Assembly: GCF_004010195.1 (NCBI RefSeq)
Contig: NC_057719.1
Coordinates: 38,970,394-39,034,393 of the forward strand
From: Chiloscyllium plagiosum
Lineage: Eukaryota
Reading direction: 5' to 3'
DNA: 64,000 nucleotides
A program made the position numbers and the translations under genes. Shown piece after piece: positions 1 to 64,000 of this stretch. Positions within the stretch are counted from its first letter, which is position 1; each line of letters begins with the position of its first letter. The notes under the pieces were generated by a model. It had not been told where the DNA came from, did not search any database, and worked only from the letters and a program-made list of their open reading frames with translations.

Positions 1-187
1 CCCCACCCCCACTCTCCTGTAGCTTATCTCTCCACACTTCAGGCTCTCTGCCTTTATTCCTGATGAAGGGCTTTTGCCCGAAACGTCGATTTTACTGCTC
101 CTCGGATGCTGCCTGAACTGCTGTGCTCTTCCAGCATCACTACTCCAGAATCTGGTTTCCAGCATCTGCAGTCATTGTTTTTACCTA
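1..187 (+). mobile_element. Penelope-like element 3' terminal repeat, family A (truncated by window start)
   Basis: Same terminal sequence (ATTCCTGATGAAGGG...CCCGAAAC...GGATGCTGCCTGA...CCAGCA) as the 3' end of the RT+GIY-YIG element at 59752-62053; ends ...TCTGCAGTCATTGTTTTTACCT. Confidence 0.85.
56..91 (+). ncRNA. Minimal type I hammerhead ribozyme motif (PLE family A)
   Basis: CTGATGA(60-66)-A-GGGC TTTT GCCC-GAAA-C-GTC(85-87); intact core, ACGT palindrome in place of stem III, weak stem I. Confidence 0.7.
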
Positions 188-189
188 CT

Positions 190-1370
190 GTTACACATTG
201 TTTTGTATTTTGCAAGCCTGGGCTCATTGAATATTGTCCATGTTCTGCTTATTGTGAACAGCAGAATAATGTCATTGGAACATTGAATGTATGTCGCTGA
301 TATCACACTGGCAGTGAAATTCATTTTACTCAATTTTGTGATAAGCAGTATATGCTGTTTACTTGATGGCAGTATTCTATTTGTGGAAAGTCTCCAATTT
401 CTCTTGCATTTGTAGCAGCCCAAAACAGCTAGTTTTACCAATTGCACAAATGTTTGAGATACTTTACCTTCCAGGGTAATTTGAGACAGACTGGTTGCTT
501 TTTGCCCCATGGTGTTGAGCACTGCAATCATAATAAACATCCTAATTTCTGACTTTATGTTGGAAGGAACATTGTTTTCAAAGCAGATGACAATGGTTGG
601 GCACTCCCCTGATGAACACCTACAGTGTCTGGGGCTGAGATGATTGGCTTCCAACAACCCAACCATATTCCTCAGTGCTAAGTGTGACTCCAACCAATGA
701 AAATCTTCTCCTCTGATTTTCATTAACTTCAGTATTTTTCAAGATTTTTATTGGTGTGTTTTGTCAAATGCTGTCTCATCAATGGTAGTCACTGTCATCT
801 CACCTCTGGAATTGATCTCTCTTGTCCACATTTGGCTCAAGGCTCGAATGAGGTCTGCCACTGTCAACCCATGGTGGACCCTGAATTGAGCATTGGTGAG
901 CAAGTTATTGTTAGTACCAATTGATTGGAGTGGGTGTGCATTTGTCCTGCTTTCTGAGGGTACAACAAACCTGAACTATTTCTCTTGTCAGGTAAACTTT
1001 GGTGTTGTAGCTATAGTGGACAGCTGACAAGGAACTATTTATCTGGAGCATGTATCTGCAGTATTACAGTCAGGTGTTGATAGGGCCTGCAGCCTCTTGC
1101 TGTATCTAGTGGTTTCAGCTGATTCTTTCATTGCTTGAATTGACTGAAGACACACCAGTGATGCCGGTGATCATGGAAGGAGGCTGAGAGAGGTTACTGT
1201 CTCAGTGCTTCTGGCTGAAAACCTGAGACAAATCTTTCAGTCTTGTCTATTGCACTGAGGTAATGGGCTACACCAGTATTGATCATGGGGTGTTGGTGAA
1301 TCACCGCCTTCAAGAGACAGTTGATTAATTGTGCATTAACATTCATGATTAGTTGTGATAGGTCTGCTTT
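190..1370 (-). mobile_element. Degraded CR1/L2-clade LINE ORF2 (RT) fragment
   Basis: ORF 181-723 contains decayed RT-like text (CPTIVICFENNVPSNIKSEIRMF, cf. GPTIFSCFINDLPS..RS..MFADD); similar to 18190-19040. Confidence 0.7.
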
Positions 1371-1444
1371 GGAGGCCTATGCAAAAATAAATGAGTTGTG
1401 ATAGTGCAAGGCACTCAATACTCATATATCATTGTTCGAGATAT

Positions 1445-1806
1445 AATAACACCAAGTGACTTGACAGGACAAATGCTGAAGGGATGTTTCCTCTCATTGA
1501 AGAGTCTAGGATCAGAGGGCATGGTCTTAGAATAAAGGGGCATCAATTTAACACTGAGATTAGGAAGAATGTTTTCTGTCAGATAGTTGTTAGTGTTTGG
1601 AACTCCTTGCCATAGAGAGCTGTGGGGGCCCAGTCCTTGTGTGTTTTTAAGGCCGTGATAGATTCTTGATCAGTCAGAGAATGAAGGGCTATGGAGAACA
1701 GGCAGGAAAATGGACTTGAGGAGTGTTGGATTAGTCACGATCCTATTGAATAGACTTGAGGGTGTAGATAGGGCCTAATCCTGTTCCTAATTCTTATGGT
1801 TTTATG
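1445..1806 (+). mobile_element. CR1 LINE 3' fragment
   Basis: Decayed TRGH..K / R.NFF.QRVV..WN.LP coding region followed by a TTATGG-type tail. Confidence 0.8.
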
Positions 1807-2125
1807 GACCATCAAGCTCAGAGTTGGTAGCCTTTCACCAAAAGTTAATGAATAGCAAAAGCAGAAGTGAACGAAACAACAACCTGTGGATCAAGATTGC
1901 TGTTGGAAGAAGCCCGGGAACAGATGCAAGTTCATTATGCAGCTGATGCCTTATCAGATAACTAAACTATAATCACAGGTAAAGCAGCAGTGATTGAGAA
2001 CTCCTGCTCAAAATGTAGAGCCTTGTCTGATACTCATCTCATCAAATAGACAAGGTGTTCTGAGACCTATTCTTGCACTATTTTTGAACCATCAAATTAA
2101 GTCATTGACTATCAAAACATATTAT

Positions 2126-2442
2126 AGCTGCCTCACAGTGCAGGGACTCAGATTCGATTCCAGCCTCAGGTAACTGACTATGTGGAGTTTGCAAATTCAC
2201 CCCGTGTCTGTGTGGGTTTCCTCCTGGTTCTCCAGTTTTCTTCCACAGTCCAAAGATGCATTAGTTAAGTGAATTGGTAATGCTAAATTGCCCATAGTGT
2301 CCAGTGATATGTATGTTAAGTAGATTAGCCATGGGAAATATAGAGTTATAGATTAGGGTGGTGGGTCTGGTTGGGATGCTCTTTGGAGGGTCGGTGCAGA
2401 CTCGATGGGCTGAATGACCTGCTTCTGCACAGTAGGAGTTCA
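2126..2442 (+). mobile_element. HE1-type tRNA-derived SINE (5' clipped)
   Basis: GCTGCCTCACAG..GATTCGATTCC B box, TGTGGAGTTTGCA..CCGTGTCTG.GTGGGTTTCC body, CR1-like 3' tail; similar to 54310-54620. Confidence 0.85.
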
Positions 2443-2526
2443 ATGGTTCCACATTGAACAATGATGAGATGTATTGTCATACAAAGCATGACTCCAGACA
2501 GATTTCAAAATGGTTTGGCACTAAGG

Positions 2527-2752
2527 ATAGTGAGGACTGCAGATGCTGGAGATCAGAGCTGAAAATGTGTTGCTGGAAAAGTGCAGCAGGTCAAGCAGCA
2601 TCCAAGGAGCAGGAGAATCAACGTTTCGGGCATGAGCCCTTCTTCAGGAATGAGGAGTTTCTGAAGAAGGGCTCATGCCCGAAACATCGATTCTCCTGCG
2701 CCTTGGATGCTGCCTGACCTGCTGCGCTTTTCCAGCAACACATTTTCAGCTC
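2527..2752. mobile_element. Palindromic PLE family A mini-insertion with two inverted hammerhead motifs
   Basis: ~95 bp inverted arms (2554-2648 / 2660-2753); TSD TGGCACTAAGG at 2516-2526 and 2753-2763; cores at ~2618-2647 (-) and 2661-2688 (+). Confidence 0.85.
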
Positions 2753-4069
2753 TGGCACTAAGGCTAGGCAGCATCTCAAGTTTCATTCTTGCAGCTGCAG
2801 TTACAATGACAATTGATCAGACAGGTAATGACGTAAATGACAACAATATATTTACACGTGAGATTCTTTTCATAACGAAGTGTCACCTGTGCCATCTATG
2901 TGCTTTCAGAAACTTTTCTTTCTCGCTTTCCTTTCACTATGAACACTGTGTAGGGCTATTCCTGGCTATTGGCATTTGACCTGGTGCACAATTAATCTTT
3001 AAGTATGATACCACCAGCAGCAAGTACTGTCAGAGATCACCTGTGAGAGACCACAGATAGAAACCTTCCACAAAACTCTCCAAAATTGCATATGGTAAAA
3101 CTTAGCCCAATGTTTTTCATTTTTCAATGTTGGATTCCTGTTCATTTGGAAATAATTTGTCTCATATGCTTTTCCCATGTCCATTGATCTCTACACAGCA
3201 TAGCAAGTGCATTTAATTCAAAAGTACTTGCTTGTTGTGAGTCCTTAGAATAGCTGCTCCCTAAATATGCTGTCTAATAGCACTGCCATCTGCCAAAAAG
3301 TCCACTTATAAATTCTTAAGCAATTCTTGTAAAGCACTTCTGCTTTAATGTTTGTTTCCAGAAATAGATAAAAAGAAGTCAGCTGACTGAGTATTTTTCT
3401 TTTCCTATTTCCAATTCCACAGCAAGGACAAAAGATACACAAGCCATTGGCAATGCACTGAGGATTCTGATGACAATCATTATTGTCAGTGTAAGAAAAC
3501 ATTTGATGAAAATCAGCAATATCCACATGGTGGTAATATTATCAGTGGTTATATTTCTTGAGATTTCACTGTTTTGGTGTTTAGATGGAACATTATATGT
3601 CAAAAATATATTCTCAAAGAAACGCAAAATAATATGACCATTAAAGCGCACATCATATCTGAAGTTGACAAAATAATAAATGATGTTTAGGCTGTTCAAA
3701 GCTGTGAATATAACTGTTTTCCTAAATCCTTTCATCTTAATAAAGCACCCATTCTTTAAAAGCTTGAATATGTTGATTTCTAAAAATCATAGTCAGGCAA
3801 TTATACATGACATGGAATACGGTATTGTTCTCTTTTGACCTTGAGGATTGTATTTAAAAAGGATTTGCTAATTTGAAATTATCACAGGCCATTAAGAAAT
3901 CTGAGAATTTAAAACAAACACAGGATTAAGCAGAGGTTTCCCTGTACACCGTTAAGACTGAGATTGGAGGAGTGCACCGTCAATCCATTCTCACTACTTG
4001 CCACATAAAATAAAAATACTTTCTCCAATTACCAAGATGACCAAGTAAATCTACATCATCTTTCAAAAC

Positions 4070-4233
4070 AGGTCAGAAGTTACATGACACAAGCTTATAG
4101 TCCAATAGGCTTATTTGAAATAACAAGCTTTTTGAGCCCTGGTCCTTCGTTGGATGAAGTGGTGAAGACTTCACATGATGAAGGAGCAGCACAATGAAAA
4201 TTCAACAGTTCAACACTAGAACCTCCACATCAT
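4070..4233. mobile_element. Old palindromic PLE family B remnant
   Basis: TTATAGTCCAA..AAGCTTT..CCTTCG then TGATGAAGGAGCAGC..GAAA and terminal CTCCACATCAT; TSD-like ACATCAT.TTTCAAA on both sides. Confidence 0.6.
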
Positions 4234-5569
4234 GTTTCAAACAAAGAAATCTATCAACCAAATTTCTTAATAAGCACAGTTATTTATTGATTATCAAATC
4301 AATACTTATTTATTAAAGATGCAATATTTGGTTAACATACCCAATCAGTGATACAGAGTGTACATGCTTAATCCTCTAAATAGCCCCTAAATGTACACAA
4401 ATACACATGCACACAAACATGGATGCACATGCTTTCTTTTTCTCTAGAAAATAGAGAAAAAAAACAAATTTTTCTGCAGAGTTTGGCTTTCTGCAAAACA
4501 AAATAACACTTTGGCCAAAGAGTTATTCTTGAATGCAGAGACAAAAGGATCAAGCACAGAATATTTCACAGTCAGTTACCCTGTCCTCCTCATGTGGTCA
4601 AGTCACTAAACATTCAAAGCTGTCTCTGAAGCTCTGCAAACAAAGTTAGTTTGTTCTTGAGATTTTCTTCCAATTATTCTTTCCAAAGAACTAATATGTT
4701 TCACCTTGAATTGATGTGGATAGATTAGCTGGTCAGCTTGTCCATTGTAAGCTTTCCTCTCACTCTGTTTGTTCTTAGCAGATATACCTCCAACTGAACT
4801 GGATAAAATCAGAACCACTCCAAGACAGAAACTTTATTCAAAACAGCTTCAAAAGAGTCTACAACAAAGCAAGCAATTATCAGCAGTCTCAAGCTTTCTA
4901 GAAAGGGTTGTTTCAAACTAAAAGCTCCAATGTCCAAGGTAAACTTTCAATCACTTCTTATAAAGGAACACCCCAGGAGTATCCACAGAATTTAAAATAA
5001 ATTCCTTTCTCCACATTCCTTCAAAATCTTAGTCCTCCAAGCAATATTAAGCATAAAACATCTTTGGAACAACAGTGGATATTGCAAAATTACAGACCCA
5101 CTCTTTATATACACATTCATGATACTGTTGTGCCAGCTTCACAGACTAAGTGTTAATAGTATGATTTTGGTTGAGATAAGCAGTATGTAAATCTAAATGT
5201 AGTGCTGCCTACTTATTTCCTTAACTATTGCACTGATCAGCATATCAGCCATACCTTTGTGCTCAGCAGGGAGACAAGCAGTATTCAATCAGCATAAGAT
5301 GCAGCCAGCTTTCTGTTCTTAAAGGCAGCTTGCCCCTCTTTTGCACTGACTTACAGAAGGCTACTGCTAAATACAGTTGCTGCAGTTCTAAAGAAACACT
5401 TGGACAGGGATGGTTGGGGTTGTGTTTGCAATGTTGGAATTCTTTTGTATTAGAAATGGAAAGGAGGAGAGAAACCTTTAGTTTTAGCTGACTGCCAGAG
5501 AGTTGTCAACAACAACTCTGAGAAGGGAGTGGCAGCTGGTGGCATTTTATTTCATTCATAAATGGGATA

Positions 5570-5895
5570 TGGGCTTCCCTGGCTGTGTCAACATTTATTC
5601 CCCATTCGTAATTATCTGGAGGGCATTTAAGACTCAACCACTCTGCTGTGGGTCCAGAGTCACATGTAGATCAGACCAGTTAAAGATGCCAGACTTTCTT
5701 CCCTAAAGGACAATAGTGAACAATATAGGTTTTTAATAAGCATCGAAATGGTTACGTGGTCATCGTTAGATTAATTTTTTATTGTTATCAAATTTCACCA
5801 TCTGCCATGGTGAGATTAAAATCAACACCGTCAGAACACGTGCCTGAGGTTTCGGATTCCTAGTCCAATGGCATTACCACAACACTACTACCACC
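5570..5895 (-). mobile_element. tRNA-derived SINE (second family)
   Basis: Reverse complement resembles 32460-32850 (GTGGTAAT..C.A..GGACT.G.AATCC head; GTGACTC..GACCCACAGCA body). Confidence 0.65.
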
Positions 5896-8567
5896 TTTTA
5901 TTGATGGGAGGTCAGTTCCCACTACCTTAACTCAAGTTCAATACTGTCACAGAAAGTCCTAATGCACATGAATAAAATCAGTGAATGCATCTTCACATGC
6001 TACCAACAGTTACACAAACTTCTCACGCTACTCAACATGCCCTCATTCACTCTGCACCAGTCCCTCATACTGAGGAGTCACACCTTAGTTATTCCACTTC
6101 ACCTTTATACATGTCACAGCGTTGTCAGACTTACCATCATGTCTTACTAGCTCTACATATTTTCAATTCATGCAGAAAAAGCAGGTGCATCATTAAGACA
6201 CAGTGCAGCACAATCGATGACTTTCTTCCCCCTCTCTTGCAGGATGAGGTGGCACACAATATAAAAGAGCAGAAGAGAACTTAAGAGCTCAAGGTAACTA
6301 CAACACCTGTGTACTATAGCAGAATATCATAGGGTTAACTGTAACTTATGTTATGGCATTTCGTATAACAGAATACATTGATGTGGATAGGTTCTGCATT
6401 ATTTTCCTCCACAAGTCTTAATAGAACCTCATGTTAGTTGGCATGATGACTAAGTTATAGATTTTGTGACCATGATTTTCATGCTTTCCATCTTTCTCTT
6501 ATTTGATATGGCACTTCATACATTAGTACTGTGTGTATTTCAGAAACTGGCATTTATATGTGGTATGTCACCATCACAAGTGGTAAAAAGATGGTTTATT
6601 TACAGGTTTACCAGAGGGCATGGTCACAGACAACTGATATTGCTGTAGAGTCAAATGAGAAGCTTGATGGAGAAGAACATTAACACACATGCAAACAGAA
6701 ATGTCGTGTACATTTGCAGACCTGCCAGTCAGCTTCCCACTTCTGCCAAAGAACATGGCAGGATCTGGGTTCAGGTTGGCAGAGAACGTCATACAATAGT
6801 TACCTTCCCTGCAGCCTCTGCTTTATCTACAGCCTCTGCTCCATCTTTCTAACTAGCTGCAACTCCAGAACACTGTCACTTGCTTCTCCTATACATTGCA
6901 GCTTTGCTTATGGATTGATCACCTACTCCTCTGTCTTCCCTGCAAGGATGCAACAACACGATGTGAAATACAGGAATTTAATACATTACCAAAAATATTC
7001 CAAAATACTTAAGAATATTCACAATTTTAATTTTTTTACCAAATTACCTGAACCGTATGTTGGATTACTGATCTAGTAAATAACATTAGTGCTGGGCATC
7101 TCTTTTTAGTAGAATGTTTGTTCTTTGTTGAATGATGGATAAATTCAGTAACTGGATCTTCTTGGCTCAAGTTTGAAAAATAGACATCACATCAGCTGAT
7201 ATGACTGTGTAATGTCATAACATCACAAGTTCAGTTGCATCATTTGCAAAGCTTAGCCATGTAAGATCCCTTCTCAAGATGCTGGGCTCTGCAGATTCTA
7301 TCAAAGCAGCTGGTGACGCAGTGTAGAGCCTTTACAGGGCATTCAATCTCAGACATGCAGCCTCAAATCCAGTGCAGCTACTCACCTGAATGTTTAGTCC
7401 ACAAACTATTTCCCCAGATCTGTGTCTTCTGTGAGGTCTTATTGGATTAAAAGTGCTAAATTAGTATAAGTTATGGTCCTCTGTAAAGAAACTCTAGAAC
7501 CCATAACAACAACAGTATGAAGTACACAAATGTTGGCCAATTCCTTTGAAAATTGTTACATAAAATGAGCCAAAGTTCCCCTATAAAGCCAATTTAGTAT
7601 ATGTCATTTCAGTTTGCAAAATATGTTTTTAGAATATCAAAATATATTGACAAAATGAATAACATAACCTTGGATTTGTGAATGGTAGTATTGAGAAATT
7701 ATGCAAAACCTATGAAAAATAACAATTCAACTCTTGTTGGAATATTGTGTACAATTGGGGGAAATCGACATTAGGAGGATGTTACTGTATAACGTAATGA
7801 TTGTGGAAGGGTTAATATTGGAGCCTGAATTAGACTCCAGCAAAATTGATGATTATCAGACAATCTTGAGTGGGAGGAGTTGTAAAGTGTGGCAGGGGAA
7901 TATCAGAGCAGGTCAGGCACGAGTCCAGCTTGAGATTTTAATGGGGGCAGATATATTTGCCTTGGCTCCTGTTAGTCTTAGCAATTATAGTTGGAAATTT
8001 TTCCATTTTGTGTTAGTGTTTTGTTGAGTGAGATTCATGGCACCCACCATGGATCAGAGTGATGTTTTTCACACAATCTTCCACTCTTCACTTCATTAAT
8101 TATGTAACTGAGGCTACAATTTACTCCTCTGCAGTTGTGGAATTATTTTTCACAGTAAGTATTTTTGAGATGCATTGTTAAAGAAGCAGTTCAGTCTTGT
8201 TCATGTATGAAATAAATTAATTTTCTCAGAAAGCACTGACTAAATATCAGATTGAGCAATGAATTATTATTCTACATTTAATTCAAAAATTAATTATTTC
8301 ATCGTGAAATCTGTTAGTACCCATCAGCTCTACTACCTGTGCAAACATGCACAACAGACAGTTATGAACCTGAAGGGACTGATAGCTAATGAAAATAAAT
8401 TCAAACTCACATGAATAACAGAAAGGATGACACAATAGTTCATATTTTAAGAATTTCTTTTTACAAATAAAGCAATAGCAATGTTAGCAAAACAATATTT
8501 TGTAGGTAAATTATACTTTAAACCTCAAAGTTCAACTTTCTGTTTTACTTTTAACAGAATTGAAAAC

Positions 8568-9004
8568 TTTTAGGAAGACTTGTAGCTCAAGTTGACATTC
8601 TGGATGTAGGTTTGCTCACCGAGCTGGACGGTTCATTTCCAGATGTTTTGTCACCCTACTAGGTAACATCTTCAGTGGGCCTCTGGGCGAAGCACTGCTG
8701 ATAGTTCCTGCTTTCTATTTATATGTTTGAGTTTCTTTGGATTGGTGATGTCATTTCCTGTTCATTTTCTTAGGGGTTGGTAGATGTGTCTAACTCAATG
8801 TGTTTGTTGATAGAGTTCAGGTTGGAATGCCATGCTTCTAAGAACTCTCGTGCGTATCTCTGTTTGGCTTGTCCTAAGATGGATATGTTGTCCCAGTCGA
8901 AGTGGTATCCTTCCTTATCTGTGTGTAACACTGAAGATGTTACCTAGTCGGGAGATGAAACATCTGGAAATGAACCTTCCAACTCAGCGAGCAAGCCTAC
9001 ATGT
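8568..9004. mobile_element. PLE family C remnant: GIY-YIG C-terminus flanked by inverted terminal repeats with decayed hammerhead motifs
   Basis: Minus strand ~8790-8853 reads REFLEAWHSNLNSINKHIEL (PLE endonuclease C-terminus); cores at 8639-8678 (-) and 8931-8967 (+); TSD AGAATTGAAAAC at 8556-8567 and 9005-9016. Confidence 0.8.
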
Positions 9005-9067
9005 AGAATTGAAAACCTCACTCAGATTATAATTTACATTGCCTATTAATTCTCACACAACTAGTCC

Positions 9068-9172
9068 ACATAAGAACAGGAGTGGTCCATTCAGCCTATC
9101 AAGCTTGCTCTACAAATTAATACAATCATACACTCCAATGCCCTTTTTCTCACATCAGCTCCATATCCCTTT
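9068..9172 (-). mobile_element. CR1 LINE extreme 3' fragment
   Basis: CATAAGAACAGGAGTGGTCCATTCAGCC..CCATATCCCT, the reverse complement of a CR1 3' UTR. Confidence 0.6.
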
Positions 9173-10406
9173 TTGTTATCTAAAGTAACTTGTAACTCCC
9201 AACAGTTTATTTCTGTTCATTGATTATCTTTCCCAGCCTATCTTTCATAACAGGGAGTTTTTTAAAGAATCTCCTTCTAACTCAATTTTCCAGCCTCATA
9301 TCAAAATCTGACACATTTTGTCTCTTCAAACCAAGTGCAAACTCCCACCTGCATTCCTGAATGATGAATTAGAGAGATTTGTTGCTTCTAGTTGTTCTTT
9401 CTCTCTCCCTTTGCCTTTTCTTGAACGCCTACAGACTGACCTGTCTATGAAACACAGGGATATGTTTTAGGAGAACATAATGTCATCCTACAATGGCTTT
9501 CTATACAGCCTTGTCCCCTCACAGCAACGTGAATCATATGTACATTGCATCAAGGTAAAATACCTTATTAGCTATTCTTAGATCTAAGCTTCATTCATCT
9601 TGAAATTAAATAAACAATTAAATCTAACCATTTACAAAACCTGACATTCTTACGCCTTCCTGGGACTTTGAAAACTAACTGTCAGCTATTGCTGCAGTCC
9701 CCTACCATCTACTTGCCAGTGAAAAAAAATCAGGCTCACTTAATCCTTTTAATAATCAAATAACTAATGCTTTGTTATCACAAATTCTGAGTAGGTCACA
9801 TAATCTGTTTCATTCCTATTACTACAGTAGTACAATAGTCATACTGTACTATTCAAACACAGTACCAAACATAACAATTTTGTAAAACCCCACATTGGTA
9901 ATGTAATGACAGTGGTAAGTATGGACTGTCAAATTATAATTTCCATCTTATTGTTATTATTGAGATTTGGTGAGCTGTGATGTTTTTTATAAATGTCAAG
10001 TACCGATCTAAATTTGCAGCCTTGGTCTCCTGATCACAGATTGAGGCAAGTCTACTAGATTAATTTGGAATAAATAAAATTGTTTGCATCAAAATTGCCA
10101 TTTTGTCTGGAGACATTGAAATCAAGGATCTAAGTTAATGTAAAGAAATTAGCATCTCTTGTTTTAATTCACACGTGTATGATAATTGCACATTTTGGAC
10201 ATCAAAGGTTGCCTGCAACTGTTCAGCTTGGAAAGACAATGGAACTCTGTTTCCATCATTTCCATCCATCAGTCTGACTGGTGTTCAGATCGCAAAAATA
10301 TACATAACAATAATCCTTTAATTCAGCTTTTTTAAGAGACATCCTTCCTTTAATAAATTAAAAATCACACAACATTAGGTTATAGTCCAACAGGTTTAAT
10401 TGGAAG

Positions 10407-10443
10407 CACACTAGCTTTCGGAGCGACGCTCCTTCGTCAGGTG
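10407..10443 (-). ncRNA. Minimal type I hammerhead ribozyme motif (PLE family B)
   Basis: Reverse complement: CAC-CTGACGA-A-GGAGC GTC GCTCC-GAAA-GC-TA-GTG. Confidence 0.75.
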
Positions 10444-10773
10444 ATTGTGGAGGGCTCGATCGTAACACAGAATTTATAGCAAAAATTTGCAGTGTGATGT
10501 AACTGAAATTATACATTGAAAATTTGATTGTTTGTTAAGCCTTTCATCTGTTAGAATACAGTGATAGTTTCACTTCTTTCATGTGTAAATCACAAAACCC
10601 TTTTTTTAAAAGTTGCATTCTTGGGTTAGCTGTTAACAATAGTGATAGCTAGACAATATGTTGAAGGTGTTAGCCCCTGTGTTCTCTGTCTAAACCGGGA
10701 CCTCAACTGGGCCTCGGGTTCATGTCACATTACAGGTGATCACCATTGCACTACACACACACACTCTCACATA

Positions 10774-10917
10774 CATGGCCAATTCACCTGACCTGCACAT
10801 CTTTGGACTGTGGGAGGAAACCAGAGCACCTGGAGGAAACCCACACAGACACGGGGAGAATGTGCAAACTCCACACAGTCAGTCGCCTGAGGCGGGAATT
10901 GAACCCGGGTCTCTGGC
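10774..10917 (-). mobile_element. HE1-type SINE (runs into gap)
   Basis: GCACATCTTTGGACTGTGGGAGGAAACC..TGCAAACTCCACACAG..GAATTGAACCCGGGTC. Confidence 0.9.
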
Positions 10918-11079
10918 NNNNNNNNNNNNNNNNNNNNNNNNNNNNNNNNNNNNNNNNNNNNNNNNNNNNNNNNNNNNNNNNNNNNNNNNNNNNNNNNNNN
11001 NNNNNNNNNNNNNNNNNNNNNNNNNNNNNNNNNNNNNNNNNNNNNNNNNNNNNNNNNNNNNNNNNNNNNNNNNNNNNNN
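10918..11079. other. Assembly gap (N run)
   Basis: Run of N characters. Confidence 1.
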
Positions 11080-11095
11080 AGGTTTAATTGGAAGC

Positions 11096-11131
11096 ACACT
11101 AGCTTTCGGAGCGACGCTCCTTCATCAGGTG
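11096..11131 (-). ncRNA. Minimal type I hammerhead ribozyme motif (PLE family B)
   Basis: Reverse complement: CAC-CTGATGA-A-GGAGC GTC GCTCC-GAAA-GC-TA-GTG. Confidence 0.75.
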
Positions 11132-11194
11132 ATTGTGGAGGACTCGATGCAAATTTTTGCTATAAATTCTGTGTTATGATCGAGCCCTCCACAA

Positions 11195-11231
11195 ACACCT
11201 GATGAAGGAGCGTCGCTCCGAAAGCTAGTGT
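11195..11231 (+). ncRNA. Minimal type I hammerhead ribozyme motif (PLE family B), best-formed copy
   Basis: ACAC-CTGATGA-A-GGAGC GTC GCTCC-GAAA-GC-TA-GTGT: 4 bp stem I, 5 bp stem II, AGCT palindrome; predicted cleavage after 11227. Confidence 0.8.
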
Positions 11232-11882
11232 GCTTCCAATTAAACCTGTTGGACTATAACCTGGTGTTGTGTGATTTTTAACTTTGTACACCCCAGCCCA
11301 ACACTGGCATCTCCAAATCATTCCTTTAATAACAGGAGGATGCATGTACCATGCAGTCTGCTAACTGCATTGACATGGCCTGTTGCCCTGTGTAGGGGTT
11401 GTTAGTTTCAGTAAAAAGCAGAAAAGTAAAAACTCAGAGCTACAGGCACTCCAGCTAATGCCACATAAATCAAGTGAGGTGAGTATATATATTCACACCA
11501 AAATACAGAGTACAGCACCAAAATACATTACTATGCAAACTGAGAAATTGGCTCTTTCGGAGGTTAAGGCACAAAGAAACAGAAAGCAGATATCTGATGG
11601 CTTGGGTAATGGTCGTTGTAGCTCGTTCACAATATCAATGGAAGAGGTTTGATGAAACCTCTAACAATCAACACCGCTAAAAGTATTCCTGATTTCTGGA
11701 ATATATAAGCAAACACATTTCAGTAGGTACTTCAAATCAGCAGAGCAGAGAGATGAAAACATGAATTTGTAACAAGAGCTTTTCTCAGCCTCTCAGAAGA
11801 TAGTGAAAAAACAAATTGGAGAAACAAGCATACACTAAGAACTCAAAGATATCTACAAACAATGCCACTACTGATGATACCA

Positions 11883-12191
11883 TAGAAGCAGGCCATTCGG
11901 CCCATCAAGTCCGCACCGACTCCCCAAAGATCATTTCACCCTGCTACCCTACCTCTGTACCCCTGCATTTCCCATGGCTAATCCACCTAGCCTGCACATC
12001 ACTTGAGACTATAGGCAAATTAGCACGACCAATCCACCTAATCTGTACACCTTTGGACTGTGGAAGGAAACCCATGCAGACACAGGGAGAATGTGCAAAC
12101 TCCACACAGGCAGTCACCCGAGGCTGGAATTGAAGCTGGGTCCCTTGTGCTGTGAGGCAGCAGTGCTAACCACTGACACACAGTGCCATCC
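11883..12191 (-). mobile_element. HE1-type SINE, near full length
   Basis: Reverse complement starts with a tRNA-like head (GTCAGTGGTTAGCACTGCTGCCTCACAGC..CTTCAATTCC) and ends in a CR1-like tail. Confidence 0.9.
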
Positions 12192-12739
12192 AGTCAACAG
12201 TTACATAGCAGTGGTCTCAGTTTAGTAATCTAACACCTTAAGGAGTGTAAATAATTTCAGTCTTTGTAGCCTTAATTCTTCCTGTCTGAACTAAACACTC
12301 TCTCCATTTTAATCCTGTTACCTGTGTTTGCATATATGTTTGATATCACATAATTATTAATTCTCTCAAGGTTAGTAGATAATAGAATCCTCTATTCTTG
12401 CTCAAGAAAATCTTGTAATTGGCTCTTTCAATTCGATCTAGTTGACAACATTTTTATTTTACATGTAATATAGCTGTATGCTAAAAAAAAAGTCTTTGTT
12501 GCCAATAACTGAGAGGGCTTAAAAATAGGGGACCTGATCACCCTTTCTGCCTGGTCATATCAGTAACAAGACCAACAAGCATTCACTTACACAGATAGGA
12601 TGTAAACTGTTTTTAAATGAGCACTGACAGAACATGTTTTTCTTTCAGAGCATTCAGAATGGATCATAATTAAATTTTCCAGGTTAGATATTCATCAGCA
12701 TACACTTTTGGATGCCTGTACTCACTAAGATTGAGGTTC

Positions 12740-13240
12740 ACAATGTACCAATTAGGGCTAAGGAGATGCAGGCATTCTTGTCCATTCTATTTCTGCTCTG
12801 CTCTCCGCTTCTCTGAACTGTACTTTGTGACATTTAACCTACAGGGCTACAGGCGAAAAGCTTTGGACTAAATAGATTTATCTGCCAACACAAATATGAT
12901 ATGCTAAATTGTCTCTTTCTGTGTCTTCTGTGCTTTATGTTCCTATCTCCAACTCACTGCTTCATTAAACTCTAATATTATCCAAAACACCACAGTGCTA
13001 ATCATGAAGCAATACTCCCTGGCACTCAAGATTCAAGCTTAGCAACAGCTAAGCACTTCTCATTAACTGCACATCTTTGCAGCTATTCAGCTTTGATAGG
13101 CACATCATCCAAACACAGTGCCACCTAACCACAGAAATGTTGTTCTTTTACAGGGTAAAGCACAAAGAAGCAAAGACCAGAACAGAAATAGAATGGACAA
13201 GAATGCCTGCATCTCCTTAGCTTTAATGGTTCTCCATTGT
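12740..13240. repeat. Inverted repeat pair (~90 bp arms, 39 bp perfect core)
   Basis: GCTAAGGAGATGCAGGCATTCTTGTCCATTCTATTTCTG at 12757-12795 is the exact reverse complement of 13183-13221. Confidence 0.9.
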
Positions 13241-14903
13241 CTTCCATACCATGGGACTGGCTGCGACAGAATTTATAAGATTTGAAATCCCTGAAAACAT
13301 TGAGGAGGGAGGCATGTTTTGGCTTCTTCTCAATTCTCACCATATCCTGATCCTGCTATTTAACATGATGAGTAATGATTGCATGTATGATGATGGATGC
13401 AAGTACCATACTTGTTTTGGAAGCTTGTATAAAGTTGCAATCAGCACATGCTGAGTCACAGGTGTGACTGGGCTGCAACCAGGTCTGGGGTAAAAGATGG
13501 TTCTTTTTTCAGCTAACTGGAGGGCAAGGAAACAAATAGGTACTGCTGCAGTGGGCTCAGATAAAGGTCTTGATGACTCAGTTTGCAGAAGAATGAAGAT
13601 GTATGGATGGAAAGATATAGGGTATGTTGGCTAACTGCCAGATAGCTTCCTGTCACAGACAGAAAGTATGGAGAACACTGCAAAATGGATGGCATCAAGG
13701 TTACCTCTACACAACTTTGCCCTATCTCCTGTATTATTATAGACACAGAGGCATAGCCACTGTTGTATCCATATCTCTCGTACCCTTTTGTGGAGGCAGC
13801 AACAGTCAAAATGGGCCAAAGCACTTCCAAAAGTATCCTAGGTTGATTACAGATGCTTTGCAATAGAAAATGTTCCAAAAATGTAACTTACCAGCATTCA
13901 GAGTGCATAGCCCTTTAAATTATTCAGCTTTTGGACACCCCCACCATCTTGGTTATTTGCACTTTTTAAATGAGTAGATAATGCAGACATTGCCTGAATT
14001 AGTTGGGCTGCGTGGTATCAGGAAAACACCAAGACAGCATGTTCTGGTGCATGCAGGGTTTACACCTGCTTGTGCTAGTGATTTTCACAAAAGCTGCACA
14101 CACCCATACAGATTACAGAGAGTGTTACAGCCTACCCCGGGAAACCAGGTTGGTCCTCTTCATGCTGCTCGAAATGCGGTTTTGCAAATGACTTGTGTGC
14201 CTTTCATTTAAAAACTGTTTCTTAATCCTGAAATTCATTTTAAGATTAAGTAACTTTGGTATTGTATAAGAAACAATAAAAGCAAAAGTGTTTGTGTTAA
14301 CGATGTAGTGGCCTATTACTAGCAAGGGATGTCACATAATTTAATAAATTGGCCTGAATACACATGTAGAATTGACCTTTTTAATCTTTGATATGAAACA
14401 TTCTGTTTATTACACAAAAAGCAAGTAAATAGATCCAAACTATCTAGTTGCAAGGTACAACACTAGTCAAAGAGCATTGGAGGAACAATGAATGTGATGA
14501 AAAATGGTAATGATAGCTCATTGACAAAGCGGTTAATGTTTGTTACTGATACTGGCTAATGAAAAAAGGCAATGAAATGTTGTAGCTGGAAAAGATGCAT
14601 AAAATATCCATTACCGATACTGTTACCATCTCATATGAAGGGCATCATGGTACAGTGAAGCAATGTAAAATAGTAAAAGGGATACTTAAATCCATGAATA
14701 TGCAAATCCCTCCAATATTCCATAAGTGCCAATTCATACTAAATCAGATTGTTGTTTAACACATGACTGAGAATCAGAATTGTAAAGAAAACGCTGCAGA
14801 TTATTTTGCAAACTGCAATAAACGAAAGGGCCATATTCTGATTAATGAAGATATGTATAAATTAATACATATAAATCAATATATCAATATAATATTGTTA
14901 TGC

Positions 14904-14921
14904 CGGGGGGGGGGGGGGGGG
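14904..14921. repeat. Poly-G run
   Basis: About 18 consecutive G. Confidence 0.95.
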
Positions 14922-16339
14922 TGAATGCTTTGTTAATCAAACTCTATTATTCCATTAGTTACAACATTAGTATAAATGTGTTGATTCAATTTTCAAAGTG
15001 GCTAATTGCTTCATTATAGTAGTACAATCTAACAATAAAGGAAATGTCCACCGGACTTATTTAATGAGCACAAAGTAAACTGTTTGTTGTGAACAAAGCT
15101 TATTCTTACAGCAAGTAGTAAATATTGCTGAACACCTCAGGTATGATCTTAAATCAAAACTTTATTCTTTTAATCTCTTACACAGCCACACACAACACAA
15201 AAGAAGTGTCTGCAGAACACCTAATCTTTAGGGATGGAACACAGTCCACCCTTTCAGGTCTTAACCAGTTAAACAGAAATGCTGATATTTGGAAACTCTT
15301 ATCAGTTTCCAGCAACTTCTACTGAGAAACAGATTTTAGATGCAAGGCTTGCAGCTTCTAAGAGTCTTCTTTAGTCAAGTTCCTGTATCTGTCAGATCAG
15401 AAAAGGTCACTAGGCAAACAATAGCATAGAAGTGCCAGTCCTTCAAAAGCTAAATTTCTCAGTATTTAAGGCAATATATTCCATCTTTGATCTTCTTGAA
15501 AGCTTGTTGTTTCTCTAAAGTCACTTGATTTTCAGTAAACAGCAGGCAAAACATTAGCACACATTTAAGTCTTTTTCTGTATTTACTCATGGGACACAGG
15601 CATCACTGACCGGCTAGTATTTCTTGTCCTTCCCAAATTGCCTTTGAGATGGGGAGCTGCCTTCTTGAACTGCTGCAGTCCCTATGCTGTAGGTTGGCGT
15701 ACAATGTCTTTAGATAGGGAATTCCAGGGTTTTGACCCAGCAACAGTGAAGGAATGATGATATATTTCCAAGTCAGGATGGTGAGTAACTCAGAGAGAGA
15801 TTTGCATGCGATTGTGCTCCCATGCATCTGCTGCACTTGTCCTTCTAGGTGTGAGTGGTCATAGGTTTGGAAGATGCTTTCAATGGATGTTTGGTGAATT
15901 TCTGCAATGCATTTTGAAGATAATACACACTGCTACTACTAAGCATCAGTGGTGAAGGGAGTGCATACTTGTACATGTAGCACCAAACAAATGGACTGTT
16001 GTCCTGAATGGTGTCAAGCTTCTGGAATATTGTTGGAGCTGCACTCATCCAGGCAAGCAGAGAGTGTTCCATCAAATTCCTGACATGTGGATTCCAGATG
16101 CTGGACAAGCTTTGAGGAATCTTGAGGTGAGTTACTCATCGCAATGTTCATAATTTCTGATCAGGTCGCTTAGCCATTGTATTTATGTGGTAAGTCCGGT
16201 TGAGTTTCTGGTCAATGATAACCCCCCGAATGTTGATATTGGGGGATTCAGTGTTGGTATTATCATTGAATGTCAAGGGATGGTGGTTAGATTGTCTCTT
16301 ATTGGAGATAGTCATTGCCTGGCACTTGTATGATGTGAA

Positions 16340-18187
16340 AGGCTCTTGAGGAATATAAAGGAAGCAGAAAAGAACTTAACAAATAATTAGGAGGGGCTAG
16401 AAATGTTCTTGGCAAGTAAAATTGAAGAGAATTCCTCAAGGCATTTTTTACGCATATTAGGGATAAGAGTGTAGCGAGGGAAAGTGTAAGTCCACTCAAG
16501 GACAAAGCACATGGAGTCAGAGGAAGTGGGTGAGCTCTTTAATGTACTTTGCATTGAAATTCAACAAAGAGAAGAACATGGATGATTCAAGCAGGGGTAT
16601 GCTGATATTCAAGGTCATATTGATACTAAGAAGGAGACTACAGTAGGTAAGTCCCCAGAGCCTGATATGATCTATCACAGGATACTGAGGGAGGCAAGGG
16701 GGGATGCTGGTGCACTCAAGATCTTTGTAACTCCTTAAGCCACAGGAAAGGTCCCAGAAGAGTGGAGAATAACCAATGTTGTATCATTGCTGAAGGGCAA
16801 CAGGGCTAATCCAGGAAATTATAGGCTGGTGAGCCTTACATCAGTGGTAGGGAAAATATTGGAGAACATTCTTAGGGACAGGATTTACTCCCATTTGGAA
16901 ATGAATGAACTTATTAGGGAGAATCTGCATGGCTTTTTGCAGAGGAGGTCTTGTCTCACAAATTTGAGAAATGATGAAGGTGATTGATGAGGGGAGGGCA
17001 ATGGATGTTGTCAAAATGGATTTTACTAAAGCATTTGACAAGGTGCCTCAATATCAACTGGTCTAGAAGATTAAGTCACATGGGATGCATGGTGAGTTGG
17101 TAAGTTGGATATAAGATTAGCTTGGTCATAGAAAACAGAGGGTAGTTGTGGAAGGTGTTTTGCTGACTGGAGGTCTATGAACAGTGGCATTCTGCAAGGA
17201 TCATTGCTGAGACCTCTGTTGTTTGTGTGTGTATATATATATATGTATAAATGATTTGGATGAAAATGTAGGTGGTCTGGTTAGTAAGTTTGCAGATGGC
17301 AGGAAAATTGGTGGAGTTGTGGATAGTGAAGAATTTTGTCAAAGAATATAGCAGGATACAGCTCAGTTGGAAAATGTGCAGATAAATGGAAGATGGAGTT
17401 TAATCCAGACAATGAGAGATTTTGGGAGGTCACATGCAAGAGGAAAGTATACAGTAAATGGCAGCAACCTTAGGTGCACTGATATACAGAAGGATCTTGG
17501 GGTGCAAGTCCATAGTTTCCTGAAAGTGGGAATGCAGTGGATAAGATGTTAAAGGTGGAGTACAGCACACTTGCCTTCATTGGTCAGGGCACCGAGTATA
17601 AAGTTGGCAATCATGTTACAGCTGTATAATAGTTTAGTTAGGCCACATTTGGAATATTATGTACAGTTCTGTTCACAAAACTGTAAGAAGGATGTGGAGG
17701 TTTTAGAAAGAATGCAAAAAGAAATTTACCAGGATATTGCCTTGACTGGACTGTATTAGCTATAAGGAGATGTTGGACAAATTTGGATTGTTTTTGCTAG
17801 AGTGACAGTGACTAAGGGATTACTTGATAAAAGTATGTAAAATTATGTGAGGTATGGATAAGATGGATAGTCAGAATCCTTTTCCTAGGTTGGAATTATC
17901 AAAAAACCAGGGGGCACAGGTTTGAAATGCGAGGGGGCAAATTTTAAGGAGATGTGCTGGGCAAGTTTTCTATCCAGAGGGTAGTAGATGCCTGGAATGT
18001 TCCAGAGGGTAGTAGATGCCTGGAATATGCTGCCATAGCAATACTTAAGAGGCACATTAACAGGTGGGGAATAGAGGGATATAAACCATGAGTAGGCAGA
18101 GGGGACTAGTTTAAAATGGCATCATGTTTGGCACAGACATACTGGCTGAAAGGTCTGTTTCTGTGCTGTACTGTTCTATGTTCTATG
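16340..18187 (+). mobile_element. CR1 LINE ORF2 and 3' UTR (5' truncated, decayed)
   Basis: NPGNYRLVSLTSVVGKILE, LVRPHLEYYVQF; ends TTCTATGTTCTATG. Confidence 0.92.
17973..18028 (+). repeat. 28 bp tandem duplication inside CR1
   Basis: TCCAGAGGGTAGTAGATGCCTGGAAT(G/A)T twice. Confidence 0.95.
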
Positions 18188-20631
18188 AATGTTACTTGCT
18201 ACTTATCAATCCGAGCCTAAATGTTGTCCAGGTGTTGCATTTGAGTAGGAGGACTGCTTCAGTATCTAAATGTTGTTGAACATTGCGCAAACATCAGTGA
18301 ACATTCCCACTTCTGACCCAAAGTGGAGGAAACATCATTGATATAGATGGCTGGGCTTCGGACACTACCCTGAGGAACTCCTGAAGAGATGCCCTGAAGC
18401 TGAGATGACTGACCTCCAACAACCACAACAATTTGCTTATATGCTAGGTATGACTTCAACCATCAGAGAGTTTGCCCCCTAATTCCTATTAATTTCAGTT
18501 TTGCTAGGGCTCCTTGATGCCACATTCAGTTTAATGCAGCCTTGATGTCAAGAAATGTCATTCTTACCTAACTTCTAGAATTCAGTTTTTTTTGGCCAAA
18601 GCTGTAATGAGGTCTGGAGCTGAGTGGCCCCAGTGGAACCCAAACTAGGCTCAGTGAGCAGGTTATTGCTGAGCAAGTGTCACTCGATAGCACAGTTGAT
18701 GACACCTTCTATCAATTTACTGTTGATTGAGAATAGATTGATAAGGGTGGTAATTGGCACAGTTGGATTTGTCCTGCATTTTGTGTAGAGGACATACCTG
18801 GGCAATTTTCCACAGTGCTGTAGTTATACTGGAACAGCTTGGCTAGGGGAGTGGCAAATTCTGGAACACAAGTCTTCAGTATTATTGTCAAAAAATTGCC
18901 AGGGCCCAACACCTTTGCATTATCCAGTGCCTCCAAACATTTCTTGATATCACATGGAGTGAATTGAATTGATTGAAGACTGGTATCTATAATGCTGGCC
19001 ACTACTAGAGAAGGCCGAATTGGATCCTCCACTCAGCTGCTGGTTTCATTTTCAAGAAATCACATGGTAAAAATCTTTTCATTCCAGAGAATATCCAAAT
19101 AGTTCAAAATCCTCTAATTTTTCTTAAATTTTCCTGAAATATGAATATATATTCCCAACAAAATCAAATCAAATCAATGTCAATAGAAAATCCCAGCAAG
19201 TTGGTAAGAGTGCACTATATATATATAATATATATATGATCTCAGAAAAGACTACAGCACAGTACTGCTATTTAAAAAACATAAATTCCTTTTTATTTCT
19301 TCTTTTCTCCTAATAGCATTACTCCCTTACAAGGATGAACCCCTACATGAACTGCATGATCTTCTCACAAAACTGGCCATAATTTGATAGTGTAGGATAA
19401 TTTTATGCACATGTACCTCCCACATCATGTGGCAATCTTACATGAAGTTGGTGGAGTGACCATGCCACCTGTTTGACACTGTCAGAATTCAAACCACTTC
19501 CTGTTCAGGCTTCACTTGATTACTAACAGTGAACTGTCAGTGCCATCTGTGTTTTGCTCTCTGCTGCAGCTTACTGATTATGAGGCAGCAGAAAATTAGT
19601 CAGCCCTGATAACAGCCAGCTAGCATGTCATCTCTAGGGCAGGGAGGTTGGGAGGGAGAGTATTAGGTTGCACTACTTACCTAAGTTCTTAAAATTACAG
19701 GGTATACGTGCACATTTGTGACCAGAAGTGCACTAATCGTCATTTCTAGTAATATTAAATATGAGGAAGGTTATACGTATGCAAGTTTTGGGCCTTACGC
19801 CTAATTAAGGTCTTGCTGCAAGACTGAGGCAGTCAGGGATATTGCAAATGTTGTGAGGGAAGGTAGATGGCAATATGGCCTCACCATTCAACATCTATGT
19901 TTATAAGAAACCCATAATCCACTCTTTGATGACTGGGTCCTCCTCCACAAGGGAAATTTAAAATAATTTTTCAATTATCTGCAAGCTTCTGCAACACTTT
20001 CTACAATCTAAGCTTCAACTCCACCTTCTTTGTATAATCCTGAAGCACAATTATTAATGGGAATGACATCCAGAGATGAATCCCTAGAGCTCTTAACATT
20101 TGTGAGGGGTCAGACGGAGCGTAATAAGCCCAAAAATGGTTGTTCCTGAATCTCCTGAAATTAGGCTAATAACTTCTCCCACTTCCTTGTAAAAAACCAT
20201 TGCTGTAGATCCAAACTATCCATCACTGTTAAGCCTTATATATTATGGTTTTGCTGTCTTGTAAGTGTAATCTATTGACATTAATTCAATAATAACAATT
20301 TTCATATCTCATCTAATTCATTGCCACCTACCATATTCGGTTTTCAGTTGGATTGCAGGTATTGGGACATGAGGGTGGGAAAGGGTTCAGAGGGGTATAG
20401 TTTGGTTTCCAATGTCAGGGGTGAGGACAATCAAAGAACTTGGAGTGTGTGAGTGAAGGAGATGTAGGTGGATCTCTTGGTCCTCACAATGCTATTGGAG
20501 CACTGACTATTTTGGAGAATTTAACTTTTGCATTACTACAAGTTCCTGGCACTAACCATCCTTTAAGAAAAAATCTAATCATCTCTCCATGGTTTTCAGA
20601 TACATTAATATTGCTGAAAGCCTGCAATCAA

Positions 20632-21146
20632 AGAACATAGAACATTACAGCACATTACAGGCTTTTCAGCCCTCGATGTTGTGCCAACCTGTAAAACCAA
20701 TTTGAAACCCATCTAACCTACACTATTCCATTATCATCCATATGCTTATCCAATTACTGTTTAATCCCCTTAAACTGTTGCAGCTAGGGTGTTCCATGCC
20801 CTTACTACTCTCTGAGTAAAGAACCTACCTCTGACTTCTGTCCTATATCTATCATCACTCAATTTAAAGCTATGTCCATTCGTACTAGCCATCACATCTG
20901 AAGAAAAAGGCTCTCACTGTCCACCATGTCTAATCATTTGATCATCTGTATGTCTCCATTAAGTCACCTCTCAACCTTCTCTCTAACGAAAACAGCCTCA
21001 AGTCCCTCAGCCTTTCTTCATAAGACCTTTTCTCCTTACCAGACAACATTCTGGTAAACCTCCTCTGCACCCGTTTCAATGCTTCACATGCTTCTTATAA
21101 TGCGGCGACCAGAACTTACTTAAGACTCCAAGTGTGGCCGCACCAA
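20632..21146 (-). mobile_element. CR1 LINE 3' fragment
   Basis: AGAACATAGAACAT tail; reverse complement encodes decayed LEY..WSP and RLRGDL. Confidence 0.85.
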
Positions 21147-21249
21147 GCAATAACCTGAGTTTTATTATTTATCAGAAATTTAACTGTCTACATAAATACT
21201 TTAGTCACAACAGCAATCAGGGGTTAAAATTTAGCAGTGAGTAACTTAC

Positions 21250-21960
21250 TTCCTGGCTCTCCAGACTCCTGTCCATAGCCTATAATGCACATTAGAGAAT
21301 ACTCTAAATTTACCTGTATGAATGCAGCTTCAGCAGCATATAAATTCAACAATGTTCAAAATGAAATAGAGGTCGTTCGGCTATAATGTGTTTTGTGATT
21401 GCAAATTCACTATAACACAATTAATGTTTTGAAGACACTGTTTCTAAAGCGCAAACTTTTAAAGGATGTATTGAATATAACACGATTTTGGCCTCAGTTT
21501 AAATGATGTTCTTATAACATGGGTTTGCACAAGAACGGAACTACCGCGTTATAGCAGTACCGACTGTAGTCTGCTTGACATTACCATTACCTTAAACACT
21601 CATTCTGTCCATTTTAGGAGTACAGCAGCACCAGTGAGCACCATCCATATATTAAACTACAATAGCATGCCAAGGTTCCTTTAGCAGCTTTTTCCAAATC
21701 TACAACCTTTAATATCAAGAAGAATAAGGATAGCAGGCACATATCAGAGCACCAACAGCTGCATTCTCTTCTCTAAGAAATATGCCATCTTAATTTGAAA
21801 TTATATCCTCATTCCCTAAATGTCATTTGGCCAAACTCCTGGAACTCGATCCTTAACAGCACTGCATTTGTAGTTAATTTGTATTTGTAGTCACAGGACT
21901 ACAGTGACTCACCAACACCTTCTCATGGGCAATTTCGAATGGGCAATAAATTTTGGTCTT
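21250..21960 (+). mobile_element. Old CR1/L2-clade LINE 3' region, interrupted by a MITE
   Basis: Similar to the reverse complement of 15590-16100 (ATGAATGCAGCT.CA, CAAA.TCCTGGAACTC, GGGCAATAAAT). Confidence 0.6.
21367..21568. mobile_element. Tc1/mariner (Tigger-like) MITE
   Basis: Degenerate TIRs: TA-GAGGTCGTTCGGCTATAATG versus reverse complement TA-CAGTCGGTACTGCTATAACG; TA at both ends. Confidence 0.55.
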
Positions 21961-22452
21961 GTCACATTGAGAATTCATTTCAAAAATGTAAGACCAAACA
22001 AACTTACCTAAATTCAGAGTGTAAGCATGTAGAAAAAGTGTACGTGCCATGTACAAACTCTCTCGGGTACACACAGCCAAGTTTTTAATGCCTGCTTAAG
22101 ACTCAAATTGCCAAATTCAGGTTTGCTTAATTTAGATTGTAAATATATAGAAAAGGCTTCTGTGATGTTTTATTTAAACTAAGTAATTCATACAACTGAA
22201 AATTTTGATTTTCTTTTGATTAATAAATGACTTTGAATTAACCAGAGAACACTTGGATTTCAATCCATCACTATGTACTAGAAGTATTGCAGAGCAGAAT
22301 GCCAACACAGACAAAGATCAGTATTATAACAGGAACTTAATTTCTGCTTGTATTCCCATTTAAGTCTTTAAATATTATATGTAGTGTTTGTTGTCTAATG
22401 CAAGAAATTTTCACTTAGAATGCAATTAATTATTTTCAAATCTGAGGCATTT

Positions 22453-25082
22453 GATTGTATTATAGACCCCCTAATAGTCAGCGGGAAGTTGAGAAACAAA
22501 TTTGTCAGGAGATAGCAGTTATCTGTAAGAACAATAGGGCGGTTATGGTAGGGGATTTTAACCTTCCAAACATAGACTGGGACTGCCATAGTGTTAAGGG
22601 TTTAGATGGAGAGGAATTTGTTAAGCAAATTCAGTATGTGGATGTACCTACTAGAGAAGGTGCAAAACTTGACCTACTCTGGGGAAATAAGGCAGGGCAG
22701 GTGACTGAGGTGTCAGTGGGGGAGCACTTTGGGATCTGCAACCATAATTCTCTCAGTTTTAAAATAGTGCTGGAAAAGGATAGATCAGATCTAAAAGTTG
22801 AAGTTCTAAATTGGAGGAAGGCCTTTGATGGTATTAGGCAAGAACTTTCCAAGGCAGACTGGGGGCAGATGTTCACAGATAAAGGGATGGCTGAAAATGG
22901 GAAGCCGTCAGAAATGAGATTTCAGAGACAGTATATTCCTGTTCGGCTGAAAGGAAAAGCTGGTAGGTGTAGGGAATGCTGGATAACTAAAGAAACTGAG
23001 GGTTTGGCTAAGAAAAAGAAGGACGCATATGTCAGGTACAGACAGGATAGATCGAGTGAATCCTTAGAAGAGTACAAAGGCAGTAGGAGTATACTTAAGA
23101 GGGAAATCAGGAGAGCAAAAAGGGGACATGAGATAACTTTGGCAAATAGAGTTAAGGAGAATCTGAAGGGTTTTTACAAATACGTTAAGGACAAAAGGGT
23201 AACTAGGAAGAGAATAAGGCCCTCAAACATTCATTCCTGATGAAGGGCTTTTGCCCGAAATGTCAATCTTCCTGCTCCTCAGATGCTGCCTGACCTGCTG
23301 TACTTTTCCAGCACCAATCTAATCACCCCCCCCAACCCCAAAAGATCAGCAAGGCGGCCTTTGTGTCTAGCCACAGGAGATGGGGAGATACTAAATGAGT
23401 ATTTTGCATTGGTGTTTAATGTGACGAAGGACATGAAAGATAAAGAATGTACTGAAATAGATGGTGACATCTTGAAAAATGTCCATATTACAGAGGAGGA
23501 AGTGCTGGATGTCTTGAAAAGCATAAAAGTGGATAAATGCGCAGGACCTGATCAGGTGTACCCTCGAGCTCTGTGGGAAGCTAGGGAAGTGATTGCTGGG
23601 CCTCTTACTGAGATATTTGTCTCATCAATAGTAACAGGTGAGGTGCCAGAAGACTGAAGGTTGGTTAACGTGGTGCCACTGTTTAAGAAAGGTGATAAGG
23701 ACAAGCCAAGGAACTATAGACCAGCGAGTCTAATGTCAGTGGTGGGCAAGTTATTGGAGGGAATCCTGAGGGACAGGATGTACATGTATTTGGAAAGGCA
23801 AGGACTGATTAGGGATAGTCAGCAAGGCATGTGCATGGGGAATCATATCTCACAAACTTGATTGAGTGCTTTGAAGAAGTAACAAAGAGGATTGATGAGG
23901 TCAGAGTGGTGGACGTGATATATGTGGACTTCAGTAAGGCGTTTGGCAAGGTTCCCCATGGGAGACTGGTTAGCAAGGTTAGATCTCATGGAATACAGGG
24001 AGAACTAGCCATTTGGCTCAAAGGTAGAAGACACAGAGTGGTGGTGGAGGGATGTTTTTCAGACTGGAGGCCTGTAACCAGTGGAGTGCCGCAAGGATCA
24101 GTGCTGAGTTCACTGCTTTTCATCGCTTATATAAATGACTTGGGTGTGAGCATAAGAGGTACAGTTAGTAAGTTTGCAGATGACACCAAAATTGGAGGTG
24201 TAGTGGACAGTGAAGAGGGTTACCTCAGATTACAACAGGATCTGGACCAGATGGGCCAATGGGCTGAGAAGTGGCAAATGGAGTTTAATTCAGATAAATG
24301 CAAGGTGCTGCATTTTAGGAAAGCAAATCTTAGCAGGACTTATGCACTTAATGGTAAGGTCCTAGGGTGTATTGCTGAACAAAGAGACCTTGGAATGCAG
24401 GCTCATAGCTCATTGAAAGTGGAGTCGCAGGTAGATAGGATAGTGAAGAAGGCGTTTGGTATGCTTTCCTTTATTGGTCCGAGTATTGCATACAGGAGTT
24501 GGGAGGTCATGTTGCGGCTGTGTAGGACGTTGGTTAGGCCACTTTTGGAATATTGCGTGCAATTCTGCTCTCCTTCCTATTGGAAGGATGTTGTGAAATT
24601 TGAAAGGGTTCAGAAAAGATTTACAAGGATGTTGCCAGGGTTGGAGAATTTGAGCAAAAGGGAGAGGTTGAATAGGCTGTGGCTGTTCTCCCTGGAGTGT
24701 TGGAGGCTGAGGGGTGACCTTATACAGGTTTATAAAGTCATGAGGGGCATGGATAGGGTAAATAAACAAGGTCTTTTCCCTGGGGTGGGGGAGTCCAGAA
24801 CTAGAGGACTTAGGTTTATGGTGAGAGAGGAAAGATATAAAAGAGACCTAAGGGGCATCGTTTTCACGCAGAGGGTGGTACATGTGTGGAATGAGCTGCC
24901 AGAGGAACTGGTGAAGGCTCATACAATTGCAACATTTAAAAGGCATCTGGATGGGCATATGAATAGGAAGGGTTTGGGGGGATATGGGCTGGATGCTGGC
25001 ATTGAGTTGGGATATCTAGTCGGGCATATCGAGTTGGACCGAAGGGTCTGTTTCTGTGGCATACATCTCTGTGACTCTATGT
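22453..25082 (+). mobile_element. CR1 LINE ORF2 (partial APE endonuclease plus RT) and 3' UTR; frameshifted
   Basis: YYRPPNS, VGDFNLP, RNYRPASL, GVPQGSVL, SKFADDTK, LEYCVQF, VWNELP; tail CTCTGTGACTCTATG. Confidence 0.97.
23228..23335 (+). mobile_element. PLE family A terminal fragment with hammerhead motif, inserted in CR1 ORF2
   Basis: CTGATGA(23237)AGGGCTTTTGCCCGAAATGTC; the CR1 sequence reads through ..CCTCAAA|GATCAGCAAGG on either side. Confidence 0.85.
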
Positions 25083-25932
25083 GCACAATCACAAACAGGA
25101 ATCTCACTGCAAATATGTAAAACTTCACTTAATTGGAACAACAAAATTGCTATCTAAGAGTCAATGGGGGATCTTAGGCAGCTGAGCCAGGAGTGCTGAC
25201 AGCAGCAGGAGGTATGAGTATCAAGTCTAGCAGGAACAGAGCCAGCAGGAATCCAAGAAATCAGTCTGCGGGCCAGAGGCGGTATGGAGGCTGATTTTGT
25301 TCTTCAGGCTGTCAGTCATCATGCTCAGTAAAGCTGCACTGTCAAAACTACTACCAGATCTAATCCTTCAGTCTTTGGCATGCACCTTCCCCGATGCATG
25401 AAACAAAATAAATAGAACGGGGGAAAGACAATACATTATTTTAAAATACTCAGGAAACTCAAATAGTTTTCACTATCAGCACACAGCTAAAGAGTGATTT
25501 TAATGGGCTAGAATGTGCTGTCAAAATATCAACATGGCTAATGGTACTTTCTTTTATTTACATGCTAATACTGCAGCAATCTCATGAGAGGGGTAGTTGA
25601 ATAATTTATCTCAAATAAGAATGGGAAAGAAAGACTTGTGTTTACATAATAGCTTTTGCAATCTTAGGATCTTAGGATAGTAACGAAAGGGTAACTTATT
25701 ATACAGCACGATTACTCAGCATGGGAAAACACGAGCGCAGGAAGGAGAGGTTTGACAGTCAGTCAGGAAGTTAAGAGATAAATATGAGCGTTAGTAAGGA
25801 GGCACAACAGATAGCACCCCTGTCTAACTGGTACAAAGTCTTCAATACTTGCAAAGTTAAGAAGAAAATGTGAGAAAGGTGGCCTAATTTCCAACCAATT
25901 TCCATTCCCAGCAGGGAACAGGTGACATAGAG

Positions 25933-28900
25933 TTTTTTTTTGTAAATATATTTATTCGCAAAAAAACATTTTTTTGACTTTACAAAAATGTAAAGTTATA
26001 AAAAAAAGAAGAATGCAAATTACAATGCAACTACTATCTACTAACTACTAACCTAACCTATAAAACAAAACAAAATGAAACATTGTACAAAACAACACCA
26101 ATAAATAAGTAAATGACTGAAAAACAAAACAGAAGAACACGTAAGAACACAGAATAACAATGCTCAGCGCAAAGCTGTCAAGTAAAAAATGGGGAACATT
26201 TCATATATATACTCGTATTCACTCAGGAGTCCCCCTTTCCAGGGCTCAGCACACCTAATCATCCTGGTTAAACGAACACCCGAGTTAAGAATAGCAGACA
26301 AATCTATGTCCAAATAACTCAAAAAGGGCTGTTCATGTCTTATAAAAAAGGTTTGTTGTGTGGTGCACCATATTCGTGAAAAGATCCAAGAGAATGTGCT
26401 CCACAATTAATTTTCGCCATCCCAGCAAGCCTGGCAGGTTCTCAGACACCCAATTCATCAGAATATTCTTTCATGCACGGTAAGAATATTGAATAGTTTC
26501 TTCCCATGCCCGTCGAAAGATTATAAATTCAGTAAACCTCGAAGGAGAGATGTTGGGTCTACCTTAGCTTCAATCCTCAATATCCTCACTATCTTTGCCG
26601 CCACAGTGCTCCAAAAAGCATGGAGCCTTTGGTATATCCAGAAGCAATGGGTATGAGTACCTACAGTTATTTTATATTTGGGGCACATTGGAGACTTTTT
26701 AAAACTTCACCAGACGGTCCGATGCCAAATGAACCCGTGCAGAACTTTTATCTGCATTGTGTATGCCAAATTATAGATTGAGATCTTTTGTGTGTTCTTC
26801 CATACGTCCTCTCATGTTTCAGAAGAGATCTCCACTCCTAGTTGTTGCTCCCAAAGTTCACATAGCCAGTTAATATCCTGCCAGGCCCTACCACCCAGTA
26901 GGCGATAGAGGGCAATAACCGACAGGGTGCTTGTAGCACGTAGCAACAACCTTTCTATATCAGGCTTATAGGGCTTAGTAAGAAGCATAGTCTTCTTCTA
27001 GATGAAATCCCTAACCTGAAAAAAATTGAAAAAATCTCTACCGGGCAGTCCGTATTTGCGGCTCAATTGCTCAAAGGATATCATAACCCCCTCAAACAAG
27101 TCTCCCAAACTAGAAATTCCTCTCGCTGCCCATTGTTTGAACCCTGAGTCCATCATCCCTGGTCAGAATCCAGGCATACCAACTATGGAAGTAAATCGTG
27201 AAGTCATAGATAAGCAACTCTCACTCTGACGCATTGCCCTCCATGCCTTGACCACACTAATAAAAATGGGGTTCCGGCAATGGTCCATAACTGTCCTCAT
27301 CTTATCCATAAACAACAGGTTAATAAGAGGCCACTTTGCCTGGGAAGCCTCGATATCCAGCCATATGGAGTCTGGATTATTACCTGCCCAATCGGATTGA
27401 TTTCCCATACATCAGGAGATATCAATTGAGTTCCATGCCTCCCATCTCTGTAGATCACGCCTAATATTGTCGAGCAGGTGAGCAAAATTAGTCCAAAATA
27501 ACCGATCAAACATGGGAGTAATAAAAATACCTAAATATCGAAAACCCACCCGTGACCACTTAAAGGGGAACCTAGGGCCACTTTCAACCTCTGACACTTC
27601 CTTAAGGTCCCTCAAAAGCATAGCCTCCGACTTTGCAAAGTTGTTCTTATATCCAGAAAAAGCCCCAAATGAATTAATACGTTGTATCAGATGGGGTATG
27701 GAGGTCATCGTGTCTGATAAAAATAAAAGGATGTCATGCGCGTATAGTATAATCTTGTGTACCCTCAATCCCACTTACGGAGCAGTTATGTGGATGCTCT
27801 GAGGAATGGCCTCTGCCAGTGTTTCTATCACCAACGTAAACAACAACAGTGAAAGGGGGCAGCCTTGACAAGTACCCCTGCCAATCCTAAAATTCCCAGA
27901 CTTCACCCCATTGGTGATGACCGCGACCAGAGGGTGGTGATATAAAACGTCCACCCATCTAGCAAAGACTCCACCCAACGCAAACCGCTCTAAGACATAA
28001 AAGAGATACAGCCATTCCACCTGGTCAAATGCTTTCTCTGCATTTAAGGAAATCACCAATCCCTGGATCGATCATTGCTGACATACTTGGACCATATTCA
28101 GCAACCTTCTAATATTATTAGAGGACCTACGACCCCTTATAAAACCTGTCTGGTACTCTTTGACAATATAGGGCAACACCTTCTCCAATCTCAGCATCAA
28201 AATCTTAGACAGAATCTTAAAGTCTGAATTTAATAGAGAGATGGGCCAATATGAAGCACAATACCCAGAAACCTTCCCCTTCTTAAAAATGAGCGAAATA
28301 TTAGGTTCTTTCAAAGAGGGTGGTAAGCATTCATGCATCTAGGGGTGACTGTACATTTTCAGCATCGGCCCTGACAGAATCCCTCTAAACTCCTTATAAA
28401 ACTCACCCCGGAGACCATCAAGGCCAGGTGCTTTCCCACTCTGAAGTTGCCTATCTGCCTCCTGTATTTCCTGAGCTGTCAAGGAGGCATTAAGAAGACT
28501 TGGCTTGTTCCAGGATTACCCCCAGGAGGTCCAGGCTCTTAAAAAAGGTTTCTATCTTTCTAACTACAAATGACCATTGCTACCAAAAAACTACAAAGAA
28601 AACCAACTGTAAAACCTTGAACAGGAGACTCTCCCCTCCCCTGCCCATAGTGGGCACTCACCCTGCCCCACCCTCCCTTCCCCCTCTCCACCTTCACAAT
28701 TCCTTCAAGCCCGGACTGCGCCCCAGCCTTATGCAAAAATAAATAAGTAAACAAGAAGATGATCCTTAAATCAACAAAAGAAGACAGACAGGATAAGCAC
28801 TCCACCTATCCCCAGCTCCACATCAGCCCTAATTATGACTAAAAAAAACGAACAAAAAAAGGGGAAAACAACAAACAGCACCCATTAAATTTCCCATGAT

Positions 28901-30063
28901 AAAATCCAGTCATAAAAAGTATTATAGAAACAACATATTCTAAGACTTTTTTCCCCTTAAAATATTTATTAGGGAGAGAGGAAAAACAAAAGAAAGGGAA
29001 GGGGAAAACATGGGGAAAGAAGGAAAAGAAGACAAACAATAACCATATTCTTCAAATCAGTTGGTCATTTTTAGAGTGTTCACAAAGTTCTTGGCTTTAT
29101 CCGCCGAGTCAAACATATAAACCGAATCCTCATTGCTGAAACAGAGCACCGCTGGGTATCTCATGGAGTCCTGTATGCCCAGGTTCTTCAGCCTCTTCTT
29201 AACTTCATCGAAGGACTTCCTCTTTTGGATTACAGTGCTGAGAAATCTTGGAAGAACATAATTTTTGACCCCTTGTGCAACAGTGTCTGTGGATGTTTCC
29301 TCAGTGATCTGGAGACTTCTATCACTTTTTGTTTGTCCTTGTATGATTGGAAGCGCACTAGGACCGGGCGAGGGCGCTGTACTAGTCCGGACCTGCGCAC
29401 CGCGACCCGATAGGCCCTTTCAATCTGCAGCCAGCCAGACTTGATTTGAAGACCCAGGAACTACGGCAGCCAGTTTTCAAAGAAGCTGACTGGCTGCCCA
29501 CCTTCTTCACCCTCCAAGAGCCCGACAATCCGCAGATTCGTCCTCCGATCTCAATTTTCGAGGTCGTCGACTTGATCTCGCAAGGCCCACACTTGCTGCT
29601 CCAGACCCGGACGAGGCCTTGATCGCCACTTGCTCCTCCATCCGCACCCTGAGGCCCTGGAGCTCCTGTTCATGCTTTTGTAGTATGAACACGATAGCGT
29701 GGAGCTGGGCACAAATCTCCTTGAACACAGCCTCAACCTTCGTGGTAAGTCTTGCCATCACCACTGCCAATTCTTGCGGGTCCGTGAAGTTCCTTGAGGG
29801 TTCAGGAGAGGCCGCTGCTGTGAACTCTGGTATATCCGGTGCTGCAGCGGAGTGTCCTCCCTGCTGCTATTTGCTCGCTCCCTTTCCCTTTGGTATCCTT
29901 TGCACTCCAGAGTTTGAAGAAATATATATTCTCAAAATTTTAAATTAATAATTCTTTCATAGAAGTTAGCCAGGGAAAGCAAAAAACCACTAATATGTCT
30001 TGGCTGTTAGGCAGAGCTATCCACGGCAGTTCTAATGAATCGCTGCCATCTTGCCAAGTCCTT
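25933..30063 (-). mobile_element. L1-clade LINE with 5' end, ORF1, internally deleted ORF2 and poly(A)
   Basis: 5' GGCAAGATGGCAGC (~30056); ORF1 motif DQVDDLEN and decayed LRIVGL.EG; ORF2 motifs YWPISLLNSDFKILSK, SLNAEKAFDQVEW, GTCQGCPLS, LYAHDILL; AATAAA plus A tail at ~25933-25956; decayed TSD GTGA...AGTTT at 25922-25935 and 30064-30077. Confidence 0.93.
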
Positions 30064-30184
30064 GTGATGCAAAGTTTAAAAATTGTAGATGTATGAGAAC
30101 ATAGACATTTCATACAGCTGCCATATCGAAGATTTTGCAGAAAACAAAGCCATACGGCATGGGAATAAAGGTGTGGATCATCTT

Positions 30185-30590
30185 ATGAGGAAACATTAGA
30201 CAGGCTGGGTTTGGCGTTTAGAAGAGTAAGAGGTGACTTGATTGAAACATTTACAATCCTGAGAGATCTTGATAAGGTGGATGTTGGAAGGATTTTTCCA
30301 CTTCTGGTAGAATTGCAAATCTGTGGTGTTTACAGATCCCTAAACGTGGCAGGACAAGTTAATGGGGTACACACATTTAGCAAGCTGGTCACACTACAGA
30401 AAAGAGACAGAAAAGAGTTTGGTGACTACCAGGAAGACAGCATGGACAGGTGATGCAGGAGTCCTCTTTCAGGGGAAAGGCATTGCAGCAGCCTGATCAG
30501 TGGCATCACGACTGGCTCTGTTGTATAGCAGGGAGGACCAAAATGTAGGCGAGCAATAGTGATAGGTGGCACAGATTGGTGTTTCTGTAA
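30185..30590 (+). mobile_element. Mixed CR1 fragments (ORF2 3' part and ORF1 esterase remnant)
   Basis: RRVRGDLIETF; later decayed RRAIVIG..TD..FC. Confidence 0.6.
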
Positions 30591-31960
30591 AGCTTATGCC
30601 TCAACTGATGAAGGTAAGCATCCATATGCCTTCTTGACCAACTCATCCATTTGTGTTGCCACTCTCAGGGAACTGTTGACATGCATGCCCTTTGTATGTT
30701 TATGCTACTAAGGATTCTGTCATTTACTTTCCTCCTGCATTCGATCTTCCAAAATCCACTGCCTTGCATGTGGCCAGATTAAACTCCATCTGCATTTCTC
30801 TGCGCAAGTCTCCAGCCTATCTATAATCTTGCTGTATCCTCTGCTGTATCCTCTGGCAATTCTCCTCACTATCTGCAGCATCCCAATCTTTGTGTTGTCC
30901 ATAAACTTACAAATCAGGCCACCTAAGTCCTCCTCAAAATCATTTATACATATTACAAACAACAGCGGTCCCACTATTAATCCCTGTGGAACACCACTGG
31001 TCACAGGTCTCCAGTCAGAAAAACATCCTTCCACTGCTACTCTCTGTCTTTTCAAACTGAGCCAGTTCTTTATCCATTTTACCAGCTCACTGTGAACCCC
31101 ATTTGACTTCATCTTTTGCATCAGCCTGCTGTGAGGGACCTTGTCAAAGAACTTGCTAAGTCCATATAGATAACATCTTCATTAATCATCTTTGTTACTT
31201 CCTGGAAAATCTCAATCAAGTTTGTGAGACACAACTTTCCCTGCACAAAGTCTTGCTGCCTATTGCTAATAAATCCATATTTTACAAAATGTGAGTAATT
31301 CCTATCCCTAAGAATCTTCTCCAATAATTTCCCTACCACTGACATAAGGTCCACCGGCATGTAATTTCCCAGACTATCCTTGTTGCCCTTCTTAAACAAA
31401 GGAGCAACATTGGCTCTTCTCCAAGTCCTCTGGGACCTCTCCTGTGGCTAAACAGGATACAAAGATTTCATACAAGACCCCAGAAACATCCACACTTGCC
31501 TCCTTCAGCATTCTGGGATACATCCCATCAGGTCCTGGGGATTTGTCCACTTTTACGCTTTTCAAACCACCGAAAAGCTCTTCCTTTTTCATATTGATAT
31601 ACTCTAGAATATCAATATGTCCTTCTGAAGACTTACCATTTACCATGTCCTTCTCCATTGTGAATATCAATGCAAAGTACTCGCTAAGGATCTCACCTAC
31701 TTCCTCTGCCTTCACATATAAATTCACTCCTTTGTACTTGAGTGGATCTAACCTTTTCCTAGTACCATTTTGCTCCTTATATACTCTTTTTATAAAATGC
31801 ATTGGAACCTTCCTGAATCCTGTTTGCCAAAGACATTTCATTGACCCTTTTAGCCTTCCTAATTCCTTGTTTGAGTTGTTTCCTGCTATTTTTGTATTCT
31901 TCAAGGGCTGTATGTGTCTTCAGTTTTCTCCCTTTTCTTTTTGACTAAGCTTTCAAAATT
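30590..31960 (-). mobile_element. CR1 LINE ORF2 fragment
   Basis: DKSPGPDGMYPRMLKE, GNYMPVDLMSVVGK, WRPVTSGVPQG. Confidence 0.93.
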
Positions 31961-32457
31961 TCTCTTATTATTGACGTTCGAGAACGTGCTGGTCCTGAAC
32001 TCTAATCTCAGTTACCCAAAGTAACTTTTCAATAATAGAGTTTACACTGCATATTTGTGATTCTTTACTCATTCAGGGCCCTGTTATCGCAAACGTCAGT
32101 CTTAGGTCTGCACCATCTTGGGTGACTCAACTGGCCTGCTTGATCTTCAGTTCTCCTTATCTTTCTGTGGAATTTAATTAAATGTTATTGTTACACAGAC
32201 TCTTATTTTCCAAATGCTGAACTAAAATTCTCAGCACCACTTTTGGTAAAATATCTCATCATGCCAGAACAAATTGTGCATAACTATAGCACTTGTTTCA
32301 AGAATAACTTGCAATTTAATTTAACTCTATTAATATTAACCCCCCTCATCCCTAATTCATCATTACAGCATCAACTATATTCAAAGAACTTGGCTTGCAT
32401 CATGGGTGATGGAGACTGTGAATCAGAGATTGAGTTGACCATAATTTATAACATTGG

Positions 32458-32852
32458 GAGGTGACAGCCCAGTGGTATTATCACTAGACTGTTAATCTAG
32501 AGATCAATGTTCTGGGGACCTGGGTTCAAATCCTGCCATGGCTAATTGTGGAGTTTGAGTTCAATTTTTAAAAAAAACTGGTATTAAAAATCTAATAATG
32601 ACCATGAATCAATTGTCAAAAAAAAACATTGGTTCACTAATCCCCTTTGGGAAAAGAAACTACCACTCTTAACTTTTTCACTTTGTCCACCCCAGTCAAC
32701 ACCAGCACCTCCACATCATGGCTACACTTACCTGATCTGGCCTACATGTGACTCCAGACCCACAGCAAGTCTTAACTGCCCTCTGGGCAATTAGGGATGG
32801 GAAATATTGCCTAACCAGCAGTGTCCTCATAACGTGCATGAACTGAAAAAAA
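32458..32852 (+). mobile_element. tRNA-derived SINE (second family) with a small nested PLE family B terminus (~32672-32722)
   Basis: A box CAGTGGTATTATCACTAGACT, B box GGTTCAAATCC, A-rich end; inner CCCCAGTCAACACCAGCACCTCCACATCAT matches 11290-11320. Confidence 0.8.
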
Positions 32853-33399
32853 AAAGTATTATTATCCTTACCAGTAACCAATATTTTTATGTGTGAATTG
32901 CATGTGGGAATGAATAAGTGAGAAATTGCATTTGAAATCCAGGTTAAGTGTGTGAGAATAAATAGCCTTCTTTGTGATTAACTTATAAAAAATTACTGTT
33001 GGAAATATTTAATTGGAGCACACAAAGCAAGGGTAAGAAAATATCATTTCTTCCACGGAAAACATTCTAATCGCTGGCAGTAAAGGAAAGCATTTAAATT
33101 TCTGTTTGCAACAATGGACTACTTTTGGTAACAATGAGAAAAGAATTGAAAGCTGACATACATAACAATTCTGTAATACTGCACAGTTTCGGAGTAAGAA
33201 TCATGGCAACTAAATCTCTCATAACTATTATATATAGTATAGCTCAAATAAACTAATAGGAAAACTGGTAATCGAGAACAATAGAGTTTTTTAAAGTGTA
33301 TTTAGGAGCCCTTTCTCACTTCTATTCATAAAATCTATTATTTCCTTCTCAGGAGCACTGCTGTATACATCCATCTATTCTAAGGTATTCCCAGGACTC

Positions 33400-33985
33400 A
33401 TACCATCAAAGTCAAAGGACATCACTGTAGAAGTGTAGTGTCTCAGGCCTAATGATTTTCAGCTGCTTCATCAACCTGGGGACTGTCATTGACCAGAAAA
33501 ATAATTAGATCAGCCATGTAAATAATATGACTAGAAGAGATGATCAGAGGCTGGGAATTCAGAATGTTGCCTGCCTTCCACTGCAGTGCACCTGCCAGGA
33601 GTAGTGGAAAACTCTCTACTGCCTAGATAAATGGAACTACAACCACACTCAAGAAACCATCCAGGATAAACCAGCTGGCATCCCATCCACCACCTCCATC
33701 ACCAACATACAGTGGCTTTTAACACCTAGATGGACAAGGGTAGCAGATGCATGGGAACGCTACTAACTGCAAATTCTCTTCCAAGTCACACACCATGCTC
33801 ATTTAGAATATATTGTCATTCCTTCACCATTGATGAGTCAAAATCCTGGAATTATTTTTTCAGCAGCATTGTAAATGTTCCTACAACCCAAAGATAGCAA
33901 CAGTTCAAGAAAGAAGCTCAGGGGCATTTAGAGATCAGCAACTATTGTTGGCCTAACCAGTTTCACTCATCTCCTCTGAACAGGT
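33400..33985 (+). mobile_element. Old CR1/L2-clade LINE 3' fragment
   Basis: Similar to the reverse complement of 15590-16300. Confidence 0.65.
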
Positions 33986-34504
33986 AATAATAATAAACTT
34001 TAATACTTTCAAAAGGAAACTGGATGAGAGAATAGATTGAAATCTTGAAATAAACTTAATGGAATGAGGGAAATTTCAGTGGAGTCTAATGATCAGTGCA
34101 GACTAGTTGGGTAAAATGGCCAGATGATGTGCTATAGATTCCATTTAACAGTATACAATAATTCAGGCACAAGATAACTTTTCTTTAGCATTAACTAGAA
34201 TTAAGACAGAAACTGCTTTGCCTAACTAACTTTAAAAAGCACAACACACTTATGGGGCATTCTTATTGTAATAAAATTTCCAACATGCCTCACAGGAGTA
34301 TTGTTAGCTAAATTGGGTACTCTGCAAAGAAAAGCAACACTTGGGAAGATGGCAGAATGTTTGGTTAGAAAGGTGAATTTGTCGAACTATATTAAAGTAT
34401 GAACGAGAGATAGAGAAATAAATAGGTTTATAGGGTAAATTCCAGAGCCTGAAATGCAGTAACCATTTGTGGAAGAAAAATAACTCACACTTATTGAACC
34501 TTTT

Positions 34505-34850
34505 TACTCATTTATGTAATATGGGTATCACTGCTGTGTCAATATTTTATTGTCCATCACCACATGTCCCTGAGAAGATGGTGCAATGCTGCCATCCTAG
34601 CTTCTGACCTGTTCTTATAGCCACAGTACTGATGTGGCTAGTCCAGTTTAGTTCTGGACAATAGCAACACCAGGATGTTGATCGATTCACTGACAGCAAT
34701 ATTATTGAATGTCAAAGGAGTGATGGTTAGATTTTCTCTGTTTGGAGAAGTTAATTCTTGGTACTTGTGTGGCATGAATGTTACTTGCCACTTGTCTCTT
34801 CTAACCTGAATATTATTTAGATCTTGTTGCATTTGGACATGGACTACTTT
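34505..34850 (-). mobile_element. CR1/L2-clade LINE fragment
   Basis: MQQDLNNIQ..DKWQVTFMPHK. Confidence 0.75.
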
Positions 34851-35801
34851 AGTCTTTTGAAGGTTCCAATTGCTGGAAACGGTTATAATACACCTGTCAG
34901 TAAATTCATATGGTATGTCTAAATGCTGAACTAAATAAGAGAACTTTGCTTTTAAGCGGAACCAGGTGCATCATTTAAAAGCATGGTCAAGTAGAGGATG
35001 TGATAACTATGGTGTGAACATACTTATCAGGAAAGTCTAAGTATCCAGTAACAATTTTTCATTGACTGCATATAATTTCAAGTACAGTACTGACAGCTGT
35101 CAAAAAGAAACAGACCACTAGACAGTCAGGAAATTGCTGCTCACACTTTGGAGATCAATTTGGTCCTTGTCAATGTTGCAAATGGATGAGTGAAATCAAC
35201 AGAAAATAAAACTGGATAGGTTGTAACGTGTGCTGCTGATTCATAGTTATCCAATTTACAGTGACTCTGCTTTCTGTTTTGATTTGAAATATTATGTATT
35301 GTGCAAATCAAACAGTTGGTACTGGTTTCTTGCTATTCTTCTTTTCCTTTTTTTAGGAAATTTTTTTTTAGTTTTCATCTGAGAATTACTGTCTGACAAT
35401 ATGATTAATACCTTGTATTGAAATAAACTGGAGAATGAAGTTACCTGTGGATACATTATTCTGTAATTAAGTAAGTCTATTAATCATAGGGTATGTGTAA
35501 AAAATTACAGAAATCCTGGTTTGCTTATTAGATTTGTATACATGCTGTGAAGAGTAAAGTGATAGTGATGCAAGGAAAAGGCAGAAATATGGAAATGTCC
35601 ATAATGTCCACTGTTTGGTTTTTGAACAATCAATGAGGAGAACGATCAAATGCCCTCCAGCAGTGGCATGCACAGCTAATTGCCATTGATGTAGTGTCAG
35701 TAAAGTATGAATCTGAAAGCACAAGTTACATCTAATCACAGGAATGGAGATTTCAGGCCCAAATAGTTACAGATCTGTGGAGCTAACATTTGGAATTCAA
35801 T

Positions 35802-38800
35802 CATAGAAACATAGAAAACATGAGCAAGAGAAGTCATCTGGCCTGCTCGGTCATTCATTTTGATCCTGGCTGATCATCCAAGTCTATAGCCTGTTCCTAT
35901 TTCTCCCCATATCCTTTCATCTTTTAGTCCCAAATGGTATGACCAACTCCTTCTTGAAATCATTCATGGTTTTGGCCTCAACATTTTCTATGGTTGGCTC
36001 ACCACAGAAATAGCTCCTCATGAAGAAATTTCTCATTTTTGTCCTAAATGGTTTAACCTGCATCCTTAGACTGTGTCCTTCGATTCTGGACTCCTTCACC
36101 ATCTGGAAAATCCTTCCTGCATCTACCATCTAATCCTGTTCAAATTTTATGGTTCTCTTGAAAATCCCCCCTCATTCTTCTAAACTCGAGCAAATATGAT
36201 CCTAACTCATTCCACCTCTTCTCATATGTCAGCCCTGCCATCATAGTAACTAGTCTGGTTAATCTTCACTTCTCCCCCTCATAGCAAAAATATCCTTTTA
36301 AGGAGACCAAAACTGCACAGTATATTCCAGGTGTGATCTCACAAGACCCTGCATAATGGCAGCAAGACATCCCTACTCCTATAATCAAATCCTCTGACTG
36401 TAAATTCACGTTCAATTCTGGTCTCCCTGCTATAGGAAAGATGTTATGAAACTTGAAAGAATTCAGAAAAGATTTACAAGAATATTACCAGAGTTGGAGG
36501 GGTTGAGCTACAGGGAGAGATTGAATAGGCTGGTGCTATTTTCCCTGGAGTGTCAGAGGCTGAGGGGTGATGTTATGGAAGCTTATGAAATCATGACAGA
36601 CGTGGATACAGTGAATAGTCAAGGTCCTTTCCCCTGGGTAGGGGAGTCCAAAACTAGAGGATATAGTCTTAAGATGAGAGAGGAAATATTTGAAAGGAGC
36701 CTAAGGGACAACTTTTTCACAGAGAATAGTACATGTATGGAATGAACTGCCAAAGGAAGTGGTGGAGGATGGTAAATTATAATATTTAAAGGGCATTCGG
36801 ATGAGTATATGAATAGGAAGGATTTAGTCCTTTTGTAACGGACTCCACAATGTCTCCCACATGAGATTTACAGGTCTATAATTCCTGGTTTTCTCTATGC
36901 CTCCCTTCTTTAATAGAATAGTTACATTATCAGTAGGAACTGTTAGAGAGGTATGGGCCAAATGCTAGCAAATGGGACTAGATTATTTTAGGATATCTGG
37001 TCAGCATGGTTGAATTTTCCCAAAGGGTTTGTTTCTGTACTAGGCATCTTTATGACTTTATGAAGGTCAAAATATCATTTGCCTCCTTAACTGCCTGCTG
37101 CATTCTTATGCTTACCTTCAGCGACTGGTGTCCAAGGACATACAGTTCTCATTGCACAGTTTCTTCTCTCAATTTATAAACATTCATATAATAATGTACC
37201 TTTCTATTTTTGCTACTAAAGTGGATAACCTCACATTAACCCACATTATACTGCATCTGCCCTGCAATTGCTCACTCACTCAACTTGTGCAAATGACACT
37301 GAATCATCTCTGCATCCTCCCACCTAGTGGCATCTGCAAATTTGCAGATATTATATTTAGTTTCCTCTCCAAATCGTAATATACATTGTGAATAGTTGGG
37401 GTCCTAGTACACTGATCTGTGTGGTCCCCCACCAGTCACTGCCTGCTATATGGAAAAAAGACCCATTTATTCCTACTTTTTGTTTCCTGCCTGCCAACCA
37501 GTTTTCTATCCATATCGATACACTATCCCCAATCCCATGCAGTTGAATTTTACACAATAATTTATGTGGGATTTTGTCGAAAGCCTTCTGAAAGTCCAAA
37601 TAAACCACATCCACTGGTTCTCTCATTAACTGCATTAGTTACATTTTAGAACAATTCTAGTAGATTTGTCAATCATGATTTCTCTTTTGTAAATCCATGC
37701 TGAGTCTGTCTGATCTTGCCACTGATTTCTAAATGCTCAGCTATTAATCCTTTTGTAATGGACTCCAGAATGTCCCCCACATGAGATTTACTGGTCTACA
37801 ATTCCTGGTTTTCTCTCTGCCTCCCTTCTTTAATAGAAGGGTTACATTATCAGTAGGAACTGACTGTGAAACCTTACGGTGAAAGTTTTTATGCTCTCTC
37901 AAATTACTCTTGTACTTACTTGCTCCTTCTTAACCAATCCTTTGTCTTCCTTCAGTAAATTCTAAACGACTCCCAGTCCTCAGGTTCATTGTTTTCTTCC
38001 TGGCCAATATGTATGCCTCTATTAGATATAATACTATCTCCAATTTCCCTTGTAAGCCAAGACTTGGCCACCTTTCCCATTTAATTTTTGCATCAGACAG
38101 GAATGAACAATTGTTGCTGTTCACCAATGTGCTCTTTGAATGTTTGCCATTGCTTTTAAGTAATGTTCCCCAAACTATTACAACCAAATCATGCCTCATA
38201 ACATTGTTGTTTCCTCTATCTAGATTCAGGACTTAGTCTCAGAAACAATGACATCACTCTCCATCTTGATGAGGAATTCTACATTAGGGTTGTTAATCCC
38301 GAAGGGGCCTCCCACAACTAGGTTGCCTACTATTCCTTTCTCATGATAAATACCCAGTCTAGATTGGCCTTTTCTCTAATTGATTCCTCAATGTATTGAT
38401 CAAGAAAGCCATCCTGTATACACTCCAAGAAATCTGATTTGCTTAATCTGTATGCAAATTACATCACACATAATTACAGATGTTCCTTTTTTGCATGGAT
38501 CTTTAATTTCCGGCTTAATGCCATTCCCAACATCATCTCTACAGTTTGGGGGGTCCATGTATAAACTCCACTGATATATTTTGCCCCTTGATATTTCTCA
38601 ACTTTACTTGTACAAATTCAACATCATTGGAGCTGATACCCTTCCTCACTATTGCTATTTATTTTTTAACCAGCAATGCAACTCCTCCACCTATTTTGTC
38701 TGTCCTTCCGATGTACTGAATGACTCTGGATATTCAGATGACATCCCTAGTCATCCTGCAGCCATGCCTTCATAAGCCCAACTGTAGCATACCTGTTTTC

Positions 38801-39105
38801 ATCTATATTAGTGATTAATTCATCAACCTTATTGTGAATGTTCTGTACATTAAGGCACAAAGTCTTAAGGCTTGTCTTTTTAACATTACTTGTCATATTT
38901 TCACTACTTTTCATTTATCTTATTATCCTTTTTATCTTGTTTCTTGAATCTTCATATGACTCCTTTTATAGGTTCTCATATCCTGCTATTTTAGTTTATA
39001 GCTTCCCCAATCAAACTTGCAAATACACTCCTAAGACATCAGTCCTCATCCTGCCTAGGTCTAATCTGTCCAGTTTAACCTGGTCCCCACTCCCTCAGAA
39101 CTGGT
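35802..39105 (-). mobile_element. Decayed CR1 LINE (ORF1 end, ORF2, 3' tail), interrupted at ~36405-37062
   Basis: ATAGAAACATAGAAA tail at ~35805; VDVVYLDFQKAFDKIPH (37357-37635); the sequence resumes after the nested element. Confidence 0.85.
36405..37062 (+). mobile_element. CR1 LINE 3' fragment nested in opposite orientation
   Basis: KLERIQKRFTRILPEL..RLRGD; tail TTTATGACTTTATG. Confidence 0.9.
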
Positions 39106-39109
39106 CAAT

Positions 39110-39830
39110 ATTTATCACTCATCCCAAATTGCCCTTGGAAAGTATATTGTGATCTGCTCTTTGAATCACCCTGCATTCTGTGTGGTGTAAGTACACTCCA
39201 AAGTGCTATTTGGGAGAAGTTCCTGGATTATTAACTAATATCACTGAAGGCCAAAAAATATTTTTCTAAGGCAGGATAGTGTATGATTTGGAAGAAAATG
39301 TGCAGATAGTGATGTTCCCTATGATTGTTGCCTTTGATCTTCTAGATGGTAGAATGTATGCATTTGGCAGATGGGGTTGAAAGGGGCATGGCATGAAGTC
39401 CATCTTTTGGTTGGTTTATTTTACTGGTGAAAAAAAATGGTTGCCTAAGGTGGTAGATAGGATGCTCAACGCATTGACTTTTTTTTCCTGGATCAGGCCA
39501 AGTTTCTTGAGTGTTGTTGGAACTACACACATCTAGGAAAGTATAGACATTATTCCATCACACAGCTGATTTGTCTTATGGCTGGCAGACTTTGAGGAGT
39601 CAGCAAGTGAGTTAATCACCATGAAGTTCCCAGCTTCTGTCCTGCTCATGTGACACAGGATGGATCTCAGGATGTTGATATGGAGGGAGAGGTGTTTCAA
39701 TGATAGTTATACCATTGAACAGCCTGGGTTAGGAATTAGACTCCTCTTGTTGAAAATAGCCTTTGCTTGATTACATGATATGCCACCAGGATGTGAAGTG
39801 ATAACTTATGTACTGATATGCTGTCATCAC
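39110..39830 (-). mobile_element. Old CR1/L2-clade LINE 3' fragment
   Basis: Colinear similarity to 15640-16330. Confidence 0.6.
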
Positions 39831-40234
39831 ATTATGATACTTATGTTGGCTCCTGAAATGCAAGAACAAAATGTAGGTCACATTGTACTGAAGAATACAA
39901 CGAACTAAAAGAACTTGATTTCTACATATGTATATTAGAATCACTGGCACTTGCATGCCTGAGCTCAAACTAAGCACTTTGTACACCCTTCAGTGCAACA
40001 TGCTGCAACAAAACAGTCAGTAAATGGAGACTGCAAAATTTGTACCATAGGTCCTATGCCATGATACAGTGAGGACATCATGAGTATGTCCCTTAAAGGT
40101 ATATCAAACATTTGCTGCAAGACATAATGCAAAGAAAACAAATCCCAAACAGATAGAAATAGATATGTATAGGCATGTGCTGTCAATTTAACAGTCTTAT
40201 AAACATGTAAAATCAGAGTTAACAGGCTTAATAA

Positions 40235-42160
40235 TTAAAATTTCAATGGAACATTTGGAAGTTTGACAACAACTGATCTGGTGAAAGTATCCCACTTGGA
40301 GAGACAGGTGTTATTCTCAGCTGCTCTGGGTTGACAACTTGGGTTGTCTTGCTGCTGGTTGGTGCCACTTGGTATTACTGCGTACTCATCATTGTTGGAG
40401 TTTACTTTCTGTGTGTATTGTATCATACATTGATCTGACTTGGCTTCTGTTTCTTCAGAATGTAGCATCACAATCGATAATGACTTCATACAACTTTTAC
40501 TGACTGTATATTTCAGAAGCCTTTGAGAATGGAATTCTGACTCTCGCTCTCTGACTGACACATAGTTCTGGGGGTTCTCTACCTGCTCACAGGTGATGTA
40601 TTTGTTTGACTGTCCTCCACCTTTGAAGAGGCAAAGCTGGTGACTCTTCCATTCTCACAATCCCATATGTGATTTGAATGGTTATGGTCCTGAGATCTGT
40701 GCATACTAGTAGCCATGCTACTGCTGGACCTTTGGTATCTAACATTTAGAAGATCCAAGCTGAACGAGTATATTGTATGCAGAATGATTGCGCCACTGCA
40801 TGGAATTAGTAAGAGAGTCTCATGTAGACTGTACTATGGCACACCAATTATTGGGGTACATGTCTTTTAGGATGTGAAGTTGGCACATACATCTGTATCA
40901 ATTTTGACTTTCAGGGTGTGCCTACACGCTTTTTGAAGACATAAGATGTTGAAAGCTGTGCTCTTCTTTGTGCCATCAACATGGCGTGTGAGGTCATTCC
41001 TGAAAATTTTGATCAAAGTAGAGGCAATGTGACCTCCAACCTGAGTAACTTATTTGAGTTGTCCTTCACAGAAATCACACATGCTTTTTGATGCAACATC
41101 TGGTAGCAATATTGAAAGACTCTTGTAAATTCTGCCAGAAAAGATCCATATATTCCTATTGCCTACAGCAGAGGATGCACCCATATCTCTACAGGAGTCT
41201 CTCAGCAGTCCAAGGCCCTCCTAGTCCTGAGCCTCAGTCACACTGGTCAGCAAGGTTACTCAATTCGCCTTGAGGACATCAAGGCTGCACCTAAATGGAG
41301 TGGGAGATAAAGGAAAAACATAGACATTTTGAGGGCACCTCAGAGGCATGGGCATATGAAGAATATGTATATTTTATATATATATATTATATATATATAT
41401 TTGTGTAAACATACATTCAATTGCACTGTTCTAACATTTGTTATAGTCTGATTTTCCTACCAGGAGCTGACTTGTTGTGTGGATTCAAAGCAGTACAACA
41501 TGGTTCCACATTTGTAGAAGTGCTGTTCCATGAGGGGGCCTGTTATTATGTCACAATCATCAAGCGTGCCTGTAGTTCCTCTCATAAACCAGCAAACCAT
41601 GGACTTGGCATTTTAATAGACCTGCATGGACAATCCATGGTGGTAAAGATCTTTTACTTGGTTGGCCTTCCATAGACAGAGTGGGTATTACATTAGATAG
41701 GAAGTCAGAAAACTGGGGGAGTCTTCCCAAAGGTAAATGTTTCCTGTACTGCCTTCTCTTTACTGGAAGAGTGGACCAGAATATTGCAGGCCTCCATAAG
41801 CCCCTGTCTGTGGGAGTACCCATTATGTTATAGCAATTTTTATTTGCACATACCACACAGGTTTCTCAGCTAAGCCATTACATCACAAGCAGATAAGACA
41901 AAGAACATTGCATTTATGGTAACCAGGAATGCAAAATGAAACACTTCTCAATCAGGTGGGATACATTGAATCGCGTACACAATGGCTTCCTAGCCTGGTG
42001 ATCCATAACAAACAGAACATTAATGACTATGTCCATATAAAATCAGTCCCCTTCAAAGTGATTGACTATGAGGTTTTCATGAACTTCTCTGGCTGTTCAG
42101 ACCATAATCCTATCATCTTGGTGTCTGTGAAGGCTCTCCTGTGGTCACCGCAAGATCTTC
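40235..42160 (-). mobile_element. Degraded Gypsy/Ty3 LTR-retrotransposon pol relics (integrase core, aspartic protease, integrase C-terminal tail)
   Basis: Minus strand LKVKIDTDVCAN (40914-40879), IPCSGAIIL and DTKGPAV (protease); CNGLAEKPV (41882-41856, cf. SNGLAE); ORF 40235-40561 ends TRSVVVKLPNVPLKF* (cf. TRSGR.VKPP). Confidence 0.6.
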
Positions 42161-42224
42161 ACCTTTAGCTTCCTCCTCAAAAGATATCTCTCCCTCGTCC
42201 ACCTTTTGATCTCTCAAAATGGAA

Positions 42225-42452
42225 TTAACAGTCCAATGATGACCACAAATTCATTGTCAATTGTCAGAAAAACCCATCTGGTTTACTAATGTCCTTTATG
42301 GACAGAAACTGCCATTCTTGTTTGGTTTGGCCTGCACATGACTCCAGGCCCACAGCAATGTGGGCGACTCTTAACTGTTTTCTGAACAGTTAGGGATAGG
42401 CAATAAATGATGGCTTAGCCAGCAATACCCTCATCCTGTGAATGAATTTAAA
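42225..42452 (+). mobile_element. tRNA-SINE (second family) 3' part
   Basis: Similar to 32590-32850. Confidence 0.75.
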
Positions 42453-42473
42453 AGTCAATTGCAAAAGACATCT

Positions 42474-42690
42474 TCGAGGAGAAAGTGAGGTCTGCAGATG
42501 CTGGAGATCAAAGTTGAAACTTTATTGCTGGAACAGCACAGCAGGTCAGGCAGCATCCAGGGAACAGGAGATTTGACGTTTCGGGCACAGGCCCTTCTTC
42601 CTGAAGAAGGGCCTGTGCCCGAAACGTCGAATCTCCTGTTCCCTGGATGCTGCCTGACCTGCTGTGCTGTTCCAGCAATAAAGTTTCAAC
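42474..42690. mobile_element. Palindromic PLE family A mini-insertion with a central hammerhead motif
   Basis: 89 bp arms 42512-42600 / 42603-42691 with one mismatch; TSD TGCAAAAGACATCT at 42460-42473 and 42691-42704. Confidence 0.92.
42598..42632 (+). ncRNA. Minimal type I hammerhead ribozyme motif (PLE family A)
   Basis: TTC-CTGAAGA-A-GGGC CTGT GCCC-GAAA-C-GTC-GAA; predicted cleavage after 42628. Confidence 0.72.
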
Positions 42691-42714
42691 TGCAAAAGAC
42701 ATCTACCTTGGGTC

Positions 42715-43800
42715 AAGTGAAACTGTGGAGGGTACAGCAAACAATTATAATGTGGGATACTGGGACAGTTTACTGCTTGACCAGTCCAACCATCTGAATC
42801 TCATCTTTGAGAAGCCTATGATTTGTTCTATAATGGCCTTTGCAGAGGCATGTGCAGTGTTGTACTTCTCCTTGGTGTCAGTCTGTGGATTTCTTAGCGA
42901 TGTCATCAGGCAGATTTTGAGGAGATAGTCCTTGTCACTGTTCAGCCATCTCTGTATGAACCAAAGGGGATTGAAAAATGAGGTGTTTAGAATGTAGGCA
43001 TCAGGATAGCTCCGTGTATAATATGTGCAAATCTGGGTGGTGTGTCACAGAAGATGTGCAAATTCACAGAGTAGGGGCCTTTCCTCTTCATGAAGACTCT
43101 TGGTTATTGCTAAAGTGCTCTGACAACTATGTCAGCACAATAAATTGCTTCCCAGACATGTGGAAAATCTTTAGTGGCAGTAAAGCCAACTGCCCTGGTT
43201 GCCTGATTCACATCCAAGGTAAGGTAATAAATTAATGAGCCTCAGCAGACAGCATCAATCCCTCCCTGCATATATTTACAATTGGATGTCTGTGAGATTC
43301 TATAGAGATCTCCAGTAGTTTCCTGAAAATTTTCATTATATTTCCTTCTTCTAATGTCTTACAGCATCTATTGTTGTCAGGTTTAACTTATAAAAGGGGC
43401 TATTGATCTTCTTTGGGAGAAAGCAAGGACTGCAGATGCTGGAGATCAGAGTTGAGACTGTGGTGCTGGAAAAGCTCAGCGGGTCAGGAGCATCCGAGGA
43501 GCAGGAGAATCAAAGTTTTAGGCATACACCCTCATGAAGGATTGTGCCCAAAACGTCGATTCTCCTGCTCCTTGGATGCTGCCTGACTCGCTGTGCTTTT
43601 CCAGCAACACAGTCTCGACTATCAATCTTCTTTGTCAATTTATTTGCTAACTGAGGGCTGTTATCACCTTCAGGAAACCAGATTGGGATTGCCTCCAAAA
43701 CAATAAGTCTACTAGAACAGCTAATAGTTGTAGGAGACAACTTTCCAGAGATCCAGAGGCATCCTCAGTGCTGCCTCACAGTCATCTGTATCGACCTATA
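42715..43800 (-). pseudogene. PIF/Harbinger transposase pseudogene, interrupted at ~43330-43648
   Basis: Minus strand KVITALS, FQETTGDLYRISQTS, FPHVWEAIYC, FMKRKGPYSVNL..CD, WLNSDKDYLL..LMTSLRNPQT..EKYNTAHASAKAIIEQIIG..KMRFRWLD. Confidence 0.85.
43416..43620. mobile_element. Older palindromic PLE family A mini-insertion
   Basis: Inverted arms ~43449-43530 / 43535-43620 folding at TCATGA in a decayed core; TSD-like CTATTGATCTTCTTTG (43400-43415) versus CTATCAATCTTCTTTG (43619-43634). Confidence 0.85.
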
Positions 43801-45829
43801 TCAAATGTTGTAGACTCAGTTTTGAGTTTAACCTTGCTGTTTACATTGGCCTTCTTGTGCAGGCTATTGTGCCTCTGCAGGCTCGTCCGCTGCTGGTGTC
43901 AGTTCCTGCTTGTGTTGCTGCTAATCCTATTGATGCTGGAAAAGGTGATGCCTAGAGTTTCTTCGGAGACGAAAGATGGGAAAGAGTAGGGTTAATTCGT
44001 GATATTGTGATGTCACTTTCAAGAGATCTGTGGAAACAGTAATGTGTTGCAGATGGTCATATATCTCTCAGGGTTTTCACATTGCCAGCCTGCCCCATCA
44101 TGCCTAGGAAAATCCCTTACCTCAAAGTTTCCAACATCTCCATAACCATACATTCTATTGGAAGCCATATTCTATGTGATTTCAAAGGACAGCTCCTTAT
44201 GAGCTACATGATGAGTGCATGGTGACAGTGCACAATACCTGGCTACTGATAACATGTGCCCACACACCTTGCCATACAAAATTGCCAGCTTCTCCCAAGC
44301 GAGGGTGAAGTAGAAACCTCCAAATGTGGCCTGCATGATTCCACTGCCAGCGCTGCATCCTAGTATTTCTTAACACACCCCCTCTCCACCCCAACACAAC
44401 AAGACTTTATGCCCTCTGACCTTCAGTTTCCAACTCCCATCCTACCTCATCCAACTGCACCATTCCTGTGACTATTTCTTTTGCTTCACCAGATGCTAAG
44501 ACTGAGCCCAAGGCATGGATTTTCCTGGCTGACTGCAAGACAACAGCCTCAGAATGATCTTATCCCAGCCTAATGCTGACTGTCGTACACCTTTGGCTGA
44601 CCCAGTGTTCATCTCCTTCAGCACTTTTGACACTCCCTGTTGCTCAGACATCACCATCCTCTCTGTACTGCTTTCAAGCCTCGATGTCCTTCAACCATAA
44701 ATGTCACCTTGTAGTGTTCTGCTAATGTCAGTCATTCAGTCTGAAGCCTGCCCAATGTTTGCCGTGTGTCAGCTGGGCTTGGAGATAGTCAGTGTCACAG
44801 CCTTCCTCCAACCATTTCTGAAGGTCTCAAGACTTAAGAAACAAAAGATTCTCAATGCACTTAAACTCTTTGAAAGATTCACAGTCACCAGTGGGGCTTT
44901 TTTTTGCCAATCATTGCTGTAATTTAATTTATGATTTATAACAGGATATTTTTAAAGCTGAGAAATGTAGCACCTCCATATTTACGAAACATGCCCAGAA
45001 ACAGATTAAACTGCCTACATTTTTGCCTGTTGACCATTACTGAAAGCACTATGATTGTTAGATAGTTATAAGGATAAATGTGCAAGTCGACTGACAATGA
45101 TATAAAAGGGGCTATCAATCTTTTTTAAGTTAAACCTGATAAAGATAGATGCTGTAAAAGATTAGAAGAAGGAAACATGTAACAGGTACAGAATTAGTAA
45201 AGACTGACAATTTACTGTTAGCCACAAGCGAAGTAGCTATAATAAGACCAGGCACATTTTTCAAATTGTCACATCAACCCTTATCGGATAAAGTCAGAAG
45301 GGATACAACAAAGAAAGAGAAAAGTAGTTGTGATTAATGCCTTCCAGAGTCTGGTTAATCTTATTCAACTTCAATTTCTGAATGATTGTAAGAATTTTAT
45401 ACATATGTTAAAGGTGGAATGAAGTTCTCAATTAATTCTTGTATGGCCTTTGAATAAATAATTGAGTTTTGAATATCAGCAGTTACCAAATGTGATTCAA
45501 CAACGTTTAAAAGTATACATATAGCTAACACAAAAGCATTTTGCACAATAACATACTAGACAACTTGCAATAAGCAATAAATACAACTACCAGTGACTCA
45601 TCAAGTTTCTATTTCTTACTATGGAATAAACACTTGGGTAACAATGCAATACACAAAAGTCATTTTTGAGCCTGGGACACAGTAATAACATCCCTTCCTC
45701 TGAGCTAGGAGATCCAGGGGTGTGTAATAACATCACTGAACAGGTTGATTAGAAAACATGAAGTGAGAAGTAGGAGTTGGTGTGGCTGAGGAAGAGTGGG
45801 TGGTTGTGAAAGGTTTATGCTTCGGAAGG

Positions 45830-46020
45830 CATGATGTGGAGGTGCCAGTGTTGGACTGGGGTGGACAAAGTTAAAAATCACATAACACTAGGTTATAGTC
45901 CAACAGGATTATTTCGAAGTATAAGCTTTCGGAGCGCTGCTCCTTTGTCAGGTAGCTAGTGGGCAGGATCATAGGACACAGAATTTATAGTAAAAGATCA
46001 AAGTATCATACAACTGATGA
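45830..46020 (-). mobile_element. PLE family B terminal repeat with a mutated hammerhead core
   Basis: Reverse complement CTGACAAAGGAGCAGCGCTCCGAAAGCTT (G8 changed to A). Confidence 0.85.
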
Positions 46021-46024
46021 GACG

Positions 46025-46445
46025 TGAGGAGAAAGTGAGGTCTGCAGATGCATCGGCCTCCGAAATCAGTCTGGCGCCATTACACACGCGGCCGCTACAT
46101 CGCCCGCGGCAATAGTCTCCACCGCTGCCGACGATGATGTCACTTCCGCCCCCACCGACCTCGCAGCCTCCGCGATCGCCGCCCAGACAACCGCCTCCAC
46201 GATCGCCATGAAGACAATCGCCGACAGATTCGCGACCTCCGTTGCTATGGGGAATAACTCTGTCTCTGTGGTCACCGCAGCCACTTCCGCCCCCAGTGAC
46301 GTTACTAACCTACATGCCCACAACGCCGCATGTGTCTCCGCCCCCACGCCGATCTCCGTCACCATGCCTAACCCCGCCCCCCAGCCGAGTTCCGTCACAC
46401 CTAACCCCGCCCCCACGACGATCTCCGTCACCACGCCTATTGCCC
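46025..46445. mobile_element. PLE family A terminus (inverted) joined to a CpG-rich Thr/Ala/Pro-coding segment
   Basis: Starts GAGGAGAAAGTGAGGTCTGCAGATGC, as at 42476; followed by an undecayed GC-rich repeat (CACTTCCGCCCCCA, CCTAACCCCGCCCCC). Confidence 0.6.
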
Positions 46446-47029
46446 AGATTGTTTAGTAGGTCTCCTGCAACTGCTGGCTTTATCAAATACCCTTTCTCGA
46501 CTTTCCAGCCTCTATCAATGGCTTTGGTGTGTACTACTCGCGGCACTAGGTCTTCAATCCTAGGTCACCATTATGGCAATGTGCTCCAATTTTTGGGTGC
46601 TGTCCTTCTTTATCTCTCGCTACCAGCTCACAGCAGTTGGCATACATGATCCAATTCCTCTTCCTAGTTCTCTTGCACAGAGGATTTGCACTGGCATCTC
46701 AGAGTGCACTGGTGAAGACTGTTAAGATTGTGAAGAGATAAAAGTGCTGATAAAAGTCTTAAGCTGTAAGGGTTAATCTTAGATGAAATCTGGGACTCCT
46801 TGTCTGCAATTTAGCATTTTACTTCAAGTTACTGTGTTAAATCTAAAGTTTTTTTTAGAAGTTTAGGGGCAGAACCAAGCGAGCAAATTATGGCCTCTGC
46901 AAAGCAGGTGAGAGGAGTATAATAAGTAACTTTTTTTTTCTAGTTGGCTGGTTACAATTAAACAAGAGAGACGAGGGTTATTGTAGTATGTTGGTAGTAT
47001 CCCAACTTATGTTTCACCTAGAGGATGCT

Positions 47030-48160
47030 AGAAATCTGAAACTCATTGCCTGGTCGGGTGGTTGAAGCAGAAACACTCATAACATTTAAGAAGTATTTAG
47101 GTGTACACTTGCAATGTCAATGCATACAGGGCTACAGACCAAGTGCTGGAAAATGGGATTAGAAAAGTTAGATGCTTGTTTATGACCAGTGCAGACTTGT
47201 TCGGCCTGTGCTATAGACCTCTATAACTTGAATGCAGTGTTGGATCCAATTTGCTATCTTGCTGTGTTGCTAAACAAATTTTCCAGGTGAAACTTTGTCA
47301 AAAGCCACACTGAAGTCCATGCATCAACAGCACTAAACCAATCTTTACACAAAGTCATTGCCTCAAAAATTGTTAAAAATCATCCTTTTATATAGTCAGG
47401 CTGACTGACTATTCTTGATTAATCCTCACCTCTTCAAATGGAGATTAATTCTGTCAACTTTTTTTCAATACTTTTCCTACCACAGACTCACTGCATGTAG
47501 TTGCCTGGTTTATCCCCATGACACTTCTTGAATAATGACACCACATTAGTTGTTCTCCCACTCCTCCAGTAGCCAGAGAACAACTGAAAGTTGATGTCAG
47601 AGCATCTACAATCCCAAATCCTGCATCCCTCAGCCTGTGATATATCTCATCTTGCCCTGGGTCTTATCCACTTCCAAGCCTGCTAAAATAGCTAACACCT
47701 CCTTCTCCTCAATGCTAACTTGCTCAAGTATAAGATTTTTTAGCAGCAGCTAGAGTCATTGTAGACTATCCACATGACTAAGATCATCGTGGGCACAACA
47801 TACAGTGGAATAGTCACACCACAAGTAGAGTACGCAGACAGAAAAAGAATGCATGACTGTTAGACAAAGAAAAAACACCAGTCAGATAATACAGGAGTCC
47901 CTTGGGACAATAAGACTGTAAGATGTAGGAGCAAAAGTCAGCTATTTGACCCAATGAGTCTGCTCCAGTGATTCATCAAGATCCTGACTGCTTTGATATT
48001 CCTTAACTCCACTTTTGTACTTATTCTCCATAACCCTTGATTCTTTACTGATTACAAATCTGTTTCCTGAACCTTGAATATACTTAACAACAATACAGCA
48101 CTGTTGGATAAAAATTCCATAGAATCACTACCCTCAGAGAGAAAATTTCTCCTCATCTCC
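47030..48160. mobile_element. Cluster of old CR1 fragments in both orientations
   Basis: 3' UTR-like 47030-47230 (+), ORF2-like 47280-47730 (-), 3' tail 47910-48160 (-). Confidence 0.55.
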
Positions 48161-48694
48161 ACACAGTCTTAGATTTGGAGTAGTTGATGACAACAGGAGA
48201 ACTGTAGCTGACAAATAAGTGAACAACTTATTGATGCAGTCTTAGAAAATCAGTTGGATCCTTGGCAAATGCTATGTGAAATTAATGGAAAATAGTTAAA
48301 TCTTAAGATACAAATAACAAGTCATCCTTGTAGGAAAAAAGTAGTCTAAATAGATTATACTGTTGCATCCTTTTCACTTGAGATTCAATTCCAGGATGTC
48401 AAAACTTAAGGTTGCATTCAGACAAGAGAGGAAGAGGATTTACAGCCATAATTCCCCTCTTGATAATTTTAGTTAAAATTAAAAGGTTATAACTGAATAT
48501 GAAAAACAAATCCTTCCCAATCTGTTATTCTAAGTCACTAGAATGGAATGATCCCGATCAGTAAGACATGAAAAAATCATAATCTACCAGGATGTAGACA
48601 TGTCAATCATCCTGTTCCTGCAATTGCCCATATGTTTCCTCTATCTCTTATAAACAGGATTAAGAACTGCTAAACTTATTATTAATGAAATATG

Positions 48695-48966
48695 AAAGTT
48701 TCAGTTTAAAATTAGGGATTGACAATTTAAGAGAGAGATGACAAAACATTTCTTCACTCAGGGTTGAACGACTTTGGAATTCCATTCCTCAAAAGGCAGT
48801 GGATCCAGAACCTTTCATTATTTTTTTAAGGCACAGTTAGATAGATTCTTGATTACCAATGCAATGAAACATCATCACTCATACAGAATTGAGGTTAAAA
48901 TTAAATCAACCATGATCTTATTGAATGGCGGAGTAGGCTCAAAGGCCCGATTGGCCTACTCTTGTT
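48695..48966 (+). mobile_element. CR1 LINE 3' fragment
   Basis: TTCTTCACTCAGGG..TGGAATTC..TTGAATGGCGGAGTAGGCTC.AAGG. Confidence 0.75.
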
Positions 48967-49339
48967 TTTTGCTTGAAAAGAAGTGCAAACGTTAATTCCA
49001 CCCAACCCCTCTTCAATAATCTTCCTTCCAAAATGTCAGGTCACTCATTCAGTGAAGAATCTAAATAATGAAGGTTTGAAGTTGCACTTATTACGGGGTG
49101 ATCTCCACTGCAAATTAAATGACAATTCTGCCATGAGTTTTGTCAGACCCCATATTACAACAGACATCACAATCTCCCTGTTTTGTGGGCTGGCTGTAGA
49201 CATAACAGGAAGGCATGAGTGTTGCTAGTGAGGGGAGGTAAGAGGGGCAAGAGAGTAGGGGTTTTCAAAAACAAGGGCATGGAGATTGCTTTCTGCAGGG
49301 CCATTCCACATCAATGTTGGGTTCTTCAAGTACATTACC

Positions 49340-49501
49340 TTTTAGCTTAGCCTGCTGGACACACTTTCCTCATTCCTGAAGAAGGGCTTATGCCCGAAAC
49401 ATCGATTCTCCTGTTCCCTGGATGCTGCCTGACCTGCTGCGCTGTTCCAGCAACACATTTTCAGCTCTGATCTCCAGCATCTGCAGACCTCACTTTCTCC
49501 T
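49340..49501 (+). mobile_element. PLE family A terminal repeat with hammerhead motif
   Basis: CTGAAGA(49376)AGGGCTTATGCCCGAAACATC; ends GCAGACCTCACTTTCTCC. Confidence 0.88.
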
Positions 49502-49504
49502 TAT

Positions 49505-49734
49505 ATCCAATAGAGGCATTCATATTGGCCAGGAAAGGTGTGAGGTTAGAGTTTGTCTGTATCCCAACCTTGAATCAGGCTGGTTCTATTTCAAAGTAGG
49601 AATTGATCAAATGTCACATGGACTGACTGCCTACAGATTGTGTGCTTTTTGAACAAAATAGAATGTATCTGCAAACGCAGATTCACCCCATACATTTATA
49701 GGTATGTGTGTGTGCACACACACTTGAGAGAAAG

Positions 49735-49778
<44 letters not shown>

Positions 49779-50825
49779 AGTGAGAGAGAGAGAATGTGTG
49801 TGTGCATGCACGTTTGATAGAGTGAGTGTGCAAGAATGACAGAGTATATGCCTGTGAGAGGATGTGCGCGTGAGTATGGGTGTGTCTCTCTGAGTGAACG
49901 TGTGTATGAGAGGGGTGTGTATGTGTGAGTGTGAGTGTGTGTGTGCAAGTGTGTGAGAGTTTCTAGTGTAGTTCCCTCCCAGGTGGGGAACACTTCAACG
50001 GTCAAGGACATTTGGTCTTGGATCTTCAGGTGACCGCCCTCCAAGGCAGACTTCAAAGGCTGACAGCCAAGTTCAGTACCCGTGAGGATAGCTTCAACCG
50101 GGATCTTGGGTTAATGTCACACTATAGGTGACCCCACTGCACTATACACTCTCTGACACACAAGCATACACACACACACTCTTACACATGATCGCATTTA
50201 CACAGACCCTCTCTCATACATACACATACCCTCTCACAGGCATATACTCTGTCACACACATATACTCTGTCACACATACACACTCTTTATCAAGCATGTA
50301 CACACTCTCACTCCCACACACATGCATGCATACAATTATAAGTCTATGGGGTGAATTTGCACTTGCAGATACATTCTATTTTGTTCAAAAAGCACACAAT
50401 CTGTAGACAGTCAGTCCATGTGACATTTGATCAATTCCTACCTTGGGAATAGAATCAGTCTGATTCAAGATAGGGATAGACAGACTCTAACCTGTAATGT
50501 ATTGTATGAGCTGAAATGTCACCCTTTTTTTCAATAAAGCCTTACATTATCTCAAGGCTGTGACTTGAAAGAAGTTCTGGGATTGGGTACACATTAATGA
50601 ATCGAAACCTGCAACTCCATTCTAAGCGACTGAAGACTTAACAGCAATCTAGGTTTGACCAATACATTGCATCAGTTGTAGGACACTTTGATCTGTTACT
50701 GTAAATTTTGTGTCCTATGATCCTGCCCCACTAGGTAGCTGATAAAGGAGCAGCACTCCGAAAACTTATATTTCCAAATAAGCTTGTTGGAATATAACCT
50801 GGTATTGTGTAATTTTGTTACTTTG
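49505..50825. mobile_element. PLE family B 3' region with GIY-YIG C-terminus, CA-rich UTR and a large inversion
   Basis: ~49975-50130 (+) reads GEHFNGQGH..DLQVT..FNRDLGLMSHYR*; 49540-49930 is an inverted copy of ~50150-50495; decayed core CTGATAAAGGAGC at 50739. Confidence 0.85.
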
Positions 50826-51439
50826 GAAGACAGAGTCCTAACTTGTACAATATTTAGGCCAGCTTTTAAAAAGGCCAGCAGTCTGCCAACTTTAAACAAA
50901 CAATATGTTTCATAATTATGAAGATGAGAACTTTACTCAATCTTAGGTCATAATCACAAAATTCAAATATGAATGGGTGCTGCATGTGCCATCCATGTTT
51001 GAAGATAATCCGTTTATCCTTATGACTCCATTCCCTAAGGGAGGAAATTGTCACAGTTTTCCCTCCTGTTAAAAACAGATCAAAATTGTCAGGAAGGTAA
51101 AGAATCATCCAAGGCAAGTTTAATTTTTTTTCCCTTTGCAAGGCAAATACAATGAGAAGTGCTCCAGCAGACCTCACAATGAAAGCCATTGTCTCTTGAC
51201 CCTGCCTTCCATCAAGAATCCCTCAAAACCTTCACAGCATGATACGACGTCCTGCTGATAACTTTTTCCCTCCGGTAGCTATCCCAATGTCCATTGGTGC
51301 CCAGATGTTGGCTGCTGCTTCAGCCCATTTTGGACAGATAGCCAAACACTTGTTTGTAATTGAGGCCCTTAGAGAAAAAAAAAGGTCCTGAAAGCTAGAT
51401 TTGCCAGCGTTTGTGCATTCTGCCTCCTGAAGATCATTT

Positions 51440-52515
51440 TGGTATGGATAAAGAAAATTGACTAATGGGCAGGAAACAGTGATGTGGGATAAGGAGTTCT
51501 TTTATCAAGTTGGTGACCTGTGACAAATGAGGTTCTACAGGGAATCATGCTGGGACTGCAAATGCTTACAATATATATATAAATGACTTGAAGAAAGGAA
51601 GTGAATGTACTCCCACTATTGCTTAAATTTGCAGACAACACAAAAAAAAGTTGGAAAGGCAAGGAGTAAGAGGGAAACAAACAGTTTACAGAGACATTGA
51701 TAGGTTAAGCAAGTGAGCAACAAGTTGGTTTAATAGAGTATTATGTGGGAAAATGTGAAGTTGTTATTTTTGAAAGGGAGAACAAATGAGCTGAGTATTA
51801 TTTAATAGAGAAAAACTGCCGAAAGTTGCAACACAAAGTGATATGTGCACAAACACAGAAAGCTATCACATAGATGCAGCATGTAATCAGAAGGTTAATA
51901 GAATGTTGGTCTTTATTTCAAGCAGGTTGGAGTATAAGAGTAGAGAATCTTACTGCATCTGTACAAGGTGCTGATAAACTACATCTCAAGTACTGTGAGC
52001 AGTTTTGGTCCCCTTGTTTAAGGAATGATATCATTTCATCAGAAGCAGTTCAGAGAAGCTTCATTAGGATGATCTCCAGTATGAACAAAGGCTAAACAAG
52101 ATAGGAGTCTACTCACTGAACTTTAGAAGAATGAGGTGTGATCTCACTGAAACATACAGGATTCTTAAAGGGCTTGAAAGGGTAAATACTGAGAGGATGC
52201 TCCCCTCATGAGAGAATGTAGGACCAGACGCATTGTCTCAAAATAAAGGGGCACCAATTTAAGACTGTGATGGGGAGGAATTCCTTCTCTGAAGGTTGAG
52301 AGTCTTAGGAACTCCTTATCAGAGTGAGCTGTGGGCTCAGGGACCTTACACATGTTTAAGACTGAGACAAATAGATTCTTTATCAGTAAATGAATCAAGG
52401 GTTACGATGAAAACACAGGAAAATGAACATGAGGAATTTGGATTAGCCACGAACCTATTGAATGGCGGAGCAAGCTCAAGGGGCCAAATGGCTTACTCCT
52501 GTACCAATTTCTTAT
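51440..52515 (+). mobile_element. Decayed CR1 LINE RT and 3' end
   Basis: AAATTTGCAGACAACAC (KFADDT-like), LKYCEQFWSP, CR1 3' UTR. Confidence 0.85.
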
Positions 52516-52907
52516 CATCTAAATAATAAAATGGTCATTCAAAAAATCCAACACCCACTCTCCGCTCCCTGACCTCTGAACATTTCAATTCAATTCAATT
52601 AGTTACCCTTCACTTAGTCCATACTTTGTTCTCCGCTGCATTCTCCCATGTGGTGTCTTCCCAAAGGATTCCTGAAAATTGAACTATAGCATGTGCACTG
52701 TTTGTGATTCTTCCTTCCATTAAGTTTGTCATTTTCTCAAAAAAAACCAATCATCCCTGCCAGCCCAACCTTCCTTTGTGAAAATCATGTTGGCTGCTTC
52801 TAATTATTTTCCCCTTATCTACAGTATATGCAAGTCGATCATTATCAATTGAATGCATGCAGATCTGATAAGCAGCACATCAGCAACAATGCTGCTTAGG
52901 TTAATCT

Positions 52908-53014
52908 TGATGAGGAGGAGCCGGTGTTGGACTCGGTGGACAAGGTCAGATAACACACAACACAAGATTATAGTCCTGTTGGACTATAACCTGGTGTCGT
53001 ATGATTTTTAATTT
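52908..53014. mobile_element. Short inverted PLE family B terminus lacking the hammerhead
   Basis: TTATAGTCC-TGTT-GGACTATAA fold-back with flanks matching 11250-11320. Confidence 0.7.
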
Positions 53015-53029
53015 ACCATCTACCAGGCC

Positions 53030-53350
53030 TGCTGTCAAGGAAAGGCAACCATCATTCTCAAAAATCCATCCCACCCTGGCATTGTTTTTCTACAACCTCT
53101 ATCATTTGGGGAGAAGGTGCAGAAGCCTGAACACATGCAGCCGGTTTCGTAACAGTTTCTACCCTACTGTTGTTAGACTACTGAATGGACTCACAAACTC
53201 TTAATGTTCACCTGTACCTGTGTTTTTGATTTTGCCACTGTTTACCTATTATTTACTTATCTTTGCTACTTAGCTATGTGATCTGTTCACAAGTCAAAGC
53301 TTTTCACTGTGTCTCGGTACACATGACAATAAATTCAATTCAACTCAATG
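53030..53350 (+). mobile_element. Rex1/Babar-type LINE 3' end
   Basis: GRRCRSLNT.SRFRNSFYPTVVRLLN; AATAAA then (TTCAA)n tail. Confidence 0.75.
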
Positions 53351-54010
53351 AACTAACCCAACATATTTGCTCAGCTCTTAAACAGCAAACATCCTGTTAC
53401 AAACGAATAAACTGTAGCTACAATAAATTAGTAATTGTAAACTTATCATTTTTAATCAAGCAAGTTTCTTTTGGTCACAGTAATAAAGAGAATAACAAAA
53501 TGTGACAATAATTATGCTTCCATTATGGTTGTACACTAATGGTCATTATTCTGTTGGCCTTTCAACACTGTGATATCATTGCATAGATTGCACATAATGA
53601 ATTTCTTCAGCTCAAGAACATTCTTATTCCCGATATTCAAAACTAAAATATTTGCTTGCATGCAAATTATTTCAAATAACATTGCTACGCACAATGTAGG
53701 TTTGCAGCACACCAAAAAAGTTATGGCAATCAAAACATTAGTTGCACATTGTTTCAACATTACTGCTGAATAGCATTTTACTGTCAGAGAAGCTGATTTA
53801 AATATGATTACAGTCTGTTTGACACATACCTGCATGTAAATATATCTGATATTCATCAATTCTTTTAGCATCACTAATTTGAATATCTGTTGAAAGATAA
53901 AATACAACCATATCATAATAACTGCAGGTTCTTAATCAGTTAATTTTATTAATTGTGATTGTTACATACGTAACATGCTGATCTTGTGTACCTACGTAAA
54001 GATGCTGGAA

Positions 54011-54299
54011 GCACGGTGGCTCAGTGGTTACCACTGCTGCCTCACAGCACCTGGGTCCCAGGTTCAATTCCAGCCTCGGATGACTATCTGTGTGGAGTTT
54101 GCACATTCTCCCCGTGTCTGCGTGGGTTTCCTCCGCGTGGTCCAGTTTCCTACTGCAGGTGAATTGGACATGCTAAATTACCTATTGTGTTAGGTTCATT
54201 AGTCAGAGGGAAATGGGTCTGGGTGGGTTACTCTTTGGAGGGTCAGTGTGGACTGGTTGGGCCGAAGGGCCTGTTTCCACGCTGTAGGGAATCTAATCT
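54011..54299 (+). mobile_element. HE1-type SINE
   Basis: A box TGGCTCAGTGG, B box GGTTCAATTCC, tail GGGCCGAAGGGCCTGTTTCC. Confidence 0.92.
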
Positions 54300-54309
54300 T
54301 ATCATTAGT

Positions 54310-54620
54310 GGGCGGCACGGTGGCTCAGTAGTTAGCACTGCTGCCTCACAACACCAGGGTCCCAGGTTCAATTCCAGCGCCTTGGGCGACTGTCTGTGTG
54401 GAGTTTGCATATTCTCTCTGTATCTGCGTGGGTTTCCTCCCACAGTCCAAAGATGTGCAGGGCAGGTGAATTGGCCATGCTAAATTGCCCATGGTGTTAG
54501 GTGCATTAGTCAGGGGTGAATGTAGGGGAATGGGTCTGGGTGGGTTGCTCTTCGGAGGGTCGGTGTGGACTTGTTGGGCTGAAGGGCCTGTTTCCACACT
54601 GTAGGGGTTCTAATCTAACC
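54310..54620 (+). mobile_element. HE1-type SINE (tandem second copy)
   Basis: GGGCGGCACGGTGGCTCAG..GGTTCAATTCC..CTAATCTAA tail. Confidence 0.92.
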
Positions 54621-55889
54621 TAAACTGCTCGTTAAAACTTATCATGTGAAAATAGATAATATCACAAGCTGGATTTTTACATTTCTCAGTCAGTGAGTTT
54701 GAAGGTGGAGTCTCATTAAATCCAGTGGGTGACCAATTACCTAGCTATTACTACTTTTATAACAGGGGTATATAGTGGGGATTGCTGTGGCCAGCTCATC
54801 CATTTGTGGGCCAACTGAGGTGCTTAAATGAGCAATTCATTCCCACTACAGGATCTCATTCATCACTATAGGATTTAAGCAATAGTGGGAGAAGTTCACT
54901 CCAAGCACCCAACCTGATAGGTTTTCCTGCATGGGCCAGTGGTAGGTTGGTGCAGAAGAGTCCCTCTTTAATGTACTTCTGGGTACATTATATGAACTGC
55001 TCCCCATTGTTGCCAGTCCCCCTTAGCCTCTGAAACCCAAGACCCCCTGCCCATTCAGCCCCTGTTCCCAAGGCCTGCCAGCTTACCCAAATCATTCAAT
55101 GCCTCATGGTTCTGCTACAAAGTTCTAGTGAGATGTAAGCCTTGGATTGGTCTGCATTTTTCTTATGCAGGACATCCGGTTCCTGAGAGGTGAAAATCTC
55201 CCCTCCAACTGAAATGCTGCATGACAGTCATTGTTGCCCTGAATAGAGTCTTCCCCAAATTTCCAGCCAGAGTGGAGAATCTGGCATCTTGTAAGATTCA
55301 GCTTCACATAAACACATGATATTAGGTTCATATTAAATGGTACATAAGACATATTAAGGTTGAAGGAAGTAGGCCACTTTATTTCATTTTTCTATAATAC
55401 CAAAATTGCTGTCTTCCCATTAGAATTTTTATTTCTCAATGAAATCTAGAATACTGGTTCTAATTGTCCTCTGAAGAAATACAACCTGATATCTCTGCTA
55501 ACTTACCTTCCAAGCCTCCTCATGTACTTTATCTTTATGCAAATACAAAATGCTATGGATGCTGGAATATAGAAGTGCCAGAAAACTCAGATCAGGCAGC
55601 ATCTGTGGTTAGAAGCAGAGGTCTGGGCTGAACTCTCCACTTCCTTAAGCAGCATGGAAAATTGTGAGAATGTTGAAAAAATATGGCAAAAATGGAAAAA
55701 TATGATTTTCACCCTCATGCAAGAAATTTCTGATTTGTCCCTTGATATTTAACCCAAGTTCTGAATCTCGCTAATGAGTGGCAATTATCATGCATTTATA
55801 CCTCAATAATGGCTAAACTCACCTCGTTTCTATGGTGCTCTTAAGTCTACTCTTCTTACCTGAGAAGCTAGATGGCACCACATCCTGAC

Positions 55890-56580
55890 GTTCAAAACTA
55901 AGGGGAGAGGAAAAAGATTTAAAGGGACCTGAGGAGCAACTGCCAGAGGAAGTGGTAGATGCAGGAAAAGTTACAACATTTAAAAGACTTTTGGATAGAT
56001 ACGTGAACAGGAAGGGTTTAGAGGGATATGGACCAAATACAGGCAAGTGGGACTAGTTTAGTTTGGGAAACTTGGTCTGCATGGACAAGTTGGACCAAAG
56101 AGTCTGTTTTCGTGTTTTGTGACTCTATGACTCTCTAAAAGACAGAATGTTTACCTGGCAGCAATAGTGTGCTGCTTACTTCTCTGGAGCTTCAGACAAC
56201 TCTGACCTCACCACAATGTCCTGCATTCTCCATAATTCTGTACTCTTCTAACCTTAAACCACACAAATGAGTATTGCCAAATTGTCAGCCTCATTACATC
56301 GTTAGGGGTAAGACATTCAAGACTGAGATGAGGAAGAATTTCTTCACTCTGAAGGTTGTGAACCTGTGGAATTCTCTCCCACAAGAAGCTGTTGGGGCCA
56401 TTTCACTAAATATACTCAAGAGGGAGCTGGATGTGGCCCTTGCAGCGAAAGGGATCAAAGGAAATGGAGAAAAAGTAGGAATTGGATACTGAGATTGCAC
56501 GATCAGCCATGGTCATATTGAATGGTGTTGCAGGCTCAAAGGGCTGAATGGCTACTCCTGCACCTATTTTCTATGTTCTT
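55890..56580 (+). mobile_element. Two CR1 3' fragments (55890-56135 and 56295-56580)
   Basis: GACTCTATGACTCT tail; RKNFFTLKVVNLWNSLP. Confidence 0.85.
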
Positions 56581-57759
56581 ATTTGGCTGATTTTGAAGCA
56601 GTATACATCACATCAGTCACTCCATACTCCACTATGGAGCTCAGGGACACACGACTTACATTATTCTGCCAGGTTGTTCTACACACGGGGGTAAACAAGC
56701 ATGTCATGCATACACATGGGATGAATCTTATGGCTTTCCTTGTGCTGACTCACTTTGTGCATACTCACAGGCTGCCAGCCTATATGACTTGCACTGCTCT
56801 CCAGTGTACCGACTGGGCAAGGTAATGTCTGTCTCTTCATACAGAATAAAATTGTTTAAATGTGAGGCCCTGCAAAGGCCAATAGCATCATTCATGTATC
56901 CACAGATTCAATAATGCAACCCATTAGATATCAAATTGCAATTCATGGGAGGTCATTCTTTTTGAGGAATGAACATTAAAAATTATGGCCTCAAACAATC
57001 AAGGCTATTTCATATTTTGTACTAATTGCCTGTTTGTCATATCAGGTAAGCAAATCTATTTGGGTAAAAACTTGAAAGTCTCACATGGATTTACAATTTC
57101 TAAATCACATTTTATACATTTTACATCTGACATTTTGGAGCTGCTACATTTGCACGCTGAACTGTAAGTATGTAAGGACATGGTTTGTGATGGTCATGGA
57201 TGGGTTCTTTTGGATGCAGATGCTGGCATGATGGATTAACTCCAGAATTTCACTTCCTCAATGTAGTTCTTGCACTTTGAATCTGCAACATGCATCTAGA
57301 TAATGCTACACAGCTCAGAGCTACTTATTGAGACCTGATATTGCATTCATTGTAAAACCTCTGTGGCCGACTGTGTGATGCTATATGTCATGCTTCATTG
57401 TGATTCACGCGAGAAGTCAGTACTACTGTTAGTAAAATGCTGTTCTATTTTGGACACTCCCCACAAATGATCAGCTCACGAATCTGATATGGACTTGGCA
57501 ATTGGTGGACTCCTTGCAACTTTGCTGCACAGATGAAGATTGCTTTGAAGGAGAGAGCAGTTATAATGTTGTCAGGAAGCTCAAAAGAACAGTAACCTCC
57601 AATGGCTGCCACATAGGAGAAGACCACGTCCCCACCCCTGATCTCTGAGGAGGCAGACGGGATGATATGACCTAAATTCCTTGCCGTCATTTTCCACAGC
57701 TTTCAGGAAGACATTGCAGTTACAGATTAAAGGTGTCTCAGGTCATCTACTGGAGCAAG

Positions 57760-57886
57760 GGTCCTGAAGAAGGATTACACCTAAAACATCGACTTCTCTA
57801 CCTCCTGATGCTGCCTGGCCTGCTATGTTCTTCTCGCCTCCTGCCTGTCTATTTTGGATTTCAGCATCTGCAGTTTTCTTATCTCA
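57760..57886 (+). mobile_element. Old PLE family A terminal repeat with a decayed hammerhead
   Basis: CTGAAGA(57764)AGGATTACACCTAAAACATCG..GATGCTGCCTG..CAGCATCTGCAG. Confidence 0.7.
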
Positions 57887-58084
57887 AATCTACTTGAGTA
57901 AGATTTGCACTTGCAGGAATGGGTGACCAACATTAAACTGCCTTGAATTTTTATGCCAGATTTTTGTTTCAGAAAGTATCCAGGGACCTGTGTGGCATTG
58001 CGCAACCTTTGACCCACAAATGCAAGTGACTATTACTGATGCTATTTTCTCCAGTTGAGACCAGTTTATAAATATTTTTAATCA

Positions 58085-58182
58085 ACCTGTCCAGACACAT
58101 TATGACATATGTCTGAAGCAGGTGGGACTCAAACCAAGATCTTCTGACCCAGCGGTTGGGATACTAACACTTTGCCACAATA
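58085..58182 (-). mobile_element. Short tRNA-derived SINE fragment
   Basis: Reverse complement TTGTGGCAAAGTGTTAGTATCCC..GGTTTGAGTCCCACCTG (A and B boxes). Confidence 0.6.
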
Positions 58183-58239
58183 CCGCCAACACAATTTATA
58201 TCTTCCATTATGACAAGGAGAGCCAAGGAGCTTTGCCAA

Positions 58240-58710
58240 TGGGGTTCTCCACCATTGCTGACTTCCTATAGGTGTAGGCACAATTGACTACACCCAAATT
58301 GTTCTCAGAATGCCCAAATTACCAAACTGCGGAGTCCAGCAACAGGAAAAGCTTCTATTCCATCAATACTCAAATTATTTGTGACCATCAGTGGTAGATT
58401 TTGGACATATGCGCCAGATAATCTGGGAGCTACCATTATGCATGTATTCTACATATTCCTTTCCAAGTCCTTGTGTCTCAGGAATGGCTATTGGGAGACA
58501 AGTGGTACACCCTCTAAACATGGCTGATGACCCATTTATGTAATCCTCAGACTGACACTTAATGGAGATACAACACTGCCCACAATCCCACCTAAGTCAT
58601 TGTGGAATGGACTAAAGGCCTCCCTAAGATGAGATTCCAATGTCTGAACTGCACTAATACCTAGAAATGCTTTGCTGCATCATTATGACAAGCTGTGCAA
58701 TTCACTACAG
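58240..58710 (+). pseudogene. PIF/Harbinger transposase pseudogene
   Basis: GTIDYTQI, NRKSFYSINTQIICDH, WLLGDKWY, WLMTP, RYNTAH, VIVE..KMRFQCL, with stops and frameshifts. Confidence 0.88.
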
Positions 58711-59751
58711 AAGCTGACAAAGGAAGGTTATTTCCTCAATGCAGAAGAAATGTGGCTTAATAGAAATTTTCTAACAATGGAGATGAGGATATTGACTGAG
58801 AGGGAAATCCAAGAGACCAAGACAGTGTTATGAACTGTTCAGCATGAGAAGTCTGACAGAACCAAATTTAAAACTGTTTCCAAGATGAATGAGCTTCGTT
58901 TCAAATTCACTTAGTTACATAACGTTCTGTTGGTTATATTGCCTATAGGTCCTGGTCCTCAGTAAGTTTTATGTTCCTTAACCTCCCACTCAATATAAGT
59001 GTAGTCCAAACGTCCACAGATGAGGTGCTCTATATTTGGACCTGTTGGCCTAGAAGACTCAACTGGTTGTCCTAAGGAGTGGTTTAGCCTAGAAAACTCA
59101 GGCCTGCTAAGAAGCTCCTGTCCAGATACATGCTTGCCTTTTGTAGGCTTTAACATCATTTGTAAGAGGGAGGTGAACAGGCCAAACACCTCTGGTATGT
59201 GCTGATAGGAAGCTTCTAGAAGCCTCTGTATGTGACTCCTCCTCCCTACGGGTGCCTACTGACATTAGTTTATCTCTGAGAGGAAGGGGAATCTGGAGAT
59301 CCCACTTCCCACTCTCATCTTGCCATTGATGCTGAGCATCTGTTACTATAGTGATGGAGTGCAGGTTTGTGTGTATATATCCAGCAGACACAGAGTACTG
59401 GATATGTGTTTCAATGGTGGTAACCAGACTCCCAACATTCCAGAGCCAGCACGGCACTGTTAACATCGGTTGATAACATTATACTTCAATCAGCCTAATG
59501 AGTGCCTCAACCAAACCTGCCTGCTGCTCCTGTTCCCCTCTGTACATTTTGATGAAATCATTAACTGCCCAACCAAGAGGTCAAAGACTGTGTGGGCCTG
59601 AGGAGGTAACTGGGCTCCTGAGGTTCCCTGACTGCCCAACACCTGGGCATTTCTTACTCAACCAGCTGTAGAAATTGTCAAAGATGCATTCAACAGATTA
59701 ATAAAGAAATGATGGCCTAGTGGTATTATCGCTAGAGTATTAATCCAGAGA

Positions 59752-62053
59752 CGAGATTAGAGTGGTGCTAGAAAAGCACAGCAGGTCAGGCAGCAAGCAA
59801 GGAGCAGGAAAATCAACGGTTCGGGCAGGAGCCCTTCATCAGGAATGAGGCTGGAAGCCTCGGGGATGGAGAGATAAATGGGAGGGGGTGAGGCTGAGGA
59901 GAAGGTAGTTGAGAGTGCAATAGGTGGATGGAGGAAGCGGTAAATGTTGGAGAGGAGGGTGGAGCAGAAGGTGGGACAGGCCATGAGGATGGTGCTGAGC
60001 TGGAAGTTTGGAACTGGGATAAGGTGAAGGGAGGGGAAATGCGGAAACTAGTGAAGTCCACATTGATGCGCTGCGGTTGAAGGGTTCCGAGGCGGAAGAT
60101 GAGGCATTCTTCCTCCAGGCGTCGGGTGGTTGAGGGAGTGGCGGTGGAGGAGGCCCAGGACCTGCATGTCCTTGGCAGAGTGGGAGGGGGAGTCGAAATG
60201 TTTGGCCACAGGGCGGTGAAGTCGATTGGTACGGGTGTCCCAAAGATGTTCCCTGAAGCGCTCTGCGAGAAGGCGTCCAGTCTCCCCAATGTAAGAGACC
60301 ACATTGGGAGCAACGAATACAATAAATGACATTGGTGGAAGTGCAGTTGAAACATTGATGGCCTCTTTTGGGGTCTTGGATGGAGGTGACGGGGGAAGTG
60401 TGGGTGCAGGTTTTGCAATTCCTGCGGTGGCAGGGCAAGGTGTAAGGAGGGAGGGTGGGTTGTTGGGGGGCATGGACCTGACCAGGTAGTCACGGAGGGA
60501 ATGGTCTTTGAGGAAAGCGGATAGGGGTGGGGAGAGAAATTTATCCCTGGTGATGGGGTCCGTTTGTAGGTGGCAGAAATATCAGCGGATAATGTGGTTT
60601 ATGTGGAGGTTGGTGGGGTGGACGGTGAGGACCAGGGGGCGTTCTGTCCTGGTTGCAGTTGGAGGGGTGGGGTTTGAGGGCAGAGGTGTGGGATGTGGAT
60701 GAGATGCATTGGAGGGCATCTTCAACCACATGGGAGGGGAAATTACGGTCTTTAAAGAACACATCTGGTGTGTTCTGTGGTGGAACCGGTCCTCCTGGGA
60801 GCAGATACTGCGGAGGCGGAGGAATTAGGAGTACAGGATAGCATTTCTGCAGGAGGTAGGGTGGGAAGAGGTGTAATCCAGGTAGCTGTGGGAGTTGGTG
60901 GGTTTGTAAAAAATCGACGTTCATCAGGAATAAAGGCAGAGAGTCTAGAGAGAGGAGGCATCAAGGCTTCAAGGCAGGCATCCTTGCAAGAGGATTCGCA
61001 GTAGGGTTAAATCAACTAGGTAAAAACAATGACTGCAGATGCTGGAAACCAGATTCTGGTTTCCAGCATCTGCAGTCATTGTTTTTACCGGGTTTGTAAA
61101 AAATGTCAGTGTTGAGTCGGTCGTCATTGATCGAGATGGAGAGGTCCAGAAAGGGGAGGGATGTGTCAGAGATGGTCCATGTGAATTTAAGGTCAGGGTG
61201 GAATGTGTTGGTGAAGTTGATGAACTGCTCAACCTCCTCGCGGGAGCACGAGGTATCGCCGATGCAGTCATCAATGTAGCGGATGAAGAGGTGGGGAGTG
61301 GTGCCAGTGTAACTACGGAAGATGGACTGTTCTATGTAGCCGACAAAGAGACAGGCATTGCTGGGGCCCATACGGGTGCCCATGGCTACCCCTTTGGTCT
61401 GGAGGAAATGAGAGGATTCTAAAGAGAAATTGTTGAGGGTGAGGACCAGTTCAGCCAAACAAATTAGAGTGTCAGTGGAAGGGTACTGTTGGGGACGTCG
61501 GGAGAGGAAGAAACGGAGGGGTTAGAGGCCCTGGTAATGGCAGATGGAGGTGTAGAGGGATTGGATCTCCATGATGAGGATGAGGCATTGGGGGCCGGGG
61601 AAATACAAGTCTCGGAGGAGGTGGAGAGCATGGGTGGTGTCCCAAACGTATGTGGGAAGTTCCTGGACTTGGGGGATAGGACAGTATCGAGGTAGGAGAG
61701 GAGTTCGGTGGGGCAGAAACAGGCTGAGACGATGGGTCAGCTGGGGTGATTAGACTTGTGGATCTTGGGAAGGAGGTAGAATCGGGCGGTGCAGGGTTCC
61801 AAAACTATGAGGTTGGAAGCTGTCGGTGGGAGATCTCCTGAGGTGATGAGATTGCGTATGGTCTGGAAAATGATGGTTTGATGGGGTGTGAGGTCATGGT
61901 TGAGGGGGCGGTATGAGGAGGTGTCTTCGAGTTGGTGCCTGGCTTCAGCAGTGTAGAGGTCGGTGCGCCAAACTACCACTTCACCCCCTTTGTCTGTTGG
62001 TTTGATGGTGAGGTTGGGATTGGTTCCGCTGGTTTGATGGCGAGGTTGGGATT
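59752..62053 (-). mobile_element. Penelope-like retroelement family A (RT plus GIY-YIG endonuclease), 5' truncated and frameshifted
   Basis: IKPTDKGG, RFYLLPKIHK, QTKGVAMGTRMGPS, RYIDD, LPFLDL; NVIYCIRC..YIGETGR..ERFREH; 3' repeat with hammerhead motif at ~59812-59842 (GAAA mutated to GAAC). Confidence 0.95.
60915..61089. mobile_element. Young PLE family A mini-insertion nested in the PLE RT gene, with a perfect 35 bp hairpin
   Basis: TSD GGGTTTGTAAAAAAT at 60900-60914 and 61090-61104; hairpin 61019-61053 / 61055-61089. Confidence 0.92.
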
Positions 62054-63334
62054 CCCAGGAATGGTCTGGGAAGCTGGGTTTGAATCCCACCATAGCAGAT
62101 TGTGGAATTTGAACTTAAAAAATAATGAATCTGTAATTAAGAATATAACGATTACCATGAAACCACAGTTGATTGACAAAAAAACACATCTGGTTCACTA
62201 ACATCCTTCTTTTAAAAAAACTGTCATCCTTAACTGATCTAGTCTATATATGAGTCCAGACCCACAACCATGTGGTTGAGTCTCATCTGCCCTCTGGGCA
62301 ATTAGGGATGGTCAATAAATGCTGACTTACCCAGAGGTAACCTCACCCCATGGATGAGTAATAAAAAGGATTATGCCTCAGAGTCTAATCTAAGTAGTGA
62401 ACCCACCAAGGTGAAAGTCCCCAAGTTGGTGAAAGTTGTAGGTGAAGGTGCTGGTACTTCCTCTGAGGGTTGAATGACTTCCTCCTGAGAGATAGAGATG
62501 AAGGTGAGGCTGAGGATCTGTGATGCTCTCAGCCTCTTTGGATCAAAATTGTGCTGGGTTGTGCAAGTAACTGCGTACGAGAAAAGAGGGAATTAGCTGT
62601 TTATAAGATATAAAAGGTTGTGCATGTTAAGATTCAGTTGGTGTTGGTGATAGTGGGAGAACAGAACAGGACAATGAAACTTACTGGGTTGGTTGCCAGT
62701 GGAGGTACTCAATGTCACGCCATCATGAGAGTCGATGTATTCTTCTTCAGACAAATCCAAGATCTTCCCTTCATTTGGAGCAAGGAACTTTATGTCCGCC
62801 ATGACTACCCATGCCAGTCTTCACCTTCTTGGTCCAATTGTGAGATGTTTTATTCATACAATGAGACAAAAAGGAGAAATGTATGGGACAGAAATTGACT
62901 GAGTAGGAAGTGCAAAAGGAAGGAAAGGTTAGTAGTTTGCAAAGATGAGGCGAGAGCCATCGAGTGGACATGATGTTTGCAATAGACAGTGTTGTAGTCC
63001 GTTAGTCTTGGTTAGAGATGTGTGGAGAATTACAGTGAGTGCTGACCGTGTGAGTGAGAGAATCTGGTGGATATTACCAACACAGAGTTTAGAAGACCAT
63101 TCGCATTCTTCCTGCAGTACCGTGCATTGTTTCTCAGCTGGGATACTTTACTAACCCAATCATCTTTGTCTAGACTGGCTAAGCTTACAGGTATGATCTA
63201 CTTTGCCTATCAGCAGAGAAAAGTATGGCCCTCTTGCAACTATCCCATTCATCAATACTTTCAGGTCCTTGTCATCAAAGCAGGATGGCAGCTTCCCTTT
63301 CTGGACCATGTCAATAATGATGAAAAGTCACTTA

Positions 63335-64000
63335 CAGCGAGTTAGGTTGAAAGCTGAAGAGCAGGACAAGTAGAATAGTGATCTCAGGTTTGCTACTGGT
63401 GCCACGAGATCGTGAGATGAGGAACAGCCAGTGAATGCAGCTTAACATGTGGCTGCGAGGCTGGTGCAGGAGGGAGGGCTTCAGATACCTAGACCATTGG
63501 GATACCTTCTGGGGAAGGTGGGACCTGTACATGAAGGACGGGTTGCACCTGAACTGGAGGGGCACAAATGTCCTGGGTGGCAGATTTACTCGTGTGATTC
63601 AGGAGGGTTTAAACTAGTTTGGCAGGGGGGTGGGAATCAGAGCCACATGTCTAAGAGGGGGTCAGTTGCAGATGGGGCAGTCACAGAATGTATTGAATCT
63701 ATCAGGAAAGTTTCTCACGCGATGAAACAAAGGGATTGGTTAAAGTGTGTCTGCTTTAATGCAAGGAGTGTCCAAAATAAGAGTGACGAACTTAGAGCAT
63801 GGATCAGTACTTGGGGCTACGATATTGTGGCCATAATGGAGACATCGGTTTCACTGGGGCAGGAATGGTTGCTTGATGTTCCAGGGTTTAGAATGTTTAA
63901 AAAGAACAGGGGCGGAGGGGTGGAAAATGAGGAGGGGATATCGCATTGCTAATCAGAGAGTGCATCACAGCTACAGAAACGAAGGTTGTTGAGGAAGGTT
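63335..64000 (+). mobile_element. CR1 LINE ORF1 esterase C-terminus and ORF2 start (runs off window)
   Basis: WLRGWCRREGFRYLDHW..DGLHLN (SGNH-esterase-like ORF1); LKCVCFNARS..KSDEL..YDIVAIMET (APE N-terminus). Confidence 0.93.

What the first reader, a model, noticed from the sequence alone, without database searches (positions are those of the whole stretch)
56..59842. Three Penelope-like families each carry their own minimal, probably dimer-dependent hammerhead ribozyme (about 15 motifs in 64 kb)
Seen: family A CTGAwGA-A-GGGC nnnn GCCC-GAAA-CGTC (60, 2647-, 2661, 23237, 42601, 49376, 59842-, decayed at 43530 and 57764). Family B CAC-CTGAyGA-A-GGAGC nnn GCTCC-GAAA-GCTA-GTG (10440-, 11128-, 11199, decayed at 45950- and 50739). 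Family C CCA-CTGAAGA-T-GTTACC..GGTGAC-(G)AAA-C(G)TC-TGG (8675-, 8931). Stem II and flanks differ between families while the core is constant. All have one extra nucleotide after A9 and replace stem III with a 4 nt palindrome (ACGU or AGCU). Established: PLE terminal repeats in many eukaryotes carry minimal type I hammerheads thought to cleave as dimers. Inference: these are shark representatives, and the different palindromes could restrict dimerisation between families (B versus A/C).
Basis: partly seen in the sequence, partly recalled or inferred. Interest (0 to 1): 0.75.

Follow-up and report, generated by a model that had tools for sequence, protein, structure and literature searches.

The report
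Shark Penelope-element minimal hammerhead ribozymes
The motifs are real copies of the stripped-down self-cutting "hammerhead" RNA already described at the ends of Penelope-like jumping genes, here in three such families with tens of thousands of copies; most scattered copies are likely inert leftovers made from uncut RNA, and the three families are predicted to be unable to form working mixed pairs.

Summary
All 16 listed motifs are present (12 insertions; 6 of 16 fully intact); 9 descriptor hits versus 0.15 by chance. Exact patterns match 64,742 (A), 12,463 (B) and 2,256 (C) places genome-wide. Each family is tied to its own Penelope-like ORF: A and B Neptune-type, C Poseidon-type (by motifs). 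The extra nucleotide and the palindrome are the defining traits of the minimal hammerhead of Cervera and De la Pena 2014, so the kind is known, and this scan has reported it many times on other DNA (80 notes). Corrections: stem I also separates A from C, so the predicted partition is A|B|C, not B versus A/C; close neighbours mostly lie on opposite strands and cannot pair in cis. Additions: copies' 5' ends pile up about 30 nt behind a TATA(-like) box in all three families, not at the cut site (likely transcription start, uncut template); family B RNA is polyadenylated between the cut site and the copies' 3' ends; in C the extra U is part of an in-frame AUG. Cleavage itself could not be tested.

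The parts
60..87 (+). Family A (A1) minimal hammerhead, C3 to H17, intact; pLTR remnant about 1-185
2526..2754 (.). Fold-back family A (A2) mini-insert with two opposite-strand motifs: 2620-2647 (-, intact, H17=U) and 2661-2688 (+, palindrome CpG-decayed); about 10 bp target duplication
8578..9009 (.). Fold-back family C insert: motifs 8642-8675 (-) and 8931-8964 (+), both damaged; the - arm carries the C-terminus of a Poseidon-type GIY-YIG ORF and a TATA box 48 nt before C3
10355..11319 (.). One family B insertion (12 bp target duplication read by eye) holding three intact motifs, 10412-10440 (-), 11100-11128 (-), 11199-11227 (+), a SINE piece and an assembly gap (10918-11079)
11161..11166 (+). 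TATA box of family B pLTR, 38 nt before C3 (inferred promoter)
11239..11244 (+). Poly(A) hexamer of family B, just after the predicted cut; used in family B RNA reads (not shown for this copy)
23237..23264 (+). Family A motif, palindrome and stem I decayed, inserted in a LINE
42477..42691 (.). Fold-back family A (A3) mini-insert: intact motif 42601-42628 (+) and a truncated opposite arm; about 14 bp target duplication
43416..43620 (.). Old fold-back family A mini-insert, both motifs decayed (43531 +, 43539 -)
45923..45951 (-). Older family B motif, G8>A
49376..49403 (+). Family A (A2) motif, palindrome CpG-decayed
50739..50767 (+). Older family B motif, decayed
57764..57790 (+). Decayed motif of an A-related lineage (G) with different stems I and II
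59815..59842 (-). Family A motif (A15.1>C) in the 3' pLTR of the broken Penelope-like element upstream
59900..62114 (-). Broken Neptune-type Penelope-like ORF: RT (YIDD), CX4CX2C linker, GIY-YIG endonuclease; interrupted by a second family A insert near 60913-61090

Best explanation
The motifs are minimal type I hammerheads in the pseudo-LTRs of three Penelope-like retrotransposon families, which likely cut only when two same-family copies on one tandem transcript pair up, while the scattered genomic copies are likely inert leftovers made from uncut RNA. Shown: each family's pLTR has the order TATA(-like) box, hammerhead, two clustered 3' ends, and follows its own RT/GIY-YIG ORF. Inferred: transcription starts about 30 nt after the TATA box (4, about 8 and about 17 nt before C3 in A, B, C), so a transcript from a partial-tandem element would carry one hammerhead at each end; the two would form the double hammerhead (stem III from the two palindromes, stem I swapped between copies), likely with protein help as shown for the anole element, releasing a unit-length RNA that could be circularised. 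Reverse transcription that starts 55-90 nt after the cut site on an uncut linear RNA would run off at the start site and give the abundant mini-inserts and fold-back pairs. Stem III and stem I sequences together are predicted to bar working mixed dimers between A, B and C.
For: Motif far above chance and at 64,742 / 12,463 / 2,256 exact places, reversed controls 0. ORF linkage: A in the window; C pLTR downstream of a Poseidon-type RT on the same strand in 36 of 44 loci, two fetched twice (counted by hand); B motif 394-658 nt after a GIY-YIG C-terminus in at least 10 of 20 loci (output partly cut), 31% identical to A's endonuclease region. Nine invariant columns of 49 across 11 lineage copies, all core or G10.1. 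Stem I covariation: C pair 2.3-1.3 U-A 97, C-G 45 of 163 copies; B C-G 97, U-G 28, U-A 10 of 154; a lineage with U3-A8 core swap, 5 of 6 copies. 5' ends of solo copies: A 43 of 126 in 6 nt (9.5% per nt versus 0.85%), B 28 of 82 in 12 nt (4.2% versus 0.51%), C 7 of 75 in 7 nt (1.6% versus 0.24%), each about 30 nt behind the TATA(-like) box although the distance to the ribozyme differs. No excess at the cut site in A (6 of 232, p 0.54) or B (3 of 170, p 0.61). Published: dimeric, weak cleavage (PMC4209133), protein-assisted cleavage and uncut RNA as main substrate (PMC11167929).
Against: No cleavage is shown for any of these motifs. RNA reads of family B cross the predicted cut without a pile-up of ends. 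The active dimer is never the minimum-energy fold; it lies 1-26 kcal/mol above two monomers in 11 of 11 homodimers. The two most numerous A subfamilies have a U-U mismatch at stem I pair 3 (154 of 258 copies). No intact full-length tandem element with two same-strand motifs was isolated. PMC11167929 found ribozyme mutants did not affect insertion in vitro; PMC2377424 reports a TATA-less internal promoter for Drosophila Penelope, unlike the TATA reading here. Peak windows were chosen after seeing the histograms, so the p-values are descriptive.
Confidence: 0.7

Rival explanations
1. The fold is kept for a non-catalytic role (protein binding, promoter or start-codon overlap) or simply rides along, and cleavage is dispensable for these elements.
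For: Copies and RNA reads are mostly uncut; weak stem I in A1/A2; in C the motif overlaps the stop of one ORF and the AUG of the next; insertion in vitro does not need cleavage (PMC11167929); PMC8557442 notes that PLE clades without hammerheads proliferate well.
Against: All catalytic positions are kept across Neptune- and Poseidon-type lineages, with a compensated U3-A8 swap and compensated stem I changes; such precision points to selection on catalysis.
Confidence: 0.2
2. One reading: the palindrome alone sorts dimer partners, so A and C RNAs could cleave each other while B is excluded.
For: A, C and four further lineages share ACGU, B has AGCU; A x B allows only 2 of 4 stem III pairs.
Against: A x C has no pair at stem I position 1 in either direction, so no three-way junction would form; a two-state palindrome (only self-complementary options) needs no selection for sorting to explain it.
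Confidence: 0.06
3. 5' ends cluster at the motif because reverse transcriptase or repair stalls at the RNA structure, not because transcription starts there.
For: In A the peak lies on stem I's 5' strand, and fold-back junctions are also raised inside the motif.
Against: The peak tracks the TATA box (about +30) in three families and lies about 17 nt outside the motif in C; a stall would be expected at the 3' side of a hairpin (general knowledge). The C peak rests on few copies.
Confidence: 0.1
4. The motifs are chance look-alikes in repeats.
For: No Rfam hammerhead match.
Against: same position in three unrelated pLTRs; published class.
Confidence: 0.01

Closest known systems
[quoted passage not shown]
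   Same: Type I core without helix III loop, extra nucleotide between 9 and 10.1, G10.1-C11.1, palindromic 15.2-16.2, several families per genome, mostly solo copies, opposite-strand pairs 100-700 bp apart, U3-A8 variant.
   Different: Cartilaginous fish are not named in the parts read or in 2 of 3 supplement files searched; copy numbers here are about ten times those quoted for coelacanth and frog; stems I and II are shorter in A (2-4 bp, 4 bp).
Poseidon element of the green anole (PAc), Frangieh et al. 2024, PMC11167929 (parts 1-2 of 4 read)
   Same: [quoted passage not shown]
   Different: Here also two Neptune-type families; TATA-linked 5' end peaks and a used poly(A) site are not described in the parts read.
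Small dimer-cleaving PLE hammerheads, Lunse et al. (not held; seen only as cited in PMC6765202 passages)
   Same: Palindromic stem III, cleavage as dimers.
   Different: Could not check whether it covers sharks or cross-family dimers.
Non-LTR retrozymes (PMC7229834 passages; bioRxiv 10.64898/2026.07.22.740005 parts 1-2 of 5 and passages)
   Same: Type I hammerheads, PLE-related, reported in one cartilaginous fish; circles after double cleavage.
   Different: Retrozymes are short head-to-tail arrays; these copies are dispersed or fold-back pLTR stumps of coding PLEs.

Membership tests
Metazoan PLE min-HHR | Core CUGANGA...GAAA...UH around stem II | tested here: met
   (family level; 6 of 16 window copies fully intact)
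Metazoan PLE min-HHR | One extra nucleotide between 9 and 10.1; G10.1-C11.1 | tested here: met
   A in 244 of 258 A and 148 of 154 B copies, U in 153 of 163 C copies
Metazoan PLE min-HHR | Palindromic 15.1-16.1, no loop III | tested here: met
   CG or its CpG-decay forms in 243 of 258 A and 154 of 163 C; GC in 141 of 154 B
Metazoan PLE min-HHR | Located in the pLTR of a PLE | tested here: met
Metazoan PLE min-HHR | Self-cleavage as dimer, not as monomer | not testable with these tools
   Indirect only: no excess of DNA or RNA ends at the cut
Rfam hammerhead families | Covariance-model match | tested here: not met
   No hammerhead among 17 matches at E<=5; expected if the models need stem III (inference)
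Neptune clade PLE (A, B) | C-terminal GIY-YIG with CX2-5CxxC linker (PMC8557442 passages) | tested here: met
   Pfam GIY-YIG hit for A only, below cut-off
Neptune clade PLE (A, B) | RT phylogeny with named references | not tested
   No named reference set at hand; B's RT core was not recovered
Penelope/Poseidon clade PLE (C) | RT plus GIY-YIG without linker zinc finger; ORF start at stem II | tested here: met
   AUG in 13 of 13 ungapped copies, that frame open in 7 of 13, other frames in 0; weak match to an ORF N-terminus in one locus
Non-LTR retrozyme | Short head-to-tail arrays with a ribozyme per unit | tested here: not met
   No such array in the window; same-family neighbours within 300 nt are on opposite strands in 45 of 49 A, B, C cases

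The most novel reading that the evidence does not exclude
The pLTR is built like a retroviral U3-R-U5 with the hammerhead as R: promoter before it and, in family B, a used poly(A) site between the cut and the reverse-transcription start sites. A normal polyadenylated B transcript then holds those start sites only at its 5' end and can template only mini-inserts, so every long copy would need double-hammerhead cleavage plus circularisation (or a strand jump across the hammerhead). Stem III plus stem I would act as an address code that keeps co-resident Penelope families from cutting each other. This would give the PLE hammerhead a required, testable role.
Probability: 0.2. Interest if true: 0.65.

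Novelty: new member of a known kind. Interest (0 to 1): 0.33.

Why it matters
The kind is known, and the role of PLE hammerheads is still open (PMC8557442 passage). This genome offers tens of thousands of copies from three families, which lets template RNA ends be read from DNA: they point to TATA-driven starts just before the ribozyme and to uncut templates. Family B's poly(A) site turns the circle-versus-read-through question into a direct experiment. Three mutually incompatible natural dimer ribozymes may also be useful as orthogonal parts if they cleave.

Tried and rejected
Rfam scan: no hammerhead. A first fuzzy search timed out and was redone. Cut-site footprint: not seen in A or B; C 3 of 107 (p 0.04) is two arms of one insert plus one internal deletion, so rejected; a footprint of a few percent cannot be excluded at this sample size. 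Cap-derived G before the 5' peak: A solo 8 of 22 versus 14 of 50 controls, B 4 of 6 versus 8 of 36, C 2 of 6 versus 4 of 26; inconclusive. Peak as an artefact of unknown subfamily flanks: 0 shared flanks among 43 A and 1 pair (same locus) among 30 B peak copies. Rows dropped before the end counts: copies next to N (14 A, 4 B) and ends more than 8 nt after the cut (26 A, 3 B, 1 C; mostly other lineages). I first took the RT piece upstream of young B copies for B's own ORF; it is a dead A-type piece with shared stops. Dimer energies were not used to rank partners, since A x C scores well only because no junction closes. Run search: no RNA holder listed on record; X20 laid no reads. Families A and C showed no poly(A) tails or end pile-ups in X19. 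A first frame test for C matched nothing and was corrected. Paper searches for shark plus Penelope plus hammerhead ribozyme (1 hit, shark only as a simile), for heterodimer plus palindrome (0) and for pLTR promoter/poly(A) terms (10 hits, none on this by listing) found no shark report; the library lacks most subscription papers, Repbase and Dfam.
Full report
Observation. All 16 listed positions hold the motif. A descriptor requiring the core, a stem II of at least 4 pairs and UH gives 9 hits in the window and 0.15 on average in 100 Markov shuffles. Six of 16 are intact throughout; the rest show CpG decay of the palindrome or core changes, and both family C copies are damaged. The 16 belong to 12 insertions, several being fold-back pairs with 10-14 bp target duplications (duplications read by eye). 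Exact patterns match 64,742 (A), 12,463 (B) and 2,256 (C) places in a 3.56 Gb genome, reversed controls 0; these are lower bounds because decayed copies are missed. Rfam has no matching hammerhead model.

What the families are. A: the motif at 59842- ends a broken minus-strand ORF with RT, a CX4CX2C linker and GIY-YIG. B: a different GIY-YIG C-terminus with the same linker lies 394-658 nt upstream of the motif in at least 10 of 20 loci and is 31% identical to A's over 123 residues. C: the pLTR lies on the RT's strand downstream of it in 36 of 44 loci; its endonuclease lacks the linker. By the clade criteria in PMC8557442 (passages) A and B are Neptune-type and C is Poseidon-type; no tree with named references was built. 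In C the ORF stops inside the ribozyme (core UGA or loop II UAG, by subfamily) and A9, the extra U and G10.1 form an AUG, present in 13 of 13 ungapped copies, whose frame is open in 7 of 13 while the other two are open in none. It matches an ORF N-terminus weakly in one locus and parallels the anole element.

Conservation. Across 11 real copies from different lineages the 9 invariant columns of 49 are core positions and G10.1 (the 3' part of the B rows is out of register by one). Stem I covaries: C pair 2.3-1.3 is U-A in 97 and C-G in 45 of 163 copies; B is C-G 97, U-G 28, U-A 10 of 154 (these reflect a few subfamily events, and young B2 copies are under-sampled). Four further A-related lineages (26, 8, 6, 7 copies) have other 4-bp stems I, one with the U3-A8 swap. 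Against activity: A1/A2 have a U-U mismatch in stem I (154 of 258), and the active dimer is never the lowest-energy fold.

Dimer logic. In a double hammerhead stem III and both stems I are formed between the copies. With real copies, A x B allows 2 of 4 stem III pairs; A x C allows 4 of 4 but no pair at stem I position 1 either way; B x C fails both. The predicted partition is three-way. Whether this was selected or is drift is unknown. Same-family neighbours within 300 nt lie on opposite strands in 45 of 49 cases in 114 long loci (some are overlapping fold-back junctions), so one transcript would carry one sense motif and its antisense; these pairs are not ribozyme dimers.

Template RNA read from copy ends. 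Copies were collected by a downstream anchor from 1.88 Mb of fetched loci, leaving out loci chosen for that family's ribozyme (272 A, 177 B, 108 C), and 5' ends mapped against long copies. Solo ends peak at 3-4 nt before C3 in A, 0-11 nt in B, 15-21 nt in C, at 6-11 times background per base. TATA(-like) boxes start 35-37, 38-39 and 47-48 nt before C3, and A has an initiator-like motif at -4 (promoter consensus recalled). The offset from TATA is about 30 nt in all three while the offset from the ribozyme differs, which favours a transcription start. Ends at the cut site are not enriched (A 6 of 232, B 3 of 170). The loci come mostly from contig C1 and are not a random sample.

RNA. In one poly(A) single-cell run with the same species label as the best holder (2% read), 2,467 reads lay on a B copy; 751 carry A tails at two sites 29 and 32 nt after the cut, behind a hexamer; depth is continuous across the cut and no end pile-up is listed. 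AATAAA or ATTAAA is present in 212 of 240 B copies. Genomic B copies end mainly 50-60 or 85-90 nt after the cut and none of 183 has an A tail, so their templates ran past the poly(A) site. The reads may come from host transcripts ending in B inserts; one sample only. A and C showed no tails.

Mechanism. Shown: anatomy, linkage, covariation, end positions, B polyadenylation. Inferred: start sites, double-hammerhead cleavage between the two pLTRs of one transcript, protein help, circles, family exclusivity. Mini-inserts are best read as run-off copies of the uncut RNA 5' end. Long copies need read-through, a circle or a strand jump; the data do not decide.

Known work. PMC4209133 already lists the extra nucleotide, the palindrome, multiple families, opposite-strand pairs and weak dimeric cleavage. 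PMC11167929 shows protein-assisted cleavage that is not needed for insertion in vitro. PMC2377424 (passages) places the Drosophila start in the pLTR but calls the promoter TATA-less. The 2026 preprint reports PLE-related retrozymes in one cartilaginous fish; its supplements are closed and may name these families. Lunse et al. was not held. Earlier notes of this scan (80 findings) describe the same class in this and other genomes.

Verdict. Real, well supported, and a new member of a known kind. The three-family TATA alignment and B's poly(A) position are the useful additions. Interest 0.33.

Noticed in passing
L152 (G000:C32) and L153 (G000:C87883); also L151, L154-L156, L091-L120: A young family B derivative carries at least 5.5 kb of host repeats and a dead A-type RT piece with shared stop codons fused to B's 3' UTR; copies are 98-99.8% identical, 5'-truncated, with different flanks; only two reach 5.5 kb. 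Looks like PLE-mediated capture of upstream DNA; source locus not found.
   Followed up: partly
L242, L322, L312: A-related lineage F with the U3-A8 core swap in 5 of 6 copies and self-complementary stem I strands.
   Followed up: partly
window 60913-61090: A second family A insert inside the RT of the Neptune-type element: a perfect hairpin of the A1 tail (61017-61089) and a motif lacking stem II.
   Followed up: no
window 52975-53015: Family B tail without ribozyme.
   Followed up: no
L091:1960-1980: Family B inserts supply a used poly(A) site; with at least 32,790 exact tail copies they may end host transcripts.
   Followed up: partly
window 22455-25120, 27412-29419, 30633-31919: Broken LINE ORFs (RT and endonuclease hits); one is interrupted by the family A insert at 23237.
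   Followed up: no
window 46028-46649: GC-rich degenerate 27-33 nt tandem repeats with open low-complexity frames.
   Followed up: no
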